A stretch of DNA of 64,000 nucleotides from the IMG/VR virus record IMGVR_UViG_3300033143_006101, positions 1 to 64,000 of that record; one strand, given 5' to 3'. Below, in pieces: positions 1 to 64,000 of this stretch. The position numbers and the translations under genes are program-made. The notes under the pieces are model-generated. The model worked only from the letters and a program-made list of their open reading frames with translations, had not been told where the DNA came from and searched no databases. Positions within the stretch are counted from its first letter, which is position 1. Every line of letters starts with the position of its first letter.

Positions 1-96
1 AATTACGGCTTAATACAAGCGATTTAAAACTATATACTGAGATATAATAATCAATATCTCTGGGAAGAATATTGTTTTAAAATCAATCAAAAATGG

Positions 97-312
97 GTGA
101 CTATAAACCTTTTAAATAACAGCAATAATAAAGTTGTTAAATGTATGGGTCATTGTTATGACAGCTGTGGGTGGACAACTTGCGGTTTTTGGGGCTTTAA
201 TGATAAAACTGATGAGTCTCAATGTAAAATGTTTAATGCCGGGATGTTTAAAAGTGAATCTTTAAATATTTGTAACAAAGTATATGGAAGAGATTATAGA
301 GGAAGTCCATAA
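97..312 (+). CDS. small Cys-rich hypothetical protein
   Basis: ORF with 5 Cys, tightly packed with its neighbours. Confidence 0.5.
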   Translation: MTINLLNNSNNKVVKCMGHCYDSCGWTTCGFWGFNDKTDESQCKMFNAGMFKSESLNICNKVYGRDYRGSP

Positions 313-318
313 TTAAAA

Positions 319-597
319 ATGAAGGAGAAAAATGAAATGGAAAAAGTAAAAGAAAATAACAGATACAAATATTGTATTGATTGTCAAAATTGTATGGTTT
401 TTAATACAATAGAAACAGATAAGCAAAATGAAGTTATGCATGTGCCTTCGCACCATAGTAATCAAGCAGGGGCATGCATACGAGATGCTACTTCAGTAAG
501 TGAAACTAAAATAGTTTATTATAGATGTAAGATTATAAATGGACCCTGTGTAGAGTATATAGCTCATTGTTCAGATAAAGTAAAAAAGAGTAAATAA
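319..597 (+). CDS. small Cys-rich hypothetical protein (CxxCxxC)
   Basis: ORF abutting the thyA start; CIDCQNC motif. Confidence 0.55.
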   Translation: MKEKNEMEKVKENNRYKYCIDCQNCMVFNTIETDKQNEVMHVPSHHSNQAGACIRDATSVSETKIVYYRCKIINGPCVEYIAHCSDKVKKSK

Positions 598-598
598 T

Positions 599-2404
599 AT
601 GAAACTAAATTTGATAGATATTGAAGCAACCACATTGTCAGACGCATGGTTCCAAACAGTTTATAATTGTCTTGAGCATGGAAGAGATTTTAAAATTGAT
701 AGGGGGAGTTATGAAGGAGACCAAAGATTGGAGTTTGATTATATCACTGTGCATATTACTCACCCTGGTAGTGAGCCTATTCTTCCTTCTCTACCTTCTC
801 AGTATAGTATCCCCAACCCTGTTGCAGAAGACTACCTCACCGATTATATTCCATATTTGATGACAGGGGAGTTAAAAAAAGGAGAAGCATATACTTATGG
901 GCAACGATTAACAAGATACCCTTTTAGATTAACAGTAGGACAGCTTACTGATTACAAATTATATACTTTAGGAAGATTAATAGAAAATAATGATTTTAAA
1001 TTTTCAGAAGTAAGAGAAATGCCTTTTATTGAAATGGAAAATGACATTGCTTATATCAATCAATTAGAATTAGCTATCTGGATGTATAAAAATAAAGGAT
1101 ACCGAAATAATCAAATGGTATTACAAATAGCACATCCTACAGATATGCTATTAAATGATCCTCCTTGTCTCAGATCAATTGATACAAGGATCCAAGATGG
1201 TAAACTTCATTTTGTAGTTTATTTTCGCTCTTGGGATCTGTGGTGTATAGATGAAAAAACAGAAGCTCTTACTAAAAGAGGTTGGCAAACTATTGATACT
1301 ATAAATGAAGATGATGTTATAGCTTCTTATAATGATACAACACATGAAATAGAATTTACAGATATTCTTGATATTAACAAACAAGATTATGAAGGTAAAA
1401 TGTTTAAAATAGAAACAAAGAGAATAGATCAATTAGTGACACCCAATCATAAAATATTTCATAAATATATTACACATTCGGGTAATAAAAGGAGTGTAGA
1501 AGAAAAATATAATCTTACTCGTATTGATGAATTAAAAATTAAACACGGATCTTTTATTCCAATATCTGCTCCTTGTAATGATGGTAAATGGTCTATTGGA
1601 AAGACTAAAGCTTCTCTTATTGGGTGGGTATTAACAGATAGTTATTATAGAAAAGGATGTAAGACAATAGAAATATATCAAACATCTAAAAAATATACTA
1701 ACGAAATAAGAGGGATATTGGTAGAATTAAATATAAATTATAATGAAAGAGTGGTAGAAAGACCTTATAAAGATACAGTATCTACTTTACATACTTTTAC
1801 AATACCTGCTAATGAAGCTGGTTGGATACGAGATATAATACCAAATAGAGAACCTACACATGATTTAATTTCATTATGTAAAGAAGATAGAAAAGCATTA
1901 TTTGAATCTATGATTATGGCAGATGGAACATATAAACTTGGAAGAAACAATACTTTATCTTGGACTTTTTATTCACAAAAACTATATAGACTTGAATGGT
2001 TTCAATTATTAGCATTTTCTTTAGGTTATAGTACCTTGATAAATGAGAAAAAAGGAGTGATACAAATATCTTCAAAGAGAGAAAGTATGTTACAACCTAT
2101 TCACTTTTCAGATAATGGAAAATTACCTACTAAATATTATAATGGAAAAGTTTGGTGTGTTAATACTAAACATGGTAATTTTGTTATTAGAAGAAATAAT
2201 AAAATATCTATAACAGGTAATTCGGGTTTTCCAGCTAACTTAGCAGCTATCCAACAGCTTAAAGAATATCTGGCTGGGGAAATAGGAGTAGAGGATGGTG
2301 AAATGATTGCTTCTTCGAAAGGTCTTCATTTATACTCATATTGTTTTGAGTTGGCAGAGATCATAAGAGGAAAAACCATAGAGGAATTTAGAAATGGAAA
2401 ATGA
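599..2404 (+). CDS. thyA: thymidylate synthase (ThyA-like, archaeal/phage type) interrupted by an intein
   Basis: YTYGQRL, catalytic PPCL, FRSWDLW|...|SGFPAN and GLHLY motifs once the intein is removed. Confidence 0.85.
   Translation: MKLNLIDIEATTLSDAWFQTVYNCLEHGRDFKIDRGSYEGDQRLEFDYITVHITHPGSEPILPSLPSQYSIPNPVAEDYLTDYIPYLMTGELKKGEAYTYGQRLTRYPFRLTVGQLTDYKLYTLGRLIENNDFKFSEVREMPFIEMENDIAYINQLELAIWMYKNKGYRNNQMVLQIAHPTDMLLNDPPCLRSIDTRIQDGKLHFVVYFRSWDLWCIDEKTEALTKRGWQTIDTINEDDVIASYNDTTHEIEFTDILDINKQDYEGKMFKIETKRIDQLVTPNHKIFHKYITHSGNKRSVEEKYNLTRIDELKIKHGSFIPISAPCNDGKWSIGKTKASLIGWVLTDSYYRKGCKTIEIYQTSKKYTNEIRGILVELNINYNERVVERPYKDTVSTLHTFTIPANEAGWIRDIIPNREPTHDLISLCKEDRKALFESMIMADGTYKLGRNNTLSWTFYSQKLYRLEWFQLLAFSLGYSTLINEKKGVIQISSKRESMLQPIHFSDNGKLPTKYYNGKVWCVNTKHGNFVIRRNNKISITGNSGFPANLAAIQQLKEYLAGEIGVEDGEMIASSKGLHLYSYCFELAEIIRGKTIEEFRNGK
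1244..2221 (+). mobile_element. intein with LAGLIDADG homing endonuclease (326 aa)
   Basis: Starts CIDEKTEALTKRGW; block B VTPNH; LAGLIDADG-like LIGWVLTDS and MIMADG; block F YNGKVWCV; ends ITGN followed by +1 Ser. Confidence 0.9.
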
Positions 2405-2588
2405 AAAGAAACCCAAAACAGTACGAAGATATTTATATCAATGTATGAATTGTGTTAGATATGAGATAAAAAGCCTAGATTATGTAAAATGTATAACAGA
2501 GTTTAGAGAGGAGAGTGAATCTGTATTAATTAAATGGGATCATGTAATAGGACAGAGATATGTTAATTGTCCAGTATACTTAAAATAA
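2394..2588 (+). CDS. hypothetical protein
   Basis: ORF overlapping the thyA stop; CxxC. Confidence 0.5.
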   Translation: MENEKKPKTVRRYLYQCMNCVRYEIKSLDYVKCITEFREESESVLIKWDHVIGQRYVNCPVYLK

Positions 2589-2601
2589 GAGGAAGTTAGA
2601 A

Positions 2602-2811
2602 GTGGAAGCTAAAGTAGGAAGAGTCTACAAACATAAAAAAGGTGGTATATATAAAGTAGACTATATAGCTATTTATACTGAAATTGAGGAGAAGCTTGTC
2701 ATATATCATAAGCTACAAGATGCTGATTGGTTAAGGAAAGATGACATTACTTGGGCCAGACCTTACGATATATTTTGTGATGGTAGATTCGAGAAACTCA
2801 CAGGAGGTTAG
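2602..2811 (+). CDS. DUF1653-family protein
   Basis: YKHKKGGIYKV...EEKLVIY...WARPYDIF...RF pattern. Confidence 0.75.
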   Translation: MEAKVGRVYKHKKGGIYKVDYIAIYTEIEEKLVIYHKLQDADWLRKDDITWARPYDIFCDGRFEKLTGG

Positions 2812-3710
2812 GAATGGAAGTGTGTCCTAAATATGGAAGGTTTTGTGCAGAAAGAAATCATTATACTGGATTACTACTTTGTTATAATAGATCTTGTGAT
2901 TATAAAGAAGAGGAAGTAAAAGTAATACTAGAATTAAAAGGAACGGGAGAAGTAAGATGGAAAATACCAGAAAAAATAGATTAATTTTAGCAGGAATAGG
3001 TGCTGTGCTTATAAGTATATACATAGCATCAGATTTGATTTTGTTTTTAGGGCTTGGTATTTTTGTATGTTTTTTATCTGTGATTATGAGAATAGTATCG
3101 TTATAAGGAGTATATATGGATTTAAAACAATTAAGAATGCATTTTAAAAAAGAAACCGGATTATCTTGGGTAAATTCTCAAGGGGAGCCGGACATAGAAT
3201 ATGTTGAATGGCTTGAAAATAAGGTTATTACAAAACCCAATGGATGGAGTGTAAAATGAGTGAAGAACCATTATAATGTCCTAATTGTGCTAGTTGCCAC
3301 ACAGAATTTGAAGAGGTAAGAAAAAGTAATAAAGTGATGTGCCCCGGACATAGATCTTGGAGTATACATAGTTATTGGTATTGTTTAGATTGTGGTGTAA
3401 TGTTTCAAGATGTATCAAAGGAGAAAACAGAATGACATCTGAATTTTATGATCCGGAAATCACTACTGTACGTATGAAAGTCGGTCCTCCATGGTATATA
3501 AAAGTTTTACGATGGATCCAAAAAAAGCTAGGATTATATAAACCATGGACTTTTGAACATGATGAGGTAATGGATATTCATATAGATGAGAGTGCTACGC
3601 AATTATTAATAGAAGAAGCAGAGAGAACTAGAAATGATAAATAAGTTATTGCAGAAATTGAAATAAGTAAGATTCTTATTGCAAGTTCATCAATAAAAAG
3701 AGGTATAGTT

Positions 3711-4247
3711 ATGAGTAAGGTTAAACAAGTTATAGTAGTAAGAACAGATTTAAAAATGAGAAAGGGTAAATTTGCGAGTCAGGTTGCCCATGCTGCATTA
3801 AAAATATTTTTTGACAGACTAACTCTTTTAGGATCTAGAGAAACTGCTGTATTACTTACTCATTGGGGTTGGAATGAAGTAGAATTTCAAGCCAGGTTAA
3901 GAATAACAGAACCTATGATGAATTGGATGAATAAAGATTTTATTAAAATAGTAGTTGGATGTGATTCATTAGAAGAACTATTAATGATACAAAGGCAAGC
4001 TGAAGAAGAGCGTATCATTAATGCTATTATAGAAGATAATGGTGTAACTGAATTTAAAGAAAAAAATAAATGTCAAGTTTGTGAAGGAACTGGAATGATT
4101 ACTGTTCAAACTGTTACTGGATTGTGTGTGGAATGTGATGGTGAAGGATATATACGAATTAATAAACCAACTATTACTTGCTTAGCATTAGGACCCGATT
4201 TAGCTGAAAAGCTTGATAAAATTACTGGCAATTTAAAATTACTGTAA
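3711..4247 (+). CDS. pth2: peptidyl-tRNA hydrolase Pth2 with an inserted CxxCxGxG zinc-finger pair
   Basis: KQVIVVRTDLKMRKGKFASQVAHA, KIVV, IEDNGVTEF and TCLALGP...LDKITGNLKLL. Confidence 0.9.
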   Translation: MSKVKQVIVVRTDLKMRKGKFASQVAHAALKIFFDRLTLLGSRETAVLLTHWGWNEVEFQARLRITEPMMNWMNKDFIKIVVGCDSLEELLMIQRQAEEERIINAIIEDNGVTEFKEKNKCQVCEGTGMITVQTVTGLCVECDGEGYIRINKPTITCLALGPDLAEKLDKITGNLKLL

Positions 4248-4258
4248 GGGTTATTATC

Positions 4259-4543
4259 ATGTGGTATCAAAATAAAGAAGGGAAAGCAACTCAATTGATG
4301 AGTGCCTATATTTTTTATTATAATGCTGGGTGGGTCACTATGCATGCTGTACTTCGTGATGGAAAAGATACGTGTTTTTCCATAGAAAAAGTAACAGAAA
4401 AAGAAGCACCTTTGTTTATTAAATGGATAGTAATGCATTTTTTTGATTTATATAAAAGACCGTTACAATGGAAGCATTTTGTTGAATGGAAGAAAAATGG
4501 ATGTAAGGAAAAAGAATGTATAAACAGTGCCGACTCAGAATAG
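4259..4543 (+). CDS. hypothetical protein
   Basis: ORF in a tightly packed + strand array. Confidence 0.45.
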   Translation: MWYQNKEGKATQLMSAYIFYYNAGWVTMHAVLRDGKDTCFSIEKVTEKEAPLFIKWIVMHFFDLYKRPLQWKHFVEWKKNGCKEKECINSADSE

Positions 4544-4734
4544 GTAATACTTATACATATAAGTGGGTACACGAGAAAAAAGCTAAAGAAGGAGAGATTA
4601 TAACAGTTAAGGATAAGATATTAAAAGATGGCAAATGGATTTCAAGAAGACAGAAAGATTGGGAAATTGATACTATCTGGCATCTTAAACAAGCTAAGAA
4701 GTACTTAGCTGAAAGACATAGAGTTAATTAATAT

Positions 4735-4807
4735 GTGATCGTAGTTCAATTGGTAGAACCTCAGGTTGTGATCCTGGATGTTGCGAGTTCGAGTCTCGCC
4801 GATCACC
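4735..4807 (+). tRNA. tRNA-His(GTG)
   Basis: Cloverleaf: GTGATCG/CGATCAC acceptor stem, anticodon loop TTGTGAT, TTCGAGT T-loop. Confidence 0.9.
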
Positions 4808-4829
4808 AGTAAAAAAGGAGATAGATAAA

Positions 4830-5048
4830 ATGAATGACTTTGGGGATGTAAAGATTTGTACATGTTGTAAAGAACCTAAACCGATTTCTCAGTTTCATAG
4901 AACTTCCAGGAAATATACGCATAAAAAAAGTGGTGAGGCTTTATTATATACGTATCATCATGCAAAATGTAAGAAGTGCAGAAACGATCAAAAGGAGGAA
5001 TGGATTGTCAAAAAAAACAAAAAAAATAGAAAGAAAGTCAAAGCGTAA
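4830..5048 (+). CDS. small zinc-ribbon protein (CxxC...CxxC)
   Basis: KICTCCKEPKPISQFH...CKKC; upstream AGGAG. Confidence 0.55.
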   Translation: MNDFGDVKICTCCKEPKPISQFHRTSRKYTHKKSGEALLYTYHHAKCKKCRNDQKEEWIVKKNKKNRKKVKA

Positions 5049-5379
5049 GCTTTTATTTTCTGTAACTAAAAAAGATTTAGAAATATCTTATTTCTCTGGA
5101 TCCGGGGCTGGTGGGCAACATAGAAATAAGTCAAAAAATTGTGTACGTATTAAACATTCTGATTCTAGAGTAGTTGTGATAGGCACAGAACAGCGTAGTC
5201 GTGCCCAAAATAAAAAAACTGCTTTTAAGCGATTAGTAAATCATGTTGATTTTAAAAATTGGTTGAAATTTACTTCTTTAAAAAAGAGTCACAATTGGAA
5301 AGAAATAGAAAAAGAAATTAATGCTTGGGTAGACGAACAGATGAAAGAAGAAAATTTAAAAATTGAATATGGAGTATAA
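5005..5379 (+). CDS. release-factor-like GGQ peptidyl-tRNA hydrolase (ArfB/PrfH-like)
   Basis: SGAGGQHRNK...VRIKH...EQRSRAQNK; likely TTG start at 5005 after AGGAGG (ORF track starts at 4930). Confidence 0.85.
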   Translation: MSKKTKKIERKSKRKLLFSVTKKDLEISYFSGSGAGGQHRNKSKNCVRIKHSDSRVVVIGTEQRSRAQNKKTAFKRLVNHVDFKNWLKFTSLKKSHNWKEIEKEINAWVDEQMKEENLKIEYGV

Positions 5380-5394
5380 TTATGCAGGGAAAGA

Positions 5395-5631
5395 ATGAAA
5401 TCGTTTACAAGTATAAATAAGTTTTTACTTACTGTCAAAGGAATTGAAAGACGTGTATTTGCTGTAGAAAATGATGTATATAGAGACGAAGAAAACGGCT
5501 TGCGTCACTTTTCCGATTTTTATCCAGAAGTTAAAATAAATGGTAAAATGTATAAAGTAGTAGGTGTAGAAGCTTTCACAAAAACTTATCTTGAAGAAGG
5601 CTCACCTTTAGGCATAGTAGTAGAAGAATAG
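5395..5631 (+). CDS. hypothetical protein
   Basis: ORF whose stop overlaps the 5' end of tRNA-Trp. Confidence 0.5.
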   Translation: MKSFTSINKFLLTVKGIERRVFAVENDVYRDEENGLRHFSDFYPEVKINGKMYKVVGVEAFTKTYLEEGSPLGIVVEE

Positions 5632-5703
5632 GGGAATAGTGTTAAATGGAGAACACGATGGATTCCAAATCCATAAATTCCGGATCGTACCCGGATTCCC
5701 TTG
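5630..5703 (+). tRNA. tRNA-Trp(CCA) with atypical T-loop
   Basis: AGGGGAA/TTCCCTT acceptor; ATGGA-TTCCAAA-TCCAT anticodon arm; T-arm TCCGG-ATCGTAC-CCGGA. Confidence 0.8.
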
Positions 5704-6067
5704 CATAAGGAGCTAATATGAAAACAATAAAATTTTTTACTATAATGAGAGAACGTAATACAATGCAAATTAATCATGTAGCTAAAATCAATGAACAATT
5801 ACAATATCATAATGTTTCTGCCAAAGATGTTATATCTATTGTTCATGAATATCCTAATGTTATAGTATACTATGCAGGAAAATAATGAATTATAATATAC
5901 ATCCTTATCATGATAGTGGTGGAGTGTTTGATGGTACTAAAGAAATTACTTTTCAAGTACATGAACTTTTAACAATGTATCCTTTTAGTACTGATTATAC
6001 CAGAATGAAACTAAAACAAAAATTACATAAGTTTTTTGAGGAAGAAAAAAAGAGAAGGAGGTAAAAG

Positions 6068-6454
6068 ATGCCATTTGGAATTGATTCATTAGAATTACGA
6101 GAAGCAGAGGATGAAATAAACATGAAAGAAGTAGAAAAAATCATTACTAAAATGATTACTCTTTGTCAACCAATCAAATATGACAATTTTAATACAATAG
6201 TTCCTGCTATTGAAAAGTGGAAATTGCGTGAATATGAAGATAAAGAAAACAAAGTAGGACTGGCTGCATACGATACGAAAGAAGAAGGGATATCAACACT
6301 TAGTATCATAGCAACTATTACAGATATTCTTGTAGGAAAACGATTAGCTTTTCAAATAGATAATGATGGTTATATTTATGGGGTAACTTTTAACTGGACC
6401 ACGAAGAAGATGGAAGTAGAAGATGACAAAAAACGAACATCTGTATTGGATTAG
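6068..6454 (+). CDS. hypothetical protein
   Basis: ORF with AGGAGG Shine-Dalgarno. Confidence 0.55.
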   Translation: MPFGIDSLELREAEDEINMKEVEKIITKMITLCQPIKYDNFNTIVPAIEKWKLREYEDKENKVGLAAYDTKEEGISTLSIIATITDILVGKRLAFQIDNDGYIYGVTFNWTTKKMEVEDDKKRTSVLD

Positions 6455-6608
6455 TACTAAAACAGCAACATATGGTGTGATAACAGATGGTAATAAAATT
6501 ATTCATTCTGCACCAATAGCAAGAAAGTTTATAGGTAAGACAATACAAGACTTACAACAATTCTTTTTAGATCGTAGAATTAAATATGAAATGAGGGAAA
6601 TAAAATGA
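6423..6608 (+). CDS. hypothetical protein
   Basis: ORF overlapping both neighbours. Confidence 0.5.
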   Translation: MTKNEHLYWISTKTATYGVITDGNKIIHSAPIARKFIGKTIQDLQQFFLDRRIKYEMREIK

Positions 6609-6811
6609 AGCAAACAGTAACTATTAATATTGAAGGTAAACGACGAAGTGGTAAGTCTTTAATAGGAAAGATTATCAAAGATTATTTAGAATCTCTTGGT
6701 TTAGATGTTATATGGAATGATGCATATACAATTCATTTCCCTGATAAATTAGATTGGAATAAATTTGATAGGGATGGACAAAATATTACTATAAATTCTG
6801 AACATGATTAA
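6605..6811 (+). CDS. small protein with a kinase-like P-loop
   Basis: INIEGKRRSGKS Walker A-like motif; only 68 aa. Confidence 0.5.
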   Translation: MKQTVTINIEGKRRSGKSLIGKIIKDYLESLGLDVIWNDAYTIHFPDKLDWNKFDRDGQNITINSEHD

Positions 6812-6822
6812 AGGAGAATAAG

Positions 6823-7143
6823 ATGAAAAAATTAATTATTTTTTTAGTATGTATGTTTATTGTATGTAATATAACATGTAAAAGTGAAGAGGATAATCAT
6901 TTAACTTCAATAAAAGGAATGGTACAAAGTTCGTTAGAGAAAGCTTATTTTGAAGGACAAAAGGACGTGTTGTCAGGTGATGTAAGAATAAAACGTGTAG
7001 GAGATAAATGGACATGGATTAAATCTCCTTGGGAAGGTGGTAGACCTCCTATCTATGATCCACTTAAAGATCCTAGTCAAAAAAATGATGATATGAAAGA
7101 AGAAAGAAAGGAGGAAGATGAAGAAATAAATTTTGATGATTAG
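6823..7143 (+). CDS. putative lipoprotein
   Basis: MKK + hydrophobic stretch + IT-C-KSEE lipobox-like signal. Confidence 0.55.
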   Translation: MKKLIIFLVCMFIVCNITCKSEEDNHLTSIKGMVQSSLEKAYFEGQKDVLSGDVRIKRVGDKWTWIKSPWEGGRPPIYDPLKDPSQKNDDMKEERKEEDEEINFDD

Positions 7144-7152
7144 GGGGATACT

Positions 7153-7380
7153 ATGAAAGTATCAAAAATAATAATTGAGCATGAAGGAGAAGAGTTTGTA
7201 TTTCCTGTGTATGAAGAAGAAGGTGGTTTCTGGACTACTTTAGAAGTTCGTCCTGGGTGGCATTTGAATACTCAGACATTTGATGAAAATACTTATGATG
7301 AACTTATAAAAAATGTTAAAGAAGCTTTTAAAGCACTTATTGAAGAGGATAAAAAAGAGAAGGAAGAAAAAGAAGAATAG
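7153..7380 (+). CDS. HicB-like antitoxin domain protein (no toxin partner in window)
   Basis: VYEEEGGFW...PG...TQ...TYDELIKNVKEA matches the HicB N-terminal pattern. Confidence 0.6.
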   Translation: MKVSKIIIEHEGEEFVFPVYEEEGGFWTTLEVRPGWHLNTQTFDENTYDELIKNVKEAFKALIEEDKKEKEEKEE

Positions 7381-7416
7381 TATGTCAATAACAGATACTG
7401 ACATTCAAAAAAATAA

Positions 7417-7500
7417 GCCTCTGTGGTGGAGCTGGAAGACACGCCAGATTTAGGATCTGGTGCTCGAAAGGGCGTGGGGGTTCGAAACCCTCCAGGGGCA
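7417..7500 (+). tRNA. tRNA-Leu(TAG)
   Basis: Type II cloverleaf with long variable arm; CCAGA-TTTAGGA-TCTGG; TTCGAAA. Confidence 0.92.
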
Positions 7501-7512
7501 AAGGAGAAAAAT

Positions 7513-7671
7513 ATGGATAAAGAACATATGTTATTAGTTTTAGGTGGCGTTGTGCTCATAATAGTAATAATCGTAGCAAACTTTAAATATCCTTATTCTC
7601 AAATAAACCATAAAGGTCGTATAGATGGTTTAGAAAAACGTATGGAGACATTGGAAGAAAGGATTAGATGA
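7513..7671 (+). CDS. small membrane protein
   Basis: Start at MDKEHMLL after AAGGAG; one TM helix plus coiled-coil tail. Confidence 0.55.
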   Translation: MDKEHMLLVLGGVVLIIVIIVANFKYPYSQINHKGRIDGLEKRMETLEERIR

Positions 7672-8015
7672 AATTAGCTATTGTAGGCTCAAGAAATTTT
7701 AAGAGTTTTAGGAAAATGTATTTAAGCATTCAAAAATTAATGGAAGTTTCTGATATAGAATTAATTGTTTCTGGAGGAGCCAAAGGTGCAGATACACTTG
7801 CTGAGCATTTTGCTGATATGTATAATATACCAAAAAAGATATTTAAACCAGATTGGAATACATTCGGTAAAAGGGCAGGCTTTCTTAGAAATAAAGACAT
7901 AGTTGATACAGCCGATCAAGTAATAGCATTTTGGGATGGAAAAAGTAAAGGTACCAAATCAACTATTGATTTAGCAAAGGAACAAAATAAATTATTAAAA
8001 ATAATAAATATATAA
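7668..8015 (+). CDS. DUF2493/YspA-like SLOG family protein
   Basis: AIVGSRNF, IVSGGAKGAD, AGFLRN, AFWDGKSKGT. Confidence 0.85.
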   Translation: MKLAIVGSRNFKSFRKMYLSIQKLMEVSDIELIVSGGAKGADTLAEHFADMYNIPKKIFKPDWNTFGKRAGFLRNKDIVDTADQVIAFWDGKSKGTKSTIDLAKEQNKLLKIINI

Positions 8016-8026
8016 GGAGATGCTAG

Positions 8027-8311
8027 ATGAAAGTATTAGGAGATGCAGTTTTAGTAAGAGAAGAGGAGCCTGATGAGGAAAAAAAAGTAGGAAGTCTTTA
8101 TATTCCTCCCAGTGTTGAACATGTTCTTTGTTATGGAACAGTAGTATCTGTAGGAAGAGGGGTTATTTCTGCAGGGAAAATAGTTGGTTCAGAATTATCA
8201 GAAGGAGACAGAATAATGTTTAATGCTCATACTAAAGTACCTATGGAAATTGAAGGAGAAGAAAAAAATCTTTTTCTGATTAAAGAAAATCAAGTATTAG
8301 CAATTTTGTAA
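8027..8311 (+). CDS. groES: co-chaperonin GroES-like protein
   Basis: LGDAVLV, GSLYIP mobile loop, GTVVSVGRG, EGDRI, IKENQVLAIL. Confidence 0.85.
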   Translation: MKVLGDAVLVREEEPDEEKKVGSLYIPPSVEHVLCYGTVVSVGRGVISAGKIVGSELSEGDRIMFNAHTKVPMEIEGEEKNLFLIKENQVLAIL

Positions 8312-8321
8312 GGAGAAATAT

Positions 8322-9128
8322 ATGATACTTAAACCAGGATCAGTACCAGAACCATTTGAAATGTTTACAGAACATCGTCCTTGGGGATATTATGAAAGAT
8401 ATGGAGATAATGTGCATTGTACACCTAAGATTCTTTATGTTAAAAAGAATGAGATGCTTTCAATGCAATACCATTTCAAGAGAGACCAATTTTATCTTGT
8501 ATTAGATGATCATTTTATTGTAGAGTATAGTAGTAAGCCTATTCCTGTTGAAATATTAGATGAACCAAATGAAGCAAAGCGTTTCGCAGAAGTAGAGCAA
8601 TTTTTAAAAGATCATTTGATAGTTACTACTGGATTTGTAGGATCTAAGTTTGGATTTAAGAGGCATGTCATTCATAGGGTAACTTACGTAGGAGAACAAG
8701 AAACAGGTAAGATTTTTGATCTGGCTTTTGGTGTTAATGATGAGACAGATATTGTTAGAGTAAAAGATGAGTATGGAAGAGAGAGCAAAAAGTTAAAATA
8801 CTATGATAAGACTTGTCTTTTTGACATTATACAAGATAAAGTCAGAAAAGACCTCCAATCTCCAGCTATTCTAATAATAAAACAGGAAAGAGAGCAAAAT
8901 TATGGTAATATTTTAGATAATTTTCCTACTGCAAAGCAACAAATACTGTATGATTTGCAAAAAGAAGGATATGCTCTTATTAAATTACCAGCAGAACTGG
9001 ATGGATCGGCGTTTTTTGCAAAATTACAACCAAAGTATACTAATGAATCTTTAAGTTTTATCTTAATGAATGAAAAAGGGGAAATAGTAAAATATTTTCC
9101 TCAAGATACGTTTGGAACAATCAAATAA
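8322..9128 (+). CDS. cupin resembling the type II mannose-6-phosphate isomerase C-terminal domain, with an unknown C-terminal extension
   Basis: RPWGYYE, LSMQYHFKR, HRV, DIVRVKDEYGR. Confidence 0.7.
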   Translation: MILKPGSVPEPFEMFTEHRPWGYYERYGDNVHCTPKILYVKKNEMLSMQYHFKRDQFYLVLDDHFIVEYSSKPIPVEILDEPNEAKRFAEVEQFLKDHLIVTTGFVGSKFGFKRHVIHRVTYVGEQETGKIFDLAFGVNDETDIVRVKDEYGRESKKLKYYDKTCLFDIIQDKVRKDLQSPAILIIKQEREQNYGNILDNFPTAKQQILYDLQKEGYALIKLPAELDGSAFFAKLQPKYTNESLSFILMNEKGEIVKYFPQDTFGTIK

Positions 9129-9213
9129 GCTGCGGTGGTGAAATTGGTAGACACATCAGGTTTAAGCCCTGATGCCCTTTAGTGGCATGGGGGTTCAACT
9201 CCCCCCCGCAGTA
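9129..9213 (+). tRNA. tRNA-Leu(TAA)
   Basis: Type II cloverleaf; TCAGG-TTTAAGC-CCTGA; GGGGG-TTCAACT-CCCCC. Confidence 0.9.
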
Positions 9214-10151
9214 ATGCTTTCTAATTCTTTTCGTGTAATAGTTCTGGTTCCAAATTTTTTAACTACAATACTTGCAGCTTTATTGGCGAGTTTAGTACAT
9301 TTGTGTATTGGGCAACCTGATGCTAAAGTAACTGCTAATATTGCTATTACAGTATCACCTGCTCCAGACACATCATAAACATCCTGGGTTTCTACAGGTA
9401 AATGGATGCATTTTTTGGATGAGATTAAACTCATACCTTTGGAAGATCTTGTAATTAAGAGATATTGGAAGCCATATTCTTTAATAATTTGTCTTCCTAA
9501 AGTTTCTATTGCAGTATCATTGTTATCCACTTTTTTATTAACAAGTGTGGATAACTCATTTAAATTTGGGGTTACAATGTAAGCTTTTGTATATTTAGAC
9601 CAATCTGTTCCCTTTGGATCCACAATGGTTTTTTTATTCCAAGTTATTGCTACTTTAATTATATATTGGCATAAATCATCATCAAGTAACCCCTTATTAT
9701 AATCAGATAGTATTACACATTCAAATTTATTTATATTATCAAGAACTTGATTTCTTATTGTTTTTTTTATTGCAGTTGTGGGAGGTGAATAATCTTCTGT
9801 ATCTATTCTAACTATTTGTTGATATTGAGCAACTATTCGCGTTTTAGTTATTGTAGTACTTTGAGTATCATACAAGGAGTAATATATGTTTCTTTCCTCT
9901 AATAGCTTTTTTAAAATGGATCCATAGTTATCTTTCCCAATTAGTCCTATTAAATAAGGATGGGCATGGACAGATGCAATATTATCAGCTACATTTGCTG
10001 CTCCACCCGGGTTTTGTATTATTTTATCTACTTTAATAACAGGAACGGGTGCTTCAGGGGATATTCTATCAACATTACCTATGTAATATTGATCTAACAT
10101 AGCATCCCCGATAATTAATACTGTTGCATTGGAAAAGTTTAAGTTTTTCAT
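9195..10151 (-). CDS. rfaE1: D-glycero-D-manno-heptose-7-phosphate kinase (HldE/RfaE domain I, PfkB family)
   Basis: IGDAMLDQYYIGNVDRISPEAPVPV, GGAANVA, LSDYNKG, VDPKG, TPNLNE, DVSGAGDT. Confidence 0.92.
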   Translation of the reverse strand: MKNLNFSNATVLIIGDAMLDQYYIGNVDRISPEAPVPVIKVDKIIQNPGGAANVADNIASVHAHPYLIGLIGKDNYGSILKKLLEERNIYYSLYDTQSTTITKTRIVAQYQQIVRIDTEDYSPPTTAIKKTIRNQVLDNINKFECVILSDYNKGLLDDDLCQYIIKVAITWNKKTIVDPKGTDWSKYTKAYIVTPNLNELSTLVNKKVDNNDTAIETLGRQIIKEYGFQYLLITRSSKGMSLISSKKCIHLPVETQDVYDVSGAGDTVIAILAVTLASGCPIHKCTKLANKAASIVVKKFGTRTITRKELESITAGGS

Positions 10152-10191
10152 ATCATGTTTTTTTTGAGTAAAAAATATTACATATTACATG

Positions 10192-10218
10192 ATACTTAAA
10201 ATAGATGAAATTTTAAGG
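10192..10218 (-). promoter_or_regulatory. putative phage late promoter driving rfaE1 (CCTTAAA-N16-GTAT)
   Basis: One mismatch to the motif found upstream of structural operons; same 16-nt spacer. Confidence 0.5.
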
Positions 10219-10255
10219 TAAAAAATAGTAGTTAAAAAAGAATATAACTCCATTT

Positions 10256-10282
10256 CCCTAAATTATATAAAAGATCTTCTAT
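10256..10282 (+). promoter_or_regulatory. putative phage promoter CCCTAAA-N16-CTAT
   Basis: Motif copy in the divergent intergenic region. Confidence 0.55.
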
Positions 10283-10322
10283 CATTTAATATGTTTATAA
10301 AGTACAAATAAGGGGGATAATC

Positions 10323-10616
10323 GTGTCAATTTTGAATTGCTTTGATTGTACATATAATAAAATAGGAGCTGAATGCACCCATCCAAAAAGTAGTTCACGT
10401 AAATATGATGAAAACCAGTATCACTGTACATTTTTTAAAGAAAGAAAAAAAGCAAATCTTACAGTAGTAAAATGTTTAGAATGTACGTATCATGAACCAG
10501 CTGATTGTAAACATCCTAAAAATACCCCAGCTAATTTTTTAAATTTTTGGTATAGAACTGGCGATAAAGAATGTAATTACTTTAAGAAAAAAAATGATGT
10601 TTTAGTACGACAATAA
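10323..10616 (+). CDS. Cys-rich protein with two internal repeats
   Basis: CxxCTY...CxHPK...CxxFK occurs twice. Confidence 0.6.
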   Translation: MSILNCFDCTYNKIGAECTHPKSSSRKYDENQYHCTFFKERKKANLTVVKCLECTYHEPADCKHPKNTPANFLNFWYRTGDKECNYFKKKNDVLVRQ

Positions 10617-10635
10617 ATAAGAAAGATGGTATAAA

Positions 10636-10896
10636 ATGAATGATATAATTAATGCTTTATTTGAATTAGGTGGTGCTATTCTAACATGGTTTAATGTAAA
10701 GAAAATCCTAAAAGATAAAGAAGTAAAAGGTGTATATTGGCCTATTTGGTTATTCTTTACAAGCTGGGGATATTGGAATTTATATTATTATCCCAGCGTA
10801 GATCATCAATGGAGCTTTTATGCTGGCATATTATTAGTATTTGGTAATACGGTATGGGTTTCATTAGCATGGTATTATAATAGAAAGCAGAAGTAA
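10636..10896 (+). CDS. PQ-loop/SemiSWEET-like 3-TM membrane protein
   Basis: Three hydrophobic segments; KDKEVKGVYW loop. Confidence 0.5.
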   Translation: MNDIINALFELGGAILTWFNVKKILKDKEVKGVYWPIWLFFTSWGYWNLYYYPSVDHQWSFYAGILLVFGNTVWVSLAWYYNRKQK

Positions 10897-10921
10897 TTTA
10901 GATTTGATTTTTTATACATAT

Positions 10922-10992
10922 GGGTCGGTAGCTCGAAGGACGAGCAACGGGCTTTTAACCTGTAAGCGAGAGTTCGATTCTCTCCCTGCCTA
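10922..10992 (+). tRNA. tRNA-Lys(TTT)
   Basis: ACGGG-CTTTTAA-CCTGT; GAGAG-TTCGATT-CTCTC; one acceptor-stem mismatch. Confidence 0.8.
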
Positions 10993-10996
10993 ATAA

Positions 10997-11069
10997 CTCT
11001 CCGTAGCTCAGTAGGAAGAGCATCTGCCTTCTAAGCAGATTGTCACAGGTTCGAGCCCTGTCGGAGAGG
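10997..11069 (+). tRNA. tRNA-Arg(TCT)
   Basis: CTCTCCG/CGGAGAG acceptor; TCTGC-CTTCTAA-GCAGA. Confidence 0.92.
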
Positions 11070-11081
11070 CATGGAGAAAAA

Positions 11082-11267
11082 ATGGAGTTAAGAACATTTA
11101 TAGACATGCCCATTCTTAACACACAACAAATAGATTCTATGTCTAATGAAGAATATAAAAAGTTGTGCGAAAGGGGTAAACATAAGATTAAAGAAAGTTA
11201 CTGTCATATTGGAGAAGATATTATGGATGTAATTGTAAAAGGCAGAAACTTTGATAGATATGCTTAA
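11082..11267 (+). CDS. hypothetical protein
   Basis: Start MELRTF after GGAG, downstream of the tRNA. Confidence 0.5.
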   Translation: MELRTFIDMPILNTQQIDSMSNEEYKKLCERGKHKIKESYCHIGEDIMDVIVKGRNFDRYA

Positions 11268-11273
11268 ATAACT

Positions 11274-12060
11274 ATGAGACCGGAAAATATGTATAATTAC
11301 CCAAAATATTTTTATGGAGTAATCTATAAGATTACAAACATTCAAAATAATAAATGTTATATTGGAAAAACTTCTAATGTATACTTTAAAAATATATTAG
11401 AAGTCATTTTTATGAGGCACTAAAAAAGAGAGATAACAATAAGAGATATTTTTATAATACTATAAGAAAATATGGAAAAGAAAATTTTAAAATAGAAATT
11501 TTAGGTTTTTGCTATTCTGAAGAAGAGTTATATGAATCTGAGATTGAATGTATAGCTTTTTATCAAAGTAGTAATTCACTTTATGGATATAATTTAACAA
11601 AAGGTGGGGATGGTGGAGATTTAAGATGTAATTTTTCTGAAGCAGATAAATTAAAATGGAGAAAAAAGATAAGTAAAGCAACAAAAGAAAGAATACCGTG
11701 GAATAAAGGATTAACAAAAGAAACGGATAAAAGAGTATTAAAAAGTAGTAATACGATGAAAAAGCATGTGCGAACAAAAGAACATTGTGAAAAAATTAGT
11801 AAAGCTATTAAAGGTAAAAAAAGATCAGATGAAATAAAAAAGAAAATGTGTGAGGCACACAAAAAAAAATACGGAAATGGTTTTTTTGGAAAAAAACATA
11901 CTAAAAAACAAAAGAAAAAATGAGTTTATTACGAAAAGGAAAACCGAGTAAAAGAAAAGGAAAAATGCATGAGGAGATCTTTGGAAAAGAAAAATCGAAA
12001 GAAATAAAAGAAAAGATAAGAAGCACACTTTTAACTAAAAATTCTAAAAAGGTAGAATAA
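11274..12060 (+). pseudogene. frameshifted GIY-YIG homing endonuclease with NUMOD3-like repeats
   Basis: GVIYKITN...CYIGKT, then after a shift near 11390: IRKYGKENFKIEIL...GYNLTKGGDG...PWNKG...FFGKKHT; second shift near 11915; absent from the ORF track. Confidence 0.8.
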
Positions 12061-12061
12061 T

Positions 12062-12619
12062 ATGGAAGAGACCTTAGTTTTAAACACAGGATATATTCCT
12101 ATTAGAATTGTATCGGATCGTGAGGCTATTTGTCTTCTTTATCAATCAAAAGCTTATACTGTAATTGAAACTGATCGTGTAATGCGTTCACCTTCAATTG
12201 TATTTAAAATACCATCCGTAATTGCTCTTGTAGGATATAATAAATTTCCACAAAGGAAAGTTGGATTTTCTAAATTGAATATAATTTATCGTGATGATAT
12301 GACTTGTCAATATTGTGGAAAAAGATTTAACATGAATGAACTTACAATAGATCATGTTATCCCAAGAAGTAGATGGGCAGATGAAAAAAGAACAAATAAG
12401 AAAAATTGGACAAATTGGCTTAATTGCGTCTGTTCATGTAAATGGTGCAATAATGCAAAAGGGAATAAACTTCTTCATGAATTAAGATGGAGTTTACCTA
12501 GAAAACCTTTTGAACCAAAATATCTGCCTCATATTGTTATTTCTTTCGATAAAGCAGAAAAAAAAGGTTGGATCCCATTTTGCAAATTTAATGTAAAATT
12601 ACTGAACAGACTTTCATAG
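12062..12619 (+). CDS. HNH endonuclease (McrA-like)
   Basis: TLVLN...RDDMTCQYCG...TIDHVIPRSR...CSCKWCNNAKG. Confidence 0.9.
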   Translation: MEETLVLNTGYIPIRIVSDREAICLLYQSKAYTVIETDRVMRSPSIVFKIPSVIALVGYNKFPQRKVGFSKLNIIYRDDMTCQYCGKRFNMNELTIDHVIPRSRWADEKRTNKKNWTNWLNCVCSCKWCNNAKGNKLLHELRWSLPRKPFEPKYLPHIVISFDKAEKKGWIPFCKFNVKLLNRLS

Positions 12620-12874
12620 GAGGACAGTAATGAGGGATAGATATTATAGTGCAGATGATTTTGTAGAAGACATTCTTGACATAGCGTCAGATGTTTTTGA
12701 GATTTTTATTGATATAAGTTTAGGTATCATAGGTCTTGCGTTTAATGACTTCTAAGAATCTAAAACATAGAAGCGAAGATAGTATTATTGGTTCATTTTT
12801 ACTTATTTTAATGGTAGCATCTGCAGTAGCTTTAGTTATTGCTTGCGGATATCTATTATTTAATGGGTAAATAA

Positions 12875-12946
12875 GCCCCTGTAGCTCAGTGAAAGAGCAC
12901 ATGACTACGGATCATGGTGTCGAGGGTTTAAATCCTTCCAGGGGCA
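12875..12946 (+). tRNA. tRNA-Arg(ACG)
   Basis: GCCCCTG/CAGGGGC acceptor; CATGA-CTACGGA-TCATG. Confidence 0.88.
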
Positions 12947-12959
12947 CAGGTATATTATA

Positions 12960-13250
12960 ATGAGACCGGAGATTAAAATTATGAAACTATATAAATGTAG
13001 GTGTATGATAATCCCTGAAGAGGAATTAGAAATACAAGAATATAAAGAAGGAGCTTTAAAAGAAAAGTATTGTTGTGACGGCTGTGATGCTTATTTTTAT
13101 CCTTGTAACCTCTTCAATTACTTTATGTATTATCTTGGTAAACCTTTTGGGTATGAAGCTTGGGGTTTGAACGAAATGCTGACTTGGAATGATATAGAAT
13201 GGTGGTTAGTAAAAATAAAAGTAAGAATAGAAGAATTTTTTAATAAGTGA
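12960..13250 (+). CDS. hypothetical protein
   Basis: ORF between tRNAs. Confidence 0.5.
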   Translation: MRPEIKIMKLYKCRCMIIPEEELEIQEYKEGALKEKYCCDGCDAYFYPCNLFNYFMYYLGKPFGYEAWGLNEMLTWNDIEWWLVKIKVRIEEFFNK

Positions 13251-13319
13251 CCGTAGCTTAATTGGTAAAGCATTCGGATGATAACCGAAGGAGCGAAGGT
13301 TCAATTCCTTCCGGTCGCA
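13247..13319 (+). tRNA. tRNA-Ile(GAT)
   Basis: GTGACCG/CGGTCGC acceptor; TTCGG-ATGATAA-CCGAA. Confidence 0.88.
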
Positions 13320-13328
13320 ATAAAATAG

Positions 13329-13357
13329 TTGATATAGTCGAACTTACTGTATATATT
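13329..13357 (+). promoter_or_regulatory. sigma70-like promoter TTGATA-N17-TATATT, probably giving a near-leaderless transcript of the HNH gene
   Basis: Canonical spacing; ATG at 13367 lies 9 nt after the -10 box with no Shine-Dalgarno. Confidence 0.5.
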
Positions 13358-13366
13358 AAATTTAAA

Positions 13367-13907
13367 ATGTATAGAAGGTTCGAATCTATAAAAAACACTA
13401 GAAGATTAAATGGTTATATTGTTATATATAAACCAGATCACCCCAAAGCAATGACATCCAAAAATTGGGAGGGTTATATTTACGAGCATATAGTGGTTGC
13501 TGAACAAATATTAGGTCGAAAACTGACAAGTACCGAGGTTACACACCATGAAGATGAAGTAAGTTCAAACAATAGTCCAAGTAATTTAAAAGTTTTTAGA
13601 ACACGAGGAGATCATAATAGATACCATAAAGGATTTGAAATTATTAGATTATCAGATAGTACGTATTAATGTAGTATTCATTCCTGCATAGATTGTGGTA
13701 AAGAGCTTTTTAAAGTAAAAATTACTAGATGTTGGGAATGCCATAAAATTTGGAAAGCAAAAAACATACCTTCAAAAAAGGTTTTAGAAAAGTTAATTTG
13801 GAAAAAACCAACAGTATATATAGCAAAGGATTTTGAAGTTTCAGACAAGGCAGTAGAAAAATGGTGTAAGAAGTATAATCTTCCAAAACCCCCAAGAGGT
13901 TATTAGA
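13367..13907 (+). pseudogene. HNH homing endonuclease with in-frame stops (HNH + zinc finger + HTH tail)
   Basis: YIYEHIVVAEQILGR...HH...NNSPSNL; frame continues past TAA at 13667 as CIDCGK...CWEC...AKDFEVSDKAVEKWCKKYNLPKPPRGY, then TAG where W is usual. Confidence 0.75.
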
Positions 13908-13923
13908 TGAAACATAAATATAA

Positions 13924-14000
13924 GGGTTCTTAGCTTAGCTGGTCGAAAGCACTTGACTCATAATCAAGAGATTTCCTGGGTTCGAATCCCAGAGAGCCCA
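13924..14000 (+). tRNA. tRNA-CAT (Ile2/lysidine type or elongator Met)
   Basis: GGGTTCT/AGAGCCC acceptor; CTTGA-CTCATAA-TCAAG; TTCGAAT. Confidence 0.88.
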
Positions 14001-14016
14001 ATATTTCATAATGGTT

Positions 14017-14057
14017 AATCCCGGCATTATTCTCGACATAATGTCGGGATTTTTTTT
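14017..14057 (+). terminator. rho-independent terminator closing the tRNA region
   Basis: AATCCCGGCATTAT-loop-ATAATGTCGGGATT followed by a T run. Confidence 0.85.
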
Positions 14058-14064
14058 ACTTATA

Positions 14065-14091
14065 CCTTAAATTTATGAAAATTCCGACTAT
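14065..14091 (+). promoter_or_regulatory. putative phage late promoter CCTTAAA-N16-CTAT
   Basis: Directly after the terminator, at the start of the structural region. Confidence 0.65.
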
Positions 14092-14123
14092 TATTTTATT
14101 AAAATTTTGAGAGAGGTATAGCT

Positions 14124-14267
14124 GTGTATTTTAAAAACTTTAAAGATTTAGGTCAGTTATTAAAAAAATCGGATGATTTGGGGTCAAAAAATCTCGAAGA
14201 GGAAGAGATGGAAGAAGCCTGGACTGAAGGTCCAGCAAAATCACAACAATCTAAGGAGCCAGCATAA
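14124..14267 (+). CDS. small acidic protein (47 aa, not in ORF track)
   Basis: GAGGT Shine-Dalgarno, GTG start, MYFKNFKDLGQLLKKSDD... Confidence 0.55.
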   Translation: MYFKNFKDLGQLLKKSDDLGSKNLEEEEMEEAWTEGPAKSQQSKEPA

Positions 14268-14268
14268 T

Positions 14269-14514
14269 ATGAAACTTAACAGCAACACAATTTTACTAGA
14301 TTCAAATGATGTACAGAAACTTATAGGTATCGCGGAAAATATTGCAAAAGAAAATAATGTATATAATGTAAAAGATGTAGAATTTGCTTTGGATCCAACA
14401 CGAGGAAACGTTAGTTTTTCAACTCAGCTACCTCCAAAAGAAATTACATCAATGTATAACAAAGAAAGGACAAAAGAAGATAAATTACAAGAGTTAGCTA
14501 ATATAGTAAGATAA
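14269..14514 (+). CDS. hypothetical protein
   Basis: Start MKLNSN after AAGGAG (track ORF at 14173 is over-extended). Confidence 0.55.
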   Translation: MKLNSNTILLDSNDVQKLIGIAENIAKENNVYNVKDVEFALDPTRGNVSFSTQLPPKEITSMYNKERTKEDKLQELANIVR

Positions 14515-14515
14515 G

Positions 14516-14887
14516 ATGCCAAGAAAAGTTAAAACTATAGGAAATGATTTACCATCTCCTAGTAGTAAGCATCAAGTTTTAGGAACTGTTTTTTTAGTAC
14601 AAGAAGGTACATCTACTGGAATTTATACTTTTAATTTTGAAGATGGTAGTATCATATACTTCGAAAATGAAATCAAACAATCTTTTGAATATCTTTTAGT
14701 GGATAACATAGGAGAAGGTAGAGTACGCTTCGCTTTTAATAAAATAGGTTTACCATTAGTTAGTTCAATAGACGGAGCAAAGACGTTGCGTGCCGGGGAT
14801 AGTTTGTATATCCAGGATTTTGTAAGAAATATCACTCTATTTTTTATAGAATCTTCTATTGTTGAATTAGTTTTAATGTCTAAATAG
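14516..14887 (+). CDS. putative small virion protein (one TSTG)
   Basis: Beta-rich ORF in the late operon. Confidence 0.5.
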   Translation: MPRKVKTIGNDLPSPSSKHQVLGTVFLVQEGTSTGIYTFNFEDGSIIYFENEIKQSFEYLLVDNIGEGRVRFAFNKIGLPLVSSIDGAKTLRAGDSLYIQDFVRNITLFFIESSIVELVLMSK

Positions 14888-14896
14888 GAGGTTATC

Positions 14897-15193
14897 ATGC
14901 CAAGTCCTTTCCAAACTAAAAAAAATTTAGAAAAAAGTATTAAGCAAAGTTACGTCAGCTCTGGGGGTATGAGAGTCAAACGATGTAAAGTAGATATTGA
15001 TAATATAGGATTAATCAAAATTTCTATGGCACTAAATCCCGGGAGTTTACCTGCTGAAGTTGTAGAAGAACTTATTTATAAAACATTCGATAGTGTGGGT
15101 GTTAAAGCATTCGTAAAAGATGGTTGGAATGATATAAGAATCGATCAGCAATCACCATCGGTTGTTAGGGTGAATGTAGAAGGATATATGTAA
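14897..15193 (+). CDS. hypothetical protein
   Basis: AGGAGG Shine-Dalgarno. Confidence 0.55.
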   Translation: MPSPFQTKKNLEKSIKQSYVSSGGMRVKRCKVDIDNIGLIKISMALNPGSLPAEVVEELIYKTFDSVGVKAFVKDGWNDIRIDQQSPSVVRVNVEGYM

Positions 15194-15195
15194 CT

Positions 15196-15648
15196 ATGAA
15201 TGATCTATTTGATAATCCGAGTTTTAATGATGATAATCTTAAAGAATATATCTATAGTGATCTGAAACAAATTAAGCAAGCTGTTAAAAAAGATATTTTT
15301 CAAAATGCAAGTGTAGATACAGCTCTTATGGAACTATTAGATAATGATCAAACTAAAGTTGAAAAAGAAAAACATTTTTTAGCTGAGATGTCTCATGAAG
15401 AGTTTGCAGAATGGTTAATGCATACACATGATTCTCTTGTAAATAAACTAATGGGCCTTTCAAAACAAGATTTTTTTGAGGGAGATGCTTATGTAGATCG
15501 ATATTTTAGTATAACATTTATGAATGAGTTAAATAATTTATTATCGCTTTATGGGTTAAGAGTACCAACTGGAGTGATTAAAATCTTAGAAGAGAATAGA
15601 TATAATAAATTAATAATGATTTTATCTATTTTAAATTATACCAAATAA
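15196..15648 (+). CDS. hypothetical protein
   Basis: ORF in operon. Confidence 0.55.
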   Translation: MNDLFDNPSFNDDNLKEYIYSDLKQIKQAVKKDIFQNASVDTALMELLDNDQTKVEKEKHFLAEMSHEEFAEWLMHTHDSLVNKLMGLSKQDFFEGDAYVDRYFSITFMNELNNLLSLYGLRVPTGVIKILEENRYNKLIMILSILNYTK

Positions 15649-15659
15649 AGGATTATTTA

Positions 15660-15818
15660 ATGATATTTCCTAAAGATAAGAAAATAAGAATTAATTTAGA
15701 ACGAAGAGTGCAAGCTGATGGAGAAGGAGAAGCCGAACCTTGTCCAGATTTGTATGTGCTATTATGTAATCATGATGAAATAATTACTTGTAACAATGGA
15801 CAATGGATAATCGATTAA
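15660..15818 (+). CDS. small hypothetical protein (52 aa, not in track)
   Basis: MIFPKDKK...WIID*, stop abuts the fibre ATG. Confidence 0.45.
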   Translation: MIFPKDKKIRINLERRVQADGEGEAEPCPDLYVLLCNHDEIITCNNGQWIID

Positions 15819-18800
15819 ATGGCTATAATAACTTCAAAATACCATCAAGACTTAAATACAAGTTGTGGTATACATATCCCTCACTCGTTTGAATATGCTA
15901 CGTCTACTGGTAGAATAAATGCTACAGGATTAACTGCAGTAGATGTTTATAAATTAGCTCTGCAAAAAAGTGATGATACTTTATGGATTTTAACAAATCA
16001 TGGTCCTGTTACCTGGAAATTACTTGGTGGTGCTACTTGGGGTACTATTACTGGAACTTTATCCGATCAAACTGACTTGCAAGATGCTTTAGATGATAAA
16101 TCTGATACAACACATGGGCACACACATGCTTCTACTACCGGAAAAACAGCAAATGATCACCATAACCAACAGCATGCTATTGATGGGAGTGATCATACAG
16201 GCACATTGGATCACTCAGAAATAAACGACGATGAGAATACCAAGCATAGGATTATAAATGATGCAGATACGAGTGTTACTGAGTTATGGTCAGCTGATAA
16301 AATAAATACTGAACTCGGGACAAAAACTAGTACAGGTCATACACATGAAGAATCAGATATTACTGATTTAGATCATGATGCTCAAAAAATTAAGGGAGTT
16401 ATAGTCGATGACTCGGCCAAAGCGGATGGAAAGGTACTAACATATGAATCCTCAACTGGAGAGATAATATATGGTGATGTAGTAACTACTGATGAGAAGG
16501 TTAAGGCAAGTGCGGGTGATCCTACAACAGGATATTTAGATGCTAAAGTTGACAATGCAACTATAGAAATAAGTGCTAATAAATTAAAAGTTAAAGATAG
16601 TGTATTTTCAAGCACGGGCCATGCCCATACTGAATCGGATATAACAGATTTGGATCATTATGATAGTTCTGATTTCTCTACAGATTTTGGGAATGCCGAT
16701 CTTGCAAATCTTGGTACTAAAAACCACAGTGATCTTAATGATGATGAAGTCGCACAGCACCGTATTATAAATGATTCAGGAACTAGTGCTACTGAACTCT
16801 GGTCAGCTGATAAAATCAACGCAGAGTTGAATACTAAAACTTCAACTGGATATGTGTTAGATCAATTCACAGATATGAAAGAGCCCACCGGATTTCCCAA
16901 TAGAACAGATAGTACTATATCGTTCTCTGATTCAAGCCCAGACAGAACTTTTACTATTGCTCCGGCAGTAAGTACTTTTGACTACTATATTAAAGGAGTA
17001 AAGTATACAAAATCTGGTGCGGTGACACGGCAAATAACTGACGACGAAGGATTGCACTTTATATATTTTGATGGGGAAACCCTTACATCGACAACTACCT
17101 GGAGTGATATTCTTTTTACTGATTATGCCATAGCATCAATAGTTTATTGGGATGATGACAACAATTTACATGTATACTTCGCAGACGAACGACATGGCAT
17201 AACCATGGATGGGGCGATGCATAAACTGTGGCACGATATTATTGGATGTGCGTGGGAAGAAGGATTAGCTTTAGGAAACATGACTGTAAATGGTAGTGGT
17301 GATGTTAATAGCCACGCCCAGTTCTCTGTATCTGATGGAGAAATACATGATGAAGATTTGGAACATGAGATAGAAGATGGAAGTCCTCAGGATTTAAGTA
17401 CCATCGCACAGATACCTATTATGTATCGCTCTGGTGCTACTGGCGTATGGCGTATGAAAGCAGCAGATGACTTCCCAATCATATATGATGGGACTGCTGG
17501 TTATAATCCAACAGGTGGCAACGATAGAGTACCCTATAACGAATGGACTGGTAGTACTTGGCAACTCATAGAAGTAGGATCAGATAATGACTTTGTTCTC
17601 GTTCATTATTTTGCTACTAATGATACCGAACACCCTATTATTGGAATACAAGGGCAAGATGAGTATACAAATCTCGGCAATGCTAGAGAAGGTGCAACTA
17701 CCGAAATAAATAACCTAGTGACTTCAGGTCTACCAACTGCTGAGTTTACACCAATAGCTACATGTATTTTTCAAACTAATGATGACGGTTATACTAATAC
17801 TCCTCATGCAAAAATAAGAAGCACTGATACTGGAGATGATTATGTAGATTGGAGAGGTTCAAAATTATCTCAATCTGCGGGTACTAGCAGTCACCCAAAC
17901 CTATCTGAATTAGGCTTCGATGAATCAGGCCATAACGGATTCCAGAGAGAAACATATCAAGATACTTCTAATCCTGATGCAGACCATGATAGTGCAGATA
18001 CTAATGCTATAGGTATAAAATTCAGAGCAGGTGACTTCTGGGAAAACACAAGCACGGATATCGTATATATATGCCTTGATGCTACAGCTACTGCTGCAAT
18101 ATGGAACGCGATTGTAGATGTGAGTACAGGCCAAACTCTTACAAATAAAACTCTAACTACACCTACTATTGGCGACTTGACAAATGCTACACATGACCAT
18201 ACTGATAATGCGGGTGGTGGTGTTCTAAATCACTCAGACTTGAACGATGACGAAGCTACAAAACATAGACTTATAAATGACTTGGATACTTCCGCAACCG
18301 AGTTATGGTCCTCAGATAAGATTAATACTGAACTTGGGACAAAGACTTCAACAGGCCACACCCATACAGAAAGTGATATTACAGATCTCGATCACGATGC
18401 CCAGAAAATTAAAGGTGTTATTGTTGATGATTCAGCAAAGGCTGATGGGTACGGATTAGTTTATGAAAGTTCTACGGGAAATATTATATATTCGGCTAGT
18501 GCTGGTGGAACAGACAATAATGCTATTCATGACAATATAGCTGGCGAAATATCTATTATTACAGCAAAGAGTTCTCCGACAGGCTCAGATAAGCTTTTGA
18601 TAGAAGATGCTGCAGATACCAATAAAAAGAAGAGCATAGATATTCAAAATCTTCCACTTAGGCCATTGACCGATGCTTATATTTGGGTTGGGATCGGTGG
18701 AGTTGAAACAGCTGTACCTTTGGCTCATACTCATAACCATGCGACTGATATTACTAATGTTCTTCCAGATCAACATCATAATGAAGATCATCAGGCCAGA

Positions 18801-20942
18801 CATAATAGTGGGGGTGCCGATGCGTTAAAACTTGATGATTTAGCTACTCCCGATGACAATACAGATCTAAACGCCACAACTTCTGCACATGGTTTATTGA
18901 AAAAACTTGATAATGACGCAACCCATTTTCTTGACGGACAGGGAAACTGGAGCACACCAGACCATGCTAAGTTATTAAACCTTGATTATGTGGGCTCAGA
19001 ACATACAGGGTTTATGCGTGATGCTTATCTAACAACTTCAGATCCTACGGAAGAAAATGATAATGCAGACACGGCTGCCCTGGGTCGGGAGTTTAATGAA
19101 GGTAACGCTTGGGTCAATACCTCTTCGGGTCGGGTGTTTGTTTGTAAAGATGCTTCACTAGGCGAGGCTATATGGTATGAGGTAGGTGCGTATGATATGG
19201 ATATGCTAACTGGTTATACTATGAAATATATTTCAGACGAAGAAGTTGAGATTGCTTTCGGTTACTGTAGAGATAATAATGATACTTGGAATATTGATTC
19301 ACATATTCCTTTGACGATTGATATAACTGACAGCGGGAAAAATGGATTAGATGTTGATAGTGTTACAGCAAACTCATGGTATTTTGTTCATGTTATTAAG
19401 AATCCGACTACCCTGGAAGTGGCTGGACTATTCTCTCTTAGTCAGTACAAGCCAACTCTTCCGAGTGGCTTTACAGTATTTAGAAATATCGGAGCGTTTC
19501 CGACAGATGGAACAAGTGATTTAATAGCAGGCCATACAGTAGGGGAAGGACTGGATAAATATTTTATATATGATATAAGACATGAGATGGCGTATGCTGA
19601 TACTACTGGTTCGTGGGAGGATGTTGATTTAAGCAGTCGTGTTCCTCCTGATGTGCGGCTGGTGGAGTTAGGATTTTCAACTCCGTCTGGTGGAGATGAT
19701 GGAATTTATGTAAGAGAAAAAATATCAGGTCAAGGGTCAACTGATTATCAATTAGATATACAATTATCCGGTGGGCCAGGTGCGTGTACTAGTAGATGTG
19801 GCTGTGATGAAGATCAGATTATTCAGTGGAACTCGTATTGGGGTGGCGGTGCATGGTATCTGTATGTGTTAGGATTTTATATATCGTTAGCTGCGACAAA
19901 ATTTGTAGGTATATATTGGGAAACAAGTGACTTCGATGAAAGTCAGCAGATAGATTTTGATACAACAGCTTCCGGTGCGAATGTATCGGGTAATGTTACA
20001 AACTTCCCAGTATGTGTAAGGATAACAGACACAGATATTTTAGATGCAGTAAGAGATGGTGCTCCTGATATAAGATTTCTTGATAAGGATGGAACAACAT
20101 GGCTGGACTATGAAGTTGAGAAATGGGATAAGGTCGGCGAAGAAGCAGTTGTTTGGGTATTGGTTCCACAGATAGATGGCAATAAAGATGACGATTATAT
20201 CACTATGTATTATGGTAATATTTGGGTACAAGATGGTCAGGATAGCAAGGCTGTGTTTAGTATTGCTAATGGCTTTCTTGGAGTATGGCACATGAATCAA
20301 GATCCATCTGTAGAGGATATACACGACAGTTCTGAAAAAGGAAATGATGGTGTACCTACTGCTAATATGGAAGATTATGATTTGATGGCAGGCCCAATAA
20401 ATAAGTCTATTGATTTTTATGTTGATGGCTCTGAATATATAAATGTAACAGGTTTTGATGAAGATATGACTGATGCGACTTTGAGTGCGTGGGTATATGT
20501 AGATACAGAAGAAGATACGGTCAAGGGCGTGTTGTTCAGCAGAGGTACAGATACTTGCGGATTACACTTGTCAGATGATTCTGGTGATAATAGAGTTTGC
20601 TATCACTGGGATGGGGATGCTGGTGCTTGGGGTTGGCAAGGTGGCGGTATTGTAGATGCAGAGGAATGGAACTTTGTCGCCATGACTATTGATGCAGATG
20701 CGGACGATACAGGGTATGTTGGAAAGAACGACGGTGATTGGGATAGTGCAACAAACTCTATAACTACTGGAACGGTTACTCTGGACGATTTAAGGATAGC
20801 AACGGATGAGGCATCCGCATCCAGAGGGTTCGATGGTAAAATTGCAGAAGTAAGAATTGAGAGTGTTATACGAACAGACGACTGGTTGAAGTTGTGCTAT
20901 ATGAATCAGAAAGCGACTGATAAGTTAATAAGTTTTCCATAA
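15819..20942 (+). CDS. large fibre/receptor-binding protein with His-rich repeats and C-terminal DUF2341-like and LamG-like domains
   Basis: WGTITGTLSDQTDLQ, HxH(E/T)ESDITDL repeats, NFPVCVR...DIRFLDKDG...YEVEKW...ITMYYGN, F(D)GKIAEVRI. Confidence 0.75.
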   Translation: MAIITSKYHQDLNTSCGIHIPHSFEYATSTGRINATGLTAVDVYKLALQKSDDTLWILTNHGPVTWKLLGGATWGTITGTLSDQTDLQDALDDKSDTTHGHTHASTTGKTANDHHNQQHAIDGSDHTGTLDHSEINDDENTKHRIINDADTSVTELWSADKINTELGTKTSTGHTHEESDITDLDHDAQKIKGVIVDDSAKADGKVLTYESSTGEIIYGDVVTTDEKVKASAGDPTTGYLDAKVDNATIEISANKLKVKDSVFSSTGHAHTESDITDLDHYDSSDFSTDFGNADLANLGTKNHSDLNDDEVAQHRIINDSGTSATELWSADKINAELNTKTSTGYVLDQFTDMKEPTGFPNRTDSTISFSDSSPDRTFTIAPAVSTFDYYIKGVKYTKSGAVTRQITDDEGLHFIYFDGETLTSTTTWSDILFTDYAIASIVYWDDDNNLHVYFADERHGITMDGAMHKLWHDIIGCAWEEGLALGNMTVNGSGDVNSHAQFSVSDGEIHDEDLEHEIEDGSPQDLSTIAQIPIMYRSGATGVWRMKAADDFPIIYDGTAGYNPTGGNDRVPYNEWTGSTWQLIEVGSDNDFVLVHYFATNDTEHPIIGIQGQDEYTNLGNAREGATTEINNLVTSGLPTAEFTPIATCIFQTNDDGYTNTPHAKIRSTDTGDDYVDWRGSKLSQSAGTSSHPNLSELGFDESGHNGFQRETYQDTSNPDADHDSADTNAIGIKFRAGDFWENTSTDIVYICLDATATAAIWNAIVDVSTGQTLTNKTLTTPTIGDLTNATHDHTDNAGGGVLNHSDLNDDEATKHRLINDLDTSATELWSSDKINTELGTKTSTGHTHTESDITDLDHDAQKIKGVIVDDSAKADGYGLVYESSTGNIIYSASAGGTDNNAIHDNIAGEISIITAKSSPTGSDKLLIEDAADTNKKKSIDIQNLPLRPLTDAYIWVGIGGVETAVPLAHTHNHATDITNVLPDQHHNEDHQARHNSGGADALKLDDLATPDDNTDLNATTSAHGLLKKLDNDATHFLDGQGNWSTPDHAKLLNLDYVGSEHTGFMRDAYLTTSDPTEENDNADTAALGREFNEGNAWVNTSSGRVFVCKDASLGEAIWYEVGAYDMDMLTGYTMKYISDEEVEIAFGYCRDNNDTWNIDSHIPLTIDITDSGKNGLDVDSVTANSWYFVHVIKNPTTLEVAGLFSLSQYKPTLPSGFTVFRNIGAFPTDGTSDLIAGHTVGEGLDKYFIYDIRHEMAYADTTGSWEDVDLSSRVPPDVRLVELGFSTPSGGDDGIYVREKISGQGSTDYQLDIQLSGGPGACTSRCGCDEDQIIQWNSYWGGGAWYLYVLGFYISLAATKFVGIYWETSDFDESQQIDFDTTASGANVSGNVTNFPVCVRITDTDILDAVRDGAPDIRFLDKDGTTWLDYEVEKWDKVGEEAVVWVLVPQIDGNKDDDYITMYYGNIWVQDGQDSKAVFSIANGFLGVWHMNQDPSVEDIHDSSEKGNDGVPTANMEDYDLMAGPINKSIDFYVDGSEYINVTGFDEDMTDATLSAWVYVDTEEDTVKGVLFSRGTDTCGLHLSDDSGDNRVCYHWDGDAGAWGWQGGGIVDAEEWNFVAMTIDADADDTGYVGKNDGDWDSATNSITTGTVTLDDLRIATDEASASRGFDGKIAEVRIESVIRTDDWLKLCYMNQKATDKLISFP
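16210..18491 (+). repeat. diverged internal duplication of an ~88-aa module (~16210-16473 and ~18229-18491; partial copy ~16724-16851)
   Basis: TELWSxDKINTELGTKTSTGHTHxESDITDLDHDAQKIKGVIVDDSAKADG...YESSTG in both full copies. Confidence 0.85.
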
Positions 20943-20951
20943 GAGGTTAAA

Positions 20952-21479
20952 ATGAGCAAGATACCATATCAAATATTAGTAGAGTCATCGACAGGAAAAG
21001 TTCTATCAGCTGGGTATACCAGACTTAGAGCTGGTGAAGGACAGACAAGGTATAAAAATGAGCAGTTACCTGCTGGAGCAAATCTAGCAAATGAGACTTG
21101 GTATCGAACAAGTACAGGTTATGAGACTAATACATTAGTTACAAATAAAGCAAATAGAATAAAAGAAATTGATGAAAAAACTAAAGAGCTGATTGAACAA
21201 GGGTTCGCGTTTGATGGGCACATATTTAGTTTGTCTTTGGAAGCACAAAAAAACTTCCTAGCTTTAAAAACTGTGTCTGCTTTGATGTCCTGGCCAAAAG
21301 CATTGACTACAAAATGTGATATGGAGTATCTGTTAGCAGAAGAAGATTTAGATGCTTGTATAGGAACAGGGCTTGCTGTTGTAAATGGCTATCTTGATTC
21401 TGGTAGAGCTTTAAAAATAAGTACTAATGCTGCTACAACACAGGAAGAGCTTGACGCTATTGTAGATAATAGAACATAA
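20952..21479 (+). CDS. DUF4376-like tail fibre assembly/associated protein
   Basis: Follows the fibre gene; GFAFDGHIFSL...C-terminal AATTQEELDAI. Confidence 0.6.
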   Translation: MSKIPYQILVESSTGKVLSAGYTRLRAGEGQTRYKNEQLPAGANLANETWYRTSTGYETNTLVTNKANRIKEIDEKTKELIEQGFAFDGHIFSLSLEAQKNFLALKTVSALMSWPKALTTKCDMEYLLAEEDLDACIGTGLAVVNGYLDSGRALKISTNAATTQEELDAIVDNRT

Positions 21480-21488
21480 AGAGGGGCT

Positions 21489-22223
21489 ATGAAAAAGTTG
21501 ATATTTGTAATACTGCTAATAGTACTATCTAGTAGTACTTATGCAGAAAGTAATCCATTTCAATTATATAAGCCTAATTATATAATAGCTGGTAATCAAG
21601 ATGATCAGGTAAAAGGACAGGTATCTTTTAAATATGCTTTAATATATCCTGAGAATATAGGGTTATATTTTGGTTATTCCCAATTAATGTTTTGGGATGC
21701 ATATAAAACATCGTCTCCTTTCAGAGATATTAATTTTAACCCGGAATGTTTTTGGTTTCATCAATTTAATTATGGCATGCTAGATAATATACAAGTTGGT
21801 CTTATTGAACATAAATCTAATGGTAGAGATGGTGAAGAATCCAAGGGATGGAATAGAAGTTATTTACGATCCCAGATTAGTTATGGTACTAGAATAAACA
21901 TAGGATTTATTGGCGAAGTTTTTTATTTATATGGATTAAGTAGTAACAATGAAGATATTGGTGAATATATAGGTTTCTATGAAGCAGAATTATTTATAAA
22001 ATTCAAAAAAAGAAGAACAAATTGGACTAGTAGAGAATCTATATATATTCGTGGTGGATCTAGTTTATCTAAAGGTTGGGTTGAAGGTGGTATCAAATTT
22101 AGATTAGTATCATATAAAATTCAACCTAATTTGTATTTACAAGTATTTCATGGTTATGCAGAAAGTTTATTAGAATATGATGAGAAAGAAACAGCTATTC
22201 GTCTTGGTGTAACTATGGAATAA
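21489..22223 (+). CDS. pldA: outer membrane phospholipase A (OMPLA)
   Basis: Signal peptide; YKPNY, KGQVSFK, YFGYSQ, SSPFRDINFNPE, catalytic HKSNG, WNR, GYAESLLEY. Confidence 0.9.
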   Translation: MKKLIFVILLIVLSSSTYAESNPFQLYKPNYIIAGNQDDQVKGQVSFKYALIYPENIGLYFGYSQLMFWDAYKTSSPFRDINFNPECFWFHQFNYGMLDNIQVGLIEHKSNGRDGEESKGWNRSYLRSQISYGTRINIGFIGEVFYLYGLSSNNEDIGEYIGFYEAELFIKFKKRRTNWTSRESIYIRGGSSLSKGWVEGGIKFRLVSYKIQPNLYLQVFHGYAESLLEYDEKETAIRLGVTME

Positions 22224-22245
22224 TAGCTATGGATCCATAGTTAAG

Positions 22246-22284
22246 TTAAAAAGCCCTAAAGATACCTTCTTTAGGGCTTTTTAA
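22246..22284 (+). terminator. rho-independent terminator (potentially bidirectional)
   Basis: AAAAAGCCCTAAAGA-TACCT-TCTTTAGGGCTTTTT. Confidence 0.85.
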
Positions 22285-22332
22285 TAGATTTAAAAAATTA
22301 AGCATTTCCTTTACAATTTTGTACTTCAATCA

Positions 22333-22359
22333 CCTTAAAAAACTTCAAAAAATCACTAT
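22333..22359 (+). promoter_or_regulatory. putative phage late promoter CCTTAAA-N16-CTAT
   Basis: Exact motif copy after the terminator. Confidence 0.65.
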
Positions 22360-22420
22360 ATTTTTTCTAACGCATTAATAATTACAATCAGATGAATTAA
22401 TTTTTAGGAGGAGAAAATCC

Positions 22421-22933
22421 ATGGCTGATTATAAAGGTGTTATAAGATTTATCGGAGAAAACAACGACTTCGCTTTAGTTGAGGAAACTCGTATTTATCA
22501 AAATAATATTGATACAAGTACAGGAATTGGAACAGGAGATGGGTCTGAAAGAACGTTCTCTGGATCATTAGAACCAGTTGTAGAAGAAGGCGAACTCGTA
22601 ATTAACGTAGATGGTGCAGCACAAAATGCTTCTGATTCTGGTGGAGTTATTTCTGGTAGTGATATCACAACTTCATCAGGATATGTCAGTGCTATTGATT
22701 ATGCTTCTGGTGCAATTCAACTTACTTTCACTGTTGCAGCAACACCACCAGCAGATAAAGCAGTAGATGCAGTATATCAATATAGTGCACCTTCAGAATT
22801 TCCAGAAGGATTAAAGTTTATAAAAGGTGACTTTTCAAACTTTAGTGTTGGGGATTCTATAGGTTACGATTACGATGTCGATGCAGACCTTAAAGATGGT
22901 TATTATATATCAGAAGCTTATATAGAAGCTTAG
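22421..22933 (+). CDS. putative virion decoration protein (beta-sandwich)
   Basis: GTGDGSERTFSG...IDYASGAIQLTF...P...YQY pattern; strong Shine-Dalgarno; TSTG and TSSG. Confidence 0.5.
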   Translation: MADYKGVIRFIGENNDFALVEETRIYQNNIDTSTGIGTGDGSERTFSGSLEPVVEEGELVINVDGAAQNASDSGGVISGSDITTSSGYVSAIDYASGAIQLTFTVAATPPADKAVDAVYQYSAPSEFPEGLKFIKGDFSNFSVGDSIGYDYDVDADLKDGYYISEAYIEA

Positions 22934-22971
22934 AATAATCTAAAAGGAATTTTATAGTAAGGAAATTAAAT

Positions 22972-23901
22972 ATGCCTGCAGAAAAAACGAAAGAACAAGA
23001 TAAGCACACAAAAGATTATTTTGATCAATTAGGCTGGGATATTGAGAAGCAATTGAAACAAGCACGTTTGCTTAAAGAAGCTCAATTGCCTTCTATAAAA
23101 ATACCGAACATAGAAGAGTCTGAAGAAGATGAAAATGATAAAAAACCACCTATTGTTCCAAAATTGGAAGCTGGCATAGTCCTTCCTGACGTAGAAGATA
23201 ATATAGGGGATGAGGAACAACTTGTTACTGATTTAGAAGCAATTAAAGATTCACTAACAGAAATTGAATTTAATGAGAAAGTGGAACAGATTAAAGAAGA
23301 TATGCGTGATGAATTTGAACAAGTTACAAAAGATCTCCAGAAAGAATTAGATAATCTTAAGGATAGAAAAATACCAGAAATAAAGAATTTTGATAGTGGT
23401 GGCGTATATAGAGAAGCAATTTTTGATATTGTAACTCGTGTCTTAGATGAAATTTTAGTAAATCTATTTGATGATGTTCCTGATTATTCTTTAATTGCTA
23501 ATCAGGTTAGTAGAACATTTGAAGATGGGACTGTATCAGATGCTGTTGTTGCTGTTGCAGTTACTGTTCCTAATGAAGGATATCGATATGATTTTAAAAT
23601 CGATGTTCCAATTCTGAATGGTATTGTTCATTATCCTACGTATATACAAAGAGGACTTAAAGTAATACCTCTTACTAAAGAAAAGATAATGGAAGAGCTT
23701 GATTCAACAGCATTTAGAAAAATAGATATTGAGGAACCCTATGGTAAACGTAGTATTTATAATAATACTGAAGATAATGTACATAAGAAACCAGATAATC
23801 AAAAATGGTATGACATTTATGGCACAAAACCTATACCTTCCGCTATTCCGGAAAAGTCTAAATGGGATCCTAAAATAAATAAAAGGAGACAGTTAACATG
23901 A
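22972..23901 (+). CDS. hypothetical acidic coiled-coil protein (head region)
   Basis: Long ORF in the late operon. Confidence 0.5.
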   Translation: MPAEKTKEQDKHTKDYFDQLGWDIEKQLKQARLLKEAQLPSIKIPNIEESEEDENDKKPPIVPKLEAGIVLPDVEDNIGDEEQLVTDLEAIKDSLTEIEFNEKVEQIKEDMRDEFEQVTKDLQKELDNLKDRKIPEIKNFDSGGVYREAIFDIVTRVLDEILVNLFDDVPDYSLIANQVSRTFEDGTVSDAVVAVAVTVPNEGYRYDFKIDVPILNGIVHYPTYIQRGLKVIPLTKEKIMEELDSTAFRKIDIEEPYGKRSIYNNTEDNVHKKPDNQKWYDIYGTKPIPSAIPEKSKWDPKINKRRQLT

Positions 23902-24155
23902 GCAATACACCAATAGATGACAATGATATATTTACAACAAGAGATCTAGTTTTAGCAACTTATCTCAAAATCAATAGTATTAAATTAGCTGGTGGGTATG
24001 ACAAACTTTCTAAATCATGGTCTTTTTATGATCCAGCTACTTGTGAGGAGTTGTCATTAGAATTACGTAATGGGAATTCGAAAGTTGAAGTATTAAAATA
24101 CGAATCAGAAAGAAGAAGTTTATTAGGTATGGTACATGACAAGAAGAATCAATAA
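23898..24155 (+). CDS. hypothetical protein (DUF5659-like)
   Basis: FTTRDLVLATYL N-terminal pattern. Confidence 0.45.
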   Translation: MSNTPIDDNDIFTTRDLVLATYLKINSIKLAGGYDKLSKSWSFYDPATCEELSLELRNGNSKVEVLKYESERRSLLGMVHDKKNQ

Positions 24156-24379
24156 TGGAAAATAAAATAAGTAAAGAAGATGCGTTTATACATTTACTTA
24201 TTGCAGTTGATACAAGATTAGAAGATATCAAAAACATTCTTACTGAAATCAACACTAATTTAATAATATTAATAGAAAAAACAAATGTTATTATTGATAA
24301 AACTAACAAATCACAAGACACAAAAAATTTTGATGTAAAGGATAAGGTACTAAGATGGCTAAAACTTACCAAAAATTAA
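24155..24379 (+). CDS. hypothetical coiled-coil protein
   Basis: Translationally coupled ORF. Confidence 0.45.
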   Translation: MENKISKEDAFIHLLIAVDTRLEDIKNILTEINTNLIILIEKTNVIIDKTNKSQDTKNFDVKDKVLRWLKLTKN

Positions 24380-24534
24380 TTAATTGTAGATGTAGAATAA
24401 CAAAAGAATTGTACAACAAATTTTTATTAAAAATCAGAAATGAAGGTTGGACAATACAACAAGCCATAGCAACTCTAATTTTAGAGTTTACTAATGGCAA
24501 CCTTGATATTGAGGTACCAGATGGCAACGTGTAA
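24355..24534 (+). CDS. putative ribbon-helix-helix DNA-binding protein (59 aa, not in track)
   Basis: MAKTYQKLINCRCRITKELYNKFLLKIRNEGWTIQQAIATLILEFT: strand-helix-G-helix pattern. Confidence 0.5.
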   Translation: MAKTYQKLINCRCRITKELYNKFLLKIRNEGWTIQQAIATLILEFTNGNLDIEVPDGNV

Positions 24535-24856
24535 TATCGTTGGAAAACTTATAAATGGATCCGGAGAAGAGGTTGATGGAATATTTGTACATGCAGTTTG
24601 TGCTGATTCTCCAGCTATTATACAAAATACTAGTACCGGTATAATTCCAGAGAATATTAGAGAACTAACAACTAGTACTGGTATATTTGAATTAACATTA
24701 GTTAGAAATGTAAATTATATAGTTCATATCCCTGAAATGGGATTTAAAAAAACCATACTTGTACCAGATGAAGCGGGTCCTGTTAATTTATGGGGATTAA
24801 CAGATATTCTTGTAAGTGGGGATCCTACACCAACTGATACAGGTGATGATTGGTAA
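24521..24856 (+). CDS. putative virion protein, prealbumin/Ig-like fold (two TSTG)
   Basis: Start MATCNIVG after GAGGT; TTSTGIFELTLVRN. Confidence 0.55.
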   Translation: MATCNIVGKLINGSGEEVDGIFVHAVCADSPAIIQNTSTGIIPENIRELTTSTGIFELTLVRNVNYIVHIPEMGFKKTILVPDEAGPVNLWGLTDILVSGDPTPTDTGDDW

Positions 24857-25728
24857 TGAATTTTTTAAAAGTAGCTAATATAGATGAACTGATTAAAAAA
24901 GCTGATGCAGTTGCTCAGGCTAAAGACCAATTATTGCAACATTTAGATACTATGGGCGAAAACATTGCAAATGTTGCAAGTATGAATGAGAAGCAACCAT
25001 TAGATGGAGCTGCAATAGAAAGTGTTTATAAAGTATCAGAATTTTTAAATGCTTTGCGAGATGAAATTTCTGCAGCAGAAATAAATACTCTATTACCAGC
25101 AGCAATTAATGCATTAGTAAATAATATTGATCACGAATTAAATGTTTTAGAAGGTTATTCAAATACATTAATAGATTCGTATTTAAATGCTATAACATTA
25201 ATCTTTGCAAATCAGTTCAAACCAGCATTAGCAGGATTTTTTGTTTCTGCTGATGAGGCCGGAGAAACACAAAGATTGTTAACTTATACCGATACGAATG
25301 AGGATATTTGGGATGTTCTTTATACACTAGATGAAAATAGTAATCCGTCTCTTTATTTAGGTAGAAATTTAACAGAAAGAAATCAGAAGTTATTTGATAC
25401 TTATGATGTGAGAGATACAAATATGAAATTTAATACGATGAAAGCTTTAGGAGAATTTGTTGAACTCATACTTACAAGAGCCAGCACTGTAGAGAAAAGA
25501 AAAATAAGAAAGAAAATTAATAAAACACTTAAGGATATAGAAAATATTGCAATTTATAGAATAAACGATTACCGAGATATTGATAAAAAATCTGAAGAAG
25601 AAACATTAAAGACACTTATTATATTTTTAAATGATTTCATAGATGCACCTGAATATGAGGAACAAAGAGAACAGATAAGGAAGAAGATACCTGAATATGC
25701 AAGAAAGTTAATCCAGAGTTATTATTAG
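24850..25728 (+). CDS. hypothetical protein
   Basis: Long ORF in the late operon. Confidence 0.55.
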   Translation: MVMNFLKVANIDELIKKADAVAQAKDQLLQHLDTMGENIANVASMNEKQPLDGAAIESVYKVSEFLNALRDEISAAEINTLLPAAINALVNNIDHELNVLEGYSNTLIDSYLNAITLIFANQFKPALAGFFVSADEAGETQRLLTYTDTNEDIWDVLYTLDENSNPSLYLGRNLTERNQKLFDTYDVRDTNMKFNTMKALGEFVELILTRASTVEKRKIRKKINKTLKDIENIAIYRINDYRDIDKKSEEETLKTLIIFLNDFIDAPEYEEQREQIRKKIPEYARKLIQSYY

Positions 25729-25729
25729 A

Positions 25730-25855
25730 ATGGGATCAAAACCAAAAAATATATTTATGAATGTAAAAATAATAATTTTAGTTTTATTTCTTGGTTTAAT
25801 ATACCTTTTTTCTACAGTTTCAACTTGGATACAGAAGAAGCGAGGAAAAAATTAG
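25730..25855 (+). CDS. small single-TM protein (41 aa, not in track)
   Basis: MGSKPK...IIILVLFLGLIYLFSTV...KKRGKN; fills the intergenic gap exactly. Confidence 0.4.
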   Translation: MGSKPKNIFMNVKIIILVLFLGLIYLFSTVSTWIQKKRGKN

Positions 25856-26923
25856 ATGAGATGGACGAGTCCTTTTAGATTTCCAAATATTAGAACTACC
25901 ATAGATAAGTATGGTTTATATAAACGTACTTTAATGATGCTCCGTACTAAAATGGCTGGAGCAGGAAGTCCATGCATTTATTGGAGAAACACAGCAGTAA
26001 CTTTTTATGGTACGAATCCAGAAAATGAAACGAGATGTTACTGTTGGCAAAAAGGAGATGGGGATAACCCTGCAGGAGATGTAAGTCAACCTAGAAGAAA
26101 TCATGCTCTTTGTATGGGAACTGGATATTTAAAAGGTTATCAAAGATATGGTTATGAAGAAAAAGTTATTTCAACTCCTAATGATAAAGAGATAACTTTT
26201 TCATCTTCCAAAATTATTGTAGGAAAGGATGATAGTGGAGAACCAGATAGGTTTGTTATATCAGGCACTACGCAATCAGAATATATTGAGACTCCAAACA
26301 TTGAATTAACAAATTTTGTGAGTGTTGATCGCTTTCTTGCAAAAGAAAAAACAGATAAAGATGAGAATAGAATTAAATATTTTTATAGTACTAATGATGG
26401 AACTGATTGGCCTGATTATACTGAAATAGACATGATTGACTATACCGAAACTAAATTAGGTAATCAACAATCTACAGGATTTAGTTTAGATCAAGGTGCT
26501 ACACAAATTAAATTTAGAATGAGATTTGATAAAAGAAAAGCTACTTCACCATCACCTAGTCTAAATTCTATTCGTTTTCGATATCAAAATCATATTAGTT
26601 TATCAGCAATAGATGCCAGGTTTGATATTAATGAACCTGCATTTTTAGCATCTCGAGAAGCTCCTAAAGAGAAAGTTGTACAAGCCGAGCATGGTTGGAA
26701 AACAACAAAACCTCTATCATGGTGGACGCTTCCGGAAGTTAACATAGAAGAAACTGATATTATAATGTTTCTACAAGGTGAATTTGCAAATGAAAAGTAT
26801 GAAGTGCAAGAATTAACTAAGCATACTTACGGACCTGATTTATTAAGTTTACATAGAAGCTTTGAATCAGCGTTTTTAAGAGATAATTTAGACGTTATTC
26901 GGATAATAGATTTACTTAACTAG
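25856..26923 (+). CDS. putative neck/head-closure protein with inserted domain
   Basis: RCYCW...CMGTGYLKGY zinc-like motif; position upstream of terminator and sheath. Confidence 0.5.
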   Translation: MRWTSPFRFPNIRTTIDKYGLYKRTLMMLRTKMAGAGSPCIYWRNTAVTFYGTNPENETRCYCWQKGDGDNPAGDVSQPRRNHALCMGTGYLKGYQRYGYEEKVISTPNDKEITFSSSKIIVGKDDSGEPDRFVISGTTQSEYIETPNIELTNFVSVDRFLAKEKTDKDENRIKYFYSTNDGTDWPDYTEIDMIDYTETKLGNQQSTGFSLDQGATQIKFRMRFDKRKATSPSPSLNSIRFRYQNHISLSAIDARFDINEPAFLASREAPKEKVVQAEHGWKTTKPLSWWTLPEVNIEETDIIMFLQGEFANEKYEVQELTKHTYGPDLLSLHRSFESAFLRDNLDVIRIIDLLN

Positions 26924-26932
26924 GAGGAAATT

Positions 26933-27649
26933 ATGAATAAAAAGGCATTTTTGGATGAAGTAACTGTAGGAGCAATCGCGGATGCTTTAGCAGAAACTGG
27001 CGGTATTTTGGATCCAACGAATCCAACAGCAATGGCAGAAGCAATAGGAATGGCAATAGATGTTGCACAAATAGACGAAGCAGGAAAAGAGGGGATTAAA
27101 AGTTTAGCAGCCGACCCAGCTTTACAACAACAGATAATGGACACAGCACAACAACGCCAATCTTCTGAGAACCCTGCTCAATTACGTTCCGGGATTAGAG
27201 AAACTCTATATTCTTTAAATAATATCTATGCTAAAGAAGGCTTCGATGTACTTAGAGCTCTTAGAGTTTGGAAAGAAGCACGTTTGAATCCAGCAATGAT
27301 CAGAGATCAAATTAGAGATGATGTTGGACATAATGTTTCTTTAGCTGAAGCAAAAGCTCTGTATAAAATAGGTTCTGAATTACAATCAGGAATAACTTAT
27401 GAGTTCGGTAAAGAACAAGATACAAATGTAATGCAACAAATGAATGCACATAGAGTAATGAAATTTACTCCGAATGTAAGGGCTTCCGTTGAAAAAATAG
27501 GACAAAATTTATATAGAACTAAACGAGCTAATGTTCTATGGAAAATTGATATGAAAGATAATGACGATGGCAGTCAAATTCCTTATTTAGTAAGAGTAGA
27601 TTCTGTATCAGCAAATGATGGAGATGAGAATGTCAAAGAGGGGCTGTAA
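26933..27649 (+). CDS. hypothetical virion-region protein
   Basis: Strong Shine-Dalgarno; ORF in operon. Confidence 0.55.
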   Translation: MNKKAFLDEVTVGAIADALAETGGILDPTNPTAMAEAIGMAIDVAQIDEAGKEGIKSLAADPALQQQIMDTAQQRQSSENPAQLRSGIRETLYSLNNIYAKEGFDVLRALRVWKEARLNPAMIRDQIRDDVGHNVSLAEAKALYKIGSELQSGITYEFGKEQDTNVMQQMNAHRVMKFTPNVRASVEKIGQNLYRTKRANVLWKIDMKDNDDGSQIPYLVRVDSVSANDGDENVKEGL

Positions 27650-27938
27650 TTTAATAGATCGGCTTGAGCAGTATAAAAAGGCAATAAGTAAGACTTTCGA
27701 CGAATGGCAGAAGCAAGCGGAAATAGAAGTACTGCTCGATAGTATTATAGTAGCTGATGAATCAAATGTATCTGTATATCCTTCTAATTGCCCGGGTAAA
27801 GGAAGAGCATCAGATATACTTATTGATAAAGATGGTAAACCTGCATGCATGTTTAAAAGTAAACAATGTAAATACTTTGCAGGCAGTATGTTTAGATTAG
27901 TGGATTATACCAAAAAAATTATGTGTAAGGTAATGTAA
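27615..27938 (+). CDS. hypothetical Cys-containing protein
   Basis: ORF abutting the next gene. Confidence 0.5.
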   Translation: MMEMRMSKRGCNLIDRLEQYKKAISKTFDEWQKQAEIEVLLDSIIVADESNVSVYPSNCPGKGRASDILIDKDGKPACMFKSKQCKYFAGSMFRLVDYTKKIMCKVM

Positions 27939-28655
27939 ATGAGTTTATTTACTGGAGAACATCCTGATGTTTCATCTGGTGACCTTTACGAGTTTAGTTT
28001 TAATAAAATCGAAAGGGCAACTAAATCTGTTATGGTGAATATCTTAGAAAGCTTTTTTTCTACACAAAGTAAAGCTTTTGAGATGGCAATCCCAGAACTC
28101 ACTGCAACAAGGAATACTCCAAATCAACCACCAAAGATTCATATTAAAAAGGATTTTCCTTACACAGAAAGAACATTTCCTCTAATCGTAACCGCGATTA
28201 AGGAAGTAAAGGAGCGAAAAGCTTATATTGGATCCGATGATTTATTTCATATTGATGCAGTAACTGGTCCTGATGGTCTTAAAGCAGGTGTTGAAAATTA
28301 TGTTGGAATGGCAGATGTTGATTTATCACTTATTGTAGTTACTACTTCCCCTGATGAAAGATCACAATTAGCTGAAGCTATTTTCTTATGTTTTACCCAT
28401 TATTTTAGAAATCAATTTATTTACATGGGAGAAGACGAGTCTCTTTTTTCTATTACTCCTGCTACTAAACAAATTACAATGGGGGCAGAAACTGAGATAA
28501 CAGACGAATCAGCAGTAACAATGATATATGTTAAAGATATCGCCCTCTCAGCTTTTATTGAATATCATTTTAGAGACTTCTCGGTTGGTAAACTATATGA
28601 ATTAAGAAATATAAACTATGAATTAAATGATGAATTAAATGTTATCGAAATCTAA
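27939..28655 (+). CDS. putative tail terminator/completion protein
   Basis: Immediately upstream of the sheath; FPLIVT...SPDERSQLAEAI pattern. Confidence 0.55.
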   Translation: MSLFTGEHPDVSSGDLYEFSFNKIERATKSVMVNILESFFSTQSKAFEMAIPELTATRNTPNQPPKIHIKKDFPYTERTFPLIVTAIKEVKERKAYIGSDDLFHIDAVTGPDGLKAGVENYVGMADVDLSLIVVTTSPDERSQLAEAIFLCFTHYFRNQFIYMGEDESLFSITPATKQITMGAETEITDESAVTMIYVKDIALSAFIEYHFRDFSVGKLYELRNINYELNDELNVIEI

Positions 28656-28671
28656 ATTTTTAAGGTATTCA

Positions 28672-28698
28672 CCTTAAAATTTACGAGAATTTTTCTAA
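28672..28698 (+). promoter_or_regulatory. putative late promoter CCTTAAA-N16-CTAA, overlapping an inverted repeat (TTTTAAGGT-ATTC-ACCTTAAAA)
   Basis: Motif copy upstream of the sheath gene. Confidence 0.6.
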
Positions 28699-28744
28699 TT
28701 TTTTAACAGTAATGTATTAAGAAAATGACTTGAGAGGTATAATT

Positions 28745-30106
28745 ATGGCATTAGGATATCAACTACCTGGAACAACAATAGAAGAAGTAACTAGTCCAGC
28801 TTCCGCGAATCCTACTACTACACAACGAATTCCTTGTTTTATAGGAGTAGCTAGTGATTATAAATTGGTAAGATATGAAGAAGTTGTAAGATCATCAACC
28901 GGTTTAATAGATAGTTTAGAATTTACCAGTGAAGGAATCTATGAAGTAGTGGAATGCGGTTCACAAAAAGGACTTGCAGATTATGTAGAAGGCACTCATT
29001 TTAATGTTGCAAGCAATCAAATAGTTTGGACTTCTTCTGGTATTGTTACTATAGGTGCAACATATTTCGTTACGTATAGGTATAACAGACCATCAAGTGA
29101 CTATAGCTATAAAGTATTTTATAATTATGAAGATATAGTTGCTGATTTAGGAGAAGATATACCAGACAATCCTCTTGTAAATATTGCAAAAATAGCTCTT
29201 AGATATTTTAGTAATCCCGCCATTGCCGTAGTACAAGTTCCAGCTACAGAAACTACCTCCGATTATGTAGATGCCCTTGATCTTGTAAAATATAGAGATA
29301 CACAAACTGTATGTGCATTAACAACTACTGTAGCAGTACGAGCTCTTCTTGTTTCTCATGTAGTAGAAAGAAGTTTACCAGATAATGGCAGATATAGAAT
29401 TACATATACAGGAGCACCAGCTAATACACCTGTAGGAACTGAAGATGATCCTAGTTCATTAAGAGGTATGGCTGTCGCAATTCAACAAGAAAGAGTTATT
29501 TTTGTCAATGCGACAAGAGCTAAATATTATTATAATGATCCAAATACAGGAGTAGAAACATATGCTGTAGTAGATGGAGCATTTATAGCTGCAGTTGTAG
29601 CAGCATTCAGAGATTCATTCTCTCATCCTACAACTACATTACTTAACAGGGTAATGCCTGGTATAGAATTGTATGATGAAGATTACGATGATTATTATGA
29701 TGAGAATAAACTAACTCTATCCGGTTCGAGCAGTTTATTTCTTATGGCTCCATCTGGAGGTTTAGTTCGAATCATAGATGATTTAACAACAGATAATTCA
29801 ACAGTAGAGCGTAATAATATTAACATCATTACAGCAAAAGATTATATTGCTAAAGATGTTGCTGTTCAAATGAATAGAACTTTTAAAGGTTCTCTAATTA
29901 AAAACAGACCTCAATATCAAGGAGTAGTTTTAAATTATTTAACTATATTATTTAAAGCTTATCTCCAAAACAATGTTATTGAGAATATAGGAACATTAAA
30001 AGTAACACTTCCAACTAATAGACGTGATACTGTAAATATTTTTTATAGTTACAGTGCTGTATATACACACAAGTATACTGAGGGTACATACACACTTGTA
30101 GTTTAA
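28745..30106 (+). CDS. contractile tail sheath protein
   Basis: YQLPGTTIEE N-terminus, IPCFIG, RIIDDLTT...NINII..KDYI C-terminal core; start MALGY. Confidence 0.85.
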   Translation: MALGYQLPGTTIEEVTSPASANPTTTQRIPCFIGVASDYKLVRYEEVVRSSTGLIDSLEFTSEGIYEVVECGSQKGLADYVEGTHFNVASNQIVWTSSGIVTIGATYFVTYRYNRPSSDYSYKVFYNYEDIVADLGEDIPDNPLVNIAKIALRYFSNPAIAVVQVPATETTSDYVDALDLVKYRDTQTVCALTTTVAVRALLVSHVVERSLPDNGRYRITYTGAPANTPVGTEDDPSSLRGMAVAIQQERVIFVNATRAKYYYNDPNTGVETYAVVDGAFIAAVVAAFRDSFSHPTTTLLNRVMPGIELYDEDYDDYYDENKLTLSGSSSLFLMAPSGGLVRIIDDLTTDNSTVERNNINIITAKDYIAKDVAVQMNRTFKGSLIKNRPQYQGVVLNYLTILFKAYLQNNVIENIGTLKVTLPTNRRDTVNIFYSYSAVYTHKYTEGTYTLVV

Positions 30107-30127
30107 ATTTAATAGAGAGGTATAATT

Positions 30128-30817
30128 ATGGCATTAGCAAATAGAGTTCTGCCAATAAACTACGCAGCAAGTACAAACAACTTAAATGGCACAATTCCTA
30201 AAACTGCAATTCAATCTATTACTATGGCGATACGTATTGGTCCAAAACAACACGCTATAGGTTATATACAGGAATTTAGTTGGACAGCTGATAGAGATGT
30301 AAAAATGTTACATCAAATAGAACCTTATCCAAATGGAACATTTGATGGTTCAGCTGTACTTGAATCAGATTTTTTTACATCAGGATATTGGCCAGGTGAG
30401 CCAGTAGAAGGAGTACCTGGAAAGATTGATGGTATCAAGGTTACTCTTAAGCGATATGCTCTTTATACCTCAAATCTATTAGCAGCATTAACAAGACTTA
30501 GTGGTGCAGGTACAGAAGATGCGGATATTCCTGTTGATAACGCTTCAGTAAATAATACCGAAGATGTTAATAAGTATGTTTCACTTATTCAGCAAGTTAG
30601 ACCAATTGATATCTATCAAATGTATGTGTCTCCAACTAATGGAGCTATTGTATTCGGAAGAAAATTTGAAGAATGTTGGTTTACTTCATTAGGAGAAGAA
30701 ATTCCTGCAGCTGAAACTAATGAACCTATTATGGAAAATGGTGAATTAACTGCAACAAGAGTAAGACCTTATTTTAATCTTACTGGAGAAACACAAGTTA
30801 ATGAAGGAGAAGGATAA
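30128..30817 (+). CDS. tail tube protein
   Basis: Follows the sheath; IGYIQEFSW, LKRYALY, PIDI, FEECWF. Confidence 0.75.
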   Translation: MALANRVLPINYAASTNNLNGTIPKTAIQSITMAIRIGPKQHAIGYIQEFSWTADRDVKMLHQIEPYPNGTFDGSAVLESDFFTSGYWPGEPVEGVPGKIDGIKVTLKRYALYTSNLLAALTRLSGAGTEDADIPVDNASVNNTEDVNKYVSLIQQVRPIDIYQMYVSPTNGAIVFGRKFEECWFTSLGEEIPAAETNEPIMENGELTATRVRPYFNLTGETQVNEGEG

Positions 30818-30869
30818 AAATTAGTAATATAATATTGCAATTTTTTAAAAACAAAGGAGATGAAAAATT

Positions 30870-31631
30870 ATGAATCAACGAAATCAAGCAGAGGGGCCTT
30901 CAAACGCAGGCTCTGATGTACCTATTTCTAGTGAAGATTTATTAACTGGTTCTGAATTAGCAGCAACAATGCCACTTAATATACCACAAGAACCAGAAGT
31001 AGTACCTCAAAGACAAACTCCTCAACCACAACAACAAGGCATTGATCCAGCACAAATACCAGATGTGCATAAAATGGAAGGTGTACCTAATGCTGCAAGA
31101 AGAATGGAAATTGCACAACAAGTAGACGCTCAAATGAATAAAGTTGAATCTATTGATGATCAGATTAGAAAAGATGTTGAAGCAGCTCAAAATAAAAAAT
31201 TTGAGGGTACACCAAGAACACCAAAAGAAGTTTTAAAAAATCTGATAGCTAAAGGAGAATACTCCGAAGACTTTGATTTATTTGGACAAAAGTGGACTTT
31301 AAGAGCATTGGATCAAGGAGATACTATTTTATCTTTGGATGAAGTACGTGATACTATTGAAACGCAGTCGGGACGAATATTAGCTTTAATGTTTGGTACT
31401 ATTACTTTTGCTATAGAAGCAGTTAATGGCATTCCAATTTATGAGTGGTTTGAAGAGCTTAAACTTGCAGATTTTAATAATGATAGAATGGAATATCATA
31501 TAGCAGTCCGTAAAGCATTAAGAAAGTATTTGGAGGCTATGCCACCAGGAGTAATAGATGCTTTATATGAAAAATATTTAGCATTAGAAGCTAGAAGGGC
31601 AAAGGCATTAGAAGAATTAAAAAACTCCTAA
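30870..31631 (+). CDS. tail assembly chaperone (G form)
   Basis: Between tube and tape measure; ends at a slippery site. Confidence 0.7.
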   Translation: MNQRNQAEGPSNAGSDVPISSEDLLTGSELAATMPLNIPQEPEVVPQRQTPQPQQQGIDPAQIPDVHKMEGVPNAARRMEIAQQVDAQMNKVESIDDQIRKDVEAAQNKKFEGTPRTPKEVLKNLIAKGEYSEDFDLFGQKWTLRALDQGDTILSLDEVRDTIETQSGRILALMFGTITFAIEAVNGIPIYEWFEELKLADFNNDRMEYHIAVRKALRKYLEAMPPGVIDALYEKYLALEARRAKALEELKNS

Positions 31632-31678
31632 GTCGTCCATCGGAAGACTTATCAGATCTAGCTGATCTGGTGGGCGAC
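31619..31678 (+). other. programmed -1 frameshift signal A-AAA-AAC plus downstream 13-bp stem
   Basis: The -1 frame is open into the 31670 ORF; GTCGTCCATCGGA pairs with TCTGGTGGGCGAC. Confidence 0.8.
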
Positions 31679-32095
31679 GAAAATTTTGTCAAGCTGCTAG
31701 TCTGTTTCCGTAATAAATGGAATCCATATTCAAAAGAAATAATGAAATTACCATCTCATTATTGGATTTTACAATTGTATATGATTCGTATGGAACCACT
31801 TCTTAATTGGAGAAATAGTTGGGAACCTCAAGCAGAGCTTATTGGCCAATTAACACATCCAGAAATATATAAAGATTATATAAAATTTAAAGAGAAAATT
31901 AAAGAGAAAAAAGATAAGAATGAACCTGTGGACGTGTCTATTAAAACTGAAAAGGGAGTGGCATCTTATTCAGAAACGAAATATAGATATGATCCTAATA
32001 GGGGGCTTGTAGATGCAGATGGTAATATAATTGTTCCAAAAGAAAAATTTGATAAAACAATGCATTTAGAACAAGGAATAAATATTAGTTATTAG
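31670..32095 (+). CDS. tail chaperone T portion (read as a GT fusion)
   Basis: No clear Shine-Dalgarno of its own; in the -1 frame of the upstream gene. Confidence 0.7.
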   Translation: MGDENFVKLLVCFRNKWNPYSKEIMKLPSHYWILQLYMIRMEPLLNWRNSWEPQAELIGQLTHPEIYKDYIKFKEKIKEKKDKNEPVDVSIKTEKGVASYSETKYRYDPNRGLVDADGNIIVPKEKFDKTMHLEQGINISY

Positions 32096-32103
32096 GAGGA
32101 ATC

Positions 32104-34374
32104 ATGTCAGGAGGAATAGACGTTCTTTTAAAAAATGTTAAAACTTGGTTTGAAGAACAAGGCGAGGTTGGATTAGGTGCAGCTGGTTCAGTTCGTGGTA
32201 GCCTTGGACCAGGTGGAACAACAGGCATGGATCCAACTGTACAAAAAGAATATTATAAATTAGCTGTTAATGCTGAAACACAATTATATGCATTAATGAA
32301 GAACAAAAATATATCATTTAATAAAGCTCTTACACAAATGAAAAAAGAAACTTCTGAAATGAAAATTCAGAATAAACTTCAAAGAGAAGCAAAAAGACGT
32401 AAAGAAGACATATTAAAGATGGTTAATAAACAATATAAGCAAGATAAAAAAAGTACATTGTTACATAAAACTGCACAAAAATATGTAAGTAAAAAAGGTC
32501 CTGGAGGTGGGGGGCCTAAAGGTCCAAAAGTACCCAAAGGAGGGACTATTGGTGCAGCAATTGGCTTTGGGGTAGGAGTAGCTATTAATACTGCTAAAGC
32601 CGTAACATTAACATTTATGGATGCAATGGAAACTGCCATGCGAGGAGGCTGGCAAGGAGTATTACAAGCCGCAGTTAATATAGTCTCAAAAATAGCGAGT
32701 GTTTTTAGTGAGACTCTTGGAAAGGTGGTAGGTACTATCGGTAGTGTACTTATTCAAGGTTATATGATTTTAATGGGAAGAGCGATAGCTCAAACACAAG
32801 CGTCATTAAGGCTTGCAGGTCTTACAGGACGTGCTAAAAAAGGGAAAGGTGGGCAAGCTCCAGAAGCTAATATAAATACATTTGGTGGGTCTATTAAATT
32901 AATGAGAGAATGGACTGGTGCTATAGCAGGAGTAGGCGTAAGTAGTAATGCACTAATAAAAGATTTTTATAGAATTGGATCAACAATGGGTATGACAGGG
33001 CAAGAAACAGCTACATATTTTGAGGCTATGTTATCCAGTGCTCAAGATTCTGCTTTAGCCATGAAAAACATGAAAGTAATGATGTACGATGTATCTCAAA
33101 TGTCTAAAAAGGCTGGGATATCTACAACAAAACTTGCTTCTTGGGTTTCAGATGCTGCAGTACAAGCACGTATGTTGAATGTAGATTTTAAATCAGTCTC
33201 GAATACAATGCGGATGTTAGTAGATAAACAAAAAACTCTTGCAATGTTCGGTGTTGATTTAAGATCACAAGGACCAGCAATTTTAAAAACACTTACTGGA
33301 GTTGCACAATCCTGGGACATGGCTACACATGCTATGGTAGGTATGGGAATGTATGCTGATCAATATAAAAAAGATACTGGTAAAGAAATGGGTGTAGGCC
33401 GTGGTTATATAGCCTCTCGATATGGTATTGAAGCGGCTAAAGGATTTAAAATGGACAAAGGTAGATGGGGGATGGGGAAAGGCATGACAGGAGCAGCTGC
33501 GATGCGTACACCTAAGATGACAGCTGATCAATTAAAATATATGCAAACATTTGCTGTTGAACAAACCGCAGGAATAAAAGATGAAGGTGAAAGAATGATG
33601 GCCCAGAAAAAAATTCTTTCAGAAATATTTAAGATAACTGATGAAGGTGCACAAACAGCAATCATGACAGCTAAAGAAGGGGATTTTAAAAAGTTAGCAG
33701 CTAATAAAAAATTACAACAATCTACTATGAGTATTAAACAAATAAATACAAGAATGCTTGGTATGCAAACAAGAAGTCAAAATATACAATTAATGATTTA
33801 TAATATTATGAAAAAAGTATTGGCAGTTCTTATTCATAGTTTTGGAGTTATTTATAATATACTTAAAATAATTGCTGGTGGAATAATGATGACTGCTTCT
33901 ATAATTAAACCTGGAGATTGGTTAAAATCTACAGTTTCAAAAGACACTTGGCTTAGGAGAGGATTTGATATGGCACAACAAGGAATGGAGGGAACAGCCT
34001 ATCATGGAGCTCGAGTTGCAGAAAATGTTAAAAAAGTTGTTGTTGGCGTAAAAAAAGTAACTGATAAAGTTGTGAAACCAGCCGTTACAGAAGTTACTAC
34101 TGACTATAAACCAAAACCAGAAAAACAACATACAGGAGGTCCTTTTGATGCATTAACACCATATATAGCGAAATATAATGAAAAATTATCATTGAAAGAA
34201 GATGAATTTGTTTTTGCTGCTGGAAGCTCGGGATTTGTTTCTCCTGAAGGACCAGGGGAAGCCTCGCGTAGTGGAAATTCAATACAATTAATTTTTAATA
34301 TAGAAAATGGGACACCAGAAATAATATTAAGCAAAGTAAGAGATGCATTACAATACGAAAGTCCAATGGGGTAA
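32104..34374 (+). CDS. tape measure protein
   Basis: Helical Ala/Gly/Met/Lys-rich ORF with hydrophobic segments, after the chaperones. Confidence 0.75.
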   Translation: MSGGIDVLLKNVKTWFEEQGEVGLGAAGSVRGSLGPGGTTGMDPTVQKEYYKLAVNAETQLYALMKNKNISFNKALTQMKKETSEMKIQNKLQREAKRRKEDILKMVNKQYKQDKKSTLLHKTAQKYVSKKGPGGGGPKGPKVPKGGTIGAAIGFGVGVAINTAKAVTLTFMDAMETAMRGGWQGVLQAAVNIVSKIASVFSETLGKVVGTIGSVLIQGYMILMGRAIAQTQASLRLAGLTGRAKKGKGGQAPEANINTFGGSIKLMREWTGAIAGVGVSSNALIKDFYRIGSTMGMTGQETATYFEAMLSSAQDSALAMKNMKVMMYDVSQMSKKAGISTTKLASWVSDAAVQARMLNVDFKSVSNTMRMLVDKQKTLAMFGVDLRSQGPAILKTLTGVAQSWDMATHAMVGMGMYADQYKKDTGKEMGVGRGYIASRYGIEAAKGFKMDKGRWGMGKGMTGAAAMRTPKMTADQLKYMQTFAVEQTAGIKDEGERMMAQKKILSEIFKITDEGAQTAIMTAKEGDFKKLAANKKLQQSTMSIKQINTRMLGMQTRSQNIQLMIYNIMKKVLAVLIHSFGVIYNILKIIAGGIMMTASIIKPGDWLKSTVSKDTWLRRGFDMAQQGMEGTAYHGARVAENVKKVVVGVKKVTDKVVKPAVTEVTTDYKPKPEKQHTGGPFDALTPYIAKYNEKLSLKEDEFVFAAGSSGFVSPEGPGEASRSGNSIQLIFNIENGTPEIILSKVRDALQYESPMG

Positions 34375-34377
34375 AAT

Positions 34378-35148
34378 ATGGCAGGATTTACACCTTTTCA
34401 ATTTTCATCTAAAATGTTACAAGAAAAAACTACTAGTGGAATTCTTGGAGGAATTAATATTGGTGGGGATGTAGCCGATATTATTCACGGATCCTTTTCT
34501 TGGCATGAAATGTGGATCAATCCAGACAAAGTTAATATTTCAACTCGATATATTCAAAAACCACAACATACGGCTGGTTCTATAGTAACATATCATTATC
34601 GTCAAGAAAACCCAAAATTATCAGTATCGGGATATTGTGGTTGGGTACGAATAGAATCGCAAAGTGATGGAGGATCTTTAATTAAAGTAAAAAAGACTGG
34701 ATCAGCATGGGATTTATATTCAGGAGGAGTATTCGGAGAAGGATGGGAATTAGATACAAATAAGAAAGCATTTGGTAGAAGTGCAGGAGAACCAAGATTA
34801 GGTAAGAGTGATAATACAGATAATTCCCCAAGAAAATTTTTAACTAGATTAAAAGGGATTGCTGATGAACCTCCTTATTTTCTAGATTATAATGGAATAG
34901 AACATTATAACACGAAATTAATAAAAATGTTCACTAAGCAATTTCCTAAAGGCATTATTTGTGAAGGGTATTATACAGATTTCAGTGTGCCCGAAGAAGC
35001 AGCAGATACACAAACAGTACGATATGAGTTTAATTTTGTAATAGAAAGAATGATACCTATATCATTTGCAGATCAAGCATTAGGTATGTTTGGCATGAGT
35101 TCTAAACAAAAACAAGGAATAGGAAAAACATTAAGGAGCGGTCACTAA
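34378..35148 (+). CDS. putative tube initiator/baseplate protein
   Basis: MWINPDKVNI...GYYTDFSVPEEA...RYEFNFVI. Confidence 0.6.
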   Translation: MAGFTPFQFSSKMLQEKTTSGILGGINIGGDVADIIHGSFSWHEMWINPDKVNISTRYIQKPQHTAGSIVTYHYRQENPKLSVSGYCGWVRIESQSDGGSLIKVKKTGSAWDLYSGGVFGEGWELDTNKKAFGRSAGEPRLGKSDNTDNSPRKFLTRLKGIADEPPYFLDYNGIEHYNTKLIKMFTKQFPKGIICEGYYTDFSVPEEAADTQTVRYEFNFVIERMIPISFADQALGMFGMSSKQKQGIGKTLRSGH

Positions 35149-35149
35149 T

Positions 35150-38100
35150 ATGGCTTTGGGAGGAGGTGTAGGTTCCCCAGTAAGAAATAAAAGAAATATG
35201 GATCGGGGGGTTGTTTTTGGAACATTCCCGGGTGGTGGTATTGTATATGATACAAAAGAATTTGAAAGGGAACGTTTAGATGGAACAAATATAATAGATT
35301 TAGTTCCTGATTGTAGAGTATTTATATTTGGAACAGAAGTAACTAAAGATATAAAAAATGTAACTATAACAAATAAATTAAGAGGTAATACTTGCCAACT
35401 TAATTTGGCTAATCCACGCGGTAAGTATGAAATAAGTAAAGCAGATTTATCTGGTAAATGGAGAGAAGATAAAGATATTCTAGCTATTTATGAATATGAT
35501 CGATTTAAACGACAGCAACCTATGGCTCCTGATATGGCTAAGCTTCTACTTGGAAATAAAAAATATGAACAATATCAAGGGGCACGACAAACATTTTTCA
35601 AAGGTCCCGGTTCAGATTTACCCCCATTTAATTCAACTCGTATGATTTTTGAAACAAAATTTTGGAGTGGCATAGATAAAAAAGTAGGAGATATCGTTTT
35701 TGATTATAGAGATCCTGTAATGATTTTTATGAAAGGCCGTTTTAGTCCTTATTGGTATTTTGCATTCACAGGTGTTGTAGTTAAATGGGATGATAATGAT
35801 ACTTATGGTACAGAACAGAGTATAAATCTTTTTTGTGAAGATGTTTTCTTTTTATTGAAAAAACAAAAATTCACACAACAAGGATCATTACTACGTGCTG
35901 GTTATTTAGATACAGCCACAAGAACTAGATTTGGAAACCAAGCTATAAATATATGGAAAAATGTTTTAGGTTCACCAAAGCATTCTTCTTTACAAAAAGT
36001 TGTACAAGTTTTATTTTATGGTACGGATTATGCCAGTAAAGTAAAAAATTGTCATCCTTTATATAATGAAGAAATGAATAAACTTGTTGCTTTAAAAAAA
36101 GAGTATAATGATGTTACTAAAATACGTGGATATCTATCAAATGTATTTGGGATAGGTAAAGAAGCCACAACATTCTTTTTAGATAAAGGTTCTTTTATGA
36201 CTACTTGGGGTACTAATCCAGATGCCCAACAAGGAGTGTTTAGTGCCGAGCCAAGTTCTAGTAATTTAATTACATTAGGTGAATTAGATACACCTATGCA
36301 TAATAACCAACTTAATACATTACCTTTTAGTCAATGGCAAAATTTTTATCCACAATTAAATGCTATACCAATAGATGATTATGAGGATCCAAAAGAATTA
36401 CAGTATAAATATATATCATCAGTACGATATTGGGAAGTACGTCCTAAAATGAGTAATAATCCTAATAAAGAACAAACTGGATGGACAGATATGGGCAGTA
36501 TTGTAGGAGCATGTGGAACTCATCCAGCACTTACATATGAATTTATAAATCATTTTGAAGTACTACCAAGAGTTTGGGCTCAATGTTATAAGTATGCAAC
36601 AGGAAGTAGTGCAGCTAATCCAATGGATCGATTAAATGTTTCACCACATGAAAAAATATTAGAATTAGTATCTGGAAGTCCGACAGAACAAAGACCAAAT
36701 CTTAATAGTGAAACAGGTACTAACATAAATTTATTTAGACCAAGATTATTTGTTATTACCCCTCAAAAATTTCAAAATAAAAATAAAGCTATTATAGCAA
36801 CTGCTATTGGAAATTTACAATTACAAAACGAACAAACTACAACTACTTATAAAGCTCTTGTAGAAATTCTTGATGCAATAGAGTTTACTGCCTATTGCTC
36901 TCCTATGGGAGATGTTTTCATTGAACCAGAGATGTATGATTTTCATCCACAAGATTTTCTATTGGGACCTACGCCAGAAGCTGTTGGGAAAATAGAAACT
37001 CGTTCACCTATACTTAAACAAACTCCTATAAAATTTAGGGCTATTTTAGCAGAATCTGATCCAGAAGTAAAACAAGTTAGAACTGATAAAGCTTTTATGT
37101 ATAATACCCAAGCAAACCATCCTTTCTTTTTACCAGAAAAAGATAGAATAAGATGTACTCAATCTTTTAAACCAGAAAATATTTTTACATTCATAAAAGT
37201 ATTACCTTCAGTAACCAAACAAGGTATGGCTATTGTTGAAAAAGTATTTCAGGATTTCATGAGTAGAAACACAACGGTAACTTATGCTGCACCATATGAC
37301 GCAAAAGGAGAAGGAGTGTTGCGTCCGGCAATGTATTTTGCAGACGGTTTTAGTAAAAGATTAGATAGAGAAAAAATGCAAATTGATAAAAAATATATTG
37401 ATACTGAAATTAAAGCTTTAGAAGATATTTATAAAAAATTATTAGTTTCTGATCTTTATGATTCAAACAGAAATACACCATTAGAAGCATTTCTTAAAGA
37501 TAGTGCTACTGCAGCTTGGGCATTAACTACTGATAATTATCATCAAGAGAAAGGATGGGGCACGGATAGAGGTACAGCAGCAGCTGGATTAACTGCGTTT
37601 TTTAAATCAGAACAAACAGAGACTGCTACTACAACTAATGAATATGGTTTAACTCAATTAGATGATATAGATATGGCACTTATTGAAACTATGTGTCCAA
37701 CAATTCTTACGATTTTATATGATAAATATCAAACAAGCAGATCAGGAAAGTTACGTAAAAAATATAAATATTCAAATGCAAAAGATATAATAGGATTAAC
37801 TAAAACTACTCCTATTGGTTATTGGTTTGGATTAAAAGATATTGGATCAACTTATACTGCTTTTACTAGATTAGGCCAGCCTAGTAAAGCTAACCCAAAA
37901 CAAAAGACCCCAAGAAATATAGCTACTGATAAAGTAAAAGCAATTCAGGAAGAACTTATAGTGCTATATGAATGCATTGCTCTTAATGCTGGAGGCGAAC
38001 TAAAAACTGCATTTGAAGCAATGCAAGTTAAAGTAGCTATTAGAAATGGTAATTATAAATTTCCGAAAATGTTAAACTTATCTGATTTAAAAGAACTTGA

Positions 38101-39472
38101 AAAAGCTGGGATATACAATCCTAGAACAGATATGATTAAAAAATTTGGATATAATCCAGGACCTACTATTAAAAATTTAATGATTAAATCAGCTCAAGGA
38201 GAAGCAGACAGATATGCTGTAACAAAATTTAATCAATTATTCGGGAAGGCTCATGCAATTCATATGGAAATTATTGGTAGACCGGAATTAATATTAAATA
38301 GACCTTATTATTGTGAAAAAAAAGACGCTATCGGAATGTTAGAGAAATTTTCTTTAAATTATAATATAGGCAGTGATTTCCAAACTTCACTAGATTTAAC
38401 ATATATACGAAGAAATAGTTTAACATATGGTTATAGCTTAGGTAATTTAGATGAACTGACCAGTGCTGATGGAAAAAAAGATAACGCTTTTTTCAAAAAA
38501 GCGGCTGATGCTTATTATAAAAGTATTTCAGATATGAATCAAAAACTTGCTAATATGGTACAAAAGAAATATGGCGAGGCCGGTGGATTCATATTTAGTA
38601 AAGCAGGCAGTAAATTAGGATTAGGTGAAACAGGGCAAAAACTTGCTGGGTTATTAGGAGAAAAAGCATTCACACTTAGTGGAACTGGGTTTGCTGGAGC
38701 TCTTTATTCTGCACATGATTGGATTGGGCATATGGAGTATGATAAGCTTGGTAAAACTAATAATTTAGCAGATGCTACAACTGAAGCAATTATGAAAAAT
38801 ACAGAATTAAAATTATTAGTAAATGCTCCAGAAGATGCCGATATCATAGTACGTGGAGTAAGACAAACCTGTTTAAGTATAAGACGTGAACTTGAAATAT
38901 TAACTGATATTGAAATAACATTAGATAAAGAAAATGAAGAATTAAAAGAAATAAAGGAAGAAATAGATGAAGCAAATAAAGAACTAGAAGGTGAAACTGT
39001 ACGTACTGGGGAAAAGAAATGGAAAGTACAATTACAGCATAAAAAAATAAATGGGCTTATAGTAAGAATGGACACAATATTAAATAACATGTCACAATAT
39101 GAAAAATTGCATCAACAACAATGTTTGTTAATATATGGTATGGATGGATCTTATGAAGTAGGATTAAATTATGATGCAAAAGAATCTAAAGGACAACGTA
39201 CTCCGACAGAGGAAACTTTAGTACATGTAGCAGGTTTCATGGAATTATCTAAATCAGATTCTTTATACTATAAACTTATACAAATACTTAGTTTTAAATT
39301 TGATATAGAAAAAGTTTCATTAATTGATGATAGAACCGTAGGTACTTTCAAAAAAGGATTTGAAAGTAATCATGTGCATAAAATTGGACATAGAGGGTAT
39401 TTACCTTTTTATGCATTATTAGATTCGTCAGCATCAGCATCAGCATCAGCATCAGCATCAGTAGGAGGATAG
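35150..39472 (+). CDS. large baseplate hub protein
   Basis: Position; FTGVV..DD...INLFCED and IIGRPEL...T.LDLTY.R hub-like motifs. Confidence 0.6.
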   Translation: MALGGGVGSPVRNKRNMDRGVVFGTFPGGGIVYDTKEFERERLDGTNIIDLVPDCRVFIFGTEVTKDIKNVTITNKLRGNTCQLNLANPRGKYEISKADLSGKWREDKDILAIYEYDRFKRQQPMAPDMAKLLLGNKKYEQYQGARQTFFKGPGSDLPPFNSTRMIFETKFWSGIDKKVGDIVFDYRDPVMIFMKGRFSPYWYFAFTGVVVKWDDNDTYGTEQSINLFCEDVFFLLKKQKFTQQGSLLRAGYLDTATRTRFGNQAINIWKNVLGSPKHSSLQKVVQVLFYGTDYASKVKNCHPLYNEEMNKLVALKKEYNDVTKIRGYLSNVFGIGKEATTFFLDKGSFMTTWGTNPDAQQGVFSAEPSSSNLITLGELDTPMHNNQLNTLPFSQWQNFYPQLNAIPIDDYEDPKELQYKYISSVRYWEVRPKMSNNPNKEQTGWTDMGSIVGACGTHPALTYEFINHFEVLPRVWAQCYKYATGSSAANPMDRLNVSPHEKILELVSGSPTEQRPNLNSETGTNINLFRPRLFVITPQKFQNKNKAIIATAIGNLQLQNEQTTTTYKALVEILDAIEFTAYCSPMGDVFIEPEMYDFHPQDFLLGPTPEAVGKIETRSPILKQTPIKFRAILAESDPEVKQVRTDKAFMYNTQANHPFFLPEKDRIRCTQSFKPENIFTFIKVLPSVTKQGMAIVEKVFQDFMSRNTTVTYAAPYDAKGEGVLRPAMYFADGFSKRLDREKMQIDKKYIDTEIKALEDIYKKLLVSDLYDSNRNTPLEAFLKDSATAAWALTTDNYHQEKGWGTDRGTAAAGLTAFFKSEQTETATTTNEYGLTQLDDIDMALIETMCPTILTILYDKYQTSRSGKLRKKYKYSNAKDIIGLTKTTPIGYWFGLKDIGSTYTAFTRLGQPSKANPKQKTPRNIATDKVKAIQEELIVLYECIALNAGGELKTAFEAMQVKVAIRNGNYKFPKMLNLSDLKELEKAGIYNPRTDMIKKFGYNPGPTIKNLMIKSAQGEADRYAVTKFNQLFGKAHAIHMEIIGRPELILNRPYYCEKKDAIGMLEKFSLNYNIGSDFQTSLDLTYIRRNSLTYGYSLGNLDELTSADGKKDNAFFKKAADAYYKSISDMNQKLANMVQKKYGEAGGFIFSKAGSKLGLGETGQKLAGLLGEKAFTLSGTGFAGALYSAHDWIGHMEYDKLGKTNNLADATTEAIMKNTELKLLVNAPEDADIIVRGVRQTCLSIRRELEILTDIEITLDKENEELKEIKEEIDEANKELEGETVRTGEKKWKVQLQHKKINGLIVRMDTILNNMSQYEKLHQQQCLLIYGMDGSYEVGLNYDAKESKGQRTPTEETLVHVAGFMELSKSDSLYYKLIQILSFKFDIEKVSLIDDRTVGTFKKGFESNHVHKIGHRGYLPFYALLDSSASASASASASVGG
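39428..39461 (+). repeat. perfect hexanucleotide tandem repeat (TCAGCA)x5+
   Basis: Encodes SASASASASAS at the hub C-terminus. Confidence 0.9.
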
Positions 39473-39477
39473 ATGAT

Positions 39478-40839
39478 ATGACAACAGGAGGTAAATTTGA
39501 TTATCCATCTCTTCGTTTAGGAGAAATGTCTAAAGTTCAAGCTATTACATGGGGATTTGTTGTAAGTGTTAATCCAGAAGAACAAATGATGCGTGTTTCT
39601 CTTCCAGAACAAGATTATACAGTAACAGATGGTATTCCTATCAATAATATGATTACAATGGGTGGAGCAGGAGTAAGAATGATGCCAGTAGCAGGGCATA
39701 CAATAGCTCTTTTATTGAAACTTGAAATGCAGTATGTTCATATTGGATATGCACTAGAAGACATGAAAAAATTTACAGAGGATAAGTTTGGATCCAAACC
39801 TGCAACTATTGTGTTACAAAGGTATCTTGAAGAAGGAGAAGTACAACTTATAGGCTTAAATAAAAACGAAGTATTATTGTCTAATTCAGGTAGTATTTTA
39901 TTAAAAACTTCAGATAATAATTATTTAAAATTAGATAATGAATCAGATTCGTTAGATGCTCTTTTTAGAAGTATGAAGTTTGAACTTGATGGAGTACGTG
40001 TAAGAGCAGGGCAAGCTCGAAGAGCATTAAAAGGTTATGGTAGTGAAGATGTTAATATGGTTATAGATGAGAATGGAGAAGTAATTAAATCTACTGAACT
40101 TGAAGAAGATGACGAAGGCAATCTTGATTTACATGTCCCAATCCAGGAATTTTCCGTTTCAGTAGGAGTACAAAAAGAGCCTACAGGATTAGATAAAGAT
40201 CCTGATTTAAGTGATCCAAGCGGATCAAGCCCTTCCGTAGGACAAATAGCTATGTCTGATAGAGTACTAAAAGAGGATGGTACTCCTATGAAAATTTTAG
40301 ATAAATATGTTACTTTTATGATACGAATGGCTAATGGAGGAGGGTTTGCAGTAACCGAAGATAATTCTGCTTATATGTTAGATTATCGTGGTAAAAATTT
40401 TACAAAATTTGGTGCGGGAGAAGAAACTAAATCATTAAGAGCCGGAGATAGAAATGCATTTGAAGCTTCAACAAGTGGAATGAAAATATTTCATGAAAGT
40501 GGGATGTCTCTTGATATGCAAGCAGATGCTGAAGGAAAAGCAGAACTATTTATTACTGATAAAGAAGGAAGAGGTACAATCCAAAATAAGATGGGGTACA
40601 CAGTTAATATGGATGGATCCTATATTACACTTACTGGAAAAGAAATACATATTAATGCAGAAAAAGTCACTTTTGGAGGAATGCTTGCAGCAATAGCAGG
40701 AGATTCGGTTCTTAAAGCTGGATTAACGGCTGCAATGATAGATGCTCATGTGCATGCAGGACCAGCAGGACCTCCTATAGTACCGTTATCGCTTTCAGTT
40801 CAAAGTGGTGCAATAGTTGGTTTTGGCCTTACAATTTAA
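39478..40839 (+). CDS. central spike protein (gpV/gp5-like)
   Basis: N-terminal OB-like GFVVSVNPE...MPVAG; beta-repeat body; C-terminal HVH metal motif. Confidence 0.65.
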   Translation: MTTGGKFDYPSLRLGEMSKVQAITWGFVVSVNPEEQMMRVSLPEQDYTVTDGIPINNMITMGGAGVRMMPVAGHTIALLLKLEMQYVHIGYALEDMKKFTEDKFGSKPATIVLQRYLEEGEVQLIGLNKNEVLLSNSGSILLKTSDNNYLKLDNESDSLDALFRSMKFELDGVRVRAGQARRALKGYGSEDVNMVIDENGEVIKSTELEEDDEGNLDLHVPIQEFSVSVGVQKEPTGLDKDPDLSDPSGSSPSVGQIAMSDRVLKEDGTPMKILDKYVTFMIRMANGGGFAVTEDNSAYMLDYRGKNFTKFGAGEETKSLRAGDRNAFEASTSGMKIFHESGMSLDMQADAEGKAELFITDKEGRGTIQNKMGYTVNMDGSYITLTGKEIHINAEKVTFGGMLAAIAGDSVLKAGLTAAMIDAHVHAGPAGPPIVPLSLSVQSGAIVGFGLTI

Positions 40840-40861
40840 ATTTCAATGAGAGATACTAATT

Positions 40862-41299
40862 ATGAGAGAAGGATTATTAATAGGATTAAAAGCATATAAA
40901 ACTACTGTATATTCTAAAAAAATAATTGCGGGAATTTTCCCCAAGATATTTGCAGAAATTTTAAAATCATTCATGACAAGAAATGCTATGGGAGATCCTG
41001 CTCCTATTGGTTATGATTGGAATAAGATAATGGAATTTCAAATAAATATGGGTACAATAATTGATCAAGAAAAATTTGATTATTTGGATAATGTGGTTCT
41101 TCAATTTTTAAAAAGTTATAGCTTTGTTATACCGCCTTATCGTTTTTTTATAGAACTTCCAGAAGAAGAAATAATTAAATATACTACTATTTGTGATGGG
41201 TTTAAAGGAAAAAGTTGGGATGATATAATAGATGTTTTTATTGATGCCACATATAATTTATTTAAAACAGGCACAATGCGAGATCAACCTTTAGAATAG
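40862..41299 (+). CDS. hypothetical protein
   Basis: ORF in the baseplate operon. Confidence 0.5.
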   Translation: MREGLLIGLKAYKTTVYSKKIIAGIFPKIFAEILKSFMTRNAMGDPAPIGYDWNKIMEFQINMGTIIDQEKFDYLDNVVLQFLKSYSFVIPPYRFFIELPEEEIIKYTTICDGFKGKSWDDIIDVFIDATYNLFKTGTMRDQPLE

Positions 41300-41309
41300 G
41301 AGAAAAGAG

Positions 41310-41798
41310 ATGGATAATGGAGGAAACGGAGAAGAACCTGGTGCTATTCAAATAACTGAACCAATTGTTTTTGAAATAGAGGCTCCTGTAATACCAGGAT
41401 TACCAGTTATCACTACTCCCCCGGGAGTAGGATTAGGTGGGGTGGCAATAAATATTCAATATATTTGTCCTTTATCTATTCATTGTGGAACAGATATTCC
41501 TTGTAATTTTACAAAAGCGATTGCTTTACCTTTATCATTACCATTACCAGTGTTTTCTTTTCCACCGTCTTTTGCTTTTCCAGTATTTGGATTCAGATTT
41601 GAAATACCACCTCCAATCTTTGTAAAATGCCCAGCATTTGAAGAGGAGGATGCCTCTGCTCAAACAGTGAAAGACGCAGAAGCTGCTCCTCCAACAGAAG
41701 ACCCAACTGAAATCCCAGCACCAGAAGATGCTTCTGTTGATTTAAGAGAGGGAGTAGTAACAGATAAGAAAATGGCTGATACACTTAAAAGTGGTTAA
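41310..41798 (+). CDS. Pro-rich hypothetical baseplate-region protein
   Basis: LPLSLPLPVFSFPP repeats; 4 Cys. Confidence 0.5.
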   Translation: MDNGGNGEEPGAIQITEPIVFEIEAPVIPGLPVITTPPGVGLGGVAINIQYICPLSIHCGTDIPCNFTKAIALPLSLPLPVFSFPPSFAFPVFGFRFEIPPPIFVKCPAFEEEDASAQTVKDAEAAPPTEDPTEIPAPEDASVDLREGVVTDKKMADTLKSG

Positions 41799-41800
41799 AT

Positions 41801-42373
41801 ATGGCATTATTAAAAGCTACATTCACAGCTGAATTAGTAGCTGCTTTTTCTGCTCAAGCATGGGGTATAACAGCACAATTATTTACTAGTGCAGTTAACA
41901 ACTATATATTGTCAGCAACAGCAACTGTACCTGTTACTGGAACAGTAACTCCACCTTCAGGATCACCATATCCAGCTATAGGAACAGGAGTAGGTAATCC
42001 AGTAACAACAGCATCTGCTGGTCTCTACAGTGCTTGTATATCCGCTTTCGCTTCTCCATTATGGGCAACATTAGCAGGAATAATAGTACCCGCAATAGAA
42101 ACGCTGATGATAACATCTACTTTAGTTACTACTGTAACTGGAGTGTTGCAAGGAACAGGAACATTAGTAGCTTGGACAGCACCAGGAGGAGGAGCATTAT
42201 TAACAACAATGAACATTGCTTTTACAACCGGACAACTTTGGTCACAAGTAGCAGTAGATATCGCTGATGCTGTAGATATTTATCTAAAAACTGTAGTTGT
42301 ATCTACAGTAGATGCTGGTATTATTCCCCCATCATCTTGGGTAGGAACAGGTGCTGGAGGAGTTCTTTCATAG
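41801..42373 (+). CDS. hydrophobic Ala/Thr/Gly-rich protein with internal repeats
   Basis: Three W..(T/L/V)A...(A/V)...Y...(V/A)T units. Confidence 0.5.
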   Translation: MALLKATFTAELVAAFSAQAWGITAQLFTSAVNNYILSATATVPVTGTVTPPSGSPYPAIGTGVGNPVTTASAGLYSACISAFASPLWATLAGIIVPAIETLMITSTLVTTVTGVLQGTGTLVAWTAPGGGALLTTMNIAFTTGQLWSQVAVDIADAVDIYLKTVVVSTVDAGIIPPSSWVGTGAGGVLS

Positions 42374-42382
42374 GAAAAAATT

Positions 42383-42856
42383 ATGGCATTAGATGCACAA
42401 ATAACTAAAGCAATTGAGGTATTAGAAACCGAAATCTATCAAGATGGGAATACTCCCAAAAAGGGAACAGATGCCCTAGCCGAAATGGTAGTAGTAGTTA
42501 AAGAATTAGTTACATCCAAAAAATATGTTATTAGTGAAAAACTAAGATTTCTAAATGAACGGAAATTATTATTACAAAATTATCAAACTCATTTAGATGA
42601 TTTTGCTACTAAAACTCAAATACAGCAAAAGTATGAATTATTCTATAAAAATTCAGGGACTGTATTGGATATCTCTGGATCCATGGATGAAATTAATTCT
42701 AATATTAATTTAGCGATGCAGGGCATTATTAGAAAATTAAGGGGATATCGTAGAGAAGTCGATGAGATCGCTTTTAGAATTACATTTCTATCTGATCAGC
42801 TGAGTTTTTGGAATGAAGCAACGGAAAAATTAACAGAATTAGAAGCGTTACTCTAA
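42383..42856 (+). CDS. coiled-coil hypothetical protein
   Basis: Helical ORF at the operon end. Confidence 0.5.
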   Translation: MALDAQITKAIEVLETEIYQDGNTPKKGTDALAEMVVVVKELVTSKKYVISEKLRFLNERKLLLQNYQTHLDDFATKTQIQQKYELFYKNSGTVLDISGSMDEINSNINLAMQGIIRKLRGYRREVDEIAFRITFLSDQLSFWNEATEKLTELEALL

Positions 42857-42865
42857 TAAAAAAGT

Positions 42866-42892
42866 ACTTAAAGTTACTTAAACTTTTACTAT
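42866..42892 (+). promoter_or_regulatory. putative late promoter ACTTAAA-N16-CTAT
   Basis: Motif copy upstream of the gp25/gpJ/glycosylation/fibre operon. Confidence 0.55.
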
Positions 42893-42913
42893 CTATTTAA
42901 ATAGGAGTTAAAT

Positions 42914-43354
42914 GTGGCAAGTGGATTACAAATAGTAAATGGAGATTTTGTTATAGGGCATACAGGAGCTGTTGAAATAGTTGAAAAAGGTCCTAAATGT
43001 CTACGTGATTTTGGAAAGATGCTTCAAACCAGTTCAGAATCTTCAGATAATCAAACAGAATACTTTAGGTATAATCCGACTTATGGTAGTCTATTAGATA
43101 AATTAATAACACATAATATGAGCAAAAGCACTATTCTAGAAATAGCAAGCTCTCTTTTATATGCTACAATACAAAATTATCTCGAATTACAGGAAACTAG
43201 AGACAATTTAACTGCAGGGGAAATTATAATAGATGTAAATTTTGATGTAAATTTTGATGTGCGTACCCCTGGACTTTTAGTAATCCCGATGTCGATAACT
43301 ACTTCAGAAGGAGTAACATATAATCTTGGGGAGTTTGAGCAGAGGTTCGTCTAA
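42914..43354 (+). CDS. baseplate wedge subunit (gp25-like)
   Basis: NGDFVIG...NPTYGSLL; directly upstream of gpJ. Confidence 0.7.
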   Translation: MASGLQIVNGDFVIGHTGAVEIVEKGPKCLRDFGKMLQTSSESSDNQTEYFRYNPTYGSLLDKLITHNMSKSTILEIASSLLYATIQNYLELQETRDNLTAGEIIIDVNFDVNFDVRTPGLLVIPMSITTSEGVTYNLGEFEQRFV

Positions 43355-44817
43355 TGATTATTAAAAATACTAATGATATTCGTACAGATCTTTTAAATGA
43401 ATTAAATACAGCTCTACCTGATTTAGATCTAACAGAGGGTACTCCCGAAAGAGATATGTTTGTGGAAACTCCAATAACCGGACAACTATCTGGTATATGG
43501 GATGGTATTATCTATGCACAAAAATTATATGCTCCTTTAGTGTATTATGATGATCTAGAAGAAGATGAAATTAATCAATTTTGTTCAACATATAATGTAA
43601 TTCAACGTCCTGCAACATATTCTGCAGGCACAGTTACATTTTATACTTCAACAGAACCTGTTAATGATATTGTTATTGCAGATGGATCCGAAATAGCAAC
43701 TATCGGAGCAAATCCTGTACGATTTGTAGTAGATGGGACATATACATTATATGCAGCTAATCAAGTAGCTTATTATAATGCAGTAAATGAGAGATGGGAA
43801 ATAACAGTCAGTGTTAGAGCAATCAATGCTGGACCGGATGAAAGAACAGCTTCTGGTACTGTTACTAGTATTATATCTGACATAGATGGTATTGATGGTG
43901 TTAATAATGATGAATCAATTACTGGTGGAGAAGATGCAGAGACTGTTATTGAAAGATTAAGACGGGTTAATGAAAAATTTCAAGGTAGAGATTTAGGTGC
44001 TGATGCAGGATTAAGAAGCCATATTGGATTATATACACGTTATATAGATATAGTAGGAGCTAATGATCCCTTAATGGAAAGAGATGAGGGTCTTGGTGGG
44101 GCTATTGATATTTATATAATCGGAGAAGATTTAGAAACAAAAACAGATACTGTAAATATAACATCAACAGGACTTACTCTGTCTACTTCTGTTGTTAATT
44201 ATACATCAACTGGTATAACTTTTGAAAAGCAACCGGTCCATCAAATATCTGGTGTCGTAAAAAATGGAACAGTATTGAATACATCTTATTATACTTTATC
44301 TCAAGATACTGAAATACTAAGAAAATCTACTCAAGGATTTGATAAAGTTTTATTAACTTCTACTGGAATAAGTGCTATCGGTCCTTTTGCTGATGGGGAT
44401 GAGGTAAAAATTACATATAATTATAATAAGATGTTACATACTATAGAAGAAGATCTCAATTCAACAGGGAATCATTATCAGAATCGTGATTATTTACTAA
44501 GAGAAATGGATAAAGTATCAATAGCGGTATACATGAAATTTAAAGAGGTCTCGGGACAGGATTTTGATACGGTTGTAAGTTCGGTAGAATTAGAAGTAAG
44601 TACTTTTATTACAGGCATTAAAAATACAGGAGATGTACAGCTTGCTGACATTGAAGGTATAGTAAAAAAACATTCAGGTGTAGATAATGTAGATTTAACT
44701 ACAGCAGCTATAACGCCTACAGGAGGTGGTGTACTGTCTACACAAGGAGATATCTTATTAGGAAAGAATGAATATCCCGATCCAGGGATAATGACGTTTG
44801 AACGTTGGACTAGTTAA
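43354..44817 (+). CDS. baseplate J-like protein (gp6/gpJ) with inserted beta domain
   Basis: DLTEGTPERD, RPATYSAGTVTF, ITGGEDAET...RL, GGAIDIYI. Confidence 0.85.
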   Translation: MIIKNTNDIRTDLLNELNTALPDLDLTEGTPERDMFVETPITGQLSGIWDGIIYAQKLYAPLVYYDDLEEDEINQFCSTYNVIQRPATYSAGTVTFYTSTEPVNDIVIADGSEIATIGANPVRFVVDGTYTLYAANQVAYYNAVNERWEITVSVRAINAGPDERTASGTVTSIISDIDGIDGVNNDESITGGEDAETVIERLRRVNEKFQGRDLGADAGLRSHIGLYTRYIDIVGANDPLMERDEGLGGAIDIYIIGEDLETKTDTVNITSTGLTLSTSVVNYTSTGITFEKQPVHQISGVVKNGTVLNTSYYTLSQDTEILRKSTQGFDKVLLTSTGISAIGPFADGDEVKITYNYNKMLHTIEEDLNSTGNHYQNRDYLLREMDKVSIAVYMKFKEVSGQDFDTVVSSVELEVSTFITGIKNTGDVQLADIEGIVKKHSGVDNVDLTTAAITPTGGGVLSTQGDILLGKNEYPDPGIMTFERWTS

Positions 44818-44872
44818 TATTTTTTTAATAGTTAATGAGATATAAAAACTTCGTAAGAAGGAGCAAAATGAG

Positions 44873-46111
44873 ATGAAAAATATTATTATTATAAGTCCGG
44901 ACACTGTTCCGTTGACTTTAAAAGAGGGTTACCCTCAAACAATTAAAGAAGGAAAGCATGAATATCCTATTAAAGATAAGTGCACCAGAACAACAGCTCC
45001 AGGTAAAAGAAGCTGGATGTTTGCACATCATTTGTCACGTCAAAAGGATTTCGATGTTACCTTATTAATCCCCGAGTTAAATTTCCCACAAAGGGAATTT
45101 ATCGACACATCAGAAATTAACTTCAATATTCAACCATATAATTACAGATCTGCAAACTGGGAATGGAGTGCTGAATTAGATAGGAGACTAAAGAAATATG
45201 ATTTTGTTATAGTTCAATCTACTTCAGGAACAGGTTTTATAAATTGTTCAGTATTACCAAGAACAGTTAATGTAATTTTAGATGGTTGGGTGCCTCTCTT
45301 AGCAGAACTTCCTTGTGCTTTATTAAGTTATGGTAGAATACACAGGAAAATTTTCTGGACAAAGAAATTTCTAAGTCAATATCAGGATTTAATACGCAGA
45401 GCTAATTGTGTTCTTTATGCTAATGAACGACAGCATTACTATTATGAAGGACAATTTTTTATGAATCAGAAATTAGATTGGAGTGCGTTTAAATTCTCTC
45501 CTCTTTTGAAAGTACCTTATGGCATAGATAAGCATGATCAAATTGTACCTCAACAATATGATGAAGAACTTAAATTATTATGGTATGGACCAGTGTATCC
45601 TTGGTATGCACCAGAAATGTTACTAAAAGCCGTCCAGGGTAGAAAGGATATTCTCGTAGATTTCGTTGGGATCGTACACCCTCGATTCAAAAAAGTTTAT
45701 AATTCTTATTTTAAAAAGTTTTTTGAAGAAGTTAAAGATGAAAAAAACATTCGTATTGTAGAAGAATATTGTGATGATGATACTTCATTATTCCAGGAAT
45801 ATGATGCTGGAGTTGTATTAGCAAGAAATTGGTTAGAAGAAAAATATTCACATAGATGTAGGATTTTAGATATGATTTCTAAAGGTTTTCCTGTAATTTT
45901 GAATGAGGGAAATGCTTTATATGAAGAATCCTCCGCGTTACGTCCAGCGTTACATCCAGTTTCTACCACACATCTTTTAGAAGACTTATTAGAAATTAAA
46001 GAAAATAAAGCCAATCTAAAAATATCACAAGATGATTTAAATTATATGTATGAAGCAATGAGTTGGGAGAAAGTACTCACTCCTGTAATTGAATATATTC
46101 GGAGGTTCTAA
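44873..46111 (+). CDS. GT-B fold glycosyltransferase (GT4-like)
   Basis: KVPYGID, LLWYGPVYPWY, RILDMISKGFPVILNEG. Confidence 0.65.
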   Translation: MKNIIIISPDTVPLTLKEGYPQTIKEGKHEYPIKDKCTRTTAPGKRSWMFAHHLSRQKDFDVTLLIPELNFPQREFIDTSEINFNIQPYNYRSANWEWSAELDRRLKKYDFVIVQSTSGTGFINCSVLPRTVNVILDGWVPLLAELPCALLSYGRIHRKIFWTKKFLSQYQDLIRRANCVLYANERQHYYYEGQFFMNQKLDWSAFKFSPLLKVPYGIDKHDQIVPQQYDEELKLLWYGPVYPWYAPEMLLKAVQGRKDILVDFVGIVHPRFKKVYNSYFKKFFEEVKDEKNIRIVEEYCDDDTSLFQEYDAGVVLARNWLEEKYSHRCRILDMISKGFPVILNEGNALYEESSALRPALHPVSTTHLLEDLLEIKENKANLKISQDDLNYMYEAMSWEKVLTPVIEYIRRF

Positions 46112-46114
46112 TTT

Positions 46115-47185
46115 GTGGTGAAACAAAAGATATTAGTAGCAGGATCTGGTGGGATGATGGGATCTCATGCAGTAGATTATTTAATCAATAATTATGGAAA
46201 TGAATTTGAAGTGTACGGGGTGGACGATTTATCTGGATGCTACAAAGAAAATATTAATCCCAAATCAAAGTTTACTAAGATTGATTTAAGAGATGTAAAA
46301 GCAGTTAAAAAGTACTTTAAAAATAATTTTGGAAAAACAGGTATAGATTATGTGGTACATTACGCTTCTGCGGCTCATGAAATTAGGTCATTTTTTACTC
46401 CCATCGACAATATGTCTCGTAACGATGAGGCTTTCAGAAATGTTGTCACCTTTGCTTTAAAACATAAAGTAAAACATATAGTGTTTTTTAGTTCAATGAG
46501 TAGATATGGATCAGGAGTAGTAAAAGATGGAAATGGAAAAATAGTCATTAATCAAAAAGCACCATTTAGAGAATCTTATTTACCAGCTCCCGAAGACCCG
46601 TATGCATGCTCTAAAGTAGCATCGGAAAATCTATTACATGCATTACAAAATGTATTCGATTTCACTTATACTATTTGGATCCCTCACAATTGTTTTTCAC
46701 CGCGACAATATGTTGACCCATATCGTAATGTTTTAGCTATTTGGATGAATTTAGTACTATTAGGTAAAGAATGTGTTATCTATGGAACTGGGGAACAACA
46801 AAGAGCTATTTCTTGGGTGGATGATTTTAATCCTGTTATTTGCAAATCAATTATGGATCCAAAGACATATGGACAAGCATTCAATATTGGAGGAGATGAG
46901 AACAAATCTCTTAATGAATGGTATGATATTATAAGAGAAGTTACTGGATATGATAAAGAATCAGTACATTATGATCCTCGACCAGGAGAAGTCTTTAATG
47001 CATATTGTAAACATGATAAAGCAAAGCTTATGTTAGGATTTAAAAATGCTACTCCGTTTAAAGATGCTATTGCACAAATGTGGGAGTACTTTAAAAAGAA
47101 AGGACCGAGAAAATTTAATTATATAGATTATCTTGAGATTGAAAATGAAAAAGTACCAGTTACTTGGAAAAAGAAGTTATTTTAA
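46115..47185 (+). CDS. NAD-dependent nucleotide-sugar epimerase/dehydratase
   Basis: VAGSGGMMGS, FFSS, PYACSK (YxxxK), IYGTGEQQR, RPGEV. Confidence 0.9.
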   Translation: MVKQKILVAGSGGMMGSHAVDYLINNYGNEFEVYGVDDLSGCYKENINPKSKFTKIDLRDVKAVKKYFKNNFGKTGIDYVVHYASAAHEIRSFFTPIDNMSRNDEAFRNVVTFALKHKVKHIVFFSSMSRYGSGVVKDGNGKIVINQKAPFRESYLPAPEDPYACSKVASENLLHALQNVFDFTYTIWIPHNCFSPRQYVDPYRNVLAIWMNLVLLGKECVIYGTGEQQRAISWVDDFNPVICKSIMDPKTYGQAFNIGGDENKSLNEWYDIIREVTGYDKESVHYDPRPGEVFNAYCKHDKAKLMLGFKNATPFKDAIAQMWEYFKKKGPRKFNYIDYLEIENEKVPVTWKKKLF

Positions 47186-47200
47186 TAAGGAGAAAATGAT

Positions 47201-47824
47201 ATGATACTATTTGGAGATAAGATAGTTCCTTGGGAAGCTCAAGAATTTTTAAAAATACTTACTATTATTCAAGCAAATACAGTCATAGATTATATACGAT
47301 TAAATATGCTATGGCAATGTGCTAAACAAGTAATTACTTTAGATGGGGATGCTGCAGAAGTAGGAGTTTATAGAGGAGGTTCTGCAAGATTATTATCTGA
47401 AGTGTTACAAGGTAACTTGCATTTGTTTGATACTTTTGAGGGAATGCCGGAAACTAATCCAAATATAGATGTGCATAACGAAGGAGATTTTGCAAAAACT
47501 TCAATTGAAAAAGTAAAAACTTTTGTTGAAGCAGGACCAGGATCTGTCTATATCTACCAAGGTATTTTTCCGGAAACTGTAGAAGATTTTGATGAGGATA
47601 TTACATTTAAATTTGTTCATATAGATGTGGATATCTATAAATCTACAAAAGAAGGTTTTGAATTCTTTTACGATAAAATGATTTCAGGAGGAATTATGGT
47701 ATGTGATGATTATGGATTTAAAACATGCCCAGGTGCTAAAAAAGCTGTAGATGAATTTTTTAAAGATAGAGATGAAAACCCAATTTATATACCAACAGGA
47801 CAAGCAATAATAATAAAATTATAG
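47201..47824 (+). CDS. TylF/MycF/NovP-family sugar O-methyltransferase
   Basis: GDAAEVGVYRGGS, LFDTFEGMP, FVHIDVDIYKS, GGIMVCDDYG, GAKKAVDEF. Confidence 0.9.
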   Translation: MILFGDKIVPWEAQEFLKILTIIQANTVIDYIRLNMLWQCAKQVITLDGDAAEVGVYRGGSARLLSEVLQGNLHLFDTFEGMPETNPNIDVHNEGDFAKTSIEKVKTFVEAGPGSVYIYQGIFPETVEDFDEDITFKFVHIDVDIYKSTKEGFEFFYDKMISGGIMVCDDYGFKTCPGAKKAVDEFFKDRDENPIYIPTGQAIIIKL

Positions 47825-47834
47825 GTGGTGCCAT

Positions 47835-48587
47835 ATGGATGCTTTAGATTTAATTATAATTAGTGGGCTTCCTAGATCAGGAACAACTTATATCCACAAT
47901 GCACTTGCCAGATATGGTAAGAAAAGTAATATATTTGGTATTAGAAACGTAGTTAGGAATAGTAGATTTTGTGATTTAGAATTAGAAGATCATCAGTATG
48001 TAGAAACAGATGCTTTTTATGATTCTCCTTATTTTTCTAATTTTTTACCTGATTATAAGTTGCCTCATTGGATAACAAGTGAACCAGCAATATGTAATAC
48101 ATATAATGGTGATTTGACAGATATTGTATTACTATTATTAAAACATTGGAGAATAAAATTATCTAATCCAACATTAACTGTAATTTATAAACATCCACAA
48201 GCCAGTTTTAGAATACCTTTAACATTACCAAATAATAAAATTCTTTATATTATATGCAATAGAGAAAAAGAAAACTGGAAGAATGCTGTAATAAAAGATA
48301 AATTTACAGATAGTGTAGATATAAATGCTGGTGCTCCATGGGTAAAAGCAAATTGGGGAAAGGAATGGAAAGAACCAATAGAATTAGATGATAGATTAAA
48401 TCATTTATATACTATTTGGAACACTATTAATAACAAAATATTATCAGATCCAAATTTAATCACATTCGAATTTAGTTATGAAAATCCCGAAAGAGACACG
48501 AATAAAATTTTAAGTTATTTAAATTTAAAAGAATTTGTAAAAGATGCAATAAAAAATTGGAAACCATTAAATAAAAAAGGACAATAA
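47835..48587 (+). CDS. sulfotransferase-like protein
   Basis: N-terminal ISGLPRSGTT PAPS-binding loop; KHP; SYE. Confidence 0.65.
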   Translation: MDALDLIIISGLPRSGTTYIHNALARYGKKSNIFGIRNVVRNSRFCDLELEDHQYVETDAFYDSPYFSNFLPDYKLPHWITSEPAICNTYNGDLTDIVLLLLKHWRIKLSNPTLTVIYKHPQASFRIPLTLPNNKILYIICNREKENWKNAVIKDKFTDSVDINAGAPWVKANWGKEWKEPIELDDRLNHLYTIWNTINNKILSDPNLITFEFSYENPERDTNKILSYLNLKEFVKDAIKNWKPLNKKGQ

Positions 48588-49367
48588 ATGAATCTATTAG
48601 GTGGATCTTTATTCGTACATAACGGATTAAAATATGATTATTGTTTAAAAGAAGCTGTAGAGAGTCTTTTAGATTTGTGTGATGAAGTAGTTATACTTGA
48701 TGCCGAAAGTGACGATGGTACTTTAGATTTTTTACATAAAATGGCTAAGGAACATTCCAATTTAAAAGTATATGATCATGGAAAATGGGAATGTGCATCA
48801 GACTGGAATAGATTACGACTACTTGCTAATGAAACAAAAAATATATTAAATACCGAATGGCATTTCATGCTTCAAGCAGATGAAGTTATACATGAAAATT
48901 CTTTTGATGCAATTCGAAAAGCTATAAGTGATTCCCAAAAACACGATACTTTTTGGGGGTACAGAATAAATGTGTTTAAAGATTTTGATCATTATATAGC
49001 GTTTAATAGTAAAACCAAACCATGCGGGGATAAGATAATTAGATTAGGAAAAACGTATATTGATGCTATAGGAGATGCTGAATCATTAAGTCTAACACAT
49101 CATAGTAATAAATATTTATCAAAAATAATAATGTTTCATTATGGTATAATAAGAAAACCGGATATTATGTTAGATAAATATATAAGCATGCAATCATGGT
49201 TTTTTGATCATGGGAAAATAGATCCAAGAATATTAGAGATGAAAAAAACAGATGGAATATTTAAACCAGAAAAAATAATAGAAGGTATAACATTAGATAA
49301 ACTTAAATGGACACATCCTAAATATGCTGAAGAATGGGTAAAAGAACGAAGACATTTTTATGAATAA
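48588..49367 (+). CDS. GT2-family glycosyltransferase
   Basis: CDEVVILDAESDDGT, WHFMLQADE, MFHYG. Confidence 0.85.
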   Translation: MNLLGGSLFVHNGLKYDYCLKEAVESLLDLCDEVVILDAESDDGTLDFLHKMAKEHSNLKVYDHGKWECASDWNRLRLLANETKNILNTEWHFMLQADEVIHENSFDAIRKAISDSQKHDTFWGYRINVFKDFDHYIAFNSKTKPCGDKIIRLGKTYIDAIGDAESLSLTHHSNKYLSKIIMFHYGIIRKPDIMLDKYISMQSWFFDHGKIDPRILEMKKTDGIFKPEKIIEGITLDKLKWTHPKYAEEWVKERRHFYE

Positions 49368-49388
49368 CATAAAGTAGGAGAAAAATAG

Positions 49389-51128
49389 ATGAATAACTTT
49401 ACAAGTATTATAATAATTAATTGGAATGGGGTTCGATTTTTAACAACGGCTATTAGTTCTCTTTACAGATTCAGGAATAAAACTCCTTTTGAAATAATTA
49501 TAGTAGATAATGGATCCACAGATAAAAGTGTAAAGTATATAAAACGTATCACACATGAAAAATCAAATATAATAGCTATTTTTAATAAAGATAATAAAGG
49601 TTTTACAGTTGCTAATAACCAAGGAATAGAAGCTGCTACTGGAAAATATGTAATGCTTTTAAATAATGATATAGAAATAAGAGGCAGTGAATGGTTAGAT
49701 AAAATGATTAATTTTCTAATAATAAATCCAGAAGCAGGTGTAATAGGACCGCGTGGTGGAATTCTAACTAAAAGTTTAGAATTTATAGGCATAAAACCAA
49801 ATGAATATAATGGTATGGTAGATTATATCGAAGGATGGTGTTTTTTATTTAAAAGATCACTTGCTGAAAAAATTAAATTATGTCGTGAAGAACTATGGGA
49901 TATGAAAGCAAATTATCTATGTGAAGAAATGTTTATCTTTGCTGAAGATTCAGAATTTTGCCAACGTTCTAAAATGTTAGGACACGAATGTTATCAAATA
50001 GGTAACGTACCTATTCATCATTTTGGAAATTCCACTATTAAACATCAAGTAAAAGAAAATCCCGATGCAGATTACGATTATAAAGATGTAAGTAATGATA
50101 GTACTCAAATATTAAAAAATCTATTAAATAATAAACAATTAGTTAATACTGATATAAAAAAGATTTTAATAATGAGAGGTAATGCTAGAGGAGATGTTTT
50201 AAATACCACACCAGCTATAAAAGCATTAAGAAAAAAACATCCTGATGCTTTTATAGGTTTTGTTTGTTTTTATCCTTCTTTTGATATTTTAAATCTAAAT
50301 CATGATTTGGATTGTGTTTTTCCTGTTCTTGAAGAAACAATACATGGATTTCATCCAAAATTACTTCAGTTTGAATGGGATGAAATATATCATTTAGGAG
50401 ACAAAATGTTTCCAAGTATGAAGACAGTCATAGACCATTTTTACAATAGTGATGCAATAATAGATACTAAACATGAATTAATGGCTTCGCAGGATGTGAG
50501 TACAAGAATGAAAAGAGGAGCAGCAAAGAAACCTTATTCTAAGATTTTTGCTGAAATGATTAATATTGAATTAGATGATTTAAAACCTACTTTAAATATC
50601 AGCTCAAAAGTAATAAATGATGCCAAAAAGTTATTACAACATTTAGATAAAAAAAGAAAAACAGTAGCTTTATGTCTTGATTCTCATTGGATAACACGTA
50701 CTTACCCTATACCCAAAAGAACAAATATAATACATAGTTTATTAAAAGAATACAATGTAGTATTATTAGGAATAAGTAGTTATCGATTTAAAACACCTGA
50801 AGCTAATCATTTTGTTAATCTATTAAATCGAACATCAATAGAGTTATTATGTGCTATATTAAATCAAATTGATGCTATTGTTACAATAGATACATTAACA
50901 CTTCATATAGGTTTAGCTTATAAAAAACCAATGGTATCTCTATGGAATATAACAGAACCATTTCATGTAATGTCATACCAACCAAAGAATCAAATAAAAT
51001 TATTTTCGGATTTAGCATGTTCACCATGTTATTTAGAAGTCTGCACAAATCATAATTATGCTTGTTACAACCAACTCTTCCCAGAACGAATTGTAGATGC
51101 ATTACATTATTTAATAAAGGATAAATAA
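49389..51128 (+). CDS. GT2 + GT9 (heptosyltransferase-like) fusion
   Basis: N-term IIVDNGSTD, NKGF..ANNQG, LLNND, EDSE; C-term RGDVLNTTPAIKALRKKHPDA, TIDTLTLHIG, CSPC...C...C. Confidence 0.85.
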   Translation: MNNFTSIIIINWNGVRFLTTAISSLYRFRNKTPFEIIIVDNGSTDKSVKYIKRITHEKSNIIAIFNKDNKGFTVANNQGIEAATGKYVMLLNNDIEIRGSEWLDKMINFLIINPEAGVIGPRGGILTKSLEFIGIKPNEYNGMVDYIEGWCFLFKRSLAEKIKLCREELWDMKANYLCEEMFIFAEDSEFCQRSKMLGHECYQIGNVPIHHFGNSTIKHQVKENPDADYDYKDVSNDSTQILKNLLNNKQLVNTDIKKILIMRGNARGDVLNTTPAIKALRKKHPDAFIGFVCFYPSFDILNLNHDLDCVFPVLEETIHGFHPKLLQFEWDEIYHLGDKMFPSMKTVIDHFYNSDAIIDTKHELMASQDVSTRMKRGAAKKPYSKIFAEMINIELDDLKPTLNISSKVINDAKKLLQHLDKKRKTVALCLDSHWITRTYPIPKRTNIIHSLLKEYNVVLLGISSYRFKTPEANHFVNLLNRTSIELLCAILNQIDAIVTIDTLTLHIGLAYKKPMVSLWNITEPFHVMSYQPKNQIKLFSDLACSPCYLEVCTNHNYACYNQLFPERIVDALHYLIKDK

Positions 51129-51129
51129 T

Positions 51130-51462
51130 ATGAAAGGAAAGTGTGCGAAAGTAACTACTATAGCTATAATAGTAAATAATGGTGAATACTGGGTAGGAAC
51201 AAATTGGTGTGAAATCCCACAAGAAACGTGCCCAAGAGATGAACAAGGTTTTAAAACAGGTGAAGGGTATGAGTTATGTAAAGATGTTTGTTTACAGAGA
51301 TATCATGCAGAAATAGATGCTTGCATTAATGCTGGATTAAATGCGAAAGGAGCAGATTTGTATTTAATAGGTCATTACTATTGTTGTGATGATTGTAAGA
51401 AAGTCATGAAAGAATTTGGTATAAAAAATATTCATATATTTAGTAAATCAGATAAGGAATAG
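51130..51462 (+). CDS. zinc-dependent cytidine/dCMP deaminase-like protein
   Basis: HAEIDA...GADLYL...CCDDC. Confidence 0.75.
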   Translation: MKGKCAKVTTIAIIVNNGEYWVGTNWCEIPQETCPRDEQGFKTGEGYELCKDVCLQRYHAEIDACINAGLNAKGADLYLIGHYYCCDDCKKVMKEFGIKNIHIFSKSDKE

Positions 51463-51465
51463 AAA

Positions 51466-52191
51466 ATGGAAAAATGCATTTGTAATCATAAAAAAACAAT
51501 AGAATCTTTTACTATCAAAGTTAATGAAATGGAATTAATATATGCACGGTGCAATAATTGTTTATCATACAGAATGATGAATCCTCTTAATACTGAAGAA
51601 ATACTTGAATATTATAATAAAGAAAAACCAACTCGAGTATCTGCAGATTTTAGAAAAGCTTTAGCACATACTGCAAATGAGGATTTTAAAGCATTAAAAC
51701 AATATAATACAGATCATGTATGTAGAGGAAAAAGATTATTAGATATAGGATGTTCAGAAGGTACTTTTGTCCAGGTTACTGCACAACGAAAATATGATGC
51801 TTATGGAATAGATATAGCTACTGAATTAATTGCATATGGAAAAGAAAGAGGGGTGGCTCTTGAAGTAGCAGATTACTTATCATTTAATAAACAATCTTGG
51901 GATATAATAACATTACATGATGTATTAGAACATGTATATCAACCAAGAAAATATTTAGAAAAAGCTTACACAGAGTTAACTCCTAGTGGAATAATCCAAC
52001 TTAGATTTCCAGCATATATTTATGCTAATAATTTGGAAACATGGGGGCATGCAAGAACAGATCATAATTGGTTGTTTAATATACAAGGGCTTATTGTAAC
52101 ATTAACTGAGATAGGATTTGAAAATTTCAGAGTCCTAGATTACAAGCATGGGGCATACCCGGGTTGTGTTATGATTATGTGCCAAAAATAA
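51466..52191 (+). CDS. class I SAM-dependent methyltransferase with N-terminal zinc motif
   Basis: LLDIGCSEG, YGID, DIITLHDVLEH, LTPSG. Confidence 0.85.
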   Translation: MEKCICNHKKTIESFTIKVNEMELIYARCNNCLSYRMMNPLNTEEILEYYNKEKPTRVSADFRKALAHTANEDFKALKQYNTDHVCRGKRLLDIGCSEGTFVQVTAQRKYDAYGIDIATELIAYGKERGVALEVADYLSFNKQSWDIITLHDVLEHVYQPRKYLEKAYTELTPSGIIQLRFPAYIYANNLETWGHARTDHNWLFNIQGLIVTLTEIGFENFRVLDYKHGAYPGCVMIMCQK

Positions 52192-52217
52192 ATGAGATGA
52201 ACTAAAAGGAGATTAAT

Positions 52218-53180
52218 ATGAATTTAGGAAAGGATCCCATTATTCAACGATGGGAAAATAATTACGATGAAAATGTACTTAATAAAGCATTTAACGGAGA
52301 AGATGTAAGACCTTATAAATTTTTACTAAATAATACACATTATCATAATGTTCCAGTAGTGCTGGTGGCTGCAGGACCATCATTAGATAATAATCTAAAA
52401 TACCTTAAAGATTTTCAGAAAAATGCTATTATTTTAGCAGTTGATGTTATCCTTTTTAAACTACTAGAATACGACATAATACCAGATTTTGTGGTTAATA
52501 TAGACCCTTCTGATATGTTTATTCGCTTTTGGGAGGATTTAGACACATCAAATTTAACTCTTATTTGTCCCACAACAACACATCCAAAAGTGCTACAAAC
52601 ATGGAAAGGAAGAAAGTTCTTTTATAATCAAATAGATCAAAAGAAATCAGAAAAAGGAAGAGCTCTTAAAAGATTAATAAAAACCACAGCGGGATATGGG
52701 AAAGTAATCAATCGCTATTTTATAGGAGCAACATCGGCTCAAATAGCATCAATATTCAATCCTGATCCTTTAATCTTGGTTGGATATGATTTTGCATATA
52801 CTGGTGGAAAAGCTTATTGTGACGGATTTTTAGAAAGAAAAATATACGATGACACAACAGAAAAAGGATCACCAGAACATATTAGAAATATTAATTCACT
52901 GAAGTATAGAGAACGAAATGAAGAAATGAAAGTAAAAGATATTTATGGTATGGAAGTATATACATCAAAACAGCTTAACTTTTATAGCATTGTATTAATT
53001 CATTTACTTTATAACGAATTACGCATTAAGAACGTAATTAATGCAACTGAAGGTGGTGTTCTAAAAGATACCCCAAACATGTCATTAAAAAATGCTTTAA
53101 ATCAATATTGTAAATCGGAAATCCAAAAGAAAGATGTATTTAGTTTAATTAAAAGAAAAAAGAAAAGGCGTAAGAAATGA
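52218..53180 (+). CDS. Maf/DUF115-family protein (motility-associated-factor glycosyltransferase-like)
   Basis: VLVAAGPSLDNN, IIPDFVVNIDP, LILVGYDFAY, VINATEGG. Confidence 0.8.
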   Translation: MNLGKDPIIQRWENNYDENVLNKAFNGEDVRPYKFLLNNTHYHNVPVVLVAAGPSLDNNLKYLKDFQKNAIILAVDVILFKLLEYDIIPDFVVNIDPSDMFIRFWEDLDTSNLTLICPTTTHPKVLQTWKGRKFFYNQIDQKKSEKGRALKRLIKTTAGYGKVINRYFIGATSAQIASIFNPDPLILVGYDFAYTGGKAYCDGFLERKIYDDTTEKGSPEHIRNINSLKYRERNEEMKVKDIYGMEVYTSKQLNFYSIVLIHLLYNELRIKNVINATEGGVLKDTPNMSLKNALNQYCKSEIQKKDVFSLIKRKKKRRKK

Positions 53181-55738
53181 TAGGTGATATAAATAATTTT
53201 GTTCTATCCTCTAGAAGTCTAGAAAACGGCACAACAACTCTTACTTTTGAATTCGATAAGCCTAGTGGAGATTATGGTGCTTACAAATTATACCAGAAAC
53301 TTGCTGGTGGAGGTTTTGAAGAAGCCAAATTAAGAATAGATTATGCTCATTATAAAGAAGATTATGAAGCTGATTACACCTACGAAGCAAACAATAAAGT
53401 TTATTTCGAATACTCTTTTGGACCAGGAATAACAGATGGCAGATTAATAGAATTCAGATTAAGGGCTATCTCTGTTGCAAACGAACTCTCAAATCCTTCT
53501 TCAACTTTAGATATCTATATAGCACCTTCTATACCAACAAATTTTTTAACTACTTATAATGGTTATGAAATAAATCTAGATTGGGATGATTTAAATACTT
53601 CTACAGGAATGAATTCTCACGTATTAAATTTTATTGTTAGAAGAAAGGGTGTCACAGAAATTCCTACTAGTGCAGTAGAATATGATACAGAAACATATAC
53701 ACTTACACATACATCATTTACAAAAGGATCAGCATTATGGGTAATTGATATTGCTAAAAGAAGTAAATGGTTTGGTAATATAACAACAGAAGGTGAATTT
53801 GTTTTATCAGATGCAAATAAAATTACTTTATCAAGTGACACTGCCTCAAACTATACTATTTTAAAAGATAATCTAAGATTTTTGATAGAGAAGAGCTCAG
53901 ATATAACAAATTTAGGATATCCAACTACAAGTGCTTTTATAGATACTACTTTTACAATTGATTATTATTATATATATACTGTAGCTGTTGAAGGGGGAGA
54001 TAGTCAAGAAAGTGAAGAAGTTAAATTTCCTTTATTTGCAATAGATGTTAATAAAGCATATCCTTATTTAAGATCCCCGGGTAATTCGGACAATGAAATA
54101 TTACAACAACCTTATTGGAAATATCTAAAAGAAGTTTTAATTGATGCAAACTATTATGATAAAACACAATTTGCAATTCCTTTTTTTAAACATGAAGAGT
54201 ATAATCTAAAAGGATATATAGGAGTTAGTGAATGTAAAGTAGATATATTCGTTAATAATATCTATGATCATACAGTAATATCGGGTACTTATGGAGAATT
54301 TGATATAGATTATCCATTTAAGAAAGGAGAAACAGAAATCTATATTCAAGCCAGGGATAAATACAATATAAAATTCTCAAGAAAGAGTGCCCCTTATAGT
54401 ATTAGAACACTTAATATGTATACATGGTTTTCTGCATTAGGTAAAGAATACAAAGAGATAGTAGATACTATTTTAGAAATTAGAAATACTGTGGATATAA
54501 CTAATGTAACTTATGGTGTCTATCAAGATGTTTATGCTCCTTTTATAGAGATATATAAATCTGGGGATGAAGATAGTGATGCTTTTATGACTATGGCATC
54601 AGAAGTATTTAAAGCATTTGAATATGCTGCATACGATAAAAGCTTAGAGATGGTATTAGATGCCTTTCAAGCGAAAATCCCAGAGTTTGATCATTATGAA
54701 TTATTTTTTAATAATGATCATGTGGAAACACATAAATCAGGAGGAACATTTACATATAGAGATAGCGTATTATCCGGGTTAAATTATTGGTATGGTATTT
54801 CAGCTTTTAATACTAGTACTGGAGCAGAAACAGATGCTACAACAATAAGAGTAGATAGAAGATGGTGGGAAAGAGGATATAATGGTATCAATGTTATAAC
54901 ATGGGATGAAATTAAAAATGCTGATAATTATAAAATATATAAAGGATCCGATGAAGAGGAATTGGCTTATATTACAACTACTCCAGCTAATTTATATTGT
55001 GATATAGGACAACATGCAGAAATTGTATCTAATACACCACGGTTGTTTAATTATACTAGTTTAGATAAACCCAGTAATATAGTAGTGGATAATGGTGTTT
55101 ATGTAACAAAAATCCATGAAAGACTTAAAAAACCCAATGCAATGACTATTGTTTTATTCGGAGTAGGTTATCAAGAAATTCCAGATATGGAAATGTATAG
55201 AATTCGGATTTTATTAGATAAACTTATTCCTCCAGAAATAAGATATACATTACTCTTTGCTCGGGATCCAGAAGTCGATGTTATAATTGGTAAAGAGATT
55301 ACTGCTAATGGTATCCATTACATGCTTAGTGGAGATATCTGGTCCGGATTATATTTAGATATTACAAACTCTAACCCACTCGAAGTAGTTACATCTAATG
55401 AGGTTCCTGAAGAATACTTAACATATACAGATATCGATGGTAGTACAGAAGAATATGATAATATAATTACAGCAATTTATCAATCAGATCCACAATCTGA
55501 TCCAAATGGGTTTAGTCATATTAGTTGGGAAGCAGATGGGGATCCTGGAGATATCATGTTTCAATACAGGATATCAGAAGATGGAATAACATTTAATGCA
55601 TGGTCAGAAGAAATAGATGCCATTGAAAATAGTATTAAAGTTTTTAGTGAAGATCCTGTTTCATTCGAATACAGACTTGTATTTTACTCTCCAAATTGGA
55701 GTGATACTGATAACGTAAGAGTTTTAGAGATAGTATAG
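53177..55738 (+). CDS. baseplate wedge/fibre-attachment protein with Fn3-like domains
   Basis: Fn3-like segments (FRLRAISVANELSNPS, YIYTVAV, ITWDEIKNADNYKIY); LDKLIPPEIRY resembles the gpI/gp7 C-terminus. Confidence 0.6.
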   Translation: MIGDINNFVLSSRSLENGTTTLTFEFDKPSGDYGAYKLYQKLAGGGFEEAKLRIDYAHYKEDYEADYTYEANNKVYFEYSFGPGITDGRLIEFRLRAISVANELSNPSSTLDIYIAPSIPTNFLTTYNGYEINLDWDDLNTSTGMNSHVLNFIVRRKGVTEIPTSAVEYDTETYTLTHTSFTKGSALWVIDIAKRSKWFGNITTEGEFVLSDANKITLSSDTASNYTILKDNLRFLIEKSSDITNLGYPTTSAFIDTTFTIDYYYIYTVAVEGGDSQESEEVKFPLFAIDVNKAYPYLRSPGNSDNEILQQPYWKYLKEVLIDANYYDKTQFAIPFFKHEEYNLKGYIGVSECKVDIFVNNIYDHTVISGTYGEFDIDYPFKKGETEIYIQARDKYNIKFSRKSAPYSIRTLNMYTWFSALGKEYKEIVDTILEIRNTVDITNVTYGVYQDVYAPFIEIYKSGDEDSDAFMTMASEVFKAFEYAAYDKSLEMVLDAFQAKIPEFDHYELFFNNDHVETHKSGGTFTYRDSVLSGLNYWYGISAFNTSTGAETDATTIRVDRRWWERGYNGINVITWDEIKNADNYKIYKGSDEEELAYITTTPANLYCDIGQHAEIVSNTPRLFNYTSLDKPSNIVVDNGVYVTKIHERLKKPNAMTIVLFGVGYQEIPDMEMYRIRILLDKLIPPEIRYTLLFARDPEVDVIIGKEITANGIHYMLSGDIWSGLYLDITNSNPLEVVTSNEVPEEYLTYTDIDGSTEEYDNIITAIYQSDPQSDPNGFSHISWEADGDPGDIMFQYRISEDGITFNAWSEEIDAIENSIKVFSEDPVSFEYRLVFYSPNWSDTDNVRVLEIV

Positions 55739-55748
55739 GAGATAATTC

Positions 55749-58700
55749 ATGCCATATATTACAGTTCCTACCAGAACCCAAACACTGTCATCAATGTATG
55801 CAGATATAAATCAGCTACAATCTAATATAAATGCGATGTTAGATGCATCCAAAGCGTTTACTGATTTAGCTGTTGATGAAGATGTAACATTTAGCGGTCT
55901 TACAGCAATGCGATTACTTGCTATTGATTCATCTAATAAAGTAGTAAATACTAATTTAAATCAATGGATAAATGGTACCGGTAATCAAATTACTGTTACA
56001 GATAATGGTAATGGAACAGTTACTATGTCTGCTCCTCAAGATATTCATTCTGGGGCATCTCCTACTTTTGCTGACTTGACTCTATCTTCTCCCTCTACAA
56101 TATATGGTTTAGATCATGATAGTTTTGCTGGTTATGTGGCAGCAGAGCATTTAAATTGGACAGTAAATACCGGAAGTGTTATTGATGATAATAACATAGC
56201 TGCAAGTTCAATTACACAACATGAAGGTAGTATTACTCATAACAATTTAGCAGGAGTTACAGCTAAAGAACATATAGATTGGACAGTTGATGCTGATCCA
56301 TATAATGTACATAAATTAAATATCACATGGGATTCTATAACACAACATGAAGCTCAGATCAATCATGACAATTTATTTGGATTTGTAGCACTTGAACATA
56401 TCGATTGGACTAATGCAACTCAGAATATAGATACAAGTGGTACAATTAATGGTACTACTTTAAAATATAATGAAATAGATATAAATAATAGTAACGCTCT
56501 TAGTAATGTAGTCTATTTAGATATAGACAATACATTTCTAGAAAATATGATTATAACAAAAGATCTTACTGTTATAGGTGATTTTATTGTAATAGGTGAT
56601 ACATATGCTGCAGAAGTTGAAACAGTGCTTATTTCAGATAATCTTGGTATTATTAATTATGGTGAGACTGGTACAGGCATAACAGCTGGTTTTGCTGGTT
56701 GGGAAGTAGATAGAGGTATTTATGCCGCTCCTTATAGATGGGGATTTGAGGAATCTACTGATACTTGGAGATTAGGTGAATCCTATTATGATATAGATGT
56801 AACTACTTCAACCGGAACTTTTGTAGTAGGAGATATAATTTTAACATCTACTGGAGAACGTGGTAAGGTGTTTGATATTACTGGAAGCGTTTTATCTACA
56901 GGTGTTCATGTAGGTGTTTTTTCTACAGGAATGTATGTATATACTTCTACTGGTGCAGCTGGAACAATCACATCCGTATCAGAAGTTGAATCTTTGCAAG
57001 CAGTTGCAACTCGAGAAGATAGTCCTACTTTAAATGGAATACCTTATTGGAATAATACACTTAAACAATTTAATACAAGTTCGAGTATTGTTTGGGATAC
57101 TTCAACGACAGGAGCAGCTAAAGGAGATCTATTAATACGTAGTAGTACTGGATTTACAAGATTAGCTGTTGGATCCAATGGACAAACAATAATAGCGGAT
57201 AGCTCTGAAACTACAGGGATTAAATGGGCCGGGCATGATTCACTTGATGAATATGTTGCCAATGAACATATAGATTGGACGGGGGCCAGTGCTGGAACAA
57301 TTGATCCTACAAATTTAGGATTACATGCAAGTCGACATGAAATTGGTGGGGCTGATCTTATAGATCATGATAATTTAACAAACACACATGATCTTACAAC
57401 TGACATTGATCACGATACAATTACAAATAATCATAATCTTACAACTGATATTGATCATGATCAATTAACAAATTTTGTTGCAAATAAACATATAGATTGG
57501 ACAGGAGCTAGTAATAATCTAGTTACATCTGGATACATTAGAATATCTAATAATGAAATTAGATTTTATGACAATGGATCCAATTATGTAGGATTTAAAG
57601 CTCCCGCTTTAACAGGAGATCAAATTTGGACACTACCTGATTCTGATGGAACTACAGGTCAAGTCCTAGCAACAAGTTCTGGTTTATTATATTGGTCTGA
57701 TATAGTTGCAACTTCTGTCATTTCGGATTCAGATGGTAATACATTATTAGGAACCGGTACAGGTACTAATTTAAGTTCACCTGATGCAACATATAATACT
57801 TTTATTGGTGTTAATGCTGGCTATGATGTCACAACAGGTGATTATAATTGTTATATAGGATATTATGCTGGTGAGAATACAGGAGTTGATGTACAATACC
57901 AAACATTTATTGGTGCCTATGCTGGACAGAACAACACTGCTAGTTATGCTACAGCAATTGGATATCAAGCCGGTTTAGCTTGTGCAGGTACTGGTGTAGC
58001 TATAGGGTATCTAGCTGGACAATCTGGTTTAAGTTATGGTGTGGCTATAGGACAGGAGTGTGCTACTGGAGGATTAGGATCAAGAAGTGTAGCAATAGGT
58101 TATAAATCATGTTTTGGTAATGCTAATGGAGCTCAAGATTGTGTCTTTGTAGGATATACAGCCGGTTTAAATAATGCAGGTGGTGATGGAAATACAGGAG
58201 TGGGTGCTAGTGCATGTAAAAATGCTGGTGCTAAAACTGGTAATACTGCTATAGGTAACCATAGTCAATATGATGCTTCTGGTAATTATAATACATCCTT
58301 TGGTGCTCATTCACTATATGATTGTGGTGGTGGTTATAATGTAGCAGTAGGCTATGAAGCTGGACATTTTGTAACTAATAATTATAATATACTTATAGGA
58401 TTTCAAGCTGGTTATAGATGTCAAGGTAGTTATAATATAGGTATTGGACGAAAAGCATGTGGAAATGATACAGGAGGAACTAAAGATTATAATGTTGCTA
58501 TAGGAGATATCTCCCTAACTGCAATAACTACTGCTGTTGATAATACTGCTATAGGTACTAATTCAGGAAGTGTTTTAACTACTGGTTCTTCTAATGTGTT
58601 AATAGGTCATGATGCTGGTAGTACTTTAACAACTGAATCAAATCTACTTTATATAGAAAATACAAATTCTGCAACACCCCTCATTTATGGTGAATTTGAT

Positions 58701-59363
58701 AATGATTTATTAAAAATAAATGGTATTCTTCAAATAGATCAAGCTGATGCAGATACAAATATTCTAACTTTTGAAAGTTCAGATATAGCACATGCTTTAA
58801 CAAGTTGGATGCCCACAAATACTTTTACTGCTTTTACTAAATTATCCGCAACTGGTGGTGGACTTCAAGTATCTGTTGCTACTGATGGTGATGAAACAAT
58901 TCAAACAGCTCTATCTACTCGAGTAGCATTAAGAGATGTTGCAGATACTTCTACATCTACTGGAAGTATTGGTGTTATAGAATTCGATAGTTATCAACAT
59001 GATGGTGCTGATAATCTATCTGCTATAGCTGATGACGGTGATATTTTCTGTGTAAGAAATAATGGTGATACCAAATTCATTATAAAAGGTGATGGAGATA
59101 TTTATTATGATGGTGCAGATCAAGGAACTTATGATACTGAAAATGATATAGCATTAACTGGAGCAATAAATAATCCCAATAGCCAGGAATACGGTAGATT
59201 ACAAGAACTTGGTATTGTAGATAATGGTTTTATTAGTAGAAAGAAATTAGACGCTCTTACTGTTGGTTCAATAGGCCAACTTTGGAATATAATTAGACAT
59301 TTATCTAAGAAGTTTGATGTATCAGAAGATGAGCTTTTTGAAATGGCCAAAAATTATAATTAA
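55749..59363 (+). CDS. tail fibre/adhesin with His-rich repeats and YadA-like Gly-Asn beta-repeats
   Basis: HD.L..FVA.EHIDWT repeats; N(T/V)AIG..AG repeats. Confidence 0.75.
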   Translation: MPYITVPTRTQTLSSMYADINQLQSNINAMLDASKAFTDLAVDEDVTFSGLTAMRLLAIDSSNKVVNTNLNQWINGTGNQITVTDNGNGTVTMSAPQDIHSGASPTFADLTLSSPSTIYGLDHDSFAGYVAAEHLNWTVNTGSVIDDNNIAASSITQHEGSITHNNLAGVTAKEHIDWTVDADPYNVHKLNITWDSITQHEAQINHDNLFGFVALEHIDWTNATQNIDTSGTINGTTLKYNEIDINNSNALSNVVYLDIDNTFLENMIITKDLTVIGDFIVIGDTYAAEVETVLISDNLGIINYGETGTGITAGFAGWEVDRGIYAAPYRWGFEESTDTWRLGESYYDIDVTTSTGTFVVGDIILTSTGERGKVFDITGSVLSTGVHVGVFSTGMYVYTSTGAAGTITSVSEVESLQAVATREDSPTLNGIPYWNNTLKQFNTSSSIVWDTSTTGAAKGDLLIRSSTGFTRLAVGSNGQTIIADSSETTGIKWAGHDSLDEYVANEHIDWTGASAGTIDPTNLGLHASRHEIGGADLIDHDNLTNTHDLTTDIDHDTITNNHNLTTDIDHDQLTNFVANKHIDWTGASNNLVTSGYIRISNNEIRFYDNGSNYVGFKAPALTGDQIWTLPDSDGTTGQVLATSSGLLYWSDIVATSVISDSDGNTLLGTGTGTNLSSPDATYNTFIGVNAGYDVTTGDYNCYIGYYAGENTGVDVQYQTFIGAYAGQNNTASYATAIGYQAGLACAGTGVAIGYLAGQSGLSYGVAIGQECATGGLGSRSVAIGYKSCFGNANGAQDCVFVGYTAGLNNAGGDGNTGVGASACKNAGAKTGNTAIGNHSQYDASGNYNTSFGAHSLYDCGGGYNVAVGYEAGHFVTNNYNILIGFQAGYRCQGSYNIGIGRKACGNDTGGTKDYNVAIGDISLTAITTAVDNTAIGTNSGSVLTTGSSNVLIGHDAGSTLTTESNLLYIENTNSATPLIYGEFDNDLLKINGILQIDQADADTNILTFESSDIAHALTSWMPTNTFTAFTKLSATGGGLQVSVATDGDETIQTALSTRVALRDVADTSTSTGSIGVIEFDSYQHDGADNLSAIADDGDIFCVRNNGDTKFIIKGDGDIYYDGADQGTYDTENDIALTGAINNPNSQEYGRLQELGIVDNGFISRKKLDALTVGSIGQLWNIIRHLSKKFDVSEDELFEMAKNYN

Positions 59364-59375
59364 GGAGAATATACA

Positions 59376-59669
59376 ATGGGATTACAATTAGCAGAAGACA
59401 TCTCTGGTGGCTACTCAATGAACTACTGGAAAATAGAACGTTGTGAAGTTGATTACACTGAAGAAGTAGTACGTATTAACATGGCAGGTTTTAAGAGTAA
59501 AACAGATAAGGATGGTGGAGAAAGTCTTGTTAGCATGAAGAATGAAAGAATACCTTTAGCAGATATCACATTCGCATCTAGTGATATAAGAGATGATCTT
59601 TATCCAAAAGTTAAAGCTCTTGATGATTGGTCTGGTGCTTCTGATGTATACGAAGATGGGCAACCATAA
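59376..59669 (+). CDS. putative fibre-associated/chaperone protein
   Basis: Small ORF after the fibre; YWKI...LYPKVK...W..A.DV. Confidence 0.5.
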   Translation: MGLQLAEDISGGYSMNYWKIERCEVDYTEEVVRINMAGFKSKTDKDGGESLVSMKNERIPLADITFASSDIRDDLYPKVKALDDWSGASDVYEDGQP

Positions 59670-59709
59670 AGTATACTTTAAATAAAATTTTAAACTAAGG
59701 AGAAATGAA

Positions 59710-60192
59710 ATGAAAAAGAAAGAATTAGTAGAACTTTGGAATGTGTTATCAGAAATAGGAGATTCCGGAGAAAAAATGCCGAAAGGATTTGCTTATGATC
59801 TTGCGAAAAATAGGAACAAAGTTAAAGGTGAGGTAGACATATTAACAGAACTTACAAAACCTCCAGCAAAACTAGAAGAATATGATAAAGAACGACAAGA
59901 ACTTTGTCATAAATTTGCAGATAAGGATGAGCAGGATAATCCCATTATCTTTAATAATACTTTTGCAATCAAAGAAAACAAAGAAGTATTTGATGCTGCA
60001 ATTGAAAAGTTAAAAGAAAAGTATAAAGATACTTTAGATAAAGCAAATAAAAGCAAAGATGAAATAACTGAAATTTTAGAACAAGAAACTGACATTACAT
60101 TTCACAAGATTAAATTAAGTAAAGTTCCAGAAGAAATACTACAACGATACATGTATATTCTGGAGCCATTAATTATTGATGACCGTGAATAA
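59710..60192 (+). CDS. coiled-coil hypothetical protein (DUF1617-like)
   Basis: FAYDLAKN...ERQELCHKFADKDE. Confidence 0.5.
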   Translation: MKKKELVELWNVLSEIGDSGEKMPKGFAYDLAKNRNKVKGEVDILTELTKPPAKLEEYDKERQELCHKFADKDEQDNPIIFNNTFAIKENKEVFDAAIEKLKEKYKDTLDKANKSKDEITEILEQETDITFHKIKLSKVPEEILQRYMYILEPLIIDDRE

Positions 60193-60203
60193 AGAGGAAA
60201 GAG

Positions 60204-63200
60204 ATGGATAAAGTCAAATTTGACGGTAATATTATTAACCTGTATAGTGAAGACTATGAGTATATGCAGAATGCAGCTGAATCAGAAGCTCAGCAAGCAG
60301 TACGCCAAACAATAAAAACCCCGTACATTCCTTCAGTCATTAGAGGTTTTAATATAATGGTTAGTATTGCTGACAGTACAAAAATTGAGATGTACCATGA
60401 GGATAATATAGGCACAGCTGTCAATTACTATGGTACTATCATAGAAGACCAGGCAGGATTAGATTTAATTTCTCTAAGTGATTATACTGCCAGTACTGTT
60501 AATTATATTTATTTAAAATATTATAAAGTTGATGCTTCTTTCGATAAGCTCACTTCAACAATTATTGAAGGATCCAAATTAGCAATAGATTTATCAGATT
60601 TCTCAAAGGAATACAACCGACATCTTGATAAATGGACTATTGTAGCTTATACTGCTGCAGAATATGCAGGTCTTAGCGAAGAGAACCAACAAAATCTAAT
60701 TTGCTTAGGTAGTACTACCGCTCAAGGAATCGGAGTTGATTTAACAGTTACAACAAGTACTGGAAGGATTCAGGCACTTACACAAATCGCTCCAGGTTCT
60801 GTTGACGCAAGCCATCTTTCAGGCATCTTTCACGCAACACAACAACAAGTAGATGAATCAGTAATATATAATGATAATTATAGCGGAACACCCATTAATC
60901 TAGAAGAAGATTTAAACGAACTTAGAACAGAAGTAAGAAAAATAAAAGGAACAGGAGATTATAGAGATTCTACTGATGCTAACTTACAATCATTTGATAC
61001 AACTGTTAATAAAGTACATACAAATGGTATACTATCTTCTGGTTATAATTTAGATTATATTATTACATCTTCAGGAACAGCCATTCAATTAAAAACTGGA
61101 AAAGCTTTAGTTGATGGTAGTGTCGTTGTCGTAAACGAAGATAATCCAATTGCATTAAATCTGGCAGCTGCAGATAGAACTACTATAGGAGATTATGCAA
61201 CAAAAACTGGAGCCGAAGCTCATTATGCTGGAGCTCAACCAGCAATCATTACATTAGATCATGCTCCTATTGCTAATCTATTAGTAGTTGAGCAAGCTAC
61301 AGGTACAATATATGCAAGTGGAACACATTATATTGTTGATGAAGCTACTGGTATTATAACTACAATATCTGGTAAAGATATAGTAAATGAAACAGTTGAT
61401 TGTTATTATGATTGGGGTAAAGCTAGATATGATGTAGTAGAAGTTAATTCTGCTGGAGAGTTCAGTCTTACCGCAGGTATACCAGATGATGATCCAGAAT
61501 TACCTACTTTAAGTGGTAGTGATATATTACGTTTATATGTTGTTGAAAGACCTGTACTAACAGAAACTATTGTAGCCCAAAATGTTTTTGATGTTAGAAA
61601 ATATGTACAAACAGTAAGAGAAAGATTTGAAATAAATCCTGATGATTATGTAAATACAGAATGGGGTGTTAATAAAGTATCTTATATAGACAGTAGTGGT
61701 GATATAGATACTGGTTGGGCAAATTGGTCCTTAATTACTACGTCATCCGGGCGAGCTGCAGTATCTTCAACAAGCAGTACAAAAATACGTACAGTAATTT
61801 TTACAGATGAAGATGATGAATTGTGGATTAGATTAAAAAAACATGATGTAACAGGAACTATAACAATTGCGTATGAAGAAATATCTGGAAGTGGTATTCT
61901 TAATGAAGCAGTTGATATTAATTTATTTAATAATACAACATTAGAAAACTTACAAACATTTGTAGCAAAAGGATTTTCTAAAGGTTATCATATTGTAGAA
62001 TTAACTTTAAATGACGCAGTAGAATTAGAATTCTATGGTTTTGTAGTCGGCAAATCAGATATGTATTATGGAATTACCGGTGTAGAGCTTGGCGTATTAA
62101 AAACAAATAGATTAGATACCGCAGCTTTAAATACTCAATGGGAAGTTGGATATGAATATAAAATATCGGATCTTGTAATGGTAGGCCAAGGTATTTTTCG
62201 TTGTGCAATAGAACATACTTCAAGTAGCAATTTTACAACAGATTTTGATGCAGCTTATTGGGAAGTTCCTTTTGAAGATGGAACTGTTACTACTGCTAAA
62301 TTTGCAGAGGGTGCTATTCAAGAAATAATGGCATCAACAATTACTAACTTACGAAATAGGCTTGATGCATCAGAAAATCAACTCCTAGAAATCAGCTTAC
62401 AAAATTTTTATCAATCACAACAAACAAATGTAAATGCTAATTTCTTTTTGGAAACCTTTTTAAATGAAGATAAAAATGATGCTACTTTAGAAAATTCAGC
62501 TAATAATCTTGTACAAATCATGGATGATACTGACTGGAATAACAACTGGAAAGAACGAGAAGGTGTTCCTAATTTTAAAAATGGATTTATGCGTCCACCA
62601 AAACAATCTTATATGTTAGAAATAATTGATGAATATAATCTTAAAGGGATTGGGCAAATTTCAAAGGGTGGAATAAGTCAATATGATACTACAAGTAATT
62701 GTTATTGGTTAATGACTAATAATGGTTCTAATGGTATTGGAGAAATAGTTAAACTTTCTCATAATATGAAAGATGGGAGAGTGGAAGTATTAGATAGATG
62801 GTATTTAAATGCAAAAGGAAGTAGTTATTACTGGTCAGGAATAGATTCGGATGAATCATATGTTTATGCTGTTGTACATGGAGATTCACTTTCTACATCA
62901 GCTATATATTCATTTGCTATAAATTCTGATGGTACAATAGGGTATAGCCATGTTCCTAATGGAGGCACAATATATGTAGGATTAACAGGAAGTATAACTA
63001 CTGTTAATGGAAGTGATCAAATAACTGTATCTTCTACTAACCCGTATCGAGTTGGTTTAAGGATAGATGCTATTGGAATACCTGCAGGATCTTATATTAC
63101 AAAAATAATAAGTTCAACTGTATTTGAAATATCAGAAGATGCTACAGCAGATGGTTCACCTAGTGCAGAATTTAATGATTATTATAGGGCACATCCAATA

Positions 63201-64000
63201 GCTGCTAGTGGATCAGATGTTGGTTATTATACTGATTGTTGTATTTGGGATGAGAATGATATAATGGTGCTTGTTTGTAATGGTACAACAAATGTAAATT
63301 TAATTTCTTTAGCACAAGGTACTCTTACAACTGGGACAGCTAGTAATCAAACAGGTTTAGAAAAATATATAGGAGGATCACTATCTAAATGCAGGAGTAT
63401 AACAAAATACGGAAATGATTTATATACAAGAGTTAATGATAATACAGATACTTATAGATTTATATATAAATTTGATGTAACTACTGATATAGATACTAAT
63501 ATTTTTATAAAAGCAAGCGGAAGATGGCATACTTCAAGAAATTTTGAGCCTAGAACAGCATCCGGAGGAATAACAATAGGTTATCATGGAGATTTATTAG
63601 AAATAGAAAGTACAACTAATACTGGTGATTTTATATCTCATCGATCATTAAAGAACGCACTCTGGGCAGAGAATCAAGTAGTAGGAGAAATACAAACTAC
63701 TGCTGGGCCTACAACTGATGATAATAGAGCAATTTGTTTTGATGGCGATTATGTGTGGTATAGTGCTAATAATAATAATACAAATGCGGTAAGACTATAT
63801 AGAAGAAATGTATCTACTGGTGCAGAAACGTATACGACTGTTAATGCCGGGAATTGGGATCATATATCAGGCATGTGTTGGGATGATGTTGGAGGAACAG
63901 ATTATTTCTTCATACTCGGAGAGTCTTCGATCTCTACTGGTAGATCAATTACAAGAACAGTTTTAGAAAGTGCATTAGGAGGAACTTTAAATTTCACCTC
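60204..64000 (+). CDS. large structural/fibre protein, truncated by the window end (>1260 aa; not in track)
   Basis: Open frame from MDKVKFDG to the window end; CBM5/12-like segment WEVGYEYKISDLV...FRCAIEHTS...YWE; beta-propeller-like C-terminal part. Confidence 0.75.
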   Translation, partial: MDKVKFDGNIINLYSEDYEYMQNAAESEAQQAVRQTIKTPYIPSVIRGFNIMVSIADSTKIEMYHEDNIGTAVNYYGTIIEDQAGLDLISLSDYTASTVNYIYLKYYKVDASFDKLTSTIIEGSKLAIDLSDFSKEYNRHLDKWTIVAYTAAEYAGLSEENQQNLICLGSTTAQGIGVDLTVTTSTGRIQALTQIAPGSVDASHLSGIFHATQQQVDESVIYNDNYSGTPINLEEDLNELRTEVRKIKGTGDYRDSTDANLQSFDTTVNKVHTNGILSSGYNLDYIITSSGTAIQLKTGKALVDGSVVVVNEDNPIALNLAAADRTTIGDYATKTGAEAHYAGAQPAIITLDHAPIANLLVVEQATGTIYASGTHYIVDEATGIITTISGKDIVNETVDCYYDWGKARYDVVEVNSAGEFSLTAGIPDDDPELPTLSGSDILRLYVVERPVLTETIVAQNVFDVRKYVQTVRERFEINPDDYVNTEWGVNKVSYIDSSGDIDTGWANWSLITTSSGRAAVSSTSSTKIRTVIFTDEDDELWIRLKKHDVTGTITIAYEEISGSGILNEAVDINLFNNTTLENLQTFVAKGFSKGYHIVELTLNDAVELEFYGFVVGKSDMYYGITGVELGVLKTNRLDTAALNTQWEVGYEYKISDLVMVGQGIFRCAIEHTSSSNFTTDFDAAYWEVPFEDGTVTTAKFAEGAIQEIMASTITNLRNRLDASENQLLEISLQNFYQSQQTNVNANFFLETFLNEDKNDATLENSANNLVQIMDDTDWNNNWKEREGVPNFKNGFMRPPKQSYMLEIIDEYNLKGIGQISKGGISQYDTTSNCYWLMTNNGSNGIGEIVKLSHNMKDGRVEVLDRWYLNAKGSSYYWSGIDSDESYVYAVVHGDSLSTSAIYSFAINSDGTIGYSHVPNGGTIYVGLTGSITTVNGSDQITVSSTNPYRVGLRIDAIGIPAGSYITKIISSTVFEISEDATADGSPSAEFNDYYRAHPIAASGSDVGYYTDCCIWDENDIMVLVCNGTTNVNLISLAQGTLTTGTASNQTGLEKYIGGSLSKCRSITKYGNDLYTRVNDNTDTYRFIYKFDVTTDIDTNIFIKASGRWHTSRNFEPRTASGGITIGYHGDLLEIESTTNTGDFISHRSLKNALWAENQVVGEIQTTAGPTTDDNRAICFDGDYVWYSANNNNTNAVRLYRRNVSTGAETYTTVNAGNWDHISGMCWDDVGGTDYFFILGESSISTGRSITRTVLESALGGTLNFT

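What the first reader, a model, noticed from the sequence alone, without database searches (positions are those of the whole stretch)
9129..10218. Only credible minus-strand gene is a heptose-7-phosphate kinase with a late-type promoter, ending inside tRNA-Leu
Seen: the RfaE domain I gene is inverted relative to the whole window. It is preceded on its own strand by CCTTAAA-N16-GTAT, and its last codons and stop are antisense to the tRNA-Leu(TAA) 3' end (9195-9213). Established: this kinase acts in NDP-heptose synthesis, and GT9 enzymes use ADP-heptose. Inference: late-timed heptose donor supply for the GT9 domain at 49389, i.e. a heptose-containing virion glycan; probably acquired by insertion at the tRNA 3' end.
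Basis: partly seen in the sequence, partly recalled or inferred. Interest (0 to 1): 0.62.

Follow-up and report, generated by a model that had tools for sequence, protein, structure and literature searches.

The report
Lone heptose kinase in jumbo phage
A 253-kb tailed phage carries one intact bacterial-type heptose-7-phosphate kinase gene, backed tail-first into a leucine tRNA gene, which most likely helps the host make ADP-heptose for the phage's own heptosyltransferase; genes of this kind are already common in phages.

Summary
ORF 9195-10151 (-) is a bona fide RfaE-domain-I/HldA kinase (above NCBIfam's cut-off, all family-invariant residues kept). It is the only minus-strand ORF in the window with coding statistics. 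Its last five codons and its stop are antisense to the 3' end of tRNA-Leu(UAA). CCTTAAA-N16-GTAT exists 67 nt upstream.

The motif belongs to a real phage promoter class (CCTTAAA-N17-TANNNT), but the kinase site is its weakest member. 'Late' is unproven: the class precedes sheath, terminase and protease genes, and also a DNA ligase gene.

The complete 252,876-bp genome has no GmhA, GmhB, HldC or HldD equivalent, so the kinase needs host enzymes. The GT9 domain is real. It is fused to a GT2 domain inside a variable glycan island in the tail module, flanked by an SDR gene and a Maf-like gene.

An 88%-complete kin phage lacks both kinase and GT9. Among other viral records with such a kinase, 14 of 36 carry GT9, against 2 of 36 controls. 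The link to GT9 is therefore supported.

A virion glycan is plausible but not shown. Insertion at the tRNA by site-specific integration is not supported, and codon usage is fully phage-like.

Verdict: a new member of a known kind of phage auxiliary gene.

The parts
9195..10151 (-). [quoted passage not shown]
   Evidence: TIGR02198 368.4 bits > 345 cut-off and PfkB 141 bits. 2e-56 to HldA 4E84. Keeps all 65 invariant columns of 25 homologues, including the GAGD motif. Codon usage is phage-typical.
9129..9213 (+). tRNA-Leu (anticodon UAA), convergent with the kinase gene
   Evidence: ARAGORN; Rfam RF00005 55.2 bits.
9195..9213 (.). 19-nt antisense overlap: the kinase's last codons (T-A-G-G-S) and its stop lie opposite the tRNA T-arm and 3' acceptor strand
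   Evidence: Read directly from the sequence. The overlapped residues lie beyond the conserved domain.
10189..10218 (-). Promoter-class site of the kinase: CCTTAAA (10218-10212), 17 nt, TATCAT (10194-10189); the start codon is 38 nt further on
   Evidence: A core-defined member of a class of 15 sites. PWM score is only 16.7 bits. Its -10 region is a 14/15 inverted copy of that of the neighbouring strong site (I19).
10256..10285 (+). Back-to-back promoter-class site (CCCTAAA-N17-TATCAT) for the plus-strand gene 10323-10616
   Evidence: PWM 34.4 bits, 67 nt before the start.
49389..51128 (+). GT2 (residues 6-131) + GT9 (about 254-579) fusion glycosyltransferase, the presumed user of ADP-heptose
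   Evidence: PF00535 84.6 bits and PF01075 59.9 bits; heptosyltransferase I/II/III partial matches. The GT9-domain model has pLDDT 83.8, and the best folds are 3TOV, WaaF 1PSW and WaaC 2H1H. The same fusion occurs in other phage contigs.
46115..53180 (+). Glycan island in the tail module: SDR epimerase/dehydratase, TylF-like O-methyltransferase, two weak GT/sulfotransferase-like ORFs, the GT2-GT9 fusion, a small deaminase-like ORF, a SAM methyltransferase and an MptE-like (Maf/PseD-like) protein
   Evidence: It lies between the baseplate wedge gene (43354-44817) and tail-fibre-like genes. In kin phage G002 the same flanks enclose a different 17-kb cassette.

Best explanation
The gene encodes an active HldA-type kinase that converts D-glycero-D-manno-heptose-7-phosphate to the beta-1,7-bisphosphate. 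It is the only step of the ADP-heptose pathway that this complete 253-kb myovirus-like phage encodes. It can therefore work only by feeding into host GmhA (upstream) and host GmhB and HldC (downstream), raising or maintaining ADP-heptose during infection. The consumer is most likely the phage's own GT9 domain, which is fused to a GT2 domain in a variable glycan cassette inside the tail-gene module. The most probable acceptors are virion (tail or baseplate) proteins. Transcription starts from a weak member of the phage's own two-block promoter class, arranged back to back with a strong one, and the gene is packed against tRNA-Leu so tightly that its non-conserved tail and stop codon are read from the antisense of the tRNA. 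Shown: enzyme family and intact motifs; absence of the other pathway genes; the GT9 domain and its context; the promoter-class core; the overlap; the co-variation of kinase and GT9. Inferred: dependence on host enzymes, flux to GT9, the acceptor, and the timing.
For: Kinase identity and integrity. Lone step: no rfaE_dom_II, CTP_transf_like, SIS_2, SIS, Histidinol-ppas/Hydrolase_like, NTP_transferase or NTP_transf_3 in the 100%-complete DTR genome; the single SDR is not HldD (47 bits against 274.6). GT9. Link between kinase and GT9: both are present here and both are absent from kin phage G002, which is 88% complete with a sheath 73% identical. Among 36 other viral records of 38 kb or more with an HldA-like kinase, 14 have GT9, against 2 of 36 GT2-bearing control records (Fisher p = 0.0013), and none of the controls has the kinase. 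Kinase and GT9 lie tens of kilobases apart in another large phage too (G021), and GT9 plus kinase without HldC or GmhA recurs (G029, 79% complete). Virion context: the island lies between baseplate wedge and fibre-like genes. The same fusion sits next to MptE-like and methyltransferase genes in L024 and directly before prohead protease and sheath in L027. The island contains a Maf/PseD-like domain known from flagellin glycosylation. Promoter.
Against: No expression, protein or glycan data exist, and no sequencing run could be listed. The host is unknown, so its possession of gmhA, gmhB and hldC is assumed. A host with HldE already has this kinase, so the benefit of a second copy is unexplained. 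22 of 36 kinase-bearing viral records show no GT9 (many are fragments), so the kinase also serves other ends in phages. The co-occurrence test is not corrected for relatedness of the records, and the kin comparison is a single pair with an 88%-complete genome. Some GT9 members may use other donors (background knowledge). The kinase lies 39 kb from the island on the other strand. The promoter site scores within the range that shuffled genomes reach somewhere in 506 kb.
Confidence: 0.5

Rival explanations
1. Host-envelope remodelling: kinase and GT2-GT9 act on the host's lipopolysaccharide or another envelope glycan during infection (for example to block superinfection or to stop progeny sticking to debris), as is usually assumed for the heptose genes of cyanomyoviruses. 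The virion is not glycosylated.
For: Cyanophage records annotate carbohydrate kinase, nucleotidyltransferase and phosphoheptose isomerase clusters. 22 of 36 kinase-bearing viral records have no GT9, so they must feed host transferases. The GT2 half matches a GtrB-like O-antigen-conversion PHROG. The nearest folds of the GT9 half are the LPS enzymes WaaF and WaaC.
Against: The island is embedded in the tail module and, in other phages, next to head and tail genes. It carries a Maf/PseD-like protein-glycosylation domain. The cassette varies between kin phages while its flanks are structural genes.
Confidence: 0.22
2. DNA hypermodification: the transferases put heptose-containing glycans on hydroxymethylated pyrimidines of phage DNA, and the kinase supplies the sugar.
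For: Phage gene clusters that add mono- and di-heptose to 5hmC have been reconstituted, and such clusters are reported near structural genes (bioRxiv 10.1101/2023.12.21.572611). The genome has a thymidylate-synthase-like ORF at 599-2404 and a small deaminase-like ORF in the island.
Against: There is no Tet/JBP dioxygenase. The thymidylate-synthase match is below Pfam's cut-off and interrupted by a LAGLIDADG domain, with no PDB relative. The heptose-adding cluster in that paper used a HAD/APH-like enzyme, a cytidylyltransferase and a T4 beta-GT-like GT-B, none of which is found here. The methyltransferases here are of sugar or small-molecule type (TylF, UbiG-like).
Confidence: 0.1
3. Unlinked passenger: the kinase is a moron-like gene in a mobile, endonuclease-rich tRNA segment with no functional tie to the GT9 island. 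It may be of marginal use or may act on another sugar phosphate.
For: It lies 39 kb from the island on the opposite strand. It lacks a Shine-Dalgarno sequence, as do 61 of 163 long ORFs. It has the weakest promoter site of its class. The whole 9129-14515 segment, with HNH and decayed GIY-YIG genes, is absent at this place in G002.
Against: All family-invariant residues are kept and codon usage is fully adapted, which argues for long retention under selection. A near-identical copy exists in a second sample (99.99% over 8.6 kb). Kinase and GT9 co-vary. The score is above the equivalog cut-off for heptose-7-phosphate kinase.
Confidence: 0.13

Closest known systems
HldA of Burkholderia cenocepacia (PDB 4E84) and the kinase domain of bifunctional HldE (RfaE domain I, TIGR02198)
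   Same: Full-length alignment with the same N-terminal RISPEAPVP and GGAANVA motifs, the GAGD catalytic motif and the same length. The score is above the family cut-off.
   Different: Best identity to any cellular homologue is 47-51%. It is encoded by a phage, stands alone, and has no neighbouring gmhA, gmhB or hldC; bacterial stand-alone HldA genes sit beside a GmhB-HldC gene and an SDR gene.
Heptose-pathway auxiliary genes of T4-like cyanophages (e.g. P-SSM2, S-CAM1)
   Same: A phage-borne PfkB kinase of the heptose pathway in a large myovirus.
   Different: Only 26-29% identical. The cyanophage kinases are clustered with a nucleotidyltransferase and a phosphoheptose isomerase, whereas here the kinase is the only pathway gene.
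LPS heptosyltransferases WaaC/WaaF and the Veillonella GT9 protein 3TOV
   Same: The GT9 half of the 579-aa protein has the same GT-B fold (Foldseek E 6e-15 to 1e-12) and passes the Pfam GT9 model.
   Different: It is fused behind a GT2 domain, encoded in a phage tail module, and only 13-16% identical to these proteins. Its acceptor is unknown.
Bacterial autotransporter heptosyltransferases (TibC, AAH)
   Same: They are GT9-like enzymes that put heptose from ADP-heptose on proteins (PMC4358343), a precedent for protein heptosylation.
   Different: TibC ranks below WaaF and WaaC in the fold search. There is no N-terminal beta-barrel. The C-terminal Cys cluster (C-x2-C-x4-C-x6-C) has different spacing from TibC's Cys-339/342/358/370.
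Flagellin glycosylation islands with Maf/PseD proteins, and mycobacteriophage virion glycosylation
   Same: A variable set of sugar-modifying genes and transferases next to the genes of the structure that would be decorated, with an MptE-like (Maf) domain present. Phage capsid and tail-tube glycosylation is documented (Freeman et al. 2023, as cited in PMC12619734).
   Different: No nonulosonic-acid pathway genes were looked for or found. The Maf-like match is partial (54 bits against a 670 cut-off). No glycan has been observed.

Membership tests
HldA / RfaE domain I heptose-7-phosphate kinase (TIGR02198) | Score above the curated equivalog-domain cut-off over the full model | tested here: met
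   368.4 bits against 345; model positions 4-313 of 315.
HldA / RfaE domain I heptose-7-phosphate kinase (TIGR02198) | PfkB-fold catalytic and nucleotide-binding motifs intact (GAGD, N-x-x-A-A, N-terminal SPEAPVP lid) | tested here: met
   All 65 invariant columns of 25 homologues are kept; alignment to 4E84.
HldA / RfaE domain I heptose-7-phosphate kinase (TIGR02198) | Phosphorylates D-glycero-D-manno-heptose-7-phosphate at O-1 | not testable with these tools
   Needs an enzyme assay or complementation.
Self-sufficient phage ADP-heptose pathway (GmhA + HldA + GmhB + HldC, optionally HldD) | Isomerase, phosphatase and adenylyltransferase encoded together with the kinase | tested here: not met
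   No match at E <= 1 for TIGR02199, PF01467, PF13580, PF01380, PF13242, PF00483 or PF12804. TIGR01656 gives only a 12-bit hit with stops. The genome is 100% complete with DTR. The only SDR scores 47 bits against 274.6 for HldD.
Glycosyltransferase family 9 | Pfam GT9 model above cut-off and a GT-B fold nearest to known GT9 structures | tested here: met
   PF01075 59.9 bits against 22; the top nine Foldseek hits are 3TOV, 1PSW, 2H1H, 6DFE, 2GT1 and 2H1F chains.
Glycosyltransferase family 9 | Conserved catalytic Asp in the N-terminal G-D motif and the D-x-x-x-x-H donor-site motif | tested here: inconclusive
   G24-D25 and D257/H262 (domain numbering) are invariant among 10 fusion homologues. 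Their equivalence to WaaC residues rests on memory, not on a residue-level superposition.
Glycosyltransferase family 9 | Uses ADP-heptose as donor | not testable with these tools
   Inferred from family membership and from the co-occurrence with the kinase.
Bacterial autotransporter heptosyltransferases (BAHT) | [quoted passage not shown] | tested here: not met
   The N-terminus is a GT2 domain. The Cys spacing differs. TibC ranks 13th or lower, at E 6e-8.
Phage promoter class CCTTAAA-N17-TANNNT | Both boxes at exact spacing, 46-108 nt before a same-strand ORF, in intergenic DNA | tested here: met
   It is one of 15 core sites, 67 nt before the ATG. The full-length PWM score is low: 16.7 bits against 29-39 for the clear members.
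Late promoter | Active only late in infection | not testable with these tools
   No RNA run could be listed. Genes behind the class include sheath, terminase and protease, but also a DNA ligase and an A1-like phosphoesterase.
Element integrated site-specifically at a tRNA 3' end | Direct repeat of the tRNA 3' end at the far junction, and an integrase | tested here: not met
   There is no second copy of the last 22 nt with up to 3 mismatches in the window, no flanking repeats, and no integrase among the neighbouring genes scanned.
Phage DNA sugar-hypermodification cluster (Pyle et al.) | 5-methylpyrimidine dioxygenase (Tet/JBP) or a clear dNMP hydroxymethylase together with a DNA glycosyltransferase | tested here: not met
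   There is no PF12851 match. The thymidylate-synthase-like ORF scores 19.5 bits against 24.3 and is interrupted.

The most novel reading that the evidence does not exclude
This phage lineage carries, inside its tail-gene module, a swappable glycan cassette held between a conserved SDR gene and a conserved Maf-like gene. This would be a viral counterpart of flagellin glycosylation islands. In this phage the cassette builds a methylated, heptose-containing glycan on tail or baseplate proteins through a GT2-GT9 fusion enzyme, and the distant kinase is the precursor gene matched to that cassette. In addition, the convergent kinase transcript may run antisense through tRNA-Leu(UAA) and couple the levels of the two RNAs.
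Probability: 0.3. Interest if true: 0.7.

Novelty: new member of a known kind. Interest (0 to 1): 0.4.

Why it matters
Heptose-pathway genes in phages are usually filed as generic 'LPS auxiliary genes'. In this phage the kinase can be tied to a specific consumer, a GT9 domain in a glycan cassette that differs between related phages while its structural-gene flanks stay the same. If the acceptor is the virion, this would extend phage self-glycosylation, so far documented mainly in mycobacteriophages, to heptose and to jumbo phages of uncultured hosts, and it would give a simple genomic marker (kinase plus GT9). It also shows that a phage may keep only one step of a four-step pathway, which raises the question of which step limits ADP-heptose supply in an infected cell.

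Tried and rejected
(1) Transcript evidence: no public run holding the region could be listed, so neither read laying nor any start-site mapping was possible.

(2) Cupin as a GmhA substitute. The neighbouring 268-aa protein (8322-9128) has a weak type-II mannose-6-phosphate-isomerase cupin match (27.7 bits), and that chemistry would fit sedoheptulose-7-P isomerisation. I rejected it as part of the system because homologues exist in phages without kinase or GT9 (L005/G001; G002).

(3) BAHT-like protein heptosyltransferase: rejected. The C-terminal Cys cluster is shared by most of the fusion homologues but is spaced differently from TibC's.

(4) Site-specific insertion at the tRNA: there is no att-like repeat.

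(5) Recent transfer: composition is fully phage-like. The best cellular relatives are only 47-51% identical. The best named ones are Spirochaetes and Margulisbacteria MAGs at 43-46%, and other viral kinases reach 42% or less. No donor can be named, and I built no tree.

(6) Intrinsic terminator after the kinase: none found.

(7) Host inference.

(8) The closest carriers of the GT2-GT9 fusion (L024, L025, L026, L027) could not be searched whole for the kinase, because those records are not held.

(9) The large representative-protein search, the complex prediction and the second structure job were not used, because the family scans left nothing open that they would settle.
Full report
WHAT THE WINDOW IS. 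The window is the first 64 kb of a 252,876-bp virus record with direct terminal repeats, rated 100% complete. It encodes a tail sheath (28730-30106), a baseplate wedge subunit (43354-44817) and tail-spike or fibre-like proteins. Elsewhere in the genome are a large terminase and a prohead protease. It is therefore a jumbo myovirus-like phage of about 32% GC. Cultured relatives are only remote: Bacillus phage G, Mycobacterium phage Phabba and virus Rctr197k. The host is unknown. A near-identical fragment (99.99% over 8.6 kb, including the kinase) occurs in a second sample.

THE OBSERVATION.
- ORF 9195-10151 on the minus strand encodes 318 aa.
- It scores 368.4 bits on TIGR02198 (rfaE_dom_I, cut-off 345) and aligns end to end with the solved HldA of Burkholderia (4E84, 2e-56).
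- In an alignment with 24 stand-alone homologues it keeps all 65 invariant columns, including the SPEAPVP lid, GGAANV and the GAGD catalytic motif.
- tRNA-Leu(UAA) at 9129-9213 is called by ARAGORN and by Rfam at 55 bits.
- The ORF's last five codons (T-A-G-G-S) and its TGA stop are the antisense of the tRNA's T-arm and 3' acceptor strand, a 19-nt overlap.
- These residues lie beyond the conserved domain. The tail after the conserved E-L is 8 residues, inside the 4-14 seen in most homologues. The gene is therefore not truncated or abnormally extended.
- A codon-usage model trained on the phage's long ORFs gives the kinase 0.30 (mean 0.33, sd 0.11), with GC 0.318, GC3 0.188 and a purine-rich sense strand, all typical of the phage.
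- Every other minus-strand ORF tested in the window scores 0.01 or less, and all but one are pyrimidine-rich, so they are shadows of the plus strand.
- 'Only credible minus-strand gene' is thus right for the window. Beyond 79 kb the genome has long minus-strand blocks.

THE PROMOTER MOTIF. CCTTAAA-N16-GTAT is present at 10218-10192 on the minus strand.
- A position weight matrix built from twelve clear sites, the kinase's excluded, converges on about 20 sites with the consensus (A)CCTTAAA-N16-CTATnATTT(T)A. Most lie 46-108 nt before a same-strand ORF start and score 29-39 bits. Shuffled genomes rarely exceed 18 bits.
- Defined by its core alone, CCTTAAA-N17-TANNNT occurs 15 times among the 48 CCTTAAA copies in the genome, against about 1.8 expected. 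Eleven of the 15 sit 46-108 nt before a same-strand ORF start, and the kinase site is one of them, 67 nt before its ATG.
- On the full matrix the kinase site is the weakest (16.7 bits). It has G where the others have C before TAT, and GTAA instead of the T-rich stretch.
- Two things speak for it being real. It is arranged back to back with a strong site (34.4 bits at 10256) that serves the plus-strand gene 10323-10616. The two -10 regions are also a 14/15 inverted copy of each other (TATCATGTAATATGT and TATCATTTAATATGT, pair I19).
- The class precedes the tail sheath, large terminase and prohead protease genes, but also an NAD-dependent DNA ligase and an A1-like phosphoesterase.
- Its second box is a sigma-70-like TANNNT, while its first box is unlike TTGACA. 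That architecture is as typical of middle-type or phage-sigma promoters as of late ones (the comparison is from background knowledge).
- 'Late' is therefore not established. No RNA data could be found.
- The kinase has no Shine-Dalgarno sequence, as is true of 61 of 163 long ORFs. No intrinsic terminator follows it.

THE PATHWAY.
- HMM searches of all six frames of the complete genome find no rfaE_dom_II, CTP_transf_like, SIS_2, SIS, Hydrolase_like, NTP_transferase or NTP_transf_3. Histidinol-ppas gives only a 12-bit hit containing stops. The positive controls ring in the control genomes.
- The only SDR (46115-47185) scores 47 bits on the HldD model against a cut-off of 274.6, and is a generic NDP-sugar dehydratase/epimerase.
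- The kinase is thus a lone step. ADP-heptose can only be made with host GmhA, GmhB and HldC.

THE CONSUMER. ORF 49389-51128 (579 aa) is a GT2 domain (84.6 bits) fused to a complete GT9 domain (59.9 bits, with heptosyltransferase I/II/III partial matches over residues 254-575).
- An AlphaFold model of residues 245-579 (pLDDT 83.8) is closest to the Veillonella GT9 protein 3TOV, WaaF and WaaC. TibC comes well below.
- The gene lies in a 7-kb island (46115-53180) between baseplate and fibre genes. The island holds an SDR, a TylF-type O-methyltransferase, two weak GT/sulfotransferase-like ORFs, the fusion, a small deaminase-like ORF, a SAM methyltransferase and an MptE-like protein that matches the flagellin-modification protein PseD.
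- The same fusion (36-64% identity) occurs in other phage contigs. In L024 it sits with methyltransferases, radical-SAM, GT1 and MptE-like genes. In L025 it sits with an SDR and methyltransferases. In L027 it lies directly before the prohead protease and upstream of the tail sheath.

COMPARISON WITH A KIN PHAGE. G002 is 217.7 kb and 88% complete; its sheath is 73% identical, and 115 of 361 proteins are shared. I fetched it whole.
- Its structural module is collinear.
- The island sits between the same SDR and MptE-like genes, but it is 17 kb long and different. It holds a radical-SAM gene with an intein, GT2, GT1, methyltransferases, a GDP-mannose-dehydratase-like SDR, a sugar-1-phosphate nucleotidyltransferase and a triple-GT2 protein.
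- G002 has neither GT9 nor the kinase.
- At the kinase locus, G002 goes from the cupin gene straight to the homologue of 14516-14887. Its tRNA array, including tRNA-Leu(UAA), lies elsewhere.
- So the whole 9129-14515 segment of this phage is absent from that place in the kin. The segment holds six tRNAs, the kinase, two HNH endonucleases and what looks like a decayed GIY-YIG endonuclease.

A WIDER TEST. At least 588 IMG/VR contigs encode an HldA-like kinase, so the kind is common.
- Of the 36 best-matching ones that are 38 kb or longer, 14 also carry GT9, 18 a CTP_transf_like domain and 6 a GmhA-like SIS_2 domain.
- In 36 control records chosen for a GT2 match and of similar or larger size, 2 carry GT9 and none carries the kinase. 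Fisher p is 0.0013 for GT9.
- The records are not independent and many are fragments, so this is support, not proof.
- A 98%-complete 241-kb phage (G021) has the kinase, GmhA, an HldC-like gene and two GT9 genes scattered over 100 kb. A 79%-complete one (G029) has the kinase and GT9 only, as here.

ORIGIN.
- The best cellular homologues are 47-51% identical and sit in ordinary bacterial contexts, for example beside a GmhB-HldC fusion, an SDR and GmhA.
- The best named ones are Spirochaetes and Margulisbacteria MAGs at 43-46%. The best viral ones reach 42%.
- With fully adapted composition, no att-like repeat and no flanking repeats, nothing points to recent or integrase-mediated insertion at the tRNA.
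- Residence in a variable, endonuclease-rich tRNA segment is what the data show.

INTERPRETATION. I rate as near certain that this is an intact heptose-7-phosphate kinase. I rate as likely (about 0.6-0.7) that it serves the phage's GT9 domain through host enzymes. I rate as the leading but unproven option (about 0.35-0.4 on its own) that the acceptor is a virion protein. Host-envelope remodelling, as assumed for cyanophage heptose genes, is the main rival. DNA heptosylation has a precedent, but its hallmark enzymes are missing here.

VERDICT. This is a new member of a known kind of phage auxiliary gene. The more interesting feature is the variable glycan cassette in the tail module, to which the kinase appears to be matched.

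Noticed in passing
window 46115-53180 and G002 (L112 8588 - L113 7567): A glycan cassette that differs completely between two kin phages (7 kb here, 17 kb there). In both it is held between the same SDR and MptE-like (Maf/PseD-like) genes inside the tail module.
   Followed up: partly
window 8322-9128: A 268-aa protein with a weak type-II mannose-6-phosphate-isomerase cupin match (LSMQYHFKRDQFY motif), convergent with the kinase. It is conserved in phages that lack the kinase, so it is probably unrelated to it.
   Followed up: partly
window 599-2404: A 601-aa thymidylate-synthase-like ORF (below Pfam's cut-off) interrupted by a LAGLIDADG domain. It has no PDB relative by sequence.
   Followed up: partly
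window 3711-4247 and 4930-5379: A PTH2-type peptidyl-tRNA hydrolase and an RF-1-domain (ArfB-like) protein inside the tRNA array, next to GroES-like (8027-8311) and SLOG (7668-8015) genes.
   Followed up: no
window 11274-12060, 12062-12619, 13262-13669: A GIY-YIG-like N-terminus and lysine-rich pieces spread over several frames, probably a decayed homing endonuclease, followed by two HNH endonuclease genes between the tRNAs.
   Followed up: no
window 15819-20942: A 1707-aa ORF with GC 0.39-0.40, against about 0.30 around it. It has almost no family match and no homologue in the kin phage.
   Followed up: no
window 52403-52432: The highest-scoring site of the promoter class (39 bits) lies inside the MptE-like ORF, 774 nt before the next gene start. 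It may be an internal promoter for the fibre genes.
   Followed up: no
window 10180-10194 / 10280-10294: A 15-nt inverted repeat (14/15) formed by the -10 regions of two back-to-back promoter-class sites in the 171-nt spacer between the kinase and gene 10323.
   Followed up: yes
L116 3400-3473 (kin phage G002): A tRNA with a CTA anticodon (amber-reading; ARAGORN labels it Pyl) in the kin phage. This phage's window has none.
   Followed up: no
G000 100226-117707 (outside the window) and window 22252-22290: Small hairpins carrying TAGGGCT in or beside the loop, just before Shine-Dalgarno sites of several genes at 100-118 kb. The same heptamer forms the stem of a classic terminator at 22252-22290.
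   Followed up: no
L113 3629-5707 (kin phage G002): A radical-SAM gene carrying an intein with a LAGLIDADG endonuclease, inside the kin phage's glycan cassette.
   Followed up: no

What the first reader, a model, noticed from the sequence alone, without database searches (positions are those of the whole stretch)
10192..42892. Strictly spaced bipartite promoter motif (C/A)C(T/C)TAAA-N16-CTA(T/A) at late-operon starts
Seen: copies at 14065, 22333, 28672, 42866 and 10256 (+) and a one-mismatch copy at 10218 (-). All are intergenic, all have exactly 16 nt between boxes, and two lie directly after terminators. It does not match sigma70 consensus; the upstream box loosely recalls sigma32/sigma28 -35 elements. 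Inference: recognition site of a phage-encoded or redirected alternative sigma factor that defines the late regulon.
Basis: partly seen in the sequence, partly recalled or inferred. Interest (0 to 1): 0.6.

Follow-up and report, generated by a model that had tools for sequence, protein, structure and literature searches.

The report
Late promoter of a jumbo phage
The repeated two-box motif is real and behaves like a phage-specific promoter in front of tail, baseplate, portal and other late genes of an uncultured 253-kb phage, most likely read by one of the phage's own sigma factors; this is a new example of a well-known kind of control.

Summary
MCYTAAA-N16-CTAW occurs 7 times in the window against 0.8 expected, and 17 times in the whole 252,876-bp phage genome. 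Sixteen copies are on the + strand and 15 are intergenic, in a genome that is 91% coding. The count peaks only at a spacing of 16.

It is the top two-block motif found de novo in upstream regions. The boxes need redrawing: the core is (C)CTTAAA-N17-TATnnT-TTaA.

Copies precede the tail-sheath, baseplate, portal and prohead-protease units, and also Pol X, ligase and SLT genes.

In a sister phage (73% tail-sheath identity), nine orthologous positions keep the boxes, and all nine carry T at −13 instead of C. This includes the two intragenic window copies. Four more related phages are enriched for the core motif.

The genome has separate canonical TTGACA/TATATT promoters, three diverged σ70-family genes, and no detected RNAP β, AsiA or MotA.

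Most likely this is the late-promoter class of a phage-encoded sigma factor. I favour σ"A" at 140.6–141.4 kb, but that assignment is inferred. No transcription start data could be obtained.

The parts
10192..10218 (-). Class-1 promoter copy with G at −13 (CCTTAAA-N16-GTAT), facing ORF 9195-10151(−). It forms a divergent pair with the 10256 copy.
   Evidence: (matrix score 24.3)
10256..10282 (+). Class-1 promoter copy (CCCTAAA variant), 41 nt upstream of ORF 10323-10616. tRNA-Lys and tRNA-Arg lie further downstream.
14065..14091 (+). Class-1 promoter copy directly after tRNA-Met and a terminator. It heads the unit 14173-22223, which includes the 1707-aa tail-fibre-like protein.
   Evidence: The G001 counterpart lies upstream of the ortholog of ORF 14516.
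22333..22359 (+). Class-1 promoter copy about 50 nt after a terminator hairpin. It heads the unit that starts at 22421.
   Evidence: The orthologous site in G001 is at 91892.
28672..28698 (+). Class-1 promoter copy 32 nt upstream of the tail-sheath gene.
   Evidence: The orthologous site in G001 is at 85155.
42866..42892 (+). Class-1 promoter copy 22 nt upstream of ORF 42914, at the head of the baseplate unit.
   Evidence: The orthologous site in G001 is at 70884.
52403..52429 (+). Class-1 copy inside ORF 52218-53180; likely an internal promoter.
   Evidence: It is conserved at the orthologous intragenic position in G001 (49339), with the lineage-specific C-to-T switch at −13.
55123..55149 (+). 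Class-1 copy inside ORF 53177-55738; likely an internal promoter ahead of the 1204-aa tail-spike-like gene 55749-59363.
   Evidence: It is conserved in G001 at 46631 with the C-to-T switch.
14017..14051 (+). Intrinsic-terminator hairpin plus T-run, ending the tRNA cluster just before the 14065 promoter.
22246..22284 (+). Strong terminator-like hairpin upstream of the 22333 promoter.
   Evidence: −23.2 kcal/mol, z −6.5
28730..30106 (+). Tail sheath gene, the first gene behind the 28672 promoter.
   Evidence: (phrog_279, E 1e-17)
43354..44817 (+). Baseplate wedge gene, the second gene behind the 42866 promoter.
   Evidence: phrog_6, E 1.5e-23

Best explanation
The motif is one temporal class of promoters of an uncultured 253-kb phage. 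Its geometry is that of a σ70-family promoter. The −35 box (C)CTTAAA(nTT) sits at −36 to −30. Exactly 17 bp then precede a −10 hexamer TATnnT at −12 to −7. The base before the hexamer (−13) is lineage-specific: C in this phage. A conserved TTaA follows at −6 to −3. Host core RNA polymerase carrying a phage-encoded σ70-family factor would read it and switch on virion genes (tail sheath, baseplate, tail fibres, portal, prohead protease) together with a few repair and lysis genes.

Shown by analysis: the motif is non-random, strictly spaced, intergenic and co-oriented with genes. It is conserved at orthologous positions in related phages. It is distinct from the canonical σA-type promoters in the same genome. 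The phage encodes three sigma-like proteins.

Inferred: that transcription starts there, that a phage sigma rather than a host factor reads it, and which sigma does so. I favour the 251-aa σ"A" (genome 140628-141383, − strand) over its paralog σ"C" (231532-232383). The third, σ"B" (143088-143741), more likely serves a second, G000-specific motif.
For: Statistics. It is the top de novo dyad in upstream regions of G000 (11 observed against 0.86 expected).

Sister phage G001: the top de novo dyad there is the same motif with T at −13 (12 against 0.53 expected; 27 sites at spacing 16 only). Nine orthologous promoter pairs keep CTTAAA, TA and TTT..A. Identity is 0.88 in the boxes, 0.53 in the spacer and 0.51 in the flanks. 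All nine pairs differ at −13, C in G000 and T in G001. Two of these pairs lie within coding sequence.

Wider family: CTTAAA-N17-TATnnT stands upstream of the MJ0330_N-like gene in five lineages. The core pattern is enriched over the reversed control in four further σA-bearing phages: 8/1, 6/0, 10/1 and 4/1.

Downstream genes: tail sheath, baseplate, portal operon, prohead protease, tail-fibre-like protein.

Distinct from host-type promoters: canonical promoters with an A-tract, TTGACA, N17 and (TG)TATATT occur in both phages.

Sigma genes: three ORFs give Sigma70_r2/r4, TIGR02937 and phrog_1740 hits. The AlphaFold model of σA has pLDDT 84, and every listed Foldseek match among its top 50 is a sigma factor.

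Other machinery: no RNAP β, AsiA or MotA hits.

For σA specifically: its predicted σ4 recognition helix is nearly invariant across 26 homologs, matching the invariant −35 box. The equivalent helix of σC diverges between G000 and G001. σA ends the replication operon and is followed directly by a class-1 promoter in G000 and G001. In G001 that operon sits behind a canonical σA-type promoter. σB and the class-2 motif are both missing from G001.
Against: All sigma hits score below the curated family cut-offs. The −10 half (TATnnT) could be read by host σA, so an activator-plus-σA mechanism is not excluded. The co-occurrence with σA is partly circular, because the relatives were retrieved through σA or the tail sheath. 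G001 is only 88% complete, so the absence of σB there is weak evidence. PF00562 might miss a very diverged phage RNAP. The host is unknown.
Confidence: 0.65

Rival explanations
1. Host primary σA reads the TATnnT hexamer, and a phage-encoded activator (T4 MotA/AsiA-style sigma appropriation) binds the CCTTAAA box in place of a −35 contact.
For: The −10 half is σA-like: T, A and T at −12, −11 and −7 are nearly invariant. Strict spacing would also suit an activator docked on RNAP.
Against: The box occupies exactly the −35 hexamer position with a 17-bp spacer, not the −30-centred position of a MotA box (the MotA position is from my own knowledge). No AsiA or MotA homologs were found. Three sigma genes are available. 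The concerted change at −13 fits a sigma helix-3.0-type contact such as σS K173 with C(−13) (PMC3367168).
Confidence: 0.12
2. A host alternative sigma factor (σB-, σ28- or σ32-like) is borrowed for late transcription, and the C/T difference at −13 reflects different hosts.
For: The −35 box TAAAnTT recalls σ28, and CTTAAA recalls σ32 (own knowledge). No data link any phage sigma to the site.
Against: The σ28 −10 (GCCGATAA) and the σ32 −10 (CCCCATnT) are absent. The phage family carries its own conserved sigma with an invariant recognition helix. That sigma has no relatives in 185,579 prokaryote species genomes. The motif tracks this phage family.
Confidence: 0.1
3. The sites are not promoters. 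They could be operators for a repressor, RNA processing or leader elements, or another DNA signal.
For: There is no start-site evidence, and two copies lie inside genes.
Against: The architecture is bipartite, with a non-conserved 16-nt spacer of fixed length. The sites are co-oriented with genes, sit 20-82 nt from start codons, and two follow terminators. There is no Rfam match. The flanks show no extra folding. Base frequencies at −12, −11 and −7 are typical of a −10 hexamer.
Confidence: 0.06
4. Chance clustering in AT-rich DNA.
For: One-mismatch matches are not enriched. A pattern scan of all viral contigs returns many single hits.
Confidence: 0.01

Closest known systems
Bacillus phage SPO1 sigma cascade (gp28 for middle, gp33/gp34 for late promoters)
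   Same: A large virulent phage without its own RNAP replaces host σA with phage-encoded σ70-family proteins. These read phage-specific −35/−10 pairs with fixed spacing, alongside host-type early promoters (own knowledge; the SPO1 switch is summarised in PMC13401047).
   Different: The box sequences are unrelated. No sequence relative of σA or σB exists in 50,697 deposited phage genomes. Here the −10 stays σA-like, whereas the SPO1 boxes do not (own knowledge).
σS-type promoters of E. coli with C(−13)
   Same: A housekeeping-like TATnnT hexamer is made selective by the base at −13, which helix 3.0 of the sigma reads (K173 with C(−13), PMC3367168). G000 has C at −13 in 14 of 18 intergenic sites.
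   Different: The −35 box is different and much more strongly conserved. The sister phage uses T at −13. No residue-level mapping to σS was done.
σ28/FliA promoters (TAAAGTTT-N11-GCCGATAA)
   Same: The −35 core is TAAAnTT. The best PDB sequence match to the σA profile is FliA region 2 (E 0.003), and there is a weak FliA_WhiG hit.
   Different: The −10 GCCGATAA (CGA motif) is absent. The hits are only at superfamily level.
T4 late (gp55/gp33/gp45) and middle (MotA/AsiA) promoters
   Same: Phage-directed re-targeting of host RNAP to temporal classes.
   Different: T4 late promoters have no −35 element (own knowledge), whereas here the −35 box is the best conserved part. No AsiA or MotA homologs were found.
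Group 2 jumbo phages that lack an RNAP but encode sigma factors (Iyer et al. 2021, PMC7824862)
   Same: A jumbo phage with no RNAP hit but with sigma factors.
   Different: This lineage has no close isolate. Portal and sheath are only 23-36% identical to Bacillus phage G and Virus Rctr197k. It has a family A DNA polymerase and a tubulin next to the sigma gene.

Membership tests
σ70-family (−35/−10) promoter | Two conserved boxes separated by a fixed spacer of 17±1 bp | tested here: met
   CTTAAA-N17-TATnnT. Only one spacing is enriched, in both G000 and G001.
σ70-family (−35/−10) promoter | −10 hexamer with near-invariant A(−11) and T(−7) | tested here: met
   Position counts in 18 G000 and 15 G001 intergenic sites: T and A are fixed by the search pattern. 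The unconstrained −7 position is T in 14/18 and 14/15 sites.
σ70-family (−35/−10) promoter | Located upstream of, and co-oriented with, transcription units | tested here: met
   Fifteen of 17 sites are intergenic, all co-oriented, 20-82 nt from start codons, and two follow terminators.
σ70-family (−35/−10) promoter | Transcripts start about 7 nt downstream of the −10 hexamer | not testable with these tools
The phage is uncultured.
Host primary σA promoter (TTGACA-N17-TATAAT) | −35 hexamer TTGACA | tested here: not met
   CTTAAA is invariant instead. A separate set of TTGACA-N17-(TG)TATATT promoters exists in the same genome and in G001. Generic σ70-like matches are not enriched in the window (76 against 96.5 expected).
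σ28/FliA promoter | −10 element GCCGATAA | tested here: not met
   The frequency matrix shows C/T-TATnnTTT, with no CGA.
T4-type middle promoter (MotA box plus AsiA) | Phage encodes MotA and AsiA | tested here: not met
   PF09158 and PF09010 give no hit at E ≤ 1 in the complete genome.
Phage-encoded σ70-family factor (candidate reader) | σ2 and σ4 domains present | tested here: inconclusive
   σA, σB and σC hit Sigma70_r2/r4_2, TIGR02937 (E 5e-8 to 9e-11 for A and B) and phrog_1740, but all score below the curated cut-offs. The σA model has pLDDT 84, and the listed Foldseek matches are all sigma factors, with probability about 1 but E only 0.006-0.06.
Phage-encoded σ70-family factor (candidate reader) | Binds host core RNAP and directs initiation at the motif | not testable with these tools
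   This needs biochemistry or genetics.
Late regulon | Downstream genes are virion and lysis genes expressed late | tested here: inconclusive
   Function fits for sheath, baseplate, portal, protease, tail-fibre-like and SLT genes. Pol X-like and NAD-ligase genes are also included, and timing is unknown.

The most novel reading that the evidence does not exclude
This phage family carries a private sigma/promoter pair whose specificity at a single position (−13) has flipped between sister phages. At least nine orthologous promoters, two of them inside coding sequence, changed C to T in concert. That would be a natural case of sigma-promoter co-evolution producing near-orthogonal pairs. The two paralogous sigmas, A and C, have similar σ4 helices and may share the −35 box and divide the timing between them.
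Probability: 0.35. Interest if true: 0.55.

Novelty: new member of a known kind. Interest (0 to 1): 0.4.

Why it matters
The motif gives an operon map and a likely temporal switch for an uncultured jumbo-phage lineage that has no isolate. It pairs a compact, strictly spaced promoter with a small family of phage-only sigma factors. That pair could be tested as an orthogonal expression module. The all-or-none C/T change at −13 between sister phages is a clean natural experiment on how a sigma factor and its whole regulon drift together. It does not reveal a new principle of transcription.

Tried and rejected
- **Near-identical or annotated relatives.** Megablast of 12 kb against deposited phages found nothing. 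tblastn with σB and σA found nothing. The sheath and portal found only distant kin.
- **Pattern scan of all viral contigs** with the 14-base core.
- **One-mismatch search in the window.** Not enriched, so degenerate copies cannot be called from the pattern alone.
- **Class-2 motif** (TTTTTGTAAAAT...CTTTATATA) as a conserved second class. It is not found at orthologous positions in G001.
- **Multisubunit phage RNAP.** No PF00562 hit. A very diverged enzyme cannot be excluded.
- **Known RNA family under the sites.** Rfam found only tRNAs.
- **σA relatives in prokaryote genomes**, as a clue to the host. None found.
- **Mapping the −13 contact residue.** I did not try to map it onto σS at residue level, because no reference sequence was available as a tool result.
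- **Genetic code.** No alternative code was used or needed.
Full report
**Context.** The window is the first 64 kb of a 252,876-bp IMG/VR virus record (33% G+C). CheckV rates it complete, and a 72-bp terminal repeat points to a circular assembly. It has no near relative among deposited phages. Its sheath and portal are 23-36% identical to those of Bacillus phage G, Virus Rctr197k and a few actinophages. Window positions 14-60 kb hold + strand virion genes: a tail sheath, a baseplate wedge, a tail-spike-like protein and a 1707-aa tail-fibre-like protein. A cluster of nine tRNAs lies at 4.7-14 kb.

The genome holds 17 copies, against 5 for the reversed control. Only the 16-nt spacing is enriched: 17 copies, against 0-8 at spacings 12-20. 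Fifteen copies are intergenic in a 91%-coding genome, once an over-called ORF start is corrected. Each is co-oriented with the next gene and sits 20-82 nt from its start codon. An unbiased count of 5-mer/N13-20/4-mer dyads in 193 upstream regions ranks this motif first, at 11 observed against 0.86 expected. The − strand copy at 10192-10218 has G at the first downstream-box position. I accept it for its context and matrix score, not for the pattern, because one-mismatch hits are at chance level. Both upstream terminators are confirmed.

**The boxes, redrawn.** So the −10 half does look like σA, and the −35 half does not. The expected start is about 10-12 nt after the C.

**It is a distinct class.** The same genome has canonical promoters with an A-tract, TTGACA, N17 and (TG)TATATT, for example at 181109, 223957(−) and 230864. 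The sister phage has about ten of these. Together with strong AGGAGG ribosome-binding sites, they suggest a Firmicute-like host; that is an inference. A third motif, TTTTTGTAAAAT-N~18-CTTTATATA, occurs about eight times, including upstream of one sigma gene.

**Conservation.** A sister phage, G001 (217.7 kb, 88% complete), shares 73% sheath identity and a median of 47.5% identity across shared proteins. Analysed independently, its top dyad is CTTAA-N17-TTAT, at 12 observed against 0.53 expected. It has 27 copies of the T form at spacing 16 and only 4 of the C form. For nine G000 promoters whose downstream gene has an ortholog, a site lies at the same place in G001. Box positions are 88% identical, against 53% in the spacer and 51% in the flanks. 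The −13 base differs in all nine pairs: C in G000, T in G001. Two of the nine are the intragenic window copies at 52403 and 55123. Retention of the motif inside coding sequence, together with the lineage-specific switch, argues that they are internal promoters.

In more distant contigs, reached through homologs of one sigma protein (40-60% identity), CTTAAA-N17-TATnnT again precedes the MJ0330_N-like gene in five lineages and an SLT gene in one. Four further large IMG/VR relatives are enriched for the core pattern over its reversed control: 8/1, 6/0, 10/1 and 4/1.

**Regulon.** Downstream units with a known function are tail sheath, baseplate, tail-fibre-like protein, the portal operon, prohead protease and SLT transglycosylase. 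Also included are a Pol X-like protein, an NAD-dependent ligase, a phrog_1745 phosphoesterase and the intein-bearing MJ0330_N-like protein. "Late" therefore fits most members, but it rests on gene function alone.

**Who reads it.** There is no RNAP β hit and no AsiA or MotA. Three ORFs are diverged σ70-family proteins:
- σA: 140628-141383(−), 251 aa.
- σB: 143088-143741(−), 217 aa.
- σC: 231532-232383(+), 283 aa.

All three hit Sigma70_r2 and/or r4_2, TIGR02937 and phrog_1740, always below the curated cut-offs.

An AlphaFold model of σA built on 26 homologs has pLDDT 84. Every listed match among its best 50 PDB hits is a sigma factor, although E is only 0.006-0.06 because the domain orientations differ.

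σA homologs occur only in metagenomic phage contigs. There they sit in a fixed order, tubulin, small ORF, helicase, σA, at the end of the replication module. None is found in deposited phages or in 185,579 prokaryote species genomes.

I favour σA for three reasons:
- Its predicted σ4 recognition helix is almost invariant across the family, as is the −35 box. σC is a paralog with a similar helix, but that helix differs between G000 and G001 even though the two phages share the same −35 box.
- A class-1 promoter directly follows the σA gene in G000 and G001. In G001 the σA operon lies behind a host-type promoter.
- σB and the class-2 motif are both absent from G001, which pairs them and leaves σA or σC for class 1.

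These are inferences, and the co-occurrence with σA is partly built into how the relatives were found.

**Precedent for the −13 switch.** In E. coli σS, a lysine in helix 3.0 contacts C(−13) and sets selectivity over σ70 (PMC3367168). That shows a σ70-family protein can read this position. A change in the phage sigma followed by its whole regulon would explain the nine-for-nine C/T difference. A difference between hosts could explain it as well.

**Comparison and verdict.** The system works like the SPO1-type strategy: host-type early promoters, then phage sigma factors with private promoters. It also matches the sigma-bearing, RNAP-less jumbo phages described by Iyer et al. (PMC7824862). The box sequences, the sigma family and the phage lineage are new. 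The −35 box recalls σ28 (TAAAnTT), but the σ28 −10 element is absent, so this is not a σ28-type promoter. It is a new member of a known kind. The evidence for function is sound but indirect, and the most interesting detail is the concerted −13 switch.

**Limits.** There are no RNA data. The host is unknown. My ORF calls are mechanical. Sigma family membership is below the curated thresholds.

Noticed in passing
L014:2418-2462 (genome 231417); also L037:2715-2760, L038:2006-2050(−), genome 157885(−), 201130(−), 239173: A second phage-specific motif, TTTTTGTAAAAT-N~18-CTTTATATA, occurs in about eight intergenic regions, including directly upstream of the σC gene. It is not conserved at orthologous positions in the sister phage, which also lacks σB.
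   Followed up: partly
L037:4976-5012 and 5109-5146; L014:1865-1897; L038:15957-15990(−): Canonical host-type promoters with an A-tract, TTGACA, N17 and (TG)TATATT occur in both phages. They probably form the early class and hint at a Firmicute-like host.
   Followed up: partly
window 22222-22243; 11 more copies in the genome (e.g. 81028, 95229, 96700, 97755, 97773, 246204): A near-perfect 20-bp palindrome, TAACTATGGATCCATAGTTA, is repeated about 12 times, mostly between genes. GGATCC occurs 116 times in this genome but only twice in the sister phage, which has no copy of the palindrome.
   Followed up: partly
L013:8803-9882(−): A tubulin/FtsZ-family gene (PF00091, E 5e-18) sits next to the sigma genes. 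The order tubulin, small ORF, helicase, σA is conserved in all relatives fetched.
   Followed up: partly
L013:2367-5408(−) and L038:5686-9981(+): Inteins sit in late genes. The 1013-aa MJ0330_N-like protein carries Hint and LAGLIDADG domains. The 1431-aa portal has a central insert (residues about 372-806) that matches segments of unrelated genes (DNA polymerase, thymidylate synthase) in other phages. Relatives also carry inteins in DnaB and the helicase.
   Followed up: no
L038:16058-16576(+) (genome 224058-224576): A 172-aa ORF gives a very weak sigma-like hit (TIGR02937, E 0.03, model positions 4-120). It lies behind a class-1 promoter in both G000 and G001, and could be a fourth regulator. 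It has no Pfam or PHROG hit.
   Followed up: partly
L014:3638-4519(+): An Apyc1-like anti-Pycsar metallo-β-lactamase-fold protein (PF23023, E 4.5e-19) lies just upstream of the class-1 promoter at 233534. AcrVA2-like genes appear in relatives.
   Followed up: no
window 4735-14000: Nine tRNA genes (His, Trp, Leu ×2, Lys, Arg ×2, Ile, Met) are interspersed with small ORFs. The 10256 promoter may drive tRNA-Lys and tRNA-Arg.
   Followed up: no
window 599-2404(+): A 601-aa ORF gives only partial thymidylate-synthase-family hits (E about 1e-8), which is unusually long for that family.
   Followed up: no

Follow-up and report, generated by a model that had tools for sequence, protein, structure and literature searches.

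The stretch of DNA analysed here (the window) comprises 64,000 nucleotides, positions 1 to 64,000 of the IMG/VR virus record IMGVR_UViG_3300033143_006101, from an uncultured jumbo phage. Its late region encodes fibre and other tail proteins, and a sugar-biosynthesis and glycosyltransferase island lies inside the tail-fibre operon, between gpJ and the fibre genes. The features relevant to this work are given below in window coordinates; the motif refers to [ST]S[ST]G.

9195-10151, minus strand: D-glycero-beta-D-manno-heptose-7-phosphate kinase (HldA / RfaE domain I; TIGR02198, 368 bits, above the cut-off of 345), which probably feeds the GT9 domain of the island with ADP-heptose.
14516-14887, plus strand: small late protein (123 aa) with one motif (TSTG at residue 32, base 14609) and no family hit.
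15819-20942, plus strand: fibre protein of 1707 aa with eight [ST]S[ST]G sites, two pairs of which come from an internal duplication; the C-terminus holds DUF2341 and a LamG-like lectin domain.
20952-21479, plus strand: tail-fibre-like protein (175 aa) with two motifs (PHROG 1348 tail fiber, 8e-6).
22421-22933, plus strand: late protein of 170 aa with TSTG at residue 32 and TSSG at residue 84.
24494-24856, plus strand (start at 24494 or 24521): late protein of about 111-120 aa with two motifs.
28730-30106, plus strand: tail sheath (PHROG 279, 1e-17, covering residues 131-456), with SSTG (residue 55) and TSSG (residue 101) in the N-terminal 130 residues, outside the conserved sheath core.
43354-44817, plus strand: baseplate wedge protein (gpJ / gp6 / gp47 type; PHROG 6) with three motifs at residues 270, 284 and 335, plus NSTG at 369.
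44873-46111, plus strand: divergent GT-B (GT4-like) glycosyltransferase without any motif, a candidate initiating or extending transferase.
46115-47185, plus strand: NAD-dependent sugar epimerase/dehydratase (SDR; PF01370, 3e-35), below every equivalog cut-off.
47201-47824, plus strand: TylF-like sugar O-methyltransferase (PF05711, 7e-21).
47835-48587, plus strand: weak sulfotransferase-like protein (PF13469, 5e-4, below cut-off); a similar gene lies in the island of the locus L118.
48588-49367, plus strand: weak GT2-like protein (PF00535 and PF13704, about 6e-4, below cut-off).
49389-51128, plus strand: fusion of a GT2 domain (PF00535, 1e-23) and a GT9 (heptosyltransferase-type) domain (PF01075, 3e-16), shared with only one other lineage.
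51130-51462, plus strand: small cytidine/dCMP-deaminase-like protein (PF00383, 8e-6), to which no role in the island could be given.
51466-52191, plus strand: class I SAM methyltransferase (PF13489, 2e-16).
52218-53180, plus strand: minimal Maf-type (PF01973 / DUF115) glycosyltransferase of 320 aa, whose stop overlaps the start of the next gene.
53177-55738, plus strand: fibre-like protein of 853 aa with two motifs.
55749-59363, plus strand: fibre or tailspike-like protein of 1204 aa (PHROG 4636 tail spike, 1e-11) with six [ST]S[ST]G sites and two further STG.
60204-64000, plus strand: fibre protein with three motifs inside the window; the complete ORF is 1951 aa, ends at contig base 66059 and has more sites.

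Initially, our interest in this locus was aroused by a preliminary description that reported a recurrent [S/T]-S-T-G peptide on the late proteins, and our recount confirmed that observation. Every count by gene was reproduced exactly: one STG in 14516, eight in 15819, two in 20952, one in 22421, two in 24494/24521, one in 25856, one in the sheath (28730), four in gpJ (43354), two in 53177, seven in 55749 and three in 60204. These amount to 32 STG, of which 19 are TSTG and six are SSTG, in addition to six TSSG. The site in 25856 reads QQSTG and is not the full motif, and four of the eight copies in 15819 form the two duplicated pairs. To evaluate chance occurrence, 1000 within-protein shuffles were performed, which gave [ST]STG a mean of 1.14 (maximum 5) against 25 observed and TSTG a mean of 0.64 (maximum 4). 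TSTG is the commonest of all 4-mers, and its 19 copies compare with at most 7 for the commonest 4-mer in any shuffle. The 31 [ST]S[ST]G sites are encoded by 29 different 12-mers with codon usage equal to the background, and orthologous sites switch between TCN and AGY serine codons. The signal therefore lies at the level of the peptide and not of the DNA.

The motif is confined to outer virion proteins. None was found in the early genes or in any of the 10,003 aa of non-structural proteins of the contig, none in the 4,328 aa encoded between sheath and gpJ, and none in 73 island proteins (21,469 aa) of six lineages, against 107 in 26 neighbouring gpJ and fibre proteins. The names tube, tape measure, hub and spike, which the preliminary description gave to motif-free proteins, are positional only, as no family search confirmed them.

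In an effort to define the specificity of the motif, all variants were counted in 62,360 aa. TSTG occurred 62 times, SSTG 25 times and TSSG 22 times, each against about 2 expected, whereas TTTG (1), TTSG (3), STSG (3), SSSG (2) and TSTS/TSTT (2-4) remained at background, as did TSNG, TSDG and every other residue at positions 2 and 4. The motif is thus sharp, [T>S]-S-[T>S]-G, and local richness in serine, threonine and glycine is ruled out. The flanks show only 2-fold hydrophobic preferences (I/V/L at -2, -1, +1 and +2) and the carriers are unrelated proteins, indicating that the motif is not part of a repeated domain.

Comparison with relatives demonstrated the same enrichment in every relative that carries a phage-specific Maf-type (PF01973) glycosyltransferase of 300-355 aa: 140 were observed against 9.8 expected in 72,300 aa from 24 loci, about 15 times more often than chance. 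By contrast, 79 loci with other Maf-like genes, several of them phage fibre regions, gave 28 observed against 29.8 expected. All motif-rich loci belong to one phage lineage, and as no sister lineage without the Maf gene was found to break the link, this co-occurrence could reflect shared ancestry. Sites come and go between orthologues. Five orthologues of 53177, at 40-50% identity, contain 12 sites, each present in one to four of them, with unrelated residues where a site is missing and an apparent independent gain at one column; the orthologues carry 3-6 motifs at shifting positions. The orthologue of 22421 keeps the first site, has TSTG in place of TSSG and gains a third site through a 2-residue insertion, the orthologue of 24494 keeps the second site only, and the sheath orthologue at 73% identity lacks both sites. 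This turnover suggests selection on the motif itself, although the flanking columns are not more variable than average.

The gpJ sites lie in a part that makes this protein about 100 residues longer than the best-matching solved homologues of simple baseplates (343-391 aa). Foldseek matched the predicted model (pLDDT 88.8) to baseplate proteins of phiCD508, Mu and T4. The sites at 270, 284 and 335 are present in 48, 34 and 47 of 64 homologues (53-75%), and G273 and L274 are invariant. In the model, sites 270 and 335 sit exactly at strand-to-helix junctions, a place where Ser/Thr and Gly could serve as a structural cap.

Analysis of the island elaborated on the enzymes that accompany the motif. 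In the six lineages compared in detail, the Maf-like gene and the fibre-like gene of the 53177 type are always present and are the only families found in the island neighbourhood of all six; the fibre-like gene directly follows the Maf-like gene in four of them. The Maf-like protein matches Maf both by sequence profile (PF01973, 5e-34; FlagModPseD domain, 1e-14; best PDB profile hit 5mu5) and by predicted fold (model pLDDT 91.6; Foldseek 5mu5, E 6e-10, TM 0.60 over 299 columns). The GT-B protein (44873-46111) follows gpJ wherever that end of the island was sampled and is duplicated next to the fibre genes in two lineages. It has no Pfam hit itself and 86 homologues restricted to the clade, found on the same long contigs as the Maf clade, but an exhaustive profile search reaches proteins whose matched region is Glycos_transf_1 / Glyco_trans_1_4. 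The sugar-pathway genes between these two enzymes differ between lineages, as in flagellin glycosylation islands.

These results partly support the interpretation given in the preliminary description, which proposed that the enzymes at 44.9-53.2 kb build a glycan on the motif and coat the virion exterior. The restriction to outer virion proteins, the association with one clade of Maf-type enzymes across independent lineages and the presence of a real sugar island agree with that proposal. However, the cassette as a whole is not the conserved partner. Only the Maf-like gene and the GT-B gene are conserved, whereas the other enzymes, including the GT2+GT9 fusion likened to Aah/TibC, vary. Coating of the whole virion is likewise not shown, as the motif is absent between sheath and gpJ and no capsid genes were found in the 83 kb read.

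We consider it more likely than not that a clade of uncultured jumbo myoviruses O-glycosylates the exposed proteins of its own tail in the host cytoplasm at a short sequon, [T/S]-S-[T/S]-G. The carriers would be the fibres, the insertion part of gpJ, the N-terminal region of the sheath and several small late proteins. In this view, the minimal Maf-type enzyme, which has only the catalytic core of the flagellin glycosyltransferases, and the divergent GT-B enzyme form a constant core. One of the two, most likely the Maf-like enzyme, would recognise the tetrapeptide and attach the first sugar. The mosaic island between them would make and extend a lineage-specific glycan, here by means of a dehydratase/epimerase, O-methyl- and possibly sulfo-transferases, GT2 enzymes and a GT9 heptosyltransferase domain. 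The evidence is circumstantial. Our analysis establishes the motif with its specificity and restriction, its co-occurrence with the Maf clade, the enzyme families and the gene order, while it remains an inference that the motif is modified at all, which enzyme reads it, which residue is the acceptor and whether the glycan serves shielding, solubility or host-surface interaction. Characterised Maf enzymes transfer CMP-activated nonulosonic acids, yet among the island genes put through family searches, which was not every island gene, none matched a nonulosonic-acid synthase or its cytidylyltransferase. In addition, the phage enzyme lacks the N- and C-terminal domains of Maf that are thought to bind flagellin.

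Alternative readings appear less likely. The tetrapeptide could be a structural or assembly element of these tail proteins, such as a tight turn, a helix cap or a docking site for an assembly chaperone, with the sugar island acting on something else. The beta-strand-like flanks, the lack of hypervariability around the sites, the strand-to-helix junctions in the gpJ model and the retention of the gpJ sites in most homologues would all fit. We nevertheless regard this as unlikely because a turn or cap does not need one exact tetrapeptide, and because the motif occurs in unrelated folds, is gained and lost between orthologues, is absent between sheath and gpJ and shows no excess in the 79 control loci. 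About equally unlikely is that the motif is modified but not read by the Maf-like enzyme. The GT-B protein may start the glycan, as GtfA does on serine-rich adhesins, or the modification may not be a sugar at all, for example phosphorylation or another group. The distribution and duplication of the GT-B family, the missing nonulosonic-acid pathway among the genes searched and the absent substrate-binding domains favour this reading. Against it, no kinase or other protein-modifying enzyme is conserved next to the carriers, and the Maf-like gene is translationally coupled to a carrier gene in this window and directly precedes the 53177-type gene in four of six lineages. The GT-B alternative is, moreover, a variant of the main explanation rather than a true rival.

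Least likely, and in our view improbable, is that the island modifies host envelope glycans or phage DNA while the motif is an unrelated, inherited quirk of the fibre proteins. Phage glycosyltransferases are best known for DNA glucosylation and O-antigen conversion (cited in PMC12619734), and a small deaminase-like gene sits in the island. However, the island lies inside the late tail operon, between gpJ and the fibres, in every lineage, and Maf-type enzymes are protein glycosyltransferases. An inherited quirk also fails to explain repeated gains of the exact motif at new positions or serine codon-family switches at kept sites.

A motif-directed sugar coat on the virion, which is the hypothesis raised here, has not been described for phages, but related systems exist. 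The Maf (motility-associated factor) flagellin O-glycosyltransferases and their glycosylation islands in Campylobacter, Helicobacter, Aeromonas and Magnetospirillum share the catalytic core (PF01973), including a G-P-S-[LIV]-D signature that aligns with 5mu5. They also share a cytoplasmic enzyme acting on Ser/Thr of a surface-exposed filament protein before assembly, which for the phage is inferred, and a constant transferase next to a highly variable sugar-gene island. The phage enzyme is about half the size (300-355 aa against 400-670 aa), lacks the N- and C-terminal Maf domains (PF20157, PF26154) and is phage-encoded; no bacterial genome among 185,579 species representatives holds this clade. 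Its presumed substrates are many unrelated tail proteins rather than flagellin, and no consensus sequon is known for flagellin, whereas the motif here is strict. In mycobacteriophages, phage-encoded glycosyltransferases decorate the phage's own structural proteins (Freeman et al. 2023, Cell Host Microbe; cited in PMC12619734). There the glycans are reported to sit on C-terminal parts of the capsid and tail-tube subunits, while the motif here is on fibres, baseplate and sheath; the enzyme families differ, and a defined tetrapeptide sequon shared by many proteins has, to our knowledge, not been reported there.

Chlorovirus PBCV-1 is likewise a large virus that brings its own cytoplasmic glycosylation machinery and uses attachment sites that are not the host's canonical sequon (PMC5408694). 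It is, however, a eukaryotic virus with N-linkage to Asn on a single major capsid protein, and its enzymes are unrelated. The autotransporter heptosyltransferases Aah/TibC (BAHT family) and GtfA/GtfB of serine-rich repeat adhesins are cytoplasmic GT-B enzymes that O-glycosylate many Ser/Thr residues of a surface fibre, and the window encodes a GT9 heptosyltransferase-type domain, a heptose-7-phosphate kinase and a GT4-like GT-B. Those systems act on long repeats without a strict tetrapeptide, and the GT9 fusion is not conserved across the motif-bearing lineages, so it cannot be the common reader. Finally, the general O-glycosylation of Bacteroidota also uses a short sequon shared by many unrelated proteins (D-[S/T]-[A/I/L/V/M/T]), but that system is periplasmic and transfers a lipid-linked glycan en bloc, whereas the motif here is different and no oligosaccharyltransferase is present.

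Initially, we sought close relatives of the phage from which the window derives. The contig (IMGVR_UViG_3300033143_006101), whose coordinates coincide with those of the window, comprises 252,876 bp of an uncultured jumbo myovirus with about 32% G+C. No GenBank phage is close. A megablast search returned nothing, a tblastn search with the Maf-like protein returned nothing, and the sheath is only 22-30% identical to those of phage G, Myrna and Rctr197k.

To evaluate whether the recurrent tetrapeptide exceeds chance, the window's 73 plus-strand ORFs (19,487 aa) were searched for it and compared with within-protein shuffles. The observation of the preliminary description, that STG recurs in late proteins mostly as TSTG or SSTG, held, and all of its per-gene counts were reproduced. 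The ORFs hold 32 STG, of which 19 are TSTG and 6 SSTG, plus 6 TSSG. TSTG is the commonest 4-mer, while the next commonest has 6 copies. In 1000 within-protein shuffles [ST]STG averaged 1.14 (maximum 5) and TSTG 0.64 (maximum 4), with no 4-mer exceeding 7. The 31 [ST]S[ST]G sites use 29 different 12-mers with background codon usage, so the signal is in the peptide.

To investigate the specificity of the motif, we pooled 191 non-redundant proteins (62,360 aa) from the window and five related lineages.

Observed and expected 4-mers in the pooled proteins
TSTG: observed 62, expected 2.3
SSTG: observed 25, expected 2.0
TSSG: observed 22, expected 2.0
SSSG: observed 2, expected about 2
STSG: observed 3, expected about 2
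TTSG: observed 3, expected about 2
TTTG: observed 1, expected about 2.8
STTG: observed 6, expected about 2.3

TSTS, TSTT, TSTA, TSTN and TSTD occur 0-4 times each, and every non-Ser residue at position 2 and every non-Gly residue at position 4 is at background. The motif is therefore [T>S]-S-[T>S]-G, apparently with at least one Thr. Because permutations of the same residues are not enriched, local S/T/G richness cannot explain it. Flanks show only about 2-fold preferences for I/V/L/T, and the sites are not copies of one domain apart from the internal duplication in the fibre encoded at 15819. The motif behaves as a short linear motif that is enriched on its carrier proteins, specific at each position and independent of the fold. 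The fibre in question (15819-20942, plus strand) has three copies of a block ELWS-DKIN ... TSTG-H-x-H-x-ESDITDLDH, whose His-rich part resembles metal-binding fibre repeats, and its C-terminus has DUF2341 and a LamG-like lectin domain.

The distribution of the motif was examined in 83 kb of the contig.

Sites by gene class, with the number expected from composition
Structural proteins (39): 15,546 aa; 34 sites observed; 2.4 expected
Early genes: 3,682 aa; 0 observed; 0.13 expected
Island proteins (the sugar-gene island): 2,734 aa; 0 observed; 0.05 expected
Genes after the fibres: 3,587 aa; 0 observed; 0.12 expected
Genes between sheath and gpJ (a subset of the structural class; positionally tube, tape measure, hub and inner baseplate): 4,328 aa; 0 observed

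At the density of the remaining structural proteins, P(0) for the sheath-to-gpJ genes is 2e-6, and at the structural density P(0) for each non-structural class is 3e-4 to 3e-3. Scaling instead by each class's own composition makes these absences only moderately significant (by our estimate about 0.01-0.02 for the three non-structural classes combined), and the classes were also defined after seeing the data. The cleaner test uses six lineages, in which 73 island proteins (21,469 aa) have 0 sites while 26 adjacent gpJ and fibre proteins (22,315 aa) have 107 against 6.7 expected. No capsid genes were identified in the 83 kb read. Walking the contig for head genes revealed DNA-metabolism genes after the fibres, and a PHROGs search of 10 further late proteins gave no hits.

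In the sheath, both sites lie in the N-terminal 130 residues, outside the conserved core that the sheath profile matches, and extra sheath domains are external in solved sheaths. In gpJ (the baseplate wedge protein) the three sites lie at residues 270-338, a part that makes this 487-aa protein about 100 residues longer than the best-matching solved wedge proteins of simple baseplates (343-391 aa). Judged by secondary structure in the predicted gpJ model rather than by calculated accessibility, the sites lie at strand ends or in coil within this insertion part. The motif sites are internal to their proteins, not C-terminal.

Related contigs were identified through the sheath, the Maf-like gene and the fibres. 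In IMG/VR there are six lineages, five of whose six contigs are 3300033143_006101 (the present window), 3300017963_000192 (217 kb), 3300032053_014324, 3300022664_000223 (236 kb) and 3300037067_004595, and a scan of metagenomes added more loci. Every locus whose Maf-like protein is at least 40% identical to the window's, and that holds enough flanking sequence, is motif-rich, and one lineage has three paralogous fibres with 11, 14 and 12 sites. Pooled, 24 such loci give 140 observed against 9.8 expected. In contrast, the 79 loci with more distant Maf-like genes (35% identity or less), some of which are phage fibre regions and many of which are cellular, give 28 against 29.8. This also shows that the composition-based expectation is well calibrated.

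Attempts to separate the motif from the Maf-like gene returned little. A search with a profile of the fibre family encoded at 53177 (the 53177-type fibre) for a sister lineage without the Maf gene returned only the same six lineages. A gpJ homologue with no motif (P0130) still sits next to the GT-B gene and the start of a sugar island on a contig that ends before the Maf position, and is therefore uninformative. The very distant Rctr197k, which has no Maf gene, gave 0 observed against 2.0 expected, which is only a weak control. Other frequent 4-mers next to distant Maf-like genes (NLVC/LVCR, VEVA and QGIQ) proved to be ordinary tandem or collagen-like repeats and not a second sequon. In two other viral contigs, L016 (15192-16337) and L024 (16521-20429), fibre-like proteins next to distant Maf-like genes consist of 14-residue tandem repeats with a conserved S-T-N-L-V-C-R core (up to 13 copies), a different recurring word that comes from tandem repetition rather than from scattered sites.

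Comparison of orthologues elaborated on the evolution of the sites. The orthologue of the protein encoded at 22421 keeps TSTG at the same place, has TSTG where the window has TSSG, and gains SSTG through a two-residue insertion. The orthologue of 24494 keeps one of its two sites, and the sheath orthologue at 73% identity has none. Five orthologues of 53177 (38-48% identity) have 12 site columns, each occupied in 1-4 of them, and at one column only the window and a distant lineage have TSTG while the others have TNDG, TRDG or RNNG. In 64 gpJ homologues the three sites are present in 48, 34 and 47 sequences, and elsewhere they are replaced by TSAG, TENG, TSTS or TTTT. Kept sites use different codons, including TCN and AGY for the central Ser. 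This mix of conservation and turnover fits selection for the motif itself, although it does not exclude a structural role at the most conserved sites. Motif sites do not lie in hypervariable alignment regions, as flank conservation equals or exceeds the average.

The enzymes and other genes of interest are as follows.
52218-53180: Maf-like protein of 320 aa, a predicted glycosyltransferase
44873-46111: divergent GT-B glycosyltransferase
51130-51462 (plus strand): 110-aa cytidine/dCMP-deaminase-like protein inside the sugar island, with no obvious role in glycan synthesis
9195-10151 (minus strand): D-glycero-beta-D-manno-heptose-7-phosphate kinase (TIGR02198, 368 bits, cut-off 345), the only sizeable gene on the minus strand in the early region
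8322-9128: next to the kinase, a cupin with a weak match to mannose-6-phosphate isomerase
21489-22223 (plus strand): outer-membrane phospholipase A1 (OMPLA-type, PF02253, 1e-37) among the tail and fibre genes, which may be a virion-associated or lysis-related lipase and hints at a Gram-negative host
12062-12619 (plus strand): HNH endonuclease-like protein (weak IscB/Cas9 HNH-domain matches) between the early and late genes
3711-4247 (plus strand): Pth2-type peptidyl-tRNA hydrolase with a DnaJ-like zinc-finger insert
4930-5379 (plus strand): small protein with the GGQ domain of release factors (PrfH/ArfB-like), which together with the preceding ORF suggests that the phage encodes ribosome-rescue functions
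599-2404 (plus strand): 601-aa ORF combining a weak thymidylate-synthase-like segment (residues 149-214) with a LAGLIDADG domain (residues 338-395), which may be an intein or a homing-endonuclease insertion; a second LAGLIDADG gene interrupts the sugar island of the relative (L005 5551-6639)

The Maf-like protein possesses the central MAF_flag10 (DUF115, MptE-like) Rossmann-type catalytic domain of the flagellin glycosyltransferases, with matches to PF01973 (5e-34) and to the NCBIfam FlagModPseD domain (1e-14). A profile of 37 clade members hits Maf of Magnetospirillum (5mu5, 3.5e-10) with an aligned G-P-S-[LIV]-D signature. The predicted model (pLDDT 91.6) superposes on 5mu5 over 299 columns (Foldseek E 6e-10, TM 0.60), followed by the archaeal MptE kinase and, weakly, by sialyltransferases. 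The N- and C-terminal helical domains that flank the core in Maf proteins of about 400-670 aa (PF20157 and PF26154) are absent, and the fold match covers about half of 5mu5 (TM 0.32 normalised to the target). The clade has about 63 members of 275-355 aa (most 300-355 aa) in 5.8 billion proteins and is separated by a wide gap from cellular Maf proteins of 400-560 aa, which match at E 1e-21 and weaker and some of which carry the extra domains. It is absent from 185,579 bacterial and archaeal species genomes.

Sequence and profile searches of the 44873-46111 family against Pfam and the PDB gave nothing significant. Its 86 homologues are clade-restricted and lie on the same long contigs as the Maf clade. 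An exhaustive profile search linked it to proteins whose matched region is Glycos_transf_1 or Glyco_trans_1_4, and it is therefore a divergent GT-B glycosyltransferase. Members of the phage Maf clade and of the phage GT-B family are also deposited as proteins of a Methanofastidiosum MAG (P0055 and P0238), whose contigs (32,955 and 28,688 bp) are probably phage contigs that were binned wrongly.

The gene order is gpJ, GT-B, variable island, Maf-like, 53177-type fibre and more fibres. In the six lineages compared only the Maf-like and 53177-type genes are always present, while the GT-B gene follows gpJ wherever that end was sampled. In the window, the island holds an SDR dehydratase/epimerase, a TylF O-methyltransferase, weak sulfotransferase and GT2 hits, a GT2+GT9 fusion, the small deaminase-like protein and a methyltransferase. 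Two other lineages share a block with an epimerase, a HAD phosphatase, two methyltransferases, a nucleotidyltransferase and a multi-GT2 protein. Another lineage has DegT, AsnB, RmlD and an epimerase, and another has DegT, a hexapeptide acetyltransferase, an RmlC/FdtA-like cupin and a GT1-like protein. None of the island genes searched, which excluded several island genes and the rest of the 252 kb genome, matched NeuB/PseI or a CMP-sugar synthetase, and the context is a phage tail operon rather than one of flagellin genes and nonulosonic-acid (Pse/Leg) biosynthesis. The heptose-7-phosphate kinase fits the GT9 domain (PF01075, 3e-16), and together with the OMPLA-like phospholipase A1 gene it hints at a Gram-negative host.

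The best-supported reading of these results is cytoplasmic O-glycosylation of outer tail proteins at the tetrapeptide, in which the two conserved transferases would form the core and the island would determine a lineage-specific glycan. The interpretation of the preliminary description, that the enzymes of the cassette build a glycan on the motif and coat the virion exterior, is partly supported. The motif, its specificity, its distribution in the sequence read, its co-occurrence with the Maf clade, the enzyme families and the gene order rest on the analysis itself, while the modification of virion proteins, transfer of any sugar by the Maf-like enzyme, the identity of the reader and the acceptor residue are inferred. 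We favour the Maf-like enzyme as the reader because it is present in every lineage compared, belongs to a family of protein O-glycosyltransferases, and is here translationally coupled to a carrier gene. The GT-B enzyme is, however, a serious alternative. The invariant Ser at position 2 and Gly at position 4 may, speculatively, mark the acceptor and a conformational requirement. Several considerations weigh against the model. It rests on no biochemical evidence, all motif-rich loci form one lineage, and no donor pathway of the kind used by known Maf enzymes, which transfer a CMP-activated nonulosonic acid to Ser/Thr of the substrate, was seen in the island genes searched. In addition, two gpJ sites sit at strand-to-helix junctions, where a structural cap is conceivable, and flanks are not hypervariable.

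A more far-reaching reading, which we hold only tentatively, is a phage-encoded general O-glycosylation system in which a minimal Maf-type transferase reads a strict sequon (T-S-T-G) on a dozen or more unrelated tail proteins. In this view a hypervariable sugar island would give each phage lineage its own virion glycan 'serotype', and phages would gain and lose sequons the way enveloped animal viruses shift N-glycan sites. It would be the first defined O-glycosylation sequon for a Maf-family enzyme and the first sequon known for any phage. Virion glycosylation by phages is so far documented for a few mycobacteriophages, and bacterial cytoplasmic O-glycosyltransferases of the Maf type have no known acceptor rule. 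If the reading of sequon-directed glycosylation is right, a four-residue sequon that works on many folds would be a compact tag for glyco-engineering in bacteria and would give a direct handle on how Maf-type enzymes choose their sites. It would also show that environmental jumbo phages diversify the sugar coat of their tails, which bears on host recognition, aggregation and escape from binding proteins.

Literature searches for a phage sequon, for Maf-type or DUF115 enzymes in phages and for glycosylated tails found nothing relevant, and the report on 'moraphages' notes core glycosyltransferases in aquatic jumbo phages but no motif (PMC12619734). The predicted system, whose modification is still to be demonstrated, works like a flagellin glycosylation island moved into a phage tail operon, with a Maf-like enzyme that has the catalytic core of that family but lacks its accessory domains and its flagellin/nonulosonic-acid context. 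A GT9-like heptosyltransferase that uses ADP-heptose and is common to all substrates, as in the autotransporter heptosyltransferases Aah/TibC (BAHT), is not found, since the GT9 fusion is shared with only one of five other motif-bearing lineages. The system resembles mycobacteriophage virion glycosylation in principle only. As in that type, phage glycosyltransferase genes (Maf-like, GT-B, GT2 and GT2+GT9) lie next to structural genes, here between gpJ and the fibre genes. Glycans of the mycobacteriophage type are on C-terminal parts of the capsid and tail-tube subunits, and no motif was found here in any gene between sheath and gpJ, which include the positional tube gene, while capsid genes were not identified in the 83 kb read. 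It is like chlorovirus capsid glycosylation (PMC5408694) in that a virus uses its own rules for attachment sites.
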